DNA of 28,862 nucleotides from an uncultured Candidatus Peribacteria bacterium (lineage in GTDB: Bacteria; Patescibacteriota; Gracilibacteria; Peribacterales; Peribacteraceae). The translations under genes and the position numbers were made by a program. The stretch's first letter is position 1; each line of letters opens with the position of its first letter. The stretch lies in the NCBI GenBank assembly GCA_964457395.1, contig CAYWEU010000087.1, positions 1 to 28,862 on the forward strand, read 5' to 3'. The notes below the pieces were generated by a model. It did no database searches. It was given only the letters and a program-made list of their open reading frames with translations, and was not told the DNA's origin. Shown here one piece after another: positions 1-28,862 of the stretch.

Positions 1-864
1 CTCGATCGGCTGACGCTGCAGATCAACAACATCGGCTTGGCGGAGAATCGCAAAGAATTTCTACTCGCGTTGCGAGACTACTTCGTGGGCAAAGAACGCA
101 ACTTGCCCGACGTCGATCGTGCCCGCTTGGACACGAACCCGCTGCGGCTGTTAGATTCGAAAGAAGAAGACACGCGCATTCTGCTGAAGATGGCACCAAC
201 ACTGGATCAATTTTTGAGCAAAGAGAGCACGAAGTACCACGAGACGCTCTTGGAGTACCTCGATGCATTGGGCGTCAAGTACCAGCCCAACGCCTCGCTC
301 GTTCGCGGATTGGATTATTACAACCAAACTGTCTTTGAATTTTGGGACAGTTCCACGGGAGCACAAAATGCCGTTGGGGGCGGCGGCCGCTTCGATGGAC
401 TCATGGAACAGCTCGGTGGCAAGCCGACTCCAGGGGTGGGTTTCGCGTGCGGCATCGAGCGGATCATCTGGCACATGCAAGAAGCCGGTGTGCAAGCGCC
501 CAACAAGGACCATGTCGATGTGTTCGTGGCGCAGCTGGGACCCGAAGCGAAGAAAAAGTGTCTGAGTTTGGTCAGTCAGTTGCGCGACTTGGGTATCCAC
601 ACTGTCGGAGCCCTTGGCGAAGCGAGTCTCAAGAGCCAAATGCGTTTGGCGGACAGGTTTCAAGCACGGTACACGCTGTTGCTGGGCCAGTTGGAAGTCA
701 GGGAACACACGATCATCTTGAAAGACATGAGTGCAGGAAAGCAGAGGCAAATAGCCTTCAAAGACGCGGTTCCCGAAGTGTTGAAGCTCATGAAAAAAGA
801 CAGTCTGGATACGTATTCGATAACGGATAAGCTCGGGAAATTTGCAGATCCCGGGGAAGGATAA
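1..864 (+). CDS. hisS: Histidine--tRNA ligase, 5'-truncated by the window edge
   Basis: Frame is open from base 1 (LDRLTLQINNIG...). Motifs LVRGLDYYNQTVFEF, GGGRFDGL and GVGFACGIERI are present, followed by a C-terminal anticodon-binding domain. Confidence 0.95.
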   Translation, partial: LDRLTLQINNIGLAENRKEFLLALRDYFVGKERNLPDVDRARLDTNPLRLLDSKEEDTRILLKMAPTLDQFLSKESTKYHETLLEYLDALGVKYQPNASLVRGLDYYNQTVFEFWDSSTGAQNAVGGGGRFDGLMEQLGGKPTPGVGFACGIERIIWHMQEAGVQAPNKDHVDVFVAQLGPEAKKKCLSLVSQLRDLGIHTVGALGEASLKSQMRLADRFQARYTLLLGQLEVREHTIILKDMSAGKQRQIAFKDAVPEVLKLMKKDSLDTYSITDKLGKFADPGEG

Positions 865-872
865 TTTCGAGC

Positions 873-2979
<2,107 letters not shown>

Positions 2980-3049
2980 TGCTGTTCTGACGTAGAATGT
3001 TCTGGGATTGCACAGGAATGTCTCAATGCATATAGCAATGCTATTCTCC

Positions 3050-3077
3050 TTGGAAGTCAATTTTTGGAAGTCAATTT
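3050..3077. repeat. Perfect 14-bp tandem direct repeat in the gyrB/greA divergent intergenic region
   Basis: TTGGAAGTCAATTT occurs at 3050-3063 and 3064-3077. Confidence 0.85.
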
Positions 3078-3108
3078 TCCACCGGTGACAGCATTGGCAT
3101 AGATCACC

Positions 3109-3146
3109 TTGTCCTGGTCCACTGCTTCGCCTACAATCCCCGCACT
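3109..3146 (+). promoter_or_regulatory. Sigma70-type promoter for greA, leaderless type
   Basis: TTGTCC (3109-3114), 17 nt, TACAAT (3132-3137), 9 nt, ATG at 3147. Confidence 0.6.
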
Positions 3147-3665
3147 ATGACAGCCGCAACACCTCCAGCCTCGTCCTTTTCGGATGAGGAAATGCTCATT
3201 ACCAAAGAAGGTCTGAAGAAGCTGAGGGAAGAGTTGGATTTCCTCAAGACAACCAAGCGCCAGGAGATCGCAGCGAGACTGAAAGAAGCCATCTCGTATG
3301 GCGACTTGTCCGAGAACGCCGAGTACGAGGAAGCCAAGAATGACCAGGCGTTCATCGAGGGCCGTATTTTGGAACTGGAAAATCAGATCAAGAACGCGCG
3401 GCTCATCAGCGATGCGGCGATCGCAAAAGCGTCGAAGGGCAAGATCATCGACATCAGTTCCACGGTGACCGTACGTAACAAGACCGACGACGACGAGCCC
3501 GAGACGTACACCATCGTCGGGAGCATGGAGGCCGACCCCATCGACCACAAGATCAGCAACGAGTCCCCCATCGGCAAGGCGCTACTGGGCCGCGAGAAAG
3601 GCGACGTCGTCGATGTCGTCGCACCTGCGGGAAAGTTTCAGTATGAGATTTTGAAAGTGGCATGA
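3147..3665 (+). CDS. greA: Transcription elongation factor GreA
   Basis: Contains ITKEGLKKLREEL, EAISYGDLSENAEYEEAK and ISNESPIGKALLG. Confidence 0.96.
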   Translation: MTAATPPASSFSDEEMLITKEGLKKLREELDFLKTTKRQEIAARLKEAISYGDLSENAEYEEAKNDQAFIEGRILELENQIKNARLISDAAIAKASKGKIIDISSTVTVRNKTDDDEPETYTIVGSMEADPIDHKISNESPIGKALLGREKGDVVDVVAPAGKFQYEILKVA

Positions 3666-3669
3666 TGAG

Positions 3670-3706
3670 TGGTCAGTAGTCAGCACACTGCCTACTGTCT
3701 ACTCCT
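3670..3706. repeat. Degenerate inverted heptamer-periodic element (CAGTAGT type)
   Basis: Left arm TGGTCAG TAGTCAG (3670-3683) matches the reverse complement of CTGCCTA CTGTCTA (3688-3701) at 11/14 positions. Confidence 0.55.
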
Positions 3707-3743
3707 CTTTCAAATCCCCTACTTTTCGCATATCCTGACGACC

Positions 3744-4166
3744 ATGGCAGATGACTCAACACCAACCGGCGCACAGGGACAAGCAAAGGCTCAAGCCTCC
3801 GCTAGCGCAGGACTGGCTATTCCGCCTGGAATTCAGGAGAAGTTTGGCCCGCTCCTGGAGCTCATCAAGGCATCCGAGAGTATGAATAATGAGGAACGAC
3901 AGTACTGGATCAACATCCTGCCGATCATGACCGCGGAACAACTGAAGAACTTGGAAGATATTCTGATGAACGAAAAAAAGCAGCTGGCGGCGATCGACGA
4001 GAAATACAGCAAAGAAGTGTCTGCACTGGGCGACGGTGTGTCGCTCGAGACCATGGAAAAGTCTCTCAAGGAAAAGCGAAAACAACGCACAGACCAGGAG
4101 CGCAACGCCGCGGATCAAGAACAGCAGAAAGAAAAGGATATTTTGGAGCAGATACAAAGTTCGTAA
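3744..4166 (+). CDS. Hypothetical alpha-helical/coiled-coil protein
   Basis: Start moved from 3669 to ATG 3744 (MADDSTPTG...), which follows TTTCAA-17-TATCCT-7. Ordered core LLELIKASESMNNEERQYWINILPIM is followed by a charged coiled coil. Confidence 0.8.
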   Translation: MADDSTPTGAQGQAKAQASASAGLAIPPGIQEKFGPLLELIKASESMNNEERQYWINILPIMTAEQLKNLEDILMNEKKQLAAIDEKYSKEVSALGDGVSLETMEKSLKEKRKQRTDQERNAADQEQQKEKDILEQIQSS

Positions 4167-4172
4167 AAGGCC

Positions 4173-4213
4173 GTAGCGGAGACGCCGCGTCTCCGACTGG
4201 GCTGAAGGCCCAG
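4173..4213. repeat. REP-like twin hairpin between convergent genes
   Basis: GTAG (4173-4176) is followed by CGGAGACG-ccg-CGTCTCCG (4177-4195) and then CTGGGC-tgaag-GCCCAG (4197-4213). Confidence 0.6.
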
Positions 4214-4313
4214 ATGGATTATCTATGCAAATGCGACTACGACCTGCTGACCCTCGCAATGTCTGGTCGATCTTTCGTATTTTTCGAGAGCAGATAAGTG
4301 CCGGAATGTATTT

Positions 4314-5273
4314 TCACGCGCAAGCAACGATAATCCTGTCCGCGAGCGCACTCAGCTCCACGGTGTGCTCTGCTGTGTACTTAAACCCGCCGGTTTTCAG
4401 CTCTGTATCGGCATCCGCCGCCCAGTTGACCAGCCAGCGCACGCGCCGAAGATCGAGAGACTTGACCAGCGGCATGAGCCCCCGCACGCCCAAAAAATGC
4501 ACGCCGGTTGCATCCATAATCGCCTTGTCGCTCTGGACGCCCGATTGCACGCACACCCAAACGGCTGCAAGATTTTTGACCATGTTCAGCAGCACCGCCC
4601 ACATGCCGTACGCGTCTTCGCCGCGTTCGACTTGATCGTTGAAGAACTTGAGCGCTTCGTTGGTTTTGCGATTGCCAACCAGGTCGGTCAGCCGCCAGAT
4701 GACCTGCGCGCCGGACGGCACGGCCAGCAGTTCGACCTGCTCGACGCCGATTGTTGACGAGTAGGCCGCCAGCTTGCTCAATTCGTTGGACAATGTCCAT
4801 TGATCAGTACCGACGATGCGCAGCAGCAATGACAAAGCTGCAGGCTGCGCTACCGCACCGCGTGAAGCCAGAAATTCTTTCATCCATGTCTGCAACTGCG
4901 CGGGTGGGAGCGGCTTGAAGTCTTTCGTTTCCCCCGCTTGGGCTTGCAGTTCTTTGGTCACCGACAACCGCTTGTCGATCTTGGACGAATAGACGACGAA
5001 TACCGTTTGATGATGAATGGCCTCGAGGACAGTCAGCAACTGCTGTTTGTCGACCTTGGGAATACCGTCGCAGAGCACCAAGCGTTTCTCGGCGATGAAC
5101 GGCAACACCGATACGGCGTCCAGTAATTCGCTGAGACTCTGCGAGGGGCCATGCAGCTGGACGAGGTTCTCGGCTCCGTGCTTTGTGCGAAAATTTTCCT
5201 TCCAGCGCAGAATTTCTTGGGAGAGAGCGTACTCGTTCTCGCCGGTGAAGAGATAGAAATTCGGGTTGGGCAT
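4314..5273 (-). CDS. holA: DNA polymerase III subunit delta
   Basis: Contains YLFTGENEY, PFIAEKRLVL, IVGTDQWTLSNELSKLAAY and IWRLTDLV, with the typical length of 319 aa. Confidence 0.9.
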   Translation of the reverse strand: MPNPNFYLFTGENEYALSQEILRWKENFRTKHGAENLVQLHGPSQSLSELLDAVSVLPFIAEKRLVLCDGIPKVDKQQLLTVLEAIHHQTVFVVYSSKIDKRLSVTKELQAQAGETKDFKPLPPAQLQTWMKEFLASRGAVAQPAALSLLLRIVGTDQWTLSNELSKLAAYSSTIGVEQVELLAVPSGAQVIWRLTDLVGNRKTNEALKFFNDQVERGEDAYGMWAVLLNMVKNLAAVWVCVQSGVQSDKAIMDATGVHFLGVRGLMPLVKSLDLRRVRWLVNWAADADTELKTGGFKYTAEHTVELSALADRIIVACA

Positions 5274-5291
5274 CCGTTGGGTAGAATAGCA
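5274..5291 (-). promoter_or_regulatory. Extended -10 promoter for holA, leaderless type
   Basis: Minus strand reads TG-C-TATTCT (5291-5283), then 9 nt, then ATG. Confidence 0.55.
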
Positions 5292-5381
5292 TTGTTCAGC
5301 TGCACATGGGTCTTTTTACAGGTGTTTAGCTTCCAGAAAATATTAGATACTATTTCTTGAGTAAATCAACTCTACTGCGGT

Positions 5382-5403
5382 GAAAAAAAGCCGTTTTTCG
5401 GCT
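5382..5403 (-). terminator. Intrinsic terminator-like hairpin on the minus strand, overlapping the dockerin-operon promoter spacer
   Basis: Minus strand reads AGCCG-aaaaa-CGGCT followed by TTTTTT. Confidence 0.4.
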
Positions 5404-5416
5404 ATAATAAGGAGAA
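5403..5416 (+). promoter_or_regulatory. -10 box for the dockerin/cohesin operon
   Basis: Consensus TATAAT at 5403-5408 lies 8 nt before ATG 5417. A GGAG at 5411-5414 falls at or before the predicted transcription start. Confidence 0.6.
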
Positions 5417-5740
5417 ATGACACACACATATTCATTCTACTCCCGGAAGTCATTACGCCTGATGTCCATCATAGGCGTGTTCATGTGTTTGTCCTTTGCC
5501 ATAGGAATCCAGACTGCCAGTGACTCGGTCGTCGGACAGACACAAGCCCTCGGCACTCGCATGGCTGGTGACATCAACGGCGACAATCTCGTCGACGTAC
5601 TGGATGCGCGCATGATACTGGAAATCGTCAACGGCAATCGCGTGATGACGGCCAGTGAACTTGCGGGTGACCCGAACCAGGACTCTCAACTGACTATCGA
5701 CGACGCGATCGAACTGTTGCGACGCATCGATACTCGATGA
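5417..5740 (+). CDS. Small secreted or membrane-anchored dockerin-domain protein
   Basis: An N-terminal hydrophobic segment precedes two Ca-binding loop-helix repeats, GDINGDNLVDVLDARMIL and GDPNQDSQLTIDDAIELL, matching the dockerin pattern. No catalytic domain. Confidence 0.85.
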   Translation: MTHTYSFYSRKSLRLMSIIGVFMCLSFAIGIQTASDSVVGQTQALGTRMAGDINGDNLVDVLDARMILEIVNGNRVMTASELAGDPNQDSQLTIDDAIELLRRIDTR

Positions 5741-6921
5741 ATTGCCCACCCATGACACACACCAACCGCAGCATCGGCACCGTGCTCATCGCATCAGCAA
5801 TCGTCGTAGCTGCGATGATCCCAACTGCATTTGGGCAGACGTCGGCATCGACAATGCTCGAGCTGCGACCGCACTGCATTTTGCCCGACATGACCAAATG
5901 CCCCATGTTCGAGGTGCTAGACGCGCAGCATGTACGCACACAAAAGTTGCGCGGCGGCGACATTCTGGATCTCGACATCGTCTTGGTGACACTCAAGCCC
6001 AAAGATATCTCGACTGTGCGCAGCTGGTTGAAATACGACCCTCTGGTGCTGGAAGCGCGCAGCGTGGAGATCATGCGGGACGCCCTGAAGCAGCCGATCG
6101 CCGATGAAGAAAACATCGATGCAGACCTCGGTCTTATCAAGATCGGTGGCAAGGCCGATGGCACACTGACGCAAAAAGAGACTCGCGTCGCTCGCGTGAC
6201 GTTTCGCGTCAAGAGTGACGGCACCTCGACCGAGATTTCGTTTCAGAACTTTCAAGCAAATGCATCCGGCGAAACCGCCGTCACGCACGACAGCAGCACC
6301 GGCAAGACACAGCTGCTCTCGGCGCGACCGTCAACATTGACGGTGCAACTGGGCAGTGTGCAAGCAGTGCAGCAAACCGCAACGCAATCCAGCGCTGCAC
6401 CGGTATCCACAGGTCTGTCGGTATTTTCGTTGCTACAGGTGCAGAACCTGAAAGTCACGACACGCGGCAACAGCGTCTTTGTCGGGTGGCAGCCGCTCAC
6501 GAGCGCCGAACTCGCCGGGTACAACGTCTACTACGGCAGCGTCTCGGGCAAGTACATCCAGCGCCGGAGCCTGACGAAAAACGAAACGAGCGTCATCTTG
6601 CGCGACTTGGAACCCGGTACGGAATACTTCGTAGCGTTGCGCGCATTCAACCAACAGAATCTCGAGTCGGCATTCAGCCACGAAGTCTCGGTGACGGCCG
6701 GAAAGCCTGACTCTTCGACTTCGCCGCTCGCCGGAAGTGTCACTGCAACCGGCGGTACCGGCAACGCGGTGGCGGTGTATCAAGGAAACCAGATCAGCGG
6801 CGAAACCGGTATGAGCACGCAACTCCTGGGCTTGCTGTTGCTCTCTGCCATCATCGGCACCGCCTTTGCTTGGCACAGGCAATTCGTCGGTGTCTCTGAC
6901 CGTCCTGCTAGTCACTCATGA
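5737..6921 (+). CDS. Cohesin-like domain + fibronectin type III surface protein with C-terminal TM anchor
   Basis: Signal peptide; cohesin-like beta-sandwich (LDLDIVL...ISTVRSWLKYDPLVLEA...VARVTFRV...EISF); FN3 (VQNLKV...VGWQP...GYNVYYG...LRDLEPGTEYFVALRAFN); tail SGETG + TM + HR. ATGA overlap with the upstream gene. Confidence 0.75.
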   Translation: MNCPPMTHTNRSIGTVLIASAIVVAAMIPTAFGQTSASTMLELRPHCILPDMTKCPMFEVLDAQHVRTQKLRGGDILDLDIVLVTLKPKDISTVRSWLKYDPLVLEARSVEIMRDALKQPIADEENIDADLGLIKIGGKADGTLTQKETRVARVTFRVKSDGTSTEISFQNFQANASGETAVTHDSSTGKTQLLSARPSTLTVQLGSVQAVQQTATQSSAAPVSTGLSVFSLLQVQNLKVTTRGNSVFVGWQPLTSAELAGYNVYYGSVSGKYIQRRSLTKNETSVILRDLEPGTEYFVALRAFNQQNLESAFSHEVSVTAGKPDSSTSPLAGSVTATGGTGNAVAVYQGNQISGETGMSTQLLGLLLLSAIIGTAFAWHRQFVGVSDRPASHS

Positions 6922-7979
6922 GCGATTCTCAACTCTACTCCGGCTGGAATTCGACCGACGATGCACCGGAGCAGGCAGTGCCCGTACACAGCGTGCCGAG
7001 CTCTGCCACATCTGCAGCCTCGATGCAGCCGGGACCAAACTACGCAGTCCACGGGGCAGGGATGTCGGACCGCGGGCGCAGACAATTGTCGGCAGTCAGC
7101 GGCATCGCCACCGTTATAGTGCTCGCATTGCTCTTCTCTGTCGGCGCGGACGCGCTGCGAGGCGATTTGGGAATGGGCAACGAAGCAACAACCGTGACGA
7201 TCAACGACCTCGGAGAATTTGTTCCTACGACCGTGACGCTCTCTCCGGGAGACAAATTGATCGTCCAAAACAACAACGCCAACCCGCAGGTACTCAAAGC
7301 GTCCGACAGCAAGCAGGATGTGATGGGCACGCAAGTGCTCTTCGACCGTCCGTTCGAGTTTACTGTACCTGCCTCCGCAGCCGGAAACACGTACGAGTAT
7401 TTCTCCGAAACGCTGCCCGAAAGCAGCACACTCACGCTGGTCATTCTCGCTAACGCCGCGTCCGCGCGAGCAGCCTCGTCGACTTCCTCGGCGTCATCTG
7501 CAGTTGCAGGAGCCGTGGATATTCCGATCCCCTCACATTTGGGCTTGGTTGCCGTATCGTCTGTGTCATCGTCTTCGTCGATGCGCACAGCGGTAACACT
7601 TGCAATGCAAAGTTCACGTGCGACGACGACTGTCGCTCCACCCACACAAAACGGAACAGCCGTGATCGACGTCGGTATGGTCAAGACTACCACGCATGCA
7701 GCCGCACCGGACTTTAGCGACAATGCAACAAACATCCCGACAAATCCGTTTACCGTTGGCAATCTACGAACCGCACTCGAGACCGGCATTTTGACCCCAG
7801 GCAAGAAACCAACAAAGGCACCGGTAAACACTGCCGCATTGCACTCCGGCGCTCCTCTCATGGCTATCAAAAAGCCGAACATGAACGCGCAGACCGGCCC
7901 GGGTGTGTGGATAGCCCTCGTTGCAGCACTTGGCTTGTTCTCGCTTGCGTACAGGCTTTTCGTGAACCACAGAGCGTAG
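6918..7979 (+). CDS. Surface protein with cupredoxin-like fold (no Cu ligands), Ser/Ala/Thr linker and C-terminal TM
   Basis: N-terminal TM, then VTINDLGEFVPTTVTLSPGDKLIVQN...YEYFS (cupredoxin-like pattern), a low-complexity linker, and tail NAQTGP + TM + R. ATGA overlap with the cohesin gene. Confidence 0.7.
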   Translation: MSDSQLYSGWNSTDDAPEQAVPVHSVPSSATSAASMQPGPNYAVHGAGMSDRGRRQLSAVSGIATVIVLALLFSVGADALRGDLGMGNEATTVTINDLGEFVPTTVTLSPGDKLIVQNNNANPQVLKASDSKQDVMGTQVLFDRPFEFTVPASAAGNTYEYFSETLPESSTLTLVILANAASARAASSTSSASSAVAGAVDIPIPSHLGLVAVSSVSSSSSMRTAVTLAMQSSRATTTVAPPTQNGTAVIDVGMVKTTTHAAAPDFSDNATNIPTNPFTVGNLRTALETGILTPGKKPTKAPVNTAALHSGAPLMAIKKPNMNAQTGPGVWIALVAALGLFSLAYRLFVNHRA

Positions 7980-8048
7980 GTGTAAGACTGCGATGCACCC
8001 GATGCTATCGGGCTTAAGGTAAACTTCCTTTATACTGCCACACTCGAT

Positions 8049-8573
8049 ATGGATATACGATTCGCAATTGGGCTTCTCGGTTCCCTCATCCTTGTTATCG
8101 GCGTTGCGACTACGGTTTCGAACATCAAGAACACGCTCTTCGCAATCGGTAATGCTTGCATGTTCCTCTACGCACTCCTCGGCTACCTCGATGGTGGTCC
8201 GATCTTCTTTCTCATTCTGCAAATTTTTGTCGCAATCTCAACCGTATCGATGCTACTCAAGGTGCCCGATGCATATGACACCCCGTTGCTCGCGGTCAGC
8301 GGACTTGCGTTGGTTATATGGTCTCTCTCTCTTTTCGAGGGATATGGTACGGCAATCTTCGTGGTGGGACTCGTGCTGCTTGGCATCGGTTTCGCTATGG
8401 ATACCGGTACGATGAAACGCGAGATTGCACTGATGGGGGGTAGTGCTGTGATTGCGATCTTCTCTATCCTGATGCGCGATTGGATATTCATCGGTCTCAA
8501 TGTTCTCTTCGCCGCTCTCTCCTTCGTCAACATTCTACGGCTAATGCATAAGCCAACTACTGTCAGAACATAA
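8049..8573 (+). CDS. Small polytopic membrane protein (about 7 TM, internal duplication)
   Basis: 174 aa, almost entirely hydrophobic helices. TATACT lies 12 nt upstream of the ATG. Confidence 0.8.
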   Translation: MDIRFAIGLLGSLILVIGVATTVSNIKNTLFAIGNACMFLYALLGYLDGGPIFFLILQIFVAISTVSMLLKVPDAYDTPLLAVSGLALVIWSLSLFEGYGTAIFVVGLVLLGIGFAMDTGTMKREIALMGGSAVIAIFSILMRDWIFIGLNVLFAALSFVNILRLMHKPTTVRT

Positions 8574-8659
8574 TGGTGGGCCGGGCTGGACTCGAACCAG
8601 CGAAGGCGTAAGCCAGCAGATTTACAGTCTGCCCCGTTTGACCGCTTCGGTACCGACCC
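8574..8659 (-). tRNA. tRNA-Tyr (GTA)
   Basis: Reverse complement is GGGTCGGTACCGAAGCGGTCAAACGGGGCAGACTGTAAATCTGCTGGCTTACGCCTTCGCTGGTTCGAGTCCAGCCCGGCCCACCA, with acceptor stem, anticodon loop CTGTAAA, long variable arm, TTCGA loop and encoded CCA. Confidence 0.97.
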
Positions 8660-8663
8660 ACGA

Positions 8664-8698
8664 ATGAATTATGAATGAAGACGTATGAATTAAGAAGA
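8664..8698. repeat. Heptamer-periodic array (ATGAATT type) directly upstream of tRNA-Tyr
   Basis: ATGAATT ATGAATG AAGACGT ATGAATT AAGAAGA in strict 7-nt phase; only one arm is evident. Confidence 0.65.
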
Positions 8699-8791
8699 GG
8701 AAGTTTTATTAAATACCGGCTTCACGACAGGCGATATCAGAAGGGAACTGGTATTATTCCGACCGACGATCGCTTTTTCCAACATTGTCGG

Positions 8792-9343
8792 CTATACCTG
8801 TTTGCCTTTCTCGATGTCGTATTCCATCGCATAAGCATCTTCGTCGAGATCCTCGTAATAGCCGCGCACAACGCTTGTAGCCCGAAAGCCTTGAGCACGA
8901 AAGAAAAGCTGTGCACCGAAATTTTTCTCGCGCAAGAGAAGATCGATTTTGCTGCGCCGCTGCAGCGAAAGTTTATCGATCAATGTGGAAACCATTCGCG
9001 TTGCAATACCGAGTCTCCGGTACTGTGGATGAACGGCTATATTGAGTACGTTGATTTCTTTCTTTTGCAATGCATACACCATATAGCCAAGGATTGTCGT
9101 ATCGACTTCGATCACCTTGAGCATACAATTTCTGTACTGTTTCAAGCGTTTAAAAACGTCTTCGGACCAGCAGCCATAATCCCCGAAACTCTCTTGTTCG
9201 ATTCGCAAGACTTGTGGCAAATGGCGGTCCTGTAAATAACGAACATTTGTTTTCAGCGGCTCTGTTTTCATTTTTACAACATTGGCCTGATCAGATAACT
9301 GATCAGCTGAATCCGGTTTTCTGGTGGAGAAAAAGTTTCTCAT
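8792..9343 (-). CDS. RimI-like GNAT N-acetyltransferase
   Basis: Contains LPQVLRIEQESF, VLNIAVHPQYRRLGIA (acetyl-CoA motif A), AQLFFRAQGF and YYEDLDEDAYAM. Confidence 0.88.
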   Translation of the reverse strand: MRNFFSTRKPDSADQLSDQANVVKMKTEPLKTNVRYLQDRHLPQVLRIEQESFGDYGCWSEDVFKRLKQYRNCMLKVIEVDTTILGYMVYALQKKEINVLNIAVHPQYRRLGIATRMVSTLIDKLSLQRRSKIDLLLREKNFGAQLFFRAQGFRATSVVRGYYEDLDEDAYAMEYDIEKGKQV

Positions 9344-9409
9344 ACATGTATTTATAGACCATTTTTTATACTATGCAAGAAATTCGCTTTAACGAACACT
9401 TTTCTGCAC

Positions 9410-10324
9410 TCATGCATTATCAGAATCTTCTCGAGACGAAATCTCTCCAGGAATGGAATAGATCATGACATAGGCGTCTTCGCCATCCTCAAAGTGTTTC
9501 GGCAGCGTTTCTGTTGCGCGGAAATTCTGGGAGCGTAAGAAAATTTGCCCATCAAGATCCGTCTCTCTCAATTGAAACTGAATCTGAGTGCGCCTATGGC
9601 TCGAAAGTTTGCCGACTAGTTTCTGGATCATCTGCGAGCCGACACCCAGACCACGACAGTGAGGCGCCACTCCCATATTGATCACTTCTAAATAACTTTT
9701 ATGCAGCTCATATATCATGAAGCCGATTATCACATCTTGGCATTCAGACACCATGCCTATGCAGTTTCGCAAGCGCAAAGCTTGAATAAAATCATCTTCA
9801 AGCCAGGGATAGTCGCAACTCAACTGCTCTATTGTCAGAACTTCGGGCATGTCTCTACGGGTCATCCATCGAATATCCACACACGCTTTCCCGATTTTTA
9901 CCTTCTTCTCAGGCAGAAGATACTCTTGTTTCACGTTCTGCAGCGAGTGTGGACTTCGGGGCATTCGCATATGGATCAACGCGGCATCGAGCAGGATATT
10001 CATTTCTTGCAAGATCACCTGTATCCGCTGAACAGAAGCAATCGGACTCAATGCATTGAGTCGTATGCGAAAGTCCCAAGCAAATTCCGGTGGCAGCCTG
10101 ACCATCACCTGCTTGTCTTTCAGAATATTGCTTCCGCTTTCTTGCAGTCGCTTCGCCAATGAAGCGAAGTCCGCCATTCTGCCATCGACGATGTTTTGTA
10201 TATCCGCAAGCGCCGTACGCACATGGAACTTTCCTCGTTCAGCGACTTCGTCGTTCTCCAAGTCTCTATTACTCAGTACATCAACAGCATTCTCTCTCCG
10301 GCCTATGTGCTTCTGTCCTGACAT
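9410..10324 (-). CDS. RimI-like GNAT N-acetyltransferase with about 150-aa N-terminal extension
   Basis: C-terminal half contains IRWMTRRDMPEVLTIEQ, LRLRNCIGMV, GFMIYELHK, VAPHCRGLGVG and EDAYVM. TAAAAT lies 6 nt upstream of the ATG. Confidence 0.88.
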   Translation of the reverse strand: MSGQKHIGRRENAVDVLSNRDLENDEVAERGKFHVRTALADIQNIVDGRMADFASLAKRLQESGSNILKDKQVMVRLPPEFAWDFRIRLNALSPIASVQRIQVILQEMNILLDAALIHMRMPRSPHSLQNVKQEYLLPEKKVKIGKACVDIRWMTRRDMPEVLTIEQLSCDYPWLEDDFIQALRLRNCIGMVSECQDVIIGFMIYELHKSYLEVINMGVAPHCRGLGVGSQMIQKLVGKLSSHRRTQIQFQLRETDLDGQIFLRSQNFRATETLPKHFEDGEDAYVMIYSIPGEISSREDSDNA

Positions 10325-10409
10325 ACCATAATTTTATAGCTCAATTGTACGATAATACAAGAATACCAAAATTTTGCGTGCGATTGACCCTTCTGCAAGC
10401 CAAGAAATC

Positions 10410-11624
10410 CTACTCATATCTCAACGCCTCCATAGGACTCAGATTCGCAGCTCGACGCGCCGGGTACAACCCAAAGATGAGCCCGGTCGAGACAGCCATG
10501 ACAACCGCGAGAACTATGGCCCAAAAGGACAGCACGAAAGAAAATTCTCCCAGCAGGCTGTTGGCCATGTACGAAAGCAGCCAGCCGAAGCCTATGCCAA
10601 GAACAATGCCGATGATGCCGCCGGTGAGAGTCAACGACACGGCCTCGAGCAAAAACTGCAGCAAGATGTCTTGCTTGCGCGCACCCAGAGCTTTGCGCAA
10701 GCCGATCTCGCGCGTGCGCTCGGTCACGGAGACCAGCATGATGTTCATGATGCCGATGCCGCCAACGATGAGCGAGATGCCCGCCACAAGCGACAAGAAG
10801 ATCGTGAGTCCCATGGTGACAGAGCTCACGATGCCGGTGATTTGTTCCGCGGAACGGGCGACGAAGTCATCTTTGTCCGGGTCATTGGCGGGGTTTTTGA
10901 TGCGGTGTTGCTGGCGCAAGACCATGGTGATGTCCTGCTTCGCAACGTCGGCGTCGCCGACGGACTTGAGCGTCATGTAGGTCAGGTACTTCTGCCCGGT
11001 TGCTGCGCGAGCCGTAGAAAACGGTATGTATACGGGCTTGTCCAAGTCTTGCAGCAAGAGCGAGCCCAAGCTTTGCAGTGTGCCAATGACGGTGTACGAC
11101 GACTCACCGATAGACACTCGCTTGCCGATGGGGTCGAGGTTGCCAAACAAATCGGTCGCTGTTTGTGCCGAGAGCACTGCAACGGACTTAGCACCCTGCT
11201 CGTCGGTATCGGACAGCAGTCTGCCTCTGTCGAGCTTTAGGCTGTAGTTGGCAAAAATCTCGCGCTTGGTGCCCATGATCATCGGACTGGCTTCTTCTTT
11301 GCCGTACTTCACAGGTTTTCCGACCAAGATGACCGGCGCAACGCTCTCGACCGTCGAGAGTTTTCGAATCTGTTCGTAGTCATCGACTGTGAGCGAGTCC
11401 AAGTTGCCGCCAAATTTCTCGAGTCCGGTCGGAAAGATATCAATCGTGTTCGTACCAATCGAGTCGATTTGCTCAAGAATATAGTTTTGGAAACTGCGCC
11501 CCACGGAGACCATGAGCACGACGGAACCAACACCGATGATGATGCCGAGCATGGTGAGCAGCGACCGTTTTTTGTTGACGGTGATGCCCGCGAAAGCCGT
11601 AGTGATGAGGTCGGAGAGAAGCAT
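10410..11624 (-). CDS. ABC exporter permease, MacB/FtsX family (second copy)
   Basis: Contains RSLLTMLGIIIGVGSVV, a periplasmic domain, GGIGIMNIMLVSVTERTREIGLRKALGA and PARRAANLSPMEALRYE. Confidence 0.93.
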   Translation of the reverse strand: MLLSDLITTAFAGITVNKKRSLLTMLGIIIGVGSVVLMVSVGRSFQNYILEQIDSIGTNTIDIFPTGLEKFGGNLDSLTVDDYEQIRKLSTVESVAPVILVGKPVKYGKEEASPMIMGTKREIFANYSLKLDRGRLLSDTDEQGAKSVAVLSAQTATDLFGNLDPIGKRVSIGESSYTVIGTLQSLGSLLLQDLDKPVYIPFSTARAATGQKYLTYMTLKSVGDADVAKQDITMVLRQQHRIKNPANDPDKDDFVARSAEQITGIVSSVTMGLTIFLSLVAGISLIVGGIGIMNIMLVSVTERTREIGLRKALGARKQDILLQFLLEAVSLTLTGGIIGIVLGIGFGWLLSYMANSLLGEFSFVLSFWAIVLAVVMAVSTGLIFGLYPARRAANLSPMEALRYE

Positions 11625-11654
11625 TGAAAGAAGTTGGACGAAGGGTACTAATAC

Positions 11655-12881
11655 TTATTCATAACGCAAAGCTTCCATCGGATGCAGCGCCGCTGCCTTT
11701 CTTGCTGGGGAAATGCCAAAAACAATACCAGTAATGACAGCCATCAGTAGAGACACGACGATCGCTCCGGTCGACACGCTAAAATGATATGTGGAGAGCA
11801 AGCTGCCAACGAGCAGTGACGCGAAAAACGCGAGCACGATGCCGAGCACAATGCCGATGATTCCGCCGATGACCGTGAGCACGATCGACTCGCAGAGAAA
11901 CTGCAGCAAGATGTCTCGATGCAAGGCACCCAGCGCCTTGCGCAGGCCGATCTCGCGCGTGCGCTCCGTCACGGAGACCAACATGATGTTCATGATGCCG
12001 ATGCCGCCGACAACCAGCGAGATCGTGGCGATGGTCGTGATGAACGCCGTGAGGCCAACAGAGACAATGCTGAGGATCTGGCTGGCTTGTTCGGATGAGC
12101 GCACGATAAAGTCGTCTTCCGTCGGGTCGTCAATCGGATTGTCGATGTTGTGTCGCTGCCGAAGCAATGATTTAACGTCATCGAACGCGATGTCGAAGCT
12201 GCCGGTGGCCTTCATGGTGATGTAATTGACGAACTTCTGGCCGGTGACGATTTTCGCGAGCGTGAACGGAACGTAGATGCGGTCGTCGGCGTTCTGGAAA
12301 AACTGAGAACCGAGCGGCTTGGACAGGCCGATGACGGTGTAATGCTGTTCGCCAATCTTGACGCGCTTGCCGATGGGGTCCGTGAGTCCGAACAGTTTCT
12401 CCTGCGCATCAGGAGCGAGCACCGCAACGGACTTGGCACCGTTGTTGTCGCTCGCATCCAGAAAGCGGCCACGCTCGGGTGCGATGTTCTGGTTCTCGAA
12501 GAATTCCGTCGTCACGCCGAAGACCTGCGGATGCGCTTCTTCGTTGCCGTACGACGAAGTGCCCGGGATAAACACCACCGGCGCGACAGTCGTGATGGTC
12601 TTGAGTTTTTCCAGCTCGCGCACATCCTCGAACGTCAGGCTGTCATGGCCGGTGGATACGGCGTTGGGGCCGCCTTGCTGCTGACCGGGGAAGATGACCA
12701 TGCTTTTGGCTCCGAGACTGCTGATTTGACCCAGTATGACGCCTTTCATGCTATCCCCTATCGAGCTCATGAGCACGACGGAACCAACACCGATGATGAT
12801 GCCGAGCATGGTCAGTAGCGACCGTCCGACGTTGGCAGTCACACCTTTGAAGGCCGAATGGAAGGTATCGTTGAGACGCAT
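11655..12881 (-). CDS. ABC exporter permease, MacB/FtsX family (first copy)
   Basis: Same MacB motifs as the downstream paralog, ending PARKAAALHPMEALRYE. Confidence 0.93.
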   Translation of the reverse strand: MRLNDTFHSAFKGVTANVGRSLLTMLGIIIGVGSVVLMSSIGDSMKGVILGQISSLGAKSMVIFPGQQQGGPNAVSTGHDSLTFEDVRELEKLKTITTVAPVVFIPGTSSYGNEEAHPQVFGVTTEFFENQNIAPERGRFLDASDNNGAKSVAVLAPDAQEKLFGLTDPIGKRVKIGEQHYTVIGLSKPLGSQFFQNADDRIYVPFTLAKIVTGQKFVNYITMKATGSFDIAFDDVKSLLRQRHNIDNPIDDPTEDDFIVRSSEQASQILSIVSVGLTAFITTIATISLVVGGIGIMNIMLVSVTERTREIGLRKALGALHRDILLQFLCESIVLTVIGGIIGIVLGIVLAFFASLLVGSLLSTYHFSVSTGAIVVSLLMAVITGIVFGISPARKAAALHPMEALRYE

Positions 12882-12886
12882 GCGCG

Positions 12887-12930
12887 AAAATTTGAAATTT
12901 GAAATTTACAATTTTTAATTATTTCAATTT
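12887..12930. repeat. Heptamer-periodic array (GAAATTT type) containing the ATPase stop codon
   Basis: AAAATTT GAAATTT GAAATTT ACAATTT TTAATTA. The minus-strand TAA at 12919-12921 lies within it. Confidence 0.65.
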
Positions 12931-13644
12931 GTTACTCCTTCCTGCAATGACTCGCGCAAAATCTTTTTTATCAGACTCAATTCTCCCATCTTTGATTCTG
13001 ATGATCCTGCGCGCATGTGCCGCAGTCGCGCTCTCGTGAGTCACCAGGATGATGGTGTGACCGTCTTCGTTGAGTTTCTGCAGCGCCTGCATCACCGCGA
13101 TGCCGGACGCGGAGTCCAGGTTGCCTGTGGGCTCATCGGCGAAGATGACATCCGGGTCTGTCACCAGAGAACGGGCGATGGCCACACGCTGCTTCTGTCC
13201 GCCGGAGAGCTGGCTGCTCAGATAATCTTTGCGATCGGTCAGACCTACGGCTTCCACTGCCTTGAGCGCCCTTTCGAGCCGCTGCGACTCCGGAATCGTC
13301 GGGTGGTAGAGCAGAGGCAGCAACACGTTTTGCAGCACAGTCGTCCTGGGCAGCAAATTAAACGCTTGAAAGACGAAACTGACTCTGGTTGCGCGTATTC
13401 GCGCAAGTGCGTCATCGTTCATGTTTATCGTCGGCTCGCCCTGGAACAAATACTGCCCGCCGGTCTGCATGTCGAGAAATCCAAGAATGTGCATCAGTGT
13501 CGACTTGCCAGACCCCGAGGGTCCCATGATCGCCACGAACTCGCCTTTCTCGATGGTTACATTGATATCGAACAGCACGGGGGTTTCTACTTCGTCATTG
13601 AAATACGATTTCGAGAGATTGATGGTTTGAATGAGAGAGGACAT
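12919..13644 (-). CDS. ABC transporter ATP-binding protein (LolD/MacB-type)
   Basis: Walker [10 protein letters not shown], signature [15 protein letters not shown], Walker [13 protein letters not shown]-loop VTHE. Confidence 0.96.
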
Positions 13645-13653
13645 GAGTGCGAC

Positions 13654-13751
13654 AGAATTACGAATTAGGAATTAAGGAATTAGGAGTACGTATTGATTCT
13701 GAATAAAATTTCTGAATGATGACAAGTGGAGAATTCTTAATTCTTAATTCG
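13654..13751. repeat. Inverted heptamer-periodic element (GAATTA type) between MFP and ATPase genes
   Basis: Left arm AGAATTA CGAATTA GGAATTA (A)GGAATTA; right arm GAATTCT TAATTCT TAATTCG is reverse-complementary to left-arm units. The MFP's last codons ITN* lie in the right arm. Confidence 0.8.
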
Positions 13752-15507
13752 TGATCAACACAATCACAGTTTCCCCTTCCTCCACTCCACTGACTTCTCT
13801 ATATCCTCCTTCGGCGTCCATGCCGGTTTGCACCGTGCGCTCTTCGACGGTTTTGCCATCGGGTTTGAGGATCCGAACGACCTTGGCGCCATCTGCATTG
13901 TCGAGCACAGCTCGCTGCGGCACGCTCATGACTCCCTGGCGCATGCCAGTGATGATGCGCGCGTCGCCCGTCATGCCGATCTTGAGTTCGTCATGCGTGT
14001 GACGAAAGTCCAGCTTGACGCGATACTTGGACACGCCGTCGCGATCAGTCGGCGCTGCGTCGATATCGCTGACGTACAACTGGAAGTTCGTCCCACGAAA
14101 GGCATCGAGCTCTATGGAACCACTCTGTGTGGCCAGGACCTTGGGCACGTCGATCTCCGACACGAACATCTCGATGCGGTACGGGCTGTCACCGAGCATG
14201 GTGACTGCAGAGTCGGCCGGACGCATCTCGCCGGCTTTGACGCTGACTTTCGTAATGACACCGTCGACCGGAGCACGCAAAATCGTATCGTTGTACTGCG
14301 CCGAGGCGCGCGCAACGTCGGCCTGCGCCTGACGCACGCGTGCGCGAGCGGCGTCGACATCCGTCTGGCGTGGCGGAGCACGCTTGAGGTCCAGCTGCGC
14401 TTGATCGATCCTCAGCGACGTTTCGTACGTAGTGATATCAGCCTTGGCCTTGTCACGCGTACCCTTGAGCGATGACACCGTACTTTCTTCTGTGATGATC
14501 CTGGTGTCAAAATTCGCCGATGCGTCACGAAGACTCTTGATAGCGGCATCGAGTTTGGCAAGTGCTGCCTGCATGCTCGTGCGCTGGGCAGCGAGTGTCG
14601 CCAGATGCGTTTCTTTGCCCGTGTTGGTCAAGTAACTCGTGGTCGCCAAGGCGGAGACAACGTCATACGCCCGGTTCAACGCGTCCGATGATTGTCCGAC
14701 TGCGAGACGCGATGCTTCGAGTGAACGCAACGCCGACTGGTAATCGAGCGCCGTGGACGCATGCTGCTGAGCAGCATCGATCGCCAGTTCGGCCGCATCG
14801 CGTTGCTTGCGCATCAGCTCGTACTGGAGCGTGCCCGACTTGATCACCGCATCTTGGATGTCATTGCTGTTGAAGACCGACGAAATCGTGATCATTGCGG
14901 TTTTCGCGACAGCCAGCTGCTGCGTGATCGTGCTGCTCGCTGTGGCGACTTCTCCGGACAGACTGATCGATGTTTCGGACCTCAGCGAAGCCAACTTCTG
15001 CTCGGAGAGTTTCAAACTGTCCTCGGCATTCTTGAGCGTCTGTTTGGCGCCATCGAGCGATGCGCGCTTGTTGGCGACTTGCGCTTCGTAGATAGCGATG
15101 TCCTCGGGCCTGGACCCCTGCTCCAATGCTTGCATTTGGGCCACTGCCGACTGCAAGTTTGCCGACGCACTCGCTACACTCGCCGCCAGGCTTCCCGCGC
15201 GAAGAGCTGCAAGTACTTGCCCTGCCTTCACGTTGTCTCCTTCTCTGACAGAGACGCTTGCAACGACGTCCATCATCGGAAACTGCAACCGCAGATCACG
15301 CTCAGAGACAACTGTTCCAACGGCTTCAACTGTCTGCACCAAGTCGCCCTTCACTACTTTTGCCGTAACGTACGTTGGCTGCCTAGGTCCCGAAGCGGCG
15401 TATGCGACTCCACCAATGAGCAACACAACGAGAATAGCAATCGAAGTTTTTGGTCGTCGACGGGCCACGGCCCATGCTTTTTTTGGATAGGCGAGAATGG
15501 TACTCAT
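13744..15507 (-). CDS. Periplasmic adaptor (MacA/RND-type membrane fusion protein) with long coiled coil
   Basis: N-terminal TM, lipoyl halves (VASVSVREGDNVKAGQVLA; ILRAPVDGVITKV), about 330-aa helical hairpin, LKIGMTGDARI and VPQRAV. Confidence 0.92.
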   Translation of the reverse strand: MSTILAYPKKAWAVARRRPKTSIAILVVLLIGGVAYAASGPRQPTYVTAKVVKGDLVQTVEAVGTVVSERDLRLQFPMMDVVASVSVREGDNVKAGQVLAALRAGSLAASVASASANLQSAVAQMQALEQGSRPEDIAIYEAQVANKRASLDGAKQTLKNAEDSLKLSEQKLASLRSETSISLSGEVATASSTITQQLAVAKTAMITISSVFNSNDIQDAVIKSGTLQYELMRKQRDAAELAIDAAQQHASTALDYQSALRSLEASRLAVGQSSDALNRAYDVVSALATTSYLTNTGKETHLATLAAQRTSMQAALAKLDAAIKSLRDASANFDTRIITEESTVSSLKGTRDKAKADITTYETSLRIDQAQLDLKRAPPRQTDVDAARARVRQAQADVARASAQYNDTILRAPVDGVITKVSVKAGEMRPADSAVTMLGDSPYRIEMFVSEIDVPKVLATQSGSIELDAFRGTNFQLYVSDIDAAPTDRDGVSKYRVKLDFRHTHDELKIGMTGDARIITGMRQGVMSVPQRAVLDNADGAKVVRILKPDGKTVEERTVQTGMDAEGGYREVSGVEEGETVIVLITN

Positions 15508-15953
15508 ACGGAAGTGCGGAAATGGGAATCGAGTAATTGCTTGAAGATACGAGCAAGTTCGCGCTGGTCTTTTGCAGGAAGAATGTCGATGACCTCGCGC
15601 ATCAGCCGTTGCTTCTCTCGCAGTTTCGTCTTCATCATGCGCAGGCCAGCGGCAGTCAGATGCAACCGAACCAGTTTGCGATTGGTGGGATCGGATGAGC
15701 GTCGTACCAATGTGCCTCGCACCAACCGGTTTACGAACGCAGTCGCCGTGGGCGCAGTGACCATCAACGACTGTGCAAGTTCTTTCATCGTTAAACCCTT
15801 GTGCTCATCAATCAAGAACAGTGCATGGATTTGCAACCAGTTGACATGATCGTTGCCGGAAGCCCGGGTCATCTTGGATCGCATGAGTCGGCTGATGCCA
15901 AACAGCAAGGCTATCACCTGGTCGGCATGGTTGCTGGAAATTTTTTTAGACAT
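15504..15953 (-). CDS. MarR-family transcriptional regulator
   Basis: Winged HTH pattern LTMKELAQSLMVTAPTATAFVNRLVRGTLVRRSSDPTNRKLVRLHLT. ATGA overlap with the MFP gene. Confidence 0.93.
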   Translation of the reverse strand: MSKKISSNHADQVIALLFGISRLMRSKMTRASGNDHVNWLQIHALFLIDEHKGLTMKELAQSLMVTAPTATAFVNRLVRGTLVRRSSDPTNRKLVRLHLTAAGLRMMKTKLREKQRLMREVIDILPAKDQRELARIFKQLLDSHFRTSV

Positions 15954-15988
15954 CGAATGATACGAAAGTGAAATGATTAGAGTGGCAA

Positions 15989-16017
15989 AGTATAGTTATC
16001 AACAATGATCGTGTCAA
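15989..16017 (-). promoter_or_regulatory. Near-consensus sigma70 promoter of the marR-ABC exporter operon
   Basis: Minus strand reads TTGACA (16017-16012), 17 nt, TATACT (15994-15989). Confidence 0.8.
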
Positions 16018-16085
16018 CGGCTTATGACCTATTGACAATAGCCGTTGTTTCTCCAAAATACGGCACCAATACCCCCAATTCACTC

Positions 16086-16490
16086 ATGTCTGAATCCATG
16101 CTTTCTGGTTCGACACAATCTGATCTTGCGGCAATGAATGATCGTCGTTTGGAGTTGACTGAGCGCAAATACGGAAGAGGTGATCCTTTATCGGGAGAAG
16201 AAGATGCAGAGCTGAGACGAATAGTGACTCAACACTCGATGGATTTTGCAAAGATGCGTCATCTTCCGGATTGGGTGAGCCCTTTGGCGCCACTGCTCGA
16301 TGGCAGCGGTGCTCCGATTTCTATGAGATCGAACATTGCAAAAATATTAGCAGGTGATGAGCGTATCACGCGCGAAGAGCGAGCAGCTGCAGAGTTGGGT
16401 ATTTGGCCCCATGCCACAGCACTGAGTGCTGTGGCTGTGCCTCAACAAGCTCCGAGCACAGGCTATGGCGAATACAACGCCGGACACTAA
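16086..16490 (+). CDS. Hypothetical protein
   Basis: Start moved from 16005 to ATG 16086, because the earlier part overlaps the marR promoter and a plus-strand TTGACA-16-CAAAAT (16032-16059). No recognisable family; ends overlapping the convergent gene by 4 nt. Confidence 0.55.
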   Translation: MSESMLSGSTQSDLAAMNDRRLELTERKYGRGDPLSGEEDAELRRIVTQHSMDFAKMRHLPDWVSPLAPLLDGSGAPISMRSNIAKILAGDERITREERAAAELGIWPHATALSAVAVPQQAPSTGYGEYNAGH

Positions 16491-17317
16491 GGTTTGCTTG
16501 TCTTCAGCTCTTCCAGCGCCAATCGCAATGCTTCCTGCACCGGGCGCATGACAAGGCCTTCTTCAGCAAGTTTTTTCGACGACAGAATGCAGTTGCTGCG
16601 CCCGGTCTTCACTACACTCGGTAAATCCCGCAGTGAAAGCGGCTCACACGGCTGCGAGGCATCTATCACGCGCTGATATTCGCTCATGATGTCGTACGGC
16701 GAGAGCGAGCCGGGGTTGACGACGTTGTAGATACCCGTCGCGCGCTTGTCGATGAGAGTCTGGATAGCAGTCACGAAGTCGGGTAAATACGTGATGGAGT
16801 TTTGCACATCGAGCAGTTTCGTGTATTTCTTGAGTTTGTTGATCAGGTTTCGCTCATGTGCCGTGCCATCGAACGGCATGCGCAGGCGTAGCTGGAGCAC
16901 CGGAAACTCGGCAAGGATACGGTCTGTCCACAGCTTGCTCTTAGCATAGAAGCTGCCGGTGAAGTTCGGCTCGTCTTCCTCTGAAAATCCTGCTCCGCCG
17001 TTGTCGCCCTCGTAAATGCAGCCCGAGCCAATGTGCACCCAATACATACTGCGTTTCGCGCATTCGTCGAGCAACACAAGAGGGCCGGTGACGTTGCTGC
17101 GGATGGTTTCGAGTGTATGCGTCTCGCACCAGTCCACGTTGGGGCGGCCTGTTTTGCCCGCGGCGTTGATGACGATGTCGGGTTTCTCGTTGTCCAGCAA
17201 CGCGCTGACAGCCTGCTGATCGGCAATATCGACGGATGGCATGACAGCATCAGGAAAAGCTATTTTCAAGTGTCCTCCAAGGTAGCCTCTGCCGCCGACG
17301 ATGAGAAGTTTGCTCAT
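16487..17317 (-). CDS. NDP-4-keto-6-deoxyglucose 3,5-epimerase/4-reductase-like SDR (RmlD-like, NRS/ER type)
   Basis: Contains GGRGYLG, NAAGKTGRPNVDWCE, SGCIY, FTGSFYAKSK (YxxxK) and LRLRMP. Start placed at MSKLL (17317), 10 nt after TACCAT. Confidence 0.85.
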   Translation of the reverse strand: MSKLLIVGGRGYLGGHLKIAFPDAVMPSVDIADQQAVSALLDNEKPDIVINAAGKTGRPNVDWCETHTLETIRSNVTGPLVLLDECAKRSMYWVHIGSGCIYEGDNGGAGFSEEDEPNFTGSFYAKSKLWTDRILAEFPVLQLRLRMPFDGTAHERNLINKLKKYTKLLDVQNSITYLPDFVTAIQTLIDKRATGIYNVVNPGSLSPYDIMSEYQRVIDASQPCEPLSLRDLPSVVKTGRSNCILSSKKLAEEGLVMRPVQEALRLALEELKTSKP

Positions 17318-17357
17318 TGCACGGCCCATGGTAACAGATGGTAAGAGAAAGCTGGAA

Positions 17358-17430
17358 AGAATTAAGAAGTAAGCATTAAGCATTAAGAACAACAAGTATT
17401 CCTAATTCTTACTTCTTAATCCATAATTCC
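17358..17430. repeat. Inverted heptamer-periodic element (AGAATTA type) in a divergent promoter region
   Basis: ATTAAGAAGTAAGCATTA (17361-17378) matches the reverse complement of TAATTCTTACTTCTTAAT (17403-17420) at 17/18 positions; units are in 7-nt phase on both arms. Confidence 0.85.
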
Positions 17431-17434
17431 CGTC

Positions 17435-18145
17435 ATGTCAGGTTCATCGATTCCTCCGCCAATCCCCTATCTCGTTGAGCGAACAAGCAACCGTTGTTCG
17501 CGCGCGATATGCACGCAGGAACACGTGCTGATACGCTTGGCAGGCGGCTTGAGTGTCCGGCAGGAGCAACAGCACATCGAGTCGTTGCTGCGGCGCATCG
17601 GGAAAGCGTTCGTGCGCATGCGGTCCACACAGCTGGTCAACCCGTTTGAGGATATCGTCAAGCATCGGCGAGACACTGTTCTCACACTTGGCGATGGCAA
17701 GCGTCATGTGCTGAAGATCAGCAACGGGAAAACACTACGAGTACGCATCGACGAAACCGGCGACTGGGATGTCCGCCTTCCGGCGTCGTACTCGAAACGG
17801 CGACTGCACAGGCTGCTCTGGCGAGCCCTTGCCGATGCGGAATACGACTCAATCCTGCAGAGACTGCATGCGATCAACGACCGAACGCTGCAGGAGAATA
17901 TTTCTTCGTTTCGACTGCGCTTTGCCAGCTCCAAGTGGGGCAGCTGTTCCAGAAGTGGTGTGATGCTGAATACGGCACTCTTGTTCTTGCCGACAGCGGC
18001 TTTGGATTACGTGATCCTGCATGAACTCTGCCACTTGTCGCACCCGAACCACTCCAAAGCGTTCTGGAACGAAGTCGAACGATGGATGCCGGGGTATAGG
18101 GAAGTATTGAAGATTGTGAGGGGGTATAGATTGACGAAATTGTGA
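17435..18145 (+). CDS. YgjP/DUF45-like zinc metallo-hydrolase (M48/SprT-like HExxH)
   Basis: Contains SKWGSCS and LDYVILHELCHLSHPNHSKAFWNEVERWMP. Confidence 0.88.
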   Translation: MSGSSIPPPIPYLVERTSNRCSRAICTQEHVLIRLAGGLSVRQEQQHIESLLRRIGKAFVRMRSTQLVNPFEDIVKHRRDTVLTLGDGKRHVLKISNGKTLRVRIDETGDWDVRLPASYSKRRLHRLLWRALADAEYDSILQRLHAINDRTLQENISSFRLRFASSKWGSCSRSGVMLNTALLFLPTAALDYVILHELCHLSHPNHSKAFWNEVERWMPGYREVLKIVRGYRLTKL

Positions 18146-18216
18146 GGAAATCGAGGAGATCTTTAAGCAACTCTTCTTCGATTTCCTCGATTTCTTCTCA
18201 ATATTCTTCGATTTCC
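18144..18216. repeat. Inverted nonamer-periodic element (GAGGAAATC type)
   Basis: Left arm GAGGAAATC GAGGAGATC overlaps the ygjP-like stop; right arm TTCTTCGAT TTCCTCGAT ... TTCTTCGAT. Confidence 0.75.
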
Positions 18217-18267
18217 CCCCTCTCGTTGTGCTTTTCCCTTCGTCATCCTTGCGCTACAATCCTGTGC

Positions 18268-20493
18268 ATGGCCAGCAAACGCAGGAAAAACAAGCGACGG
18301 AAGGCAGCCAGTCACCTGGCCTTAAAGGAGCACACGTGGCGACAGGTCAAAGCGGCAGTCTCGATGGGTCTGGGGCTCGTGTTGATGCTCGCTCTGGGCG
18401 GAAACGCAGGGCCGGTCGGCAACGGCATCATCACTGTGCTGACGTTCTTCTTTGGGGCGTGGAGCATTTTGTTCCCGATCTTCTTACTGCTGCTCGGGGC
18501 ATTTTTGTTCATGGCGCGCACGCACAAGACCGAGCTCAAGCGGACATACGGACTGCTATTGTGCCTATTCGCGTTCCTCGGCATCGTACACTTGCGAGCG
18601 CCACTCATGGACATCGCCGATCAACGCGACTCGCTTGGAGGTGCCGTGGGCTTTATGGTCGCTTTTCCGTTCGCCACGTTTTTGAGCGCGCAAGTCGGTT
18701 ATGTCATCTTGAGCACTGCGATGCTCGTCGGGCTGTTCATCACCTTCGAGCCGGATGTGCTGGGTCTTATCGCACGCGTCAAAGAACTCACCGAACCTTC
18801 GAAAAAGCGCAAAGAAGAAGACGAAGATGATGAATCTTTGACCGAGGCAGTCGCATCGGAGTTCGTGAAGAAAGTCCTGTCGGGCAAAGATCTGGTCGAG
18901 CAGGACGAGAAGCACACAGACATCAACATCGTTCGCCCCGCATTTGTCGATCACAACAATGACGAACAAAAGGCCAGGAGTGAGAGATTCAAGACCGCAG
19001 CTGCGGCCAAAAACGCCGATTTGCTGCAGATGAACGACACGAGGTTCGAAGAATGGAAATTTCCAGAGCTCGACTTGCTCGACTTCAAACACAGCGAACT
19101 GAAAGTCAAAGACGAAGAACTCAAGCTCCAGGCCGCGCGCATCAAAGAAAAGCTGAAAGAATTCGACATCGATGTGACGATGAAAGACGCGCACCCCGGG
19201 CCAACCGTCACGCAGTTCACGCTGCAACCGGCGGAGGGAATAAAATTGAGCAAGATCGAGAGCCTGAAAGACGACTTGGCACTGGCATTGGCCGCGCAAA
19301 GCCTGCGCATCGAGGCGCCCATCCCCGGCAAGTCGCTCGTCGGCATCGAGATGCCAAACGAGAAGCGTTCCACTGTGTATTTGCGCGAGTTGCTGGAGTC
19401 GAGCGTGTTTCGCCAGTCGGACTCGCCGCTGACTATTCCGCTCGGACGCGGAGTATCCGGAGAGTCATTCGTTGCGACTATAGAAGACATGCCGCACTTG
19501 CTCATCGCCGGAGCGACAGGTGCTGGAAAATCCGTCTCGATGAACGCGCTGCTGATCTCGCTGTTGTACCAGAACGCGCCGCATGAGCTGAAGTTCATCT
19601 TAGTCGACCCCAAGCGCGTCGAGCTGATGCCCTATAACGGCATCCCACACTTGCTGACGCCGGTCATCACCGAGTCAGAGAAAGCATTGCAAGCGCTACG
19701 CTGGGCACTGGCGGAAATGGGACGACGGCTCCACAGATTCTCCGAAACCGGTGTGCGCAACCTGGCCGAGTACAACGCCAAACAAGATAACGAAGAGAAA
19801 ATGCTCCCACGCATCGTCATTGTCATCGACGAGCTGGCGGACTTGATGATGCGCCAACACCGCAAAGATACAGAAACGATGATCGCGCGCATCGCGCAGA
19901 TGGCACGCGCCGTCGGCATGCACCTGATTATCGCCACACAGCGCCCGAGCGTGGACGTCATCACAGGCCTTATCAAGGCCAATATCCCCACACGCATCGC
20001 GTTCCGTGTGGTCAGTGCGGTCGACTCGCGGACGATCTTGGACGGCATAGGGGCAGAGGACCTGCTCGGCAAAGGCGACATGCTCTACATGACCGCATCG
20101 ACACCCAACCCCGTGCGCATCCAGGGCATTTATATCTCGACCAAAGAAATCGAGCGCGTGATCAACGCCGTGAAAGTCGCAGGCGGAGGCATGTTGACCG
20201 AAGAGATTACTCTCGGCGAAGGCAACGAACCGGGGGCTCCCGGAGGCATGCCGATGATCGACTTGGATGCCGACGATAACGGTGGCGACGATTTTTTCTT
20301 CGACGCAGTGCGCATTGTGCAAGAAACAGGCAGAGCGTCGGCGAGCTTGTTGCAGCGTCAGCTGAAAGTCGGCTATGCCAGGGCAGCGCGACTGCTCGAC
20401 ATCATGGAAGAGAAGGGCATCATCGGACCGTCGGACGGAGCAAAGGCGCGGAAGGTGTATATCGAAAAAATGGCTTCAGAGTCGGCTGTGTAA
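18268..20493 (+). CDS. ftsK: DNA translocase FtsK/SpoIIIE
   Basis: N-terminal TM region, LRIEAPIPGKSLVGIE, LLIAGATGAGKS, VIDELADLM, ATQRPSVDVITG and gamma domain LLQRQLKVGYARAARL. Start at ATG 18268, 7 nt after TACAAT. Confidence 0.96.
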   Translation: MASKRRKNKRRKAASHLALKEHTWRQVKAAVSMGLGLVLMLALGGNAGPVGNGIITVLTFFFGAWSILFPIFLLLLGAFLFMARTHKTELKRTYGLLLCLFAFLGIVHLRAPLMDIADQRDSLGGAVGFMVAFPFATFLSAQVGYVILSTAMLVGLFITFEPDVLGLIARVKELTEPSKKRKEEDEDDESLTEAVASEFVKKVLSGKDLVEQDEKHTDINIVRPAFVDHNNDEQKARSERFKTAAAAKNADLLQMNDTRFEEWKFPELDLLDFKHSELKVKDEELKLQAARIKEKLKEFDIDVTMKDAHPGPTVTQFTLQPAEGIKLSKIESLKDDLALALAAQSLRIEAPIPGKSLVGIEMPNEKRSTVYLRELLESSVFRQSDSPLTIPLGRGVSGESFVATIEDMPHLLIAGATGAGKSVSMNALLISLLYQNAPHELKFILVDPKRVELMPYNGIPHLLTPVITESEKALQALRWALAEMGRRLHRFSETGVRNLAEYNAKQDNEEKMLPRIVIVIDELADLMMRQHRKDTETMIARIAQMARAVGMHLIIATQRPSVDVITGLIKANIPTRIAFRVVSAVDSRTILDGIGAEDLLGKGDMLYMTASTPNPVRIQGIYISTKEIERVINAVKVAGGGMLTEEITLGEGNEPGAPGGMPMIDLDADDNGGDDFFFDAVRIVQETGRASASLLQRQLKVGYARAARLLDIMEEKGIIGPSDGAKARKVYIEKMASESAV

Positions 20494-20513
20494 CAATCGG
20501 CTATCGTTCGCTT

Positions 20514-21110
20514 ATGCAGCTTCTGCTTGCAACAACCAACCCCGGCAAGGTTACAGAAATTCGTGAAGCGCTGACAGGTGTAGCCGTCGACACGCTGGCA
20601 CTGCAAGAATTATCGTCGATTCCGGATGCGCCCCATGAATCAGGAGAAACATTCGCCGAGAACGCGGCACTGAAAGCCTTGTATTACTTCAAAACGACAG
20701 GCTTGCCTTCGCTTGCGGATGACTCTGGGATCATCGTCGAAGCGCTGCAAGACGAACTTGGCATCCATACTCGACGTTGGGGCGCCGGGCCGCAGGCGAC
20801 TGACCAGCAGTGGATCGAATATTTCTTGAAACGCATGCGCGGTGAAAAAAACAAACGCGCACGGTTCGTCTGCTCGCTTGCATACATTGACCCACGCGGA
20901 CAAGCGCATACATTCGAGGGCATATGCGAAGGGATGATTACCGATGAATTGGAGGCTGAGTATCTCCCCGGCTTACCATTGTCGGCTTGTTTTAAGCCCG
21001 ATGGTTACAAACGTGTATTCTCAGGGCTCTCTCTTGAACAAAAAAATAGTACAAGCCACAGGGGAAGGGCGCTGGAACACTTCAGGTCATTTCTTTGTAG
21101 CGAAAAGTAA
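20514..21110 (+). CDS. rdgB: Non-canonical purine NTP pyrophosphatase (RdgB/HAM1 family)
   Basis: Contains ATTNPGKVTE, ETFAENAALKA, ADDSGI and KNSTSHRGRAL. TATCGT lies 6 nt upstream of the ATG. Confidence 0.93.
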   Translation: MQLLLATTNPGKVTEIREALTGVAVDTLALQELSSIPDAPHESGETFAENAALKALYYFKTTGLPSLADDSGIIVEALQDELGIHTRRWGAGPQATDQQWIEYFLKRMRGEKNKRARFVCSLAYIDPRGQAHTFEGICEGMITDELEAEYLPGLPLSACFKPDGYKRVFSGLSLEQKNSTSHRGRALEHFRSFLCSEK

Positions 21111-21128
21111 ATGGTCAGGATGATGGAC

Positions 21129-21950
21129 TCAGTCTTTCTCAGAGTCCCAATCGTCGTCATATTCATCATCACCGTCTTCTTCAAGTCCCAGACGATCGTC
21201 GTCACAAAGTTCCGAATCTTCGTCATCCTCATCTGATTCCAGGTCGTCCAGGAAGGAAGGCATGGGAGGTTTGACTTTGGGTGATGCCGAATCTTCTTCT
21301 TTGTCGGAAGATTCTTGAAGGTTCTTGAGGGCAGCTCTCAGATCATCGTCGATGGATAACCGGGTAGTATATTTGCGGAGCTCACACAAAAGTTCTGCAT
21401 GGAACATGCTGCCGCTTTGCACGTGTTGCTCCAGAGTATCCTGAAACTTCCCAAGGGCTTGGTCGTACTGATGAGGAAACTTCTGTCGTGCATGCAGCAA
21501 ACTATTCTTGAGCGAATTCTCAAATGTGCGAACACCCGTTCGGACAACAGCAAAGCTGAAAAAGCTGATGAAACTTTTGGTAGGCAAGGTTTTCTCACCT
21601 CTCCATATATCATTCATTTCCCACCCGGTAATGCCCACAACAGTGCAAAGAAAAAGATCGCGAAATGCACGACGAATCCACTGCACACTCGAAAAAGTCA
21701 CCGATGCCCTCAGCGTATCTTGGATATCCTTCTCGATCTTGGAATTATCCGGTTTGTTGCGGGGAGCTTTGCTCATAAAGGACGGCAGACTAGCAAATGG
21801 ATTTCGTTCTGTCACGTATTTTGCAGCAACGTCTGATGCAGAGCTTCCTCCCCCATGTGAGATGCTTGGTGCATGCAGCGCGTGCTTAGAAAAGACGACG
21901 TGCGAAAAGAAGCTGTCGATCCTCCGCGGTAAACTGGAGCGATGGTTCAA
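21129..21950 (-). CDS. Hypothetical protein with strongly acidic C-terminal tail (start uncertain)
   Basis: 273-aa open frame filling the gap between rdgB and the helicase; D/E-rich last 45 or so aa; visibly AT-richer than neighbouring core genes. Confidence 0.6.
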   Translation of the reverse strand: MNHRSSLPRRIDSFFSHVVFSKHALHAPSISHGGGSSASDVAAKYVTERNPFASLPSFMSKAPRNKPDNSKIEKDIQDTLRASVTFSSVQWIRRAFRDLFLCTVVGITGWEMNDIWRGEKTLPTKSFISFFSFAVVRTGVRTFENSLKNSLLHARQKFPHQYDQALGKFQDTLEQHVQSGSMFHAELLCELRKYTTRLSIDDDLRAALKNLQESSDKEEDSASPKVKPPMPSFLDDLESDEDDEDSELCDDDRLGLEEDGDDEYDDDWDSEKD

Positions 21951-22008
21951 CGCCGAGGTAGGTCTGCATCTATTGGAGTGAATGCCGTTCCGGCAAGCAA
22001 AAAATTAA

Positions 22009-25000
22009 TCAAGCCTGTTCTTGGTCTTGCAGTTGCGAGAAATCCAGATTTTTCACCTTCGTCCATACTGCTGTAATCAGCTTCCGCAGATCACTTTTCT
22101 CGGCCATCGTGACTGAAAATTCGCGACGGATGGGTTCCTCGCCACGCTCGCCGATGAAGTCGAGCGCGAAGACCTGGGGTACCAGCAGCGGATCGGAGAG
22201 TTCGAGGAGCAAAGCATAGAACACCAGCTGGCGGAAGAGCTCTCCCTCGCCCGTGCGCGAGATTTTGCCCGGCTCCAGTCCGCCGCGGATCTCGGATTCG
22301 GCCTTGGGCCGACCGGTCTTGTAATCGATGACGATGGCATCGGCAGAGGTTTCGGAAAATCGGTCTATGCGGTCGATCTTGCCCTTGATGGCGTCGTCGC
22401 CAAGTTCGCTGCGATAGTCGCGCTCCACCGCATGCAGAACAGGCGTCTCACTCTCCAGCCGCTCGGCGAAGTAGGCCGGCAACGCAACCTCTGCTTGGGA
22501 TAAGAGGCGGCTGCGCTGGACGTCGGTCAATGCATTGCGCTCGGTGAGATTCCACTGAAAGGCACGCAGGAAATCCTGTAGCGAAAACTCGGTCCCCTTT
22601 TGCTGGGCGACCGCCCATTCCTTCAGCGCCCAGTGCACTGCGGTGCCGTACCCCATCGACAGAATTTTCTTCTCATCGTACGCCTCGGGCTGGCCGAGGA
22701 GGTCGACGCGCCGAAACTCCAGCGGATCGCGCAGAAAGCGTGTCAGCGACGTCGGCGACAGCGCGAAGGTCTTTATCCGCTCAGTCAAATACGCACGCAG
22801 CTCTGCGTCCATTTCTCGCGTTGGCTGGAGGAGCAGGAGCGATGCCTCACTGGGATTCTTCAGCACACCGTCACGCTCGGCAAGCGGACCAGCTTCGGCG
22901 AAGAAGGCCGACGGGGAAACCATTCTGCTTCGCTCGCCGACGGCGAATTCACGCGGACAAACAAAGAGGAGCTCACGCTTGGCGCGGGTCATGGCCACGT
23001 ACGTCACGCGCCGTTCATCTTGGTGCTTCTCGAAACTCTTCTGATCCTTCTGCCATCCGAAGAGCAAATCCTCAGGGATCGACAGCATCGAGGGATTGCG
23101 GCGGCGATCCCAGTGACCATCGCGAAAACTGCTGAGGATGACGGTATGGAACTCGAGACCCTTGCTCTGGTGCGCGGTGATGAGCCGAACGCCGGCGCTG
23201 ACCAGATGCGGCAACCGGTACGTGACACGCACTTGTGAGAACTGGGGATCTGCATAGAGCGCAAGATCGGCGATGAACTCGGCAAGCGACAGCGAGGGAT
23301 GGTCGAGGCAGCGCTGCTTGGCGAAGTTGAAGAACGCTTCGATGGCGGCGAGGTCGAGGGGATCGAGAGACAAGCGGGTAGCGGATAGCGAATAGCGGTT
23401 AACATCTTTGCTACTCGCTACCCGCTTATCGCTTACCGCTTGCGTAAGTCCGCACTCTCGCAACACATGCTCGACCGTTTCGAGCACCGTCCGGATCTGC
23501 TGCTTTTGAGCCAAGTCCAACAGCGTGTCGCGGGCGCGGATGAGCGACAGAGAGTCGGTCAGCGGCAAGCTCAGTGTCTCCAGCTCGAGGAGCGTGTCGT
23601 GGGAGCTGCGTTCCCGCTCGCGTGCGCTCGCCACAACGCGCGCGATGTCCGCAGGGTGACAGCCGAAGCAGTCGCAGGCGAGGGCTGGCAGCAGAGCACT
23701 CGACGTTGTCATGCGAACAAGGCTCCTAAGGATCGTTACCGCCTGCGAAACAATCGGATGCGTGAGCAGGTCAGACTTGCCCTCCAGGATGACCGGAATG
23801 TTTCGTGCGCGCAGAACATCGTAGAGTGGAAAGAGCTCCGCGTTGGTCTGGACCAACACGGCAAGTTCCTCAGGTGCAATGCCAGACTTCAGTCGTTCCT
23901 CGACAAGATCCGCAATCAACCACGACTCAGCGGCATCGGAGACGGCGCGCAGCAACACGGGCTCCGTGCCCTTCTCCTTCGTCGCGGCGATCAAGTCTTT
24001 TGTCAGCCCCGAGATGCGACCCACAAGTCGCTCTTCGTTATGGGCAATCAATCGTCCGGCGGCATCCAGGATGGACTGCGTCGAACGGTAGTTCGTTGTC
24101 AGAGCGATGACAGGAGCCTGCGGAAAGCGCGCATGGAAGTCGAGCATGTGTTCCAGATTCGCACCCTGAAAACGGTAAATGGCTTGATCGTCGTCTCCCA
24201 CCAGCAAAAAGTTCGGATCGTTCGGCACCGCATCGTAGGTGGTGAGCCGCTCGATCACCCGCCACTGCGCGCCGTTTAAATCCTGTGCCTCATCGACCAG
24301 GATGTACTGGTAGCGCTCTTGCATTGACAGTAGCATCCATTCCTCTTCGGCCAGCGCCTGCAGGACGACCAGAATCATATCGTCGTAGTCGTAGGCCCCG
24401 CGCGCGGTAAGCGCCTGGGCGTACTGATCGAAGATATCGACCAACTCGCGGAACTTGCGCGCGGCGAGGAGATTTTTCTCGTGCTGCTTGGTGCCTTTGC
24501 GACTCTTGCCTGCCATCACCTTCTCATACTCGTCAGCGACACGCCGCAAGTCGGCAAGCGTTTTTCCTTCGCGCTTGCAATCACTGATCCTCGACAAGAT
24601 GTCGGGGATCCGCCCGTAGGGATCCTTGGGATTGATCAACGCGCCGGGCGACACAGCATCGATCACGCCCTGGAGCAACTGGTAACGCTGGACATCGGAG
24701 AGCTGCTGCCGGGCCGCCCAGTCCGAGAACGCCACCGGGTGACGATCGATGATGGAGGCGCAGAATCCGTGGATAGTGCTGATGGTCACGCCGTACGCAT
24801 CGGCGCCGATGTACGCGCGCAGCCGCTCGCGCATGGCAGTCGCTCCGCTCACCGAGAACGTCAGGCACAGGATGTTGCCCGGCCGGATCTGCGTTTTGCG
24901 CAGAATATTTGCAACACGCATGGCAACGACCTGCGTTTTGCCTGTCCCCGGGCCTGCGACGACCATGACAGGGCCTTCGATGGCCTCCACGGCAGTGCGC

Positions 25001-25044
25001 TGAGCGGCGTTGAGCAATTGCCATTGTTTCTCAAAATCGGGCAT
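22009..25044 (-). CDS. SF1A (UvrD/PcrA-type) helicase fused to C-terminal PD-(D/E)xK RecB-like nuclease
   Basis: Helicase motifs AGPGTGKT, VDEAQD, VGDDDQAIYRFQGA, TNYRS, TAHQSKGLEF and ERRVTYVAMTRAK; nuclease motifs GKIDRID...IDYKTG...QLVFY. Start at ATG 25044, 6 nt after TACAAT. Confidence 0.93.
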   Translation of the reverse strand: MPDFEKQWQLLNAAQRTAVEAIEGPVMVVAGPGTGKTQVVAMRVANILRKTQIRPGNILCLTFSVSGATAMRERLRAYIGADAYGVTISTIHGFCASIIDRHPVAFSDWAARQQLSDVQRYQLLQGVIDAVSPGALINPKDPYGRIPDILSRISDCKREGKTLADLRRVADEYEKVMAGKSRKGTKQHEKNLLAARKFRELVDIFDQYAQALTARGAYDYDDMILVVLQALAEEEWMLLSMQERYQYILVDEAQDLNGAQWRVIERLTTYDAVPNDPNFLLVGDDDQAIYRFQGANLEHMLDFHARFPQAPVIALTTNYRSTQSILDAAGRLIAHNEERLVGRISGLTKDLIAATKEKGTEPVLLRAVSDAAESWLIADLVEERLKSGIAPEELAVLVQTNAELFPLYDVLRARNIPVILEGKSDLLTHPIVSQAVTILRSLVRMTTSSALLPALACDCFGCHPADIARVVASARERERSSHDTLLELETLSLPLTDSLSLIRARDTLLDLAQKQQIRTVLETVEHVLRECGLTQAVSDKRVASSKDVNRYSLSATRLSLDPLDLAAIEAFFNFAKQRCLDHPSLSLAEFIADLALYADPQFSQVRVTYRLPHLVSAGVRLITAHQSKGLEFHTVILSSFRDGHWDRRRNPSMLSIPEDLLFGWQKDQKSFEKHQDERRVTYVAMTRAKRELLFVCPREFAVGERSRMVSPSAFFAEAGPLAERDGVLKNPSEASLLLLQPTREMDAELRAYLTERIKTFALSPTSLTRFLRDPLEFRRVDLLGQPEAYDEKKILSMGYGTAVHWALKEWAVAQQKGTEFSLQDFLRAFQWNLTERNALTDVQRSRLLSQAEVALPAYFAERLESETPVLHAVERDYRSELGDDAIKGKIDRIDRFSETSADAIVIDYKTGRPKAESEIRGGLEPGKISRTGEGELFRQLVFYALLLELSDPLLVPQVFALDFIGERGEEPIRREFSVTMAEKSDLRKLITAVWTKVKNLDFSQLQDQEQA
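23372..23440. repeat. Inverted heptamer-periodic element (AGCGGAT type) lying in frame inside the helicase CDS
   Basis: AGCGGGT AGCGGAT AGCGAAT AGCGGTT, spacer, GCTACTC GCTACCC GCTTATC GCTTACC. 23372-23389 matches the reverse complement of 23410-23427 at 16/18 positions. Confidence 0.85.
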
Positions 25045-25081
25045 AGAGGGATTGTACACTGAAAGAATCGGAATTTTTAAT

Positions 25082-25945
25082 TTACAACTTCTGCATGTAT
25101 CCTGTCCCCATCTTCGCCAAGAAGATCATCGAAAACGCGATGACGAGCTGGCTCATCAGCAGCCAGAAGAACAATGCGAGCTTGAACGAAAACAGCCCTA
25201 TCGCCATGGCCACGAGTGTGCTGACCCAGACGAACGCAAGCGCCATCAGTCCAAACGAAAACAAGGTACCGACGATGCGCAGCCATGCTCCGCGCGTGTA
25301 AGTGTGGCTGAGTGTTACGCTGCGAAAAACGCCTTTGCCGTTTTTGAGGAAGATCACGGGCGCAAACAGAAACCGAGGCAGGAAGTACGCACCCGTAACA
25401 AAACCGACGAACGGAATCCACACGAACGCCCGGACAAGCGACCACAGCCAGATGGCGGATATCGGCACGATGACGCTTACGACACGAAGAGCCATTTCGT
25501 ACGCAGACGCCTGGCCCTGGACGGCTAATACGAGAAAGAAAATGCTCGCAACGAAGACAATCGTCATGCTCGCGAGAGTCGATGCGAAGAATATCGGACC
25601 CGAAAGAAGAACATACCGACTGACAGCCTGCTCTCGCCTGGATTGCTTTTGATCGGGGTTCGCCTGTCCCTGCGCGTCATGTTGCTGGATGGTTTGTACT
25701 GTTTTCGCAATCTCGTCGAAAGATTTCCCGGCAAATTGAGTTTCCACTTCGCTATCGAGTTCCTCTCTGGTCATGCCTGCATCTGTTGCGATGGCAGTGG
25801 CGCGGCTTTCCATCTGACGTGCAAAGAACGCTTGCGATGCGGCGATGAGCAACGAAAATACAACAGCGGCGACGGCGATGACTTTTGCTTTCTCAACGAA
25901 CAATCGCCAACTTTCCAGCAGCAGATGACTTAAGGTCTTGGGCAT
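25082..25945 (-). CDS. Hypothetical multi-pass membrane protein
   Basis: 287 aa with about 5-6 TM helices and one soluble loop; begins 21 nt after the rpoD stop, so it is probably co-transcribed. Confidence 0.8.
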   Translation of the reverse strand: MPKTLSHLLLESWRLFVEKAKVIAVAAVVFSLLIAASQAFFARQMESRATAIATDAGMTREELDSEVETQFAGKSFDEIAKTVQTIQQHDAQGQANPDQKQSRREQAVSRYVLLSGPIFFASTLASMTIVFVASIFFLVLAVQGQASAYEMALRVVSVIVPISAIWLWSLVRAFVWIPFVGFVTGAYFLPRFLFAPVIFLKNGKGVFRSVTLSHTYTRGAWLRIVGTLFSFGLMALAFVWVSTLVAMAIGLFSFKLALFFWLLMSQLVIAFSMIFLAKMGTGYMQKL

Positions 25946-25966
25946 GACAGTCAGGCAAAAAGAAGG

Positions 25967-27376
25967 TTACGCGTTCCTGTTTTCGTCCATAGTGTACGCG
26001 CAACGATCACACTTGCGAAAGGTTTTTCCGGCTTGATGAATTTCGACCAGCGTACCCTTGCGGCACTCCGGGCACAGGTTGCCTGTCATGAAGTTCGGCA
26101 TGGCGAAGCCGCTGCCTTTCCCGGCGCCGTACTCGCGGATGCATGCGGAACGCGGATGATCGCGCAGCTTCTGCAGAACCTTGGCCTCGATCTGACGGAT
26201 GCGTTCGCGGGTCACACTGAACTCTTTGCCGACTTCCTCCAGCGTGTGGCCAATGCCATCTTTCAGCCCAAAACGCATTTCGATGATCTTGCGTTCTCTG
26301 GGTGTCAAATACTCGAGCATCGCATGCACGTTCTCTTTGCGCAGCTGGCGGTTGGTGGCATCGAAAGGATTCACTGCTTCTTCGTCCTCGATAAAGTCTC
26401 CCAGCTTGCTGTCTTCCTCGGACCCCACGGGAGCTTCGAGCGAAATGATATCCTGAGAAATTTTTTGAATGTGGCGCACCTTCTTGATGTCCATCTCCAT
26501 TTCGACTGCCAGCTCCTCGACCGTTGGCTCGCGTCCTAGTTCTTGTACCAGCCGACGCTGTGTGTGGGTGAGCTTGTTAATGGTCTCGACCATGTGCACA
26601 GGGATACGGATGGTGCGCGCCTGGTCGGCGATAGCGCGCGTGATGGCCTGACGGATCCACCACGTGGCGTACGTGGAGAACTTGAACCCGCGCTCTGGGT
26701 CGAACTTCTCGACGGCACGGAAGAGACCGATGTTGCCTTCTTGAATCAAATCCAAAAACGATAATCCTCTGCCAATATATTTTTTTGCGATGGAGACAAC
26801 CAGACGCAGGTTGGCCTCGGCAAGCTGCTGCTTGGCACTCGAGTCGCCTTTGCGGATGCGCCGAGCCAACTCGACTTCTTTGCGCGCGTCGATGAGCGGA
26901 ACACGACCGATTTCGGACAGATACATGCGTACCGAGTCGTTGCTGATCTCGAGCAAATCCACTTCGCGCTCCTTGCGCCGCTTCTTGTCGGCCTCAGTTG
27001 TCTGCTTCTCGTCTTTTAAGCGAATACCCGCCGTCGCAACGACTTCGAGCGATTCATCGTCGCTATCTGCCGCAGTGATGGCCCCAGTGCCGGAATCTTC
27101 TTCCGGCGACTGTGTGCTCTTGCCGCTGGATTTCCGCTGCCAAATGAGCGTGTCTTTGACATCGATAACGTCAACGCCAAGGTCGACAAAGAGCGTGTAG
27201 ACATCGTCGAGCAAGTCGATATTTTCCTCGGCATTCGGCACAGCCTGCAAGATTTCCTGATGCGTGACATAGCGCTGTTCACGCCCCTTTTTTACAAGGT
27301 GCTTGATCGCTTCGGGGAACGCCTTCAAGTCAGCGTCCGTTGGCTGATGGATGAAACTACGTGGATGTGAAGCCAT
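25967..27376 (-). CDS. rpoD: Primary RNA polymerase sigma factor RpoD/SigA with C-terminal Cys4 extension
   Basis: Region 1.1; region 1.2 [11 protein letters not shown]; region 2 [12 protein letters not shown]...[10 protein letters not shown]...[30 protein letters not shown]; region 4 [24 protein letters not shown]. Start at MASHP (27376), downstream of TATACT 27399-27394. Confidence 0.97.
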
Positions 27377-27545
27377 GTGAAGAGCGAAAAGAGAGTATAC
27401 GCAGTCCATGCCAAATACAAGCGATGTTGAGGAAGTCGGGAAGGAGCGCATTCATTTTGAGTGCAGCCTTCCCTGCGGCCGTCTTGGCACCGCCCTTCTT
27501 TCCACTCTCTCGATTGGCCGTAAGTTGCGCATCGGAAACTGCAAT
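27357..27545 (-). pseudogene. Probable remnant of a small basic 'QxxANRxN...GxKTxxGK...NALxHGL'-type gene
   Basis: Not in the ORF track (no ATG; first codon ATT). Reads (I)[47 protein letters not shown]..., then runs over the rpoD promoter and start. Confidence 0.5.
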
Positions 27546-27587
27546 AGACGAAGTTGCCCGCCTCCGCTCTTGCGATGAACGTAGGAC

Positions 27588-28746
27588 TTACTCAAACCAG
27601 CCAACAAAGGATGGTTCAGGTGAATGGCCACGGAGTTCTGAGAACAATCTGACCGTATTGATACCTTCGGCATCTACAGCGCTCGTCGTATCGGTAATAT
27701 CAGAGCCTTCCCACTTATCCGCAACGAGGGCAAAGTTTTGCCTGTCTTCCGAGAAAGCAACCGCGTAACCGTCGCCTAGCTTTCTCTTTGTCCCCTGTAC
27801 ATCAATGAGGTCAGCAATGTAGGTGCCTTCGTCCGCAATGGTATAGACAATCCTTCTTCCATCAAAGGATGAGAAAAAGATCGTGGTTTGATCGCGCGAT
27901 ACCAAGAGCGTTTCTTGCCCCGTTTGGACATTTTTTACTGAAAGCGCACAGGGCGCCGCGACATCACCACCACCGAAGCTGCACTTCGTATGGAACGCGA
28001 CACCGTATTCTGGGAAGAAAGCACCTGGGTCAGCTTCAAGAGGAATCATCTGATAAGACCCATCTGCTACACGAATCCGAAGTAGTTCAGTCGGAAACGC
28101 GTAGTGATCAGAATTGCAGTACGCAAATTGCTCATCTTTCCCCCATGTTGGATTGAAGCAAGTCGAAGCACGTCCCTCGCCATTATTTTTGACTGCAACC
28201 ACTTTGCCTGTATTCATATCGCGCACCATGATTGTGGTAATGCCAGTCGGCGGTAGGTAATCGTGGTAGATAAGAGTCTTGCGGCTGGGTGAGAAATAGA
28301 AGTGTGTTGATGGTGGTATGAACTTCCCTTGGACTTCTTTGCCCGCTAGGTCAATGAGTGTGCTCTGTCCGATGTCAGGCGAAATCATTATCGTTGCATC
28401 ATCGTATTGCACAATACTGGGTGCAGCGTGGTTGTTCTTCGCAGGCATGGAATAAATCATTTTGTCTGCACCAGAGCGAAGGTCACGTAGATGTACCTCG
28501 TACTCGCCTGACGATTCGTTGTATATAGCATATGCCACATGCTGCTTTGGTGAAGTTGTCGCGGTGTTTCCTATTCGCAGCCGATAAATCATCTCTGCCA
28601 TTTCGCCTCTCGTCAGCTTTGAATCAAAGCCGAAAATTGTTGCAGGAATCGCATTTCGCGACGCAAGCGCATCAACATAACCCTTGTACCAAACAGAAGA
28701 ATTGGAAGTTGCTGATAGATCAAAGGCTTTGACGGTGATTTTTCAT
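27588..28746 (-). pseudogene. SLH-motif + TolB-like beta-propeller surface protein, 5'-frameshifted or truncated (open part 27588-28601 from the internal ATG)
   Basis: Frame continues upstream of 28601 as KITVKAFDL...WYKGYVDALASRNAIP...LTRGEMAEMIYRL (SLH-like) up to an in-frame TGA. ATG 28746 is one base out of frame across an A5 run. Downstream are repeated FSP/WG/FSED propeller-like blades. No signal peptide. Confidence 0.6.
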
Positions 28747-28805
28747 ATTTAATACCCTATTACCCTCGATGGCATTTGACAAGTTGTAATTAGAGTTCTA
28801 GGTCT

Positions 28806-28862
28806 AATCGAAGATATCGACGATTCTCGAATTGATCGAAGCCATAGTTTCCTCGATTTCCT
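28806..28862. repeat. Nonamer-periodic element (GAGGAAATC family), cut by the window end
   Basis: AATCGAAGA TATCGACGA ... TTTCCTCGA TTTCCT; shares TTTCCTCGATTTC with the 18144-18216 element. Confidence 0.6.

Follow-up and report, generated by a model that had tools for sequence, protein, structure and literature searches.

Hairpins with inverted heptamer or nonamer repeats in a Peribacteria genome as possible cargo-less members of an IVS-like cassette class

The window analyzed here is a 28,862-nt stretch of the genome of an uncultured member of the Peribacteria (CPR). In the window, TRF reported seven arrays of period 7, whereas 100 dinucleotide shuffles gave an expectation of 0.58 (maximum, 4). 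With a hairpin detector that demanded gap-free inverted arms no shorter than 17 nt, complementarity of at least 75%, a loop no longer than 90 nt, and an identical best period in both arms, we found five periodic hairpins, compared to a mean of 0.01 (maximum, 1) in 100 dinucleotide shuffles. Four of the five rank among the window's five longest reported inverted repeats, and all five folded far better than shuffled sequences (z, -3.3 to -6.3). Adding one truncated and two one-armed elements brings the total to eight (Table 1). Intergenic DNA makes up 7.6% of the window, yet it holds seven of these eight, and element edges directly adjoin stop and start codons. Paired inverted arrays of the Xanthomonas/Geobacter type, defined by at least two to four tandem units in each of two nearby arrays on opposite strands, were present with period 7 in four elements and, as a variant, with period 9 in two.

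Table 1. Periodic elements in the window, with arms and periods from the hairpin detector
Element	Position	Strand	Units	Arms	Period	Paired (self-match)	Fold
Compact hairpin	3664-3707	.	~2.5 GTCAGTA units per arm	3664-3683/3688-3707	7	16/20 (0.77/0.62)	-21.8 kcal/mol, z -4.1
Degenerate heptamer array, one-armed	8664-8696	.	ATGAATT/GAATTAT, GAATTAN family				No fold
Perfect 2.9-copy AAATTTG array, one-armed	12888-12907	.	TRF, 100% matches				z +0.8, hairpin absent
Two-armed heptamer hairpin	13655-13755	.	GAATTAN x4.3 + AATTCTT x2.7, 59-nt loop	13657-13676/13736-13755	7	18/20 (0.85)	z -5.5 (plus strand), -3.3 (minus strand)
Two-armed heptamer hairpin	17359-17429	.	AAGAATT/GAATTAA family, ~4.5 units per arm	17359-17389/17399-17429	7	24/31	z -3.4 and -4.9
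Two-armed 9-mer hairpin	18139-18216	.	GAGGAAATC x2 + TTCCTCGAT x4.4	18139-18161/18180-18202	9	20/23	-31.6 kcal/mol, z -6.0
Two-armed heptamer hairpin	23366-23433	-	GCGGTAA-type x4 per arm, loop 12-14 nt	23366-23392/23407-23433	7	22/27	-38.8 kcal/mol, z -6.3 (sense strand)
9-mer element, truncated	28806-28862	.	ATCGAAGAT-type arm, then TTTCCTCGATTTCCT				Not significant

The compact hairpin, the weakest of the five complete elements, begins on the greA stop codon and overlaps coding sequence by 2 nt. The degenerate array at 8664 (TRF score, 31; 65% matches; two GAATTAN dimer matches) adjoins tRNA-Tyr (8574-8659, minus strand), immediately upstream of its 5' end. The AAATTTG array fills the 37-nt macB2/abc junction, and the hairpin at 13655 fills the abc/mfp junction, its right arm covering the final 12 nt of mfp. 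Between the divergent rmlD-like and ygjP-like genes sits the hairpin at 17359, which ends 5 nt before the ygjP ATG; this element (17358-17430) is identical, base for base, in the independent Logan assembly contig L006. The 9-mer hairpin begins on the stop codon of ygjP and precedes the TACAAT box of ftsK. The hairpin at 23366 is located within the gene for a UvrD/PD-(D/E)XK helicase (1,011 amino acids [aa]). The last element belongs to the same family as the 9-mer hairpin and loses its second arm at the window end; because of this truncation its fold is not significant.

The units found were GAATTAN, GTCAGTA, GCGGTAA, and ATCGAGGAA, none with a G3 tract. The first-pass annotation had described a conserved period without conserved sequence, which was overstated, as three elements share GAATTAN and two share one 9-mer, ATCGAGGAA. 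Allowing up to two mismatches, GAATTANGAATTA gave 13 matches (1.16 expected), every one within the elements at 8664, 13655, or 17359, and exact copies of TTCCTCGATTTC are present at 18183 and at 28849. The earlier count of roughly 9 to 10 dispersed mini-elements also shrank: 3 of the 10 listed copies were weak or absent, although the observation is for the most part real. Two sites (25071-25090 and 27412-27441) yielded neither a TRF row nor a fold nor a significant motif, and the element placed at 12887-12930 retained its perfect array without support for a second arm reaching 12930. Dinucleotide-shuffled sequence did not produce comparable numbers of such hairpins, and the annotation's view that these are more than ordinary microsatellites stands, the elements being nonrandom, two-armed, and polar.

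This polarity had been read from the window alone, where the purine-rich arm comes first in all five complete hairpins (P = 0.06). It persisted in a wider sample of 1.88 Mb of related and other loci, with a ratio of 49:11 over 60 periodic hairpins (P = 7.6e-7), versus 232:206 for nonperiodic hairpins found with the same detector.

Comparison with relatives at orthologous sites marks the elements as derived gains, and the expected contrast between filled and empty sites was thereby recovered. The macB2/abc junction is 0 to 16 nt long and nonperiodic in L001, L011, L012, and L015; the abc/mfp junction is 23 nt and nonperiodic in L001 and L012; and the rmlD/ygjP junction in L001 is 53 nt and nonperiodic. 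In the helicase, the insertion is in frame, adds about 20 residues to a variable linker, and is the sole sizeable gap relative to a 73%-identical orthologue. It is unique among 120 homologues, the other 119 lacking it. In another lineage, the same linker holds a different, nonperiodic palindrome, which points to insertion rather than local growth. The orthologous linker in L001 reads ...ATAGGCAAGTCG..., near the GGTAAGCG unit of the window. Upstream of ftsK, L011 carries a related 9-mer array (CCTCGGATT x6), and elements of the same class also occur in L007, L008, L010, L015, and Bacteroidota loci.

The first-pass annotation had stated that similar arrays flank genes for four-helix-bundle (IVP/bAvd-like) proteins, and this link was confirmed. 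In the relative L005, a TIGR02436 four-helix-bundle gene is bracketed by inverted heptamer arrays, and in L045, a TIGR04256 gene has octamer arms that match three hairpins without cargo located within the same 23 kb. Our survey covered 81 genes of the four-helix-bundle type (TIGR02436/PF05635), drawn from many phyla. Of these, 72 had inverted flanks, for the most part with period 7, compared to 8 of 286 shifted controls; flank-array periods were 7 (113 arrays), 8 (15), 6 (12), and 9 (1). Periodic inverted flanks accompanied 57/75 IVP genes and 9/133 other ORFs, and since five of these nine are TIGR02436 genes themselves, only four non-IVP ORFs had such flanks. In its full-size form, the architecture brackets a small gene, nearly always for a four-helix-bundle protein and sometimes for a GxxExxY protein. 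TIGR02436/PF05635 is named "23S rRNA intervening-sequence protein" and is bAvd-like. None of the 20 surveyed gene-bearing copies lies inside an rRNA gene.

The unit of an IVP gene is shared by 29% of arrays elsewhere in the same locus, against 6% across loci; the remaining 71% of arrays in IVP-carrying loci lack it. Arms track the protein at an identity of at least 80%, whereas among IVP genes with 60 to 80% identical proteins the arms are mostly unrelated, and two IVP paralogues a few kilobases apart carry different units. The window itself contains no IVP or GxxExxY gene (jackhmmer on all ORFs; Pfam on hypothetical ORFs) and no reverse transcriptase (RT) or transposase (Pfam scan of hypothetical ORFs), so "empty copies," the term used in the first-pass annotation, is a fair description.

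Several known systems resemble parts of this picture. The ORF-bearing 23S intervening sequences (IVSs) of Leptospira, Coxiella burnetii, and Brucella have terminal inverted repeats that pair into a long stem enclosing an ORF for a four-helix-bundle protein, a layout also seen in the gene-bearing copies of relatives (L005 and L087 to L166). The Coxiella IVS carries three tandem GACAGAT units before its S23p ORF, in a number that varies between strains; RNase III cuts it at the first repeat, and cleavage of the IVS stem by this enzyme is known in Coxiella, Salmonella, and Leptospira (PMC4990558). The window elements likewise have long-stem terminal inverted repeats, but they lack an ORF, their arms are periodic throughout, and all lie between or inside protein genes, with Rfam finding only tRNA-Tyr. 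The same grammar as in the window is found in the paired GGGAATC heptamers of Xanthomonas (Rehm et al. 2015, PMC4692102) and the paired hepta- and octanucleotide "global regulator sites" of Geobacter metallireducens (PMC2700814), which consist of two nearby opposite-strand arrays, mostly intergenic, with unit numbers varying between relatives. Those genomes have one dominant G-rich unit each, studied as a G-quadruplex former. In the window, by contrast, several units are present, AT rich or mixed in composition; one variant is a 9-mer, one copy lies inside an ORF, and no single G-rich, quadruplex-capable unit dominates. Neither paper draws a link to four-helix-bundle genes (PMC4692102, PMC2700814). 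Cyanobacterial STRR heptamers and the TAACTGA repeats of Beggiatoaceae (PMC4679880) are intergenic tandem heptamers, often flush with start codons, and Nostoc, Calothrix, Scytonema, and Microcystis have GAATTAN x3 arrays resembling those of the window. The STRR and TAACTGA repeats, however, have been described as direct arrays, and inverted pairing among them is rare (one MacGregor case; PMC4679880).

Other mobile or repetitive elements fit less well. REP/REPIN-RAYT systems also combine dispersed short hairpins with a gene bracketed by the same repeats, but REPs are conserved nonperiodic palindromes of 20 to 40 nt with a GTAG/CGTC head, and the gene that they flank encodes a Y1 transposase. 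The class described here has periodic arms, diverse units, and, as its partner, a four-helix bundle without known catalytic activity. We rejected REP/REPIN, as the window arms lack the GTAG/CGTC head and differ between copies; no RAYT candidate was found by Pfam on hypothetical ORFs, and the other translations look housekeeping by inspection. Rickettsia palindromic elements (RPEs) and MITEs are small palindromes tolerated in frame in conserved genes, similar to the helicase insertion, but they are sequence-conserved, nonperiodic families of about 100 to 150 bp or longer. MITEs additionally have target-site duplications and a parent IS, neither of which was seen for the window elements. A diversity-generating retroelement, considered since the partner protein is bAvd-like, was rejected given that Pfam found no RT among the hypothetical ORFs and that the repeats form tandem, inverted arrays instead of a TR/VR pair.

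Our best explanation, to which we assign a probability of about one-half, is that the window elements are cargo-less members of an IVS-like cassette class with inverted periodic arms and the purine-rich arm on the 5' side. The classical ORF-bearing 23S rRNA intervening sequences would then belong with the gene-bearing form. Entry could occur by insertion of a hairpin-shaped element, or an array could be gained first and one arm then copied onto the other. The elements would be cotranscribed with host genes and fold into long imperfect stems. The analogy with IVS stems makes these likely substrates of RNase III, or they may just be tolerated. Slippage would alter the unit number, and arm-to-arm correction would keep the arms complementary. 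The purine-first polarity may be inherited from the gene-bearing form because only this order places a purine-rich leader before the cargo ORF in either ORF orientation. Unrelated arms between related IVP genes fit de novo array writing or hairpin capture at least as well as copy-and-paste, and the periodicity-writing mechanism proposed in the first-pass annotation is no more than allowed by the data. Overall, the earlier observation is partly confirmed and its interpretation partly supported. Several points speak against the cassette reading. With the source genome represented by the window alone, no gene-bearing copy carrying the window's units was seen. No target-site duplication, transposase, or other mobility function was identified, the flanks of the helicase site having diverged too far from L001 for a target-site duplication to be read. 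Two arrays are one-armed, and an RNase III cut in the helicase mRNA would be harmful. The better-folding strand is not consistently the transcribed one, so that an RNA-level function is at most putative.

The arrays could instead be in situ mutational by-products, in which a 7-nt seed grows by replication slippage and a template switch copies the array in inverted orientation, with no element family and no gene link, IVP genes merely landing or being tolerated there. The heptamer as a favored slip length goes back to the DNA-polymerase-contact idea of Mrazek 2007, as relayed in PMC4679880. Such growth would accommodate the four different units among the five complete hairpins, the differing arms of closely related IVP genes, the variable copy number in Coxiella and Xanthomonas, and the general excess of heptamer SSRs among bacteria; the resemblance of the L001 helicase linker to the window unit makes a local seed conceivable. 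We nevertheless consider this origin doubtful. Unlinked sites carry identical units, with GAATTAN present at three of them and an exact 12-mer from the 9-mer family present at two that are separated by 10.6 kb, and the L045 octamer family is common to three hairpins and a gene-bearing copy. Slippage alone predicts neither the strong purine-first polarity nor specificity for one gene family (57/75 versus about 4/128), and the other lineage's palindrome at the same helicase linker is not periodic.

We regard it as similarly unlikely that the arrays are immobile cis-acting sites of a trans-acting repeat-binding protein. The candidate would be the four-helix-bundle protein, each paralogue recognizing its own unit, so that arrays at the gene are autoregulatory and cargo-less arrays form the regulon. 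Each IVP paralogue does have its own unit, arms follow the protein at an identity of at least 80%, and arrays with the IVP's unit are found near the gene. The proximity of arrays to start codons and promoters is also consistent with regulation, as are the related 9-mer arrays that precede ftsK in the window and in L011, the annotation of Geobacter paired arrays as "global regulator binding sites" (PMC2700814), and the Beggiatoaceae TAACTGA arrays located 1 nt upstream of start codons. However, one copy lies within an ORF, the flanked genes have no functional theme, binding of PF05635 to such repeats is only putative, and the two inverted arms are left unexplained. No conserved regulon is seen, given that the arrays are missing from the orthologous junctions of relatives. 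That the elements are ordinary intrinsic terminators or attenuators, repetitive by chance, is very improbable. Several elements begin on a stop codon, and the arrangement, with a 3' arm rich in pyrimidines on either strand, is reminiscent of a bidirectional terminator, but a terminator scan called none of the elements, the stems are AT rich and lack a T-run, and three elements occupy positions within apparent operons or an ORF at which terminating transcription would be deleterious.

Earlier reports already describe paired heptamer arrays for Xanthomonas and Geobacter, as well as heptamers for the IVS of Coxiella, and in the literature we found no description of a general link of heptamer arrays to four-helix-bundle genes. 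The link between periodic hairpins and IVP genes suggests why repeats of 7 bases are overrepresented in bacteria.

Periodic arrays in the window were far more numerous than expected by chance. TRF reported seven period-7 arrays, compared with a mean of 0.58 and a maximum of 4 in dinucleotide shuffles, and our own detector found five inverted repeats with a tandem period common to both arms, compared with 0.01 per shuffle (the inverted-repeat detectors were ungapped and missed diverged arms). A chance origin was ruled out by both measures, the shuffling check having been proposed in the first-pass annotation. Of the dispersed periodic elements described there, five complete elements, one truncated element, and two genuine one-armed tandem arrays stood, whereas no test supported the copies claimed at 25071-25090 and 27412-27441. 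Of the five longest inverted repeats reported in the window, four are complete elements of this set, and all five complete elements have folding z scores of -3.3 to -6.3 on either strand. The units had been said to differ in sequence, but GAATTAN is common to the elements starting at 8664, 13655, and 17359 (13 dimer matches versus 1.16 expected and zero elsewhere). The two 9-mer elements likewise have the unit ATCGAGGAA in common, with an exact TTCCTCGATTTC present both in the truncated element and at 18183. A CRISPR-like array was rejected, as the units are contiguous and spacers are absent. An assembly artefact was also rejected, as a Logan contig assembled independently from short reads of the same organism (L006) matches the window with 1 base difference in 1643. 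Both the window, at 28862, and L006, at the equivalent of window position 18145, end exactly at a 9-mer element, which fits assembly breaks at a multicopy repeat.

Coordinates of periodic elements and associated features (window positions unless a locus is named)
Feature	Location	Remarks
Complete two-armed element	3664-3707	
Complete two-armed element	13657-13755	
Complete two-armed element	17359-17429	
Complete two-armed element	18139-18202	Period 9
Complete two-armed element	23366-23433	
Truncated element	28806-28862	9-mer family; cut off at window end
One-armed array	8664-8696	Degenerate; no fold
One-armed array	12888-12907	Perfect AAATTTG; no fold
-10-like box upstream of start codon	3109-3146	
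-10-like box upstream of start codon	18250-18267	
-10-like box upstream of start codon	25045-25075	
-10-like box upstream of start codon	27377-27400	
ftsK ORF call through hairpin	18142-18267	Called from GTG 18142; likely start 18268
rmlD-like ORF call through hairpin	16487-17395	Called from TTG 17395; likely start ~17320
rpoD C-terminal end	25967-26160	Minus strand
Reverse-transcriptase gene and small adjacent ORF	L005 11746-13013	RVT_1, 349 aa
166-aa gene in inverted arrays	L083 9304-9930	No NCBIfam match
cysD in inverted arrays	L111 1475-2377	
ssb in inverted arrays	L154 1679-2137	
GC-rich palindrome	L287 helicase P0189, codons ~555-575	
GC-rich palindrome	L007 hel|membrane-protein spacer	
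GC-rich palindrome	L011 16000-16480	

The window is coding dense (G+C content of 54%; intergenic share of 7.6%). Its genes, named from translations, are hisS, gyrB, greA, holA, two macB genes, an ABC ATPase gene (abc), a membrane-fusion protein gene (mfp), marR, rmlD-like, ygjP-like, ftsK, ham1, a 1011-aa UvrD/PD-(D/E)XK helicase gene, and rpoD; it also carries tRNA-Tyr, and tRNA was the sole Rfam match. Beyond sigma region 4, RpoD continues for about 60 additional C-terminal residues, among them a CPEC...CDRC motif that resembles a zinc ribbon. Homologues of the helicase and the YgjP-like protein carry the names Candidatus Peribacteria, Peregrinibacteria, or Peribacteraceae. Among the loci compared, the nearest syntenic relative is locus L001 (helicase 73% and YgjP 54% identical); the YgjP-like protein as the sole query for related loci returned no relative. 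Most window genes lack a Shine-Dalgarno sequence and instead have a TACAAT/TATACT-like (-10-like) box 6 to 20 nt upstream of the ATG; mRNAs in this lineage may therefore be leaderless or have very short leaders.

All but one of the eight elements lie between genes, flush with their neighbors. Three start on or overlap the stop codons of greA, ygjP, and mfp, respectively, and one stops 5 nt short of an ATG. In syntenic relatives of up to 75% protein identity, the same junctions are short and without periodicity, as expected of empty sites: macB2|abc spans 0 to 16 nt, abc|mfp spans 23 nt in L001 and in the relative L012, and rmlD|ygjP spans 53 nt in L001. Shine-Dalgarno sequestration was ruled out, as it is the pyrimidine arm that adjoins the downstream start and most genes have no such sequence, with a -10-like box 6 to 12 nt upstream of the ATG instead. 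Mechanical ORF calls for ftsK and the rmlD-like gene run through hairpins; elements of this kind can thus make gene models too long.

The remaining element, at 23366-23433, lies in frame within the helicase gene, and its 20 residues make up the sole sizeable gap in the alignment with the 73%-identical orthologue. The window alone, among 120 helicase homologues, has the insertion, which marks it as a derived gain in a variable linker. Helicase P0189, from another lineage, has at the same linker an in-frame, GC-rich, nonperiodic palindrome of different sequence, indicating that the site takes hairpin inserts repeatedly. This palindrome belongs to a second Peribacteria family of GC-rich, nonperiodic type (CCCCTCTCC...GGAGAGGGG or GGGGTGAGGG).

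Periodic hairpins recur in other Peribacteria loci, with GAATTGA and the 9-mer GAAACCAAA in L007, the 9-mer AGGAAACCA in L015, and further copies in L008 and L010. A 9-mer array resembling the window's, CCTCGGATT repeated six times, lies upstream of ftsK in Peribacteria relative L011. Peribacteria loci had 11 periodic hairpins in 244 kb (five being those of the window), and Bacteroidota loci had about the same frequency (23 in 686 kb); in the other sampled loci, mostly CPR, they were rare (4 in 568 kb). Of 60 periodic hairpins, 37 had period 7, 12 had period 8, 6 had period 9, and 5 had period 6. The purine-arm-first polarity noted in the first-pass annotation extended to this larger set: the first arm was purine rich in 49 hairpins and pyrimidine rich in 11 (P = 7.6e-7; n = 60), compared with 232:206, or no arm bias, for nonperiodic hairpins from the same detector. 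Since the reverse complement of a hairpin preserves its polarity, the bias is intrinsic to the element and independent of strand choice. The rpoD|helicase spacer of locus L013 carries GGTCGTTCGGACCGCGGCATCAT, a unit of about 24 nt, three times in tandem beside an inverted partner, GCCGCGGACGGAATG...; this array is either a longer-period relative of the periodic-arm theme or a different repeat.

The same grammar surrounds a particular class of gene. The distant Peribacteria relative L005 has a gene for the four-helix-bundle 23S rRNA intervening-sequence protein (IVP; TIGR02436) exactly between inverted heptamer arrays, and the GAATYYC unit of this gene recurs in further arrays of that locus. 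About 9 kb from this cassette, L005 also carries a reverse-transcriptase gene, which may belong to a DGR or another retroelement. In the Chitinophagaceae locus L045, octamer arrays bracket a TIGR04256 GxxExxY gene, and their unit, CACAAAGN, is the same in three hairpins without a gene between the arms (cargo-less) within 23 kb. The window had no IVP or GxxExxY ORF, and these two were the only ones among the first 86 loci. We then aligned Peribacteria four-helix-bundle proteins and surveyed 80 gene-bearing loci from many phyla, among the matches listed. Inverted flanks scoring at least 12 were present at 72 of 81 genes (L005 included; among the matches listed) versus 8 of 286 shifted control intervals, which bears out a link described in the first-pass annotation. 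TRF flank arrays among these matches had periods of 7 (113 arrays), 8 (15), 6 (12), and 9 (1). When genuine gene boundaries within these loci served as the comparison, periodic inverted flanks were found at 57 of 75 IVP genes versus 9 of 133 other ORFs (among the matches listed). Five of those nine were further TIGR02436 genes, each with a different unit, leaving four true non-IVP exceptions, cysD and ssb included. With cysD, ssb, and a 166-aa gene bracketed, the cargo is therefore not strictly confined to two small gene families. A second four-helix-bundle paralogue often lies within 2.5 kb (survey loci L131, L155, L162, L106, L160, and L115), and paralogues within a locus are each bracketed by arrays of their own, different unit. 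Of 20 four-helix-bundle loci checked among the matches listed, none was situated within an rRNA gene. Cyanobacteria, Bacteroidota, Ignavibacteria, CPR, and other groups together supplied at least 120 stretches with arrays of three GAATTAN units resembling the window's; three of these, among the matches listed, directly adjoin a four-helix-bundle gene.

Arm sequences were in common between four-helix-bundle genes whose proteins are at least 80% identical, in 25% of pairs at 60 to 80% identity, and in about 1% below 50% (among the matches listed). The arms thus pass down together with the gene across short distances but change far more quickly than the protein does. Elsewhere in a locus, 29% of arrays matched the gene's unit, versus 6% across loci (among the matches listed).

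In many bacteria, heptanucleotides have been recognized since about 2007 as the most overrepresented of the genome's long simple repeats, examples being the cyanobacterial STRR and the Xanthomonas GGGAATC, Geobacter, and Beggiatoaceae repeats; we know of no accepted cause or function. The four-helix-bundle family, for which structures have been solved, is found very widely and is not known to have a role outside DGRs. In Coxiella burnetii, three tandem GACAGAT units, variable in number among strains, precede the S23p ORF of the 23S rRNA intervening sequence (IVS), and the first is the site of the RNase III cut (PMC4990558). About 185 GGGAATC arrays occur in Xanthomonas, 70 to 75 inverted pairs among them, and GGGGAYT arrays occur in Nostoc (PMC4692102). 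In the annotation of Geobacter metallireducens, hepta- and octanucleotide arrays that come in pairs are taken as putative sites for a global regulator (PMC2700814). MacGregor described TAACTGA arrays adjoining start codons and summarized heptamers as the most abundant of long simple repeats in bacteria (PMC4679880). The Coxiella paper was the sole match on heptamer-flanked four-helix-bundle genes, and our literature search returned no statement that inverted heptamer arrays generally bracket such genes, although closed journals or database notes may hold one.

The window elements are nonrandom, fall into unit families, represent a derived state, and have grammar and polarity in common with the gene-bearing form. 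Judging from sequence, the best-supported reading, to which we give a probability of roughly 0.5, is that they are cargo-less members of the cassette class that inserted at the edges of genes and, in one case, in frame, are transcribed together with their host genes, and fold into long imperfect stems. An insertion mechanism would have placed them, RNase III may process the stems, and the arms may change by slippage plus arm-to-arm correction. The purine-first polarity could go back to a purine-rich leader that served the cargo ORF.

In situ slippage with template switching would account for the diversity of units and the fast arm turnover, but units common to unlinked sites, the polarity, and the specificity for one gene family argue against it, and we consider it improbable. 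It also seems unlikely that the elements serve as sites bound by a repeat-specific protein, for which the four-helix bundle would be a candidate. The readings are not fully exclusive, as a unit-binding protein could also spread or maintain the arrays. That the elements are terminators is very hard to credit; a promoter and terminator scan of the window accounted for none of them. A bolder reading, which we consider less likely than not, is that the bAvd-like four-helix-bundle proteins (PF05635/TIGR02436), and perhaps GxxExxY, are partners of a pan-bacterial, periodicity-based repeat system, in which inverted arrays of a gene's own 6- to 9-nt unit would bracket each copy of it and cargo-less arrays, those of the window included, would be dispersed nonautonomous copies or targets. 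Such a system might be a main source of the bacterial heptanucleotide excess. Even close relatives of a gene can have different arms, so each site may acquire a freshly written array, through templated or slippage synthesis, instead of a copied one.

The window and the survey join two old puzzles, the heptanucleotide excess and the role of the four-helix-bundle protein. They matter for the assembly of CPR genomes, where contigs break at periodic hairpin elements, and for gene calling, where ORFs become extended through arrays. Cargo-less arrays with the grammar and polarity of the gene-bearing form are scattered in the same genomes, a CPR lineage included, and can insert in frame even into essential-type genes. 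The resulting testable hypothesis is that the four-helix-bundle protein binds, maintains, or spreads its own flanking repeats.

Follow-up and report, generated by a model that had tools for sequence, protein, structure and literature searches.

A two-armed heptamer palindrome lies in frame within a helicase-nuclease gene of a Peregrinibacteria bacterium

The window analyzed here, a stretch of DNA of 28,862 nucleotides (28.9 kb), belongs to a CPR bacterium of the Peregrinibacteria. On its minus strand, the ORF list has, at positions 22009 to 25059, an intact open reading frame of 1016 residues, which encodes a UvrD/PcrA-type SF1 helicase with a C-terminal PD-(D/E)XK nuclease. The assignment comes from Pfam (UvrD-helicase, 9e-60; UvrD_C, 6e-31; PDDEXK_1, 2e-18) and from the best PDB match, PcrA (1PJR, 4.6e-59), which aligns over the helicase core; the nuclease domain distinguishes the protein from the SF1A helicases PcrA, UvrD, and Rep. 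Walker A, Walker B, and the other columns that are invariant in 60 orthologues are all kept. The protein forms a cluster with itself as the only member, and the next match has 73% identity.

Within this gene, between 23371 and 23442, lies a complete two-armed heptamer palindrome of 72 nt, or 24 codons, which according to the sequence and the orthologue alignment reads in frame on the minus strand as QAVSDKRVASSKDVNRYSLSATRL (residues 540–563). Each arm has four heptamers in the arrangement GCGnnTA / 10-nt spacer / TAnnCGC, with GCG and TA fixed and the two middle positions variable. Arm 1 (23374–23401, plus strand) consists of GCGGGTA (23374–23380), GCGGATA (23381–23387), GCGAATA (23388–23394), and GCGGTTA (23395–23401), so that the spacing of its TA dinucleotides is 7-7-7, and reads on the coding strand as ...AAC CGC TAT TCG CTA TCC GCT ACC C.., with no stops. 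The 10-nt spacer, ACATCTTTGC (23402–23411), is followed by arm 2 (23412–23439, minus strand), whose units on the plus strand are TACTCGC (23412–23418), TACCCGC (23419–23425), TTATCGC (23426–23432), and TTACCGC (23433–23439). Read on the coding strand as GCGGTAA GCGATAA GCGGGTA GCGAGTA, this arm keeps GCG strictly 7-periodic, while TA is displaced by a single base from unit 2 to unit 3, which spreads the stop triplets over frames 1 and 2. Outer CAA/TTG pairs stretch the palindrome to 23371–23442. The arms are 71% complementary over 34 nt and 80–81% complementary for 25–27-nt arms in registers shifted by 7, and TRF finds period-7 arrays at 23373–23398 and 23422–23441. This palindrome exceeds chance: all seven matches to the pattern GCGNNTAGCGNNTAGCG in the window (up to 2 mismatches) fall within it, compared to 1.02 expected and a maximum of three in 100 shuffles. 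The sense-strand RNA folds into a hairpin of -44.1 kcal/mol (z = -5.2), and none of 200 shuffles folds as well; over 83 nt, the sense strand reaches -40.5 kcal/mol and the antisense strand -35.1 kcal/mol. The element has no G-quadruplex potential and gave no match at the gathering score to the covariance models of Rfam 15, the window's sole match being a tRNA (8577–8659).

The minus-strand frame runs through the element as ...HVLRECGLTQ AVSDKRVASSKDVNRYSLSATRL SLDPLDLAAIEAFF.... On the coding strand, the units GGTAAGC GATAAGC GGGTAGC GAGTAGC place TAA, TAA, TAG, and TAG in frames 1, 2, 1, and 2, which leaves frame 0 free of them; the one unit with positions 3–5 in frame has GTA there. Only one of the six frames through the element, that of the helicase, is open. 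An accidental open frame is unlikely because only 37 of 492 frames (7.5%) are open in 82 comparable two-armed elements. An earlier note on this DNA, made from the letters alone, had described a two-armed heptamer element inside the helicase coding sequence, with every stop triplet out of frame and with GTA in the in-frame unit, and had proposed that the element was filtered for an open frame; its sequence, coordinates, and translation all hold, and the frame counts agree with the filtering. To judge from the open frame, the element is presumably translated. We also considered an 8-nt unit as a general way of fixing the frame, which is ruled out for the helicase element by the strict period of GCG, TA alone being shifted; off-phase steps of the indel type, with spacings of 15 or 22 nt, are rare in the arms of other elements (3 of 147).

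In a MAFFT alignment of 120 orthologues, the inserted residues are seen in the window protein alone and are absent from the other 119. At the codon level, the DNA of the nearest relative (L001; syntenic, 73% identity) shows a single 60-nt gap at the element, as the earlier note had anticipated for orthologous helicases. That note had, however, put the gain at about 23 residues; the insertion is indeed in frame, but the net gain over the orthologues is 60 nt, or 20 residues, and it is the palindrome that spans 24 codons. The alternative that the loop is ancestral and was lost in every other lineage was rejected on grounds of parsimony. We therefore regard the 20 residues as a real, lineage-specific, and tolerated in-frame insertion, as judged from the alignments. 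The nearest relative has neither a periodic seed at the insertion site nor heptamer arrays across 33 kb of synteny.

Two segments that align with PcrA, ...EEVLDKSGY... and ...LENLDEF..., flank the insertion, whose position we take, from established PcrA structures, to be in the 2B domain. PcrA has ~19 residues at this loop, whereas Peregrinibacteria orthologues are normally very short there; among the other orthologues, the loop ranges from 2 to >20 residues. One other genome (L122) has a different, non-heptamer palindrome in the same helicase loop, CCCCTCTCCCGC...GCGGGAGAGGGG, and in orthologue P0081 the site is likewise occupied by a long loop. In the AlphaFold2 model of the host protein (mean pLDDT 88.1, pTM 0.82), residues 539–558 are the sole internal segment with pLDDT <50 and coincide with the insert, in line with the expectation of the earlier note of a low-confidence loop in the 2B region. 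The added residues are thus predicted to form a disordered surface loop.

The helicase element is not the only heptamer array in the window. A lag-autocorrelation scan with thresholds of 16/21 and 17/21 matches returned six segments at lag 7 and none at lags 4–6 or 8–12 at the lower threshold, and 50 shuffles gave no segments at the higher one. Five lag-7 sites (E1 to E5, the last being the helicase element) are found in the 28.9 kb, each with its own unit sequence, and the other lags are empty at the stricter thresholds. The remaining four lie outside coding sequence or only touch gene ends. E1 (3663–3703) is a small two-armed array, AGTGGTC AGTAGTC followed by the reverse complements of AGTAGAC AGTAGGC, and begins at the greA stop codon (3663–3665). 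E2 (12885–12925), an AAATTTG array, fills the spacer from the stop codon of an ABC ATPase gene (12919–12921) to the start of a MacB-type permease gene (12881), both on the minus strand. E3 (13655–13750) has two arms of nGAATTA units, 13655–13685 and 13732–13750, between the genes for an HlyD-type adaptor and an ABC ATPase, and its right arm contains the stop codon of the adaptor gene (13744–13746); two other genomes, L122 and L123, carry two-armed heptamer elements at the orthologous spot. E4 (17357–17430) lies where RmlD-like and YgjP-like genes diverge, and its two arms consist of AGAATTA-type units. The GCGnnTA type has no second copy in the window, no copy similar to the helicase element was found in the relatives L001 and L002, and an exact search with the 26-nt spacer and inner arm gave no match in JGI metagenomes, a collection that does not contain the window itself. 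Pfam scans of 25 window ORFs revealed no gene for a transposase or a RAYT (REP-associated tyrosine transposase).

Arrays of GCGnnTA units are nevertheless found in >119 stretches of diverse genomes and in 113 viral stretches, and the two-armed architecture occurs in many bacterial phyla as well as on viral contigs. An inverted partner within 110 nt accompanies 32 of 121 genome arrays, compared to 0 of 97 control regions, and 50 of 121 viral arrays, compared to 1 of 109 control regions. Searches of the literature for heptamer or palindromic repeats in Peregrinibacteria or Peribacteria gave no result, and the Peribacteria genome paper is silent on them. Further in-frame elements are present in the leucyl-tRNA synthetase (LeuRS) and the RsmB/F methyltransferase of other Peregrinibacteria, in a Parcubacteria Mur ligase, and in a phage SU10-type portal protein (L238). 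The portal element is complete and of the GCGnnTA unit type, and the TAGs of its forward arm fall in frames 1, 2, 1, and 2 by way of an 8-nt unit, whereas the LeuRS element of L122 has TGG where TAG would fall in frame. In L124, one unit, AATTCTC, appears in two different coding sequences, and the RsmB/F insert is exactly 7 residues long (21 nt, three units). The LeuRS loop carries arrays of different units in different genomes, as does the E3 site. Where two-armed elements in long open frames (five in all) were assessed, one in L183 and two in L185 were not counted as lying within coding sequence, as their translations look spurious, and neither was one in L150 that, judged from translation, apparently lies upstream of the start of a phage capsid-like ORF.

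The STRR heptamers of cyanobacteria are related repeats. So are the TAACTGA repeats of Beggiatoaceae (MacGregor 2015, PMC4679880), and convergent inverted heptamer arrays of the GGGAATC type have been described in Xanthomonas (Rehm et al. 2015, PMC4692102), which means that the periodic two-armed design is not a new kind of element. Like those arrays, E1 to E5 are tandem heptamers with fixed and variable unit positions, most often of about four units, are often paired convergently at short distance, lie mostly between genes near the end of the upstream gene with a minority overlapping ORFs, and are not conserved between related species. The helicase element itself consists of tandem 7-nt units in convergent arms 10 nt apart, and the window has five heptamer-array sites in its 28.9 kb, four of them intergenic or at gene ends. 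The unit sequences and the phylum (CPR) are different, however, and there is no G-quadruplex potential. In Xanthomonas, 7–11% of the arrays are at least in part intragenic, as partial ORF overlaps or at protein termini (PMC4692102), whereas here a complete two-armed element occupies, in frame, a central part of a conserved catalytic protein. The other similarity, to the palindromic elements of Rickettsia (RPEs), was drawn by the earlier note and is apt, given that housekeeping and phage proteins contain further elements in frame.

RPEs, ~100–150 bp in length, are grouped into families by the sequence similarity of their many copies. They were reportedly found in protein-coding genes by Ogata and colleagues in 2000. 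As with RPEs, a palindromic repeat is in frame in a conserved gene and absent from the orthologues, the putative product is an additional surface stretch that fold and function can accommodate, and there is recurrence over housekeeping genes of a reduced-genome lineage, here those for the helicase, LeuRS, RsmB/F, and Mur ligase. Unlike RPEs, the helicase element is 72 nt long, has a Peregrinibacterium host, shares with its kin the 7-nt periodic architecture of the arms, and belongs to no many-copy family in the window, in L001 and L002, or in the JGI metagenomes; no sequence relationship to RPEs exists. The helicase element thus behaves like an RPE without being one. It also resembles REP/BIME elements, which, going by the account in PMC2817692, are short and imperfectly palindromic, often form inverted pairs, and lie at gene ends and in operon interiors. 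REPs are single hairpins of 20–40 nt with a 5' GTAG, extragenic by definition, present in more than 100 copies alongside a RAYT gene, and not 7-nt periodic arrays, whereas the helicase element has periodic arms, is intragenic, and has GTAG in two of its eight units (E1 also contains it), with no Y1 transposase gene in the window. Terminal inverted repeats with a target-site duplication would mark a MITE; no direct repeat flanks the palindrome, although its ends are hard to place against the nearest empty site, which is 73% identical. The earlier note had called the element mobile, a description that neither the searches for a second copy in the window, the syntenic relative, and the JGI metagenomes nor those for a target-site duplication and a transposase or RAYT gene in the window bear out.

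We consider it probable that a pre-formed inverted heptamer array entered a tolerant loop in a single event and is now carried as a passenger peptide. The array would have come from a widespread class, defined by architecture, whose usual places in this genome are gene ends and the gaps between operon genes, and would have survived by landing in a tolerant loop in the sole stop-free frame of six. Its translation product would need no function of its own; the ribosome would have to unwind the strong sense RNA hairpin, and any effect on expression would be a by-product. Transposition in trans, break-repair capture, and template switching are candidate routes of copying. One step is preferred over growth because each 7-nt slippage step would presumably shift the frame of a conserved helicase that retains all its invariant residues, and the repeated AATTCTC unit of L124 was counted in its favor. 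Counted against it were the missing second copy, flanking direct repeat, and window transposase or RAYT, the differences in units between elements, which fit local generation as well as a mobile family, and the different units at the orthologous E3 site and the LeuRS loop, which could mean turnover in situ instead of repeated insertion.

The same observations speak for a local origin, in which a heptamer seed in the loop grew by replication slippage and fold-back or template-switch synthesis supplied the second arm. That every window element has a different unit points to a sequence-independent process, the RsmB/F insert is a whole number of codons at three units, and the over-representation of heptamer simple repeats in bacteria is attributed to polymerase slippage by Mrazek (2007), as cited in PMC4692102. 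However, only jumps of 21 nt would be allowed in the helicase, and 21 does not divide the net gain of 60 nt; in the nearest relative, there is neither a periodic seed at the site nor any array in the syntenic 33 kb, and the element has the full architecture, four plus four units, of the intergenic members. We therefore judge local growth unlikely. A selected function is a still weaker candidate and seems to us improbable: the 20-residue loop might modulate the 2B domain or recruit a partner, or the mRNA hairpin might tune expression as an RNase III target or ribosome pause. The 2B domain has a regulatory role in PcrA, UvrD, and Rep, the hairpin is strong and more stable in the sense direction, and the conserved operon positions of intergenic members suggest a possible function for the class, but all 119 orthologues do without the insert, it is predicted to be disordered, other lineages have unrelated sequence in the same loop, and no conserved sequence is available for a test of selection. 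That the palindrome is a chimera of assembly or amplification, or the helicase a pseudogene that tolerates anything, is very improbable. The window is one metagenomic contig that lacks close relatives in the databases, but the imperfect, periodic arms differ from those of fold-back chimeras, the insert has a length divisible by 3 and lies in an open 1016-residue frame that keeps every invariant helicase and nuclease residue, four further arrays of the class lie on the same contig, and comparable in-frame elements come from independent ENA, NCBI, and IMG/VR assemblies.

Beyond insertion of a pre-formed array into this one gene, two-armed heptamer arrays might constitute a cross-phylum class of DNA elements in bacteria and phages, self-propagating or generated by the cell, in which architecture and not sequence is conserved. 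Such elements would enter coding sequences in one step, pass an open-frame filter by a skip in TA phase or by a change of TAG to TGG, and be a recurrent, unrecognised source of surface loops in essential CPR and viral proteins. We put this forward tentatively, as a rather doubtful generalization; if true, it would provide a second, mechanistically distinct case of the phenomenon known from the RPEs of Rickettsia, and if the class is mobile, a new kind of small mobile element common to bacteria and phages.

The helicase gene offers a clean, checkable case in which a conserved enzyme has gained protein sequence from non-coding repeat DNA, in a lineage other than Rickettsia and from an element of another type, although as a repeat-to-protein case it is only moderately novel. 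It bears on the nature and origin of inverted heptamer arrays and on structure prediction. It also matters for annotation, since unusual low-complexity loops of CPR proteins may derive from repeats. Together with the cases in LeuRS, RsmB/F, the Mur ligase, and the phage portal protein, the helicase suggests that compact CPR genomes repeatedly tolerate insertions at a few permissive loops.

The helicase element (E5) is a two-armed heptamer palindrome at positions 23371-23442. Read on the plus strand, its left arm comprises the units GCGGGTA, GCGGATA, GCGAATA, and GCGGTTA (23374-23401) and is separated by a 10-nt spacer (23402-23411) from the inverted heptamers TACTCGC, TACCCGC, TTATCGC, and TTACCGC of the right arm (23412-23439), with an outer CAA and TTG lengthening the palindrome at either end. 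Tandem Repeats Finder reports period 7 in both arms, and an inverted-repeat search gives arms of 34 nt with 71% complementarity, or 80-81% in registers shifted by 7 nt. The unit pattern is matched seven times in the window, always within E5, against an expectation of 1.02 and a shuffle maximum of 3; the periodicity is beyond chance. A minus-strand ORF of 1016 aa (22009..25059) reads through the element as ...GLTQ-AVSDKRVASSKDVNRYSLSATRL-SLDPLDL..., and both sequence and translation agree with the earlier note. Of the six frames across E5, the helicase frame alone is open. In the first arm on the coding strand, TAA, TAA, TAG, and TAG fall in frames 1, 2, 1, and 2, because TA is displaced by 1 nt from unit 2 to unit 3, while the GCG spacing is strictly 7-periodic; the stop triplets are thus out of frame, as had been stated.

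The host ORF encodes a UvrD/PcrA-type SF1 helicase that carries a PD-(D/E)XK nuclease domain at its C terminus, and no residue invariant in 60 orthologues, Walker A and B included, is missing from it. Its homologues carry the names of Peregrinibacteria or Peribacteria proteins (Candidate Phyla Radiation, CPR), and other Peregrinibacteria contigs share synteny with its neighborhood (sigma-70, Ham1, FtsK, and a MarR-HlyD-ABC-MacB operon). The primary sigma-70 homologue (25967-27451, minus strand) bears two CxxC pairs (CPECRKG...CDRCAY) in a C-terminal tail resembling a zinc ribbon; its orthologue on the syntenic locus L001 is 26 residues shorter. L001 also has an additional 843-aa gene without a Pfam match (7017-9548), located between the gene for a 286-aa protein and the helicase gene, a position at which the window has no counterpart.

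When 120 orthologues were aligned with MAFFT, the residues derived from E5 appeared only in the window protein. The nearest orthologue (P0002 from L001, 73% identity) reads ...GLSQIGKSPDPLDL... at the site, and alignment of the two DNAs gives one 60-nt gap there. This makes the net gain 20 residues, compared to the 24 codons spanned by the palindrome and the approximately 23 residues claimed in the earlier note, which had rightly anticipated a gap. The loop at this site varies in length, with 2-4 residues in most orthologues and up to about 20 in some. An AlphaFold2 model of the window helicase based on a 60-sequence alignment (mean pLDDT 88.1, pTM 0.82) places the insert, A536 to L558, between helices 536-541 and 562-581, with residues 539-558 as the sole internal segment below pLDDT 50 (all numbered as in P0001). 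Alignment to 1PJR (E = 4.6e-59) maps the site between ...EEVLDKSGY... and ...LENLDEF... of PcrA, a segment that we take from published PcrA structures to be part of the 2B domain, and the low-confidence loop predicted for the 2B region is thereby recovered. The same loop in another Peregrinibacteria locus, L122, has a palindrome of another, non-periodic kind, CCCCTCTCCCGC..GCGGGAGAGGGG (about 11650-11700), translated as PNPSPASSSLRSERGRGE; this helicase loop has therefore taken up palindromic DNA on at least two occasions.

When the whole window was scanned by lag at stricter thresholds, arrays appeared at lag 7 only, and shuffles gave none. The five sites share an architecture rather than a sequence, with a different unit at each: AGTAGnC at the greA stop (E1, 3663-3703), AAATTTG filling an intra-operon spacer (E2, 12885-12925), nGAATTA in two arms that contain the stop codon of the adaptor gene (E3, 13655-13750), AGAATTA in two arms between divergent genes (E4, 17357-17430), and GCGnnTA in the helicase gene (E5). 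Three of E1-E4 are two-armed; all four occupy intra-operon spacers or the ends of genes, and greA, the HlyD-type adaptor gene, and the ABC ATPase gene have their stop codons at or within them. No arrays were found in L001 across 33 kb of synteny. At the spot orthologous to E3, more distant Peregrinibacteria have two-armed heptamer elements of TGAATTA (L122) and GTATTTC (L123). L123 also has period-8 arrays (13213-13345) between two MacB-type permease genes, so that some spacers of the operon hold octamer rather than heptamer arrays. A weak period-7 array in the window (ATGAATT, 65% matches, 8664-8696) adjoins a tRNA gene (8577-8659, minus strand) and extends over the start of ORF 8675..9235.

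Further elements are found in frame in other genes. The leucyl-tRNA synthetase (LeuRS) gene of L122 contains a complete two-armed heptamer element with a 14-nt period (1268-1339), translated as AGSQWPVASGKKPHATSHMPQAA and missing from the LeuRS sequences of L127 and the PDB. At the same LeuRS site, a third Peregrinibacteria locus, L124 (arrays at 124-161 and 4033-4077), has four copies of a different unit, AATTCTC, which is also in frame in its RsmB/F methyltransferase gene, adding 7 residues there. The RsmB/F of L122 has a 36-residue insert from a non-heptamer palindrome (about 3740-3830) that shares a PSP...GRG signature with the helicase-loop insert of that locus. Palindromes of this CCCTCTCCC...GGGAGAGGG type thus lie in frame in two L122 housekeeping genes, and the proteins P0081 and P0079 resemble these inserts at the protein level. 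A Parcubacteria Mur ligase (L044, 843-905, translated ATRYTLHATR) and a Saccharibacteria prepilin peptidase (L069, 7300-7356, translated DATRYTLDA) contain in-frame, one-armed arrays of the CGCTACA type. Finally, on a viral contig from IMG/VR (L238), the gene for a phage SU10-type portal protein (Pfam match E = 1e-188; 633 residues versus 591 profile positions) contains both arms of a complete GCGnnTA element in frame (nt 2771-2908).

Three GCGnnTA units followed by a further GCG were found in at least 119 stretches from many phyla when 185,579 species genomes were scanned, compared to about 17 expected by chance by our own estimate, and IMG/VR gave 113, with multiple copies on several viral contigs. 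Among the matches listed, 32 of the 121 genome arrays and 50 of the 121 viral ones have an inverted partner no more than 110 nt away, versus 0 of 97 and 1 of 109, respectively, in control regions 600 nt away. No Rfam family matches E5. Many GCGAATA arrays on four of the matched genome contigs (L010, L043, L075, and L119) alternate with GCGAATG units, giving TGG instead of TAG, the change that would open a reading frame.

Over the 82 two-armed elements among the matches listed, stops are absent from just 37 of 492 frames (7.5%), so that random insertion would usually kill a gene; 32 of the 82 have any open frame. In both complete in-frame GCGnnTA elements, E5 and the L238 portal element, the forward-arm TAA/TAG triplets fall in frames 1, 2, 1, and 2, never in 0, by way of the TA shift inside a 7-nt unit in E5 and of an 8-nt unit in the portal gene. 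In the LeuRS element of L122, TGG replaces TAG in the unit falling in frame. Off-phase, indel-type steps are rare in unconstrained arms (3 of 147 spacings are 15 or 22 nt, and none is 8 nt), and irregular units are present in intergenic E3 too. The rarity of open frames and the stop-avoiding phases support the open-frame filtering that had been proposed, acting either through surviving insertions or through later mutations.

As to origin, we lean towards a single event, in which a pre-formed member of the inverted heptamer class would have entered a permissive loop of the helicase, been kept because the frame stayed open, and been translated as a disordered passenger. Stepwise local growth by 7-nt slippage is argued against mainly by the frameshift that every step would cause in a conserved, intact gene, and also by the lack of a seed in the nearest relative, L001. 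Mobility of the palindrome is likewise unsupported: no sibling copies were found in the window or in the JGI metagenomes (where the window itself is also absent), no target duplication is seen relative to the 73%-identical L001 site, no transposase is encoded in the window, and each window element has its own unit. An assembly artefact is unlikely given the imperfect, periodic arms, the preserved reading frame, the sister elements elsewhere on this contig, and the similar cases in independent assemblies. The predicted sense-RNA hairpin of E5 is stable (-44 kcal/mol, z = -5.2), with both strands folding well, and could possibly have a regulatory effect.

The two-armed architecture is already in the literature: the GGGAATC-type heptamer arrays of Xanthomonas (about 185 per genome, most often of 4 units) make up 70-75 convergent pairs (PMC4692102), and E5 matches this published arrangement of inverted heptamer arrays. 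Those arrays are 89-93% intergenic, near the upstream ORF, and 7-11% at least partly intragenic, and are not conserved between species (PMC4692102); the TAACTGA repeats of Beggiatoaceae occasionally lie within ORFs, chiefly at the periphery (PMC4679880). The Peribacteria genome paper makes no mention of heptamer repeats. The parallel drawn earlier with the Rickettsia palindromic elements is apt as to how E5 works, as a palindromic repeat in frame in a conserved gene, but E5 is not a member of that family, because it has no sequence family and differs in size and host. Three features are new: a catalytic protein carries an entire two-armed array in its middle, in-frame inserts occur repeatedly in housekeeping genes of the CPR and in the portal gene of a phage, and in-frame heptamer elements show phase adjustments that avoid stops.
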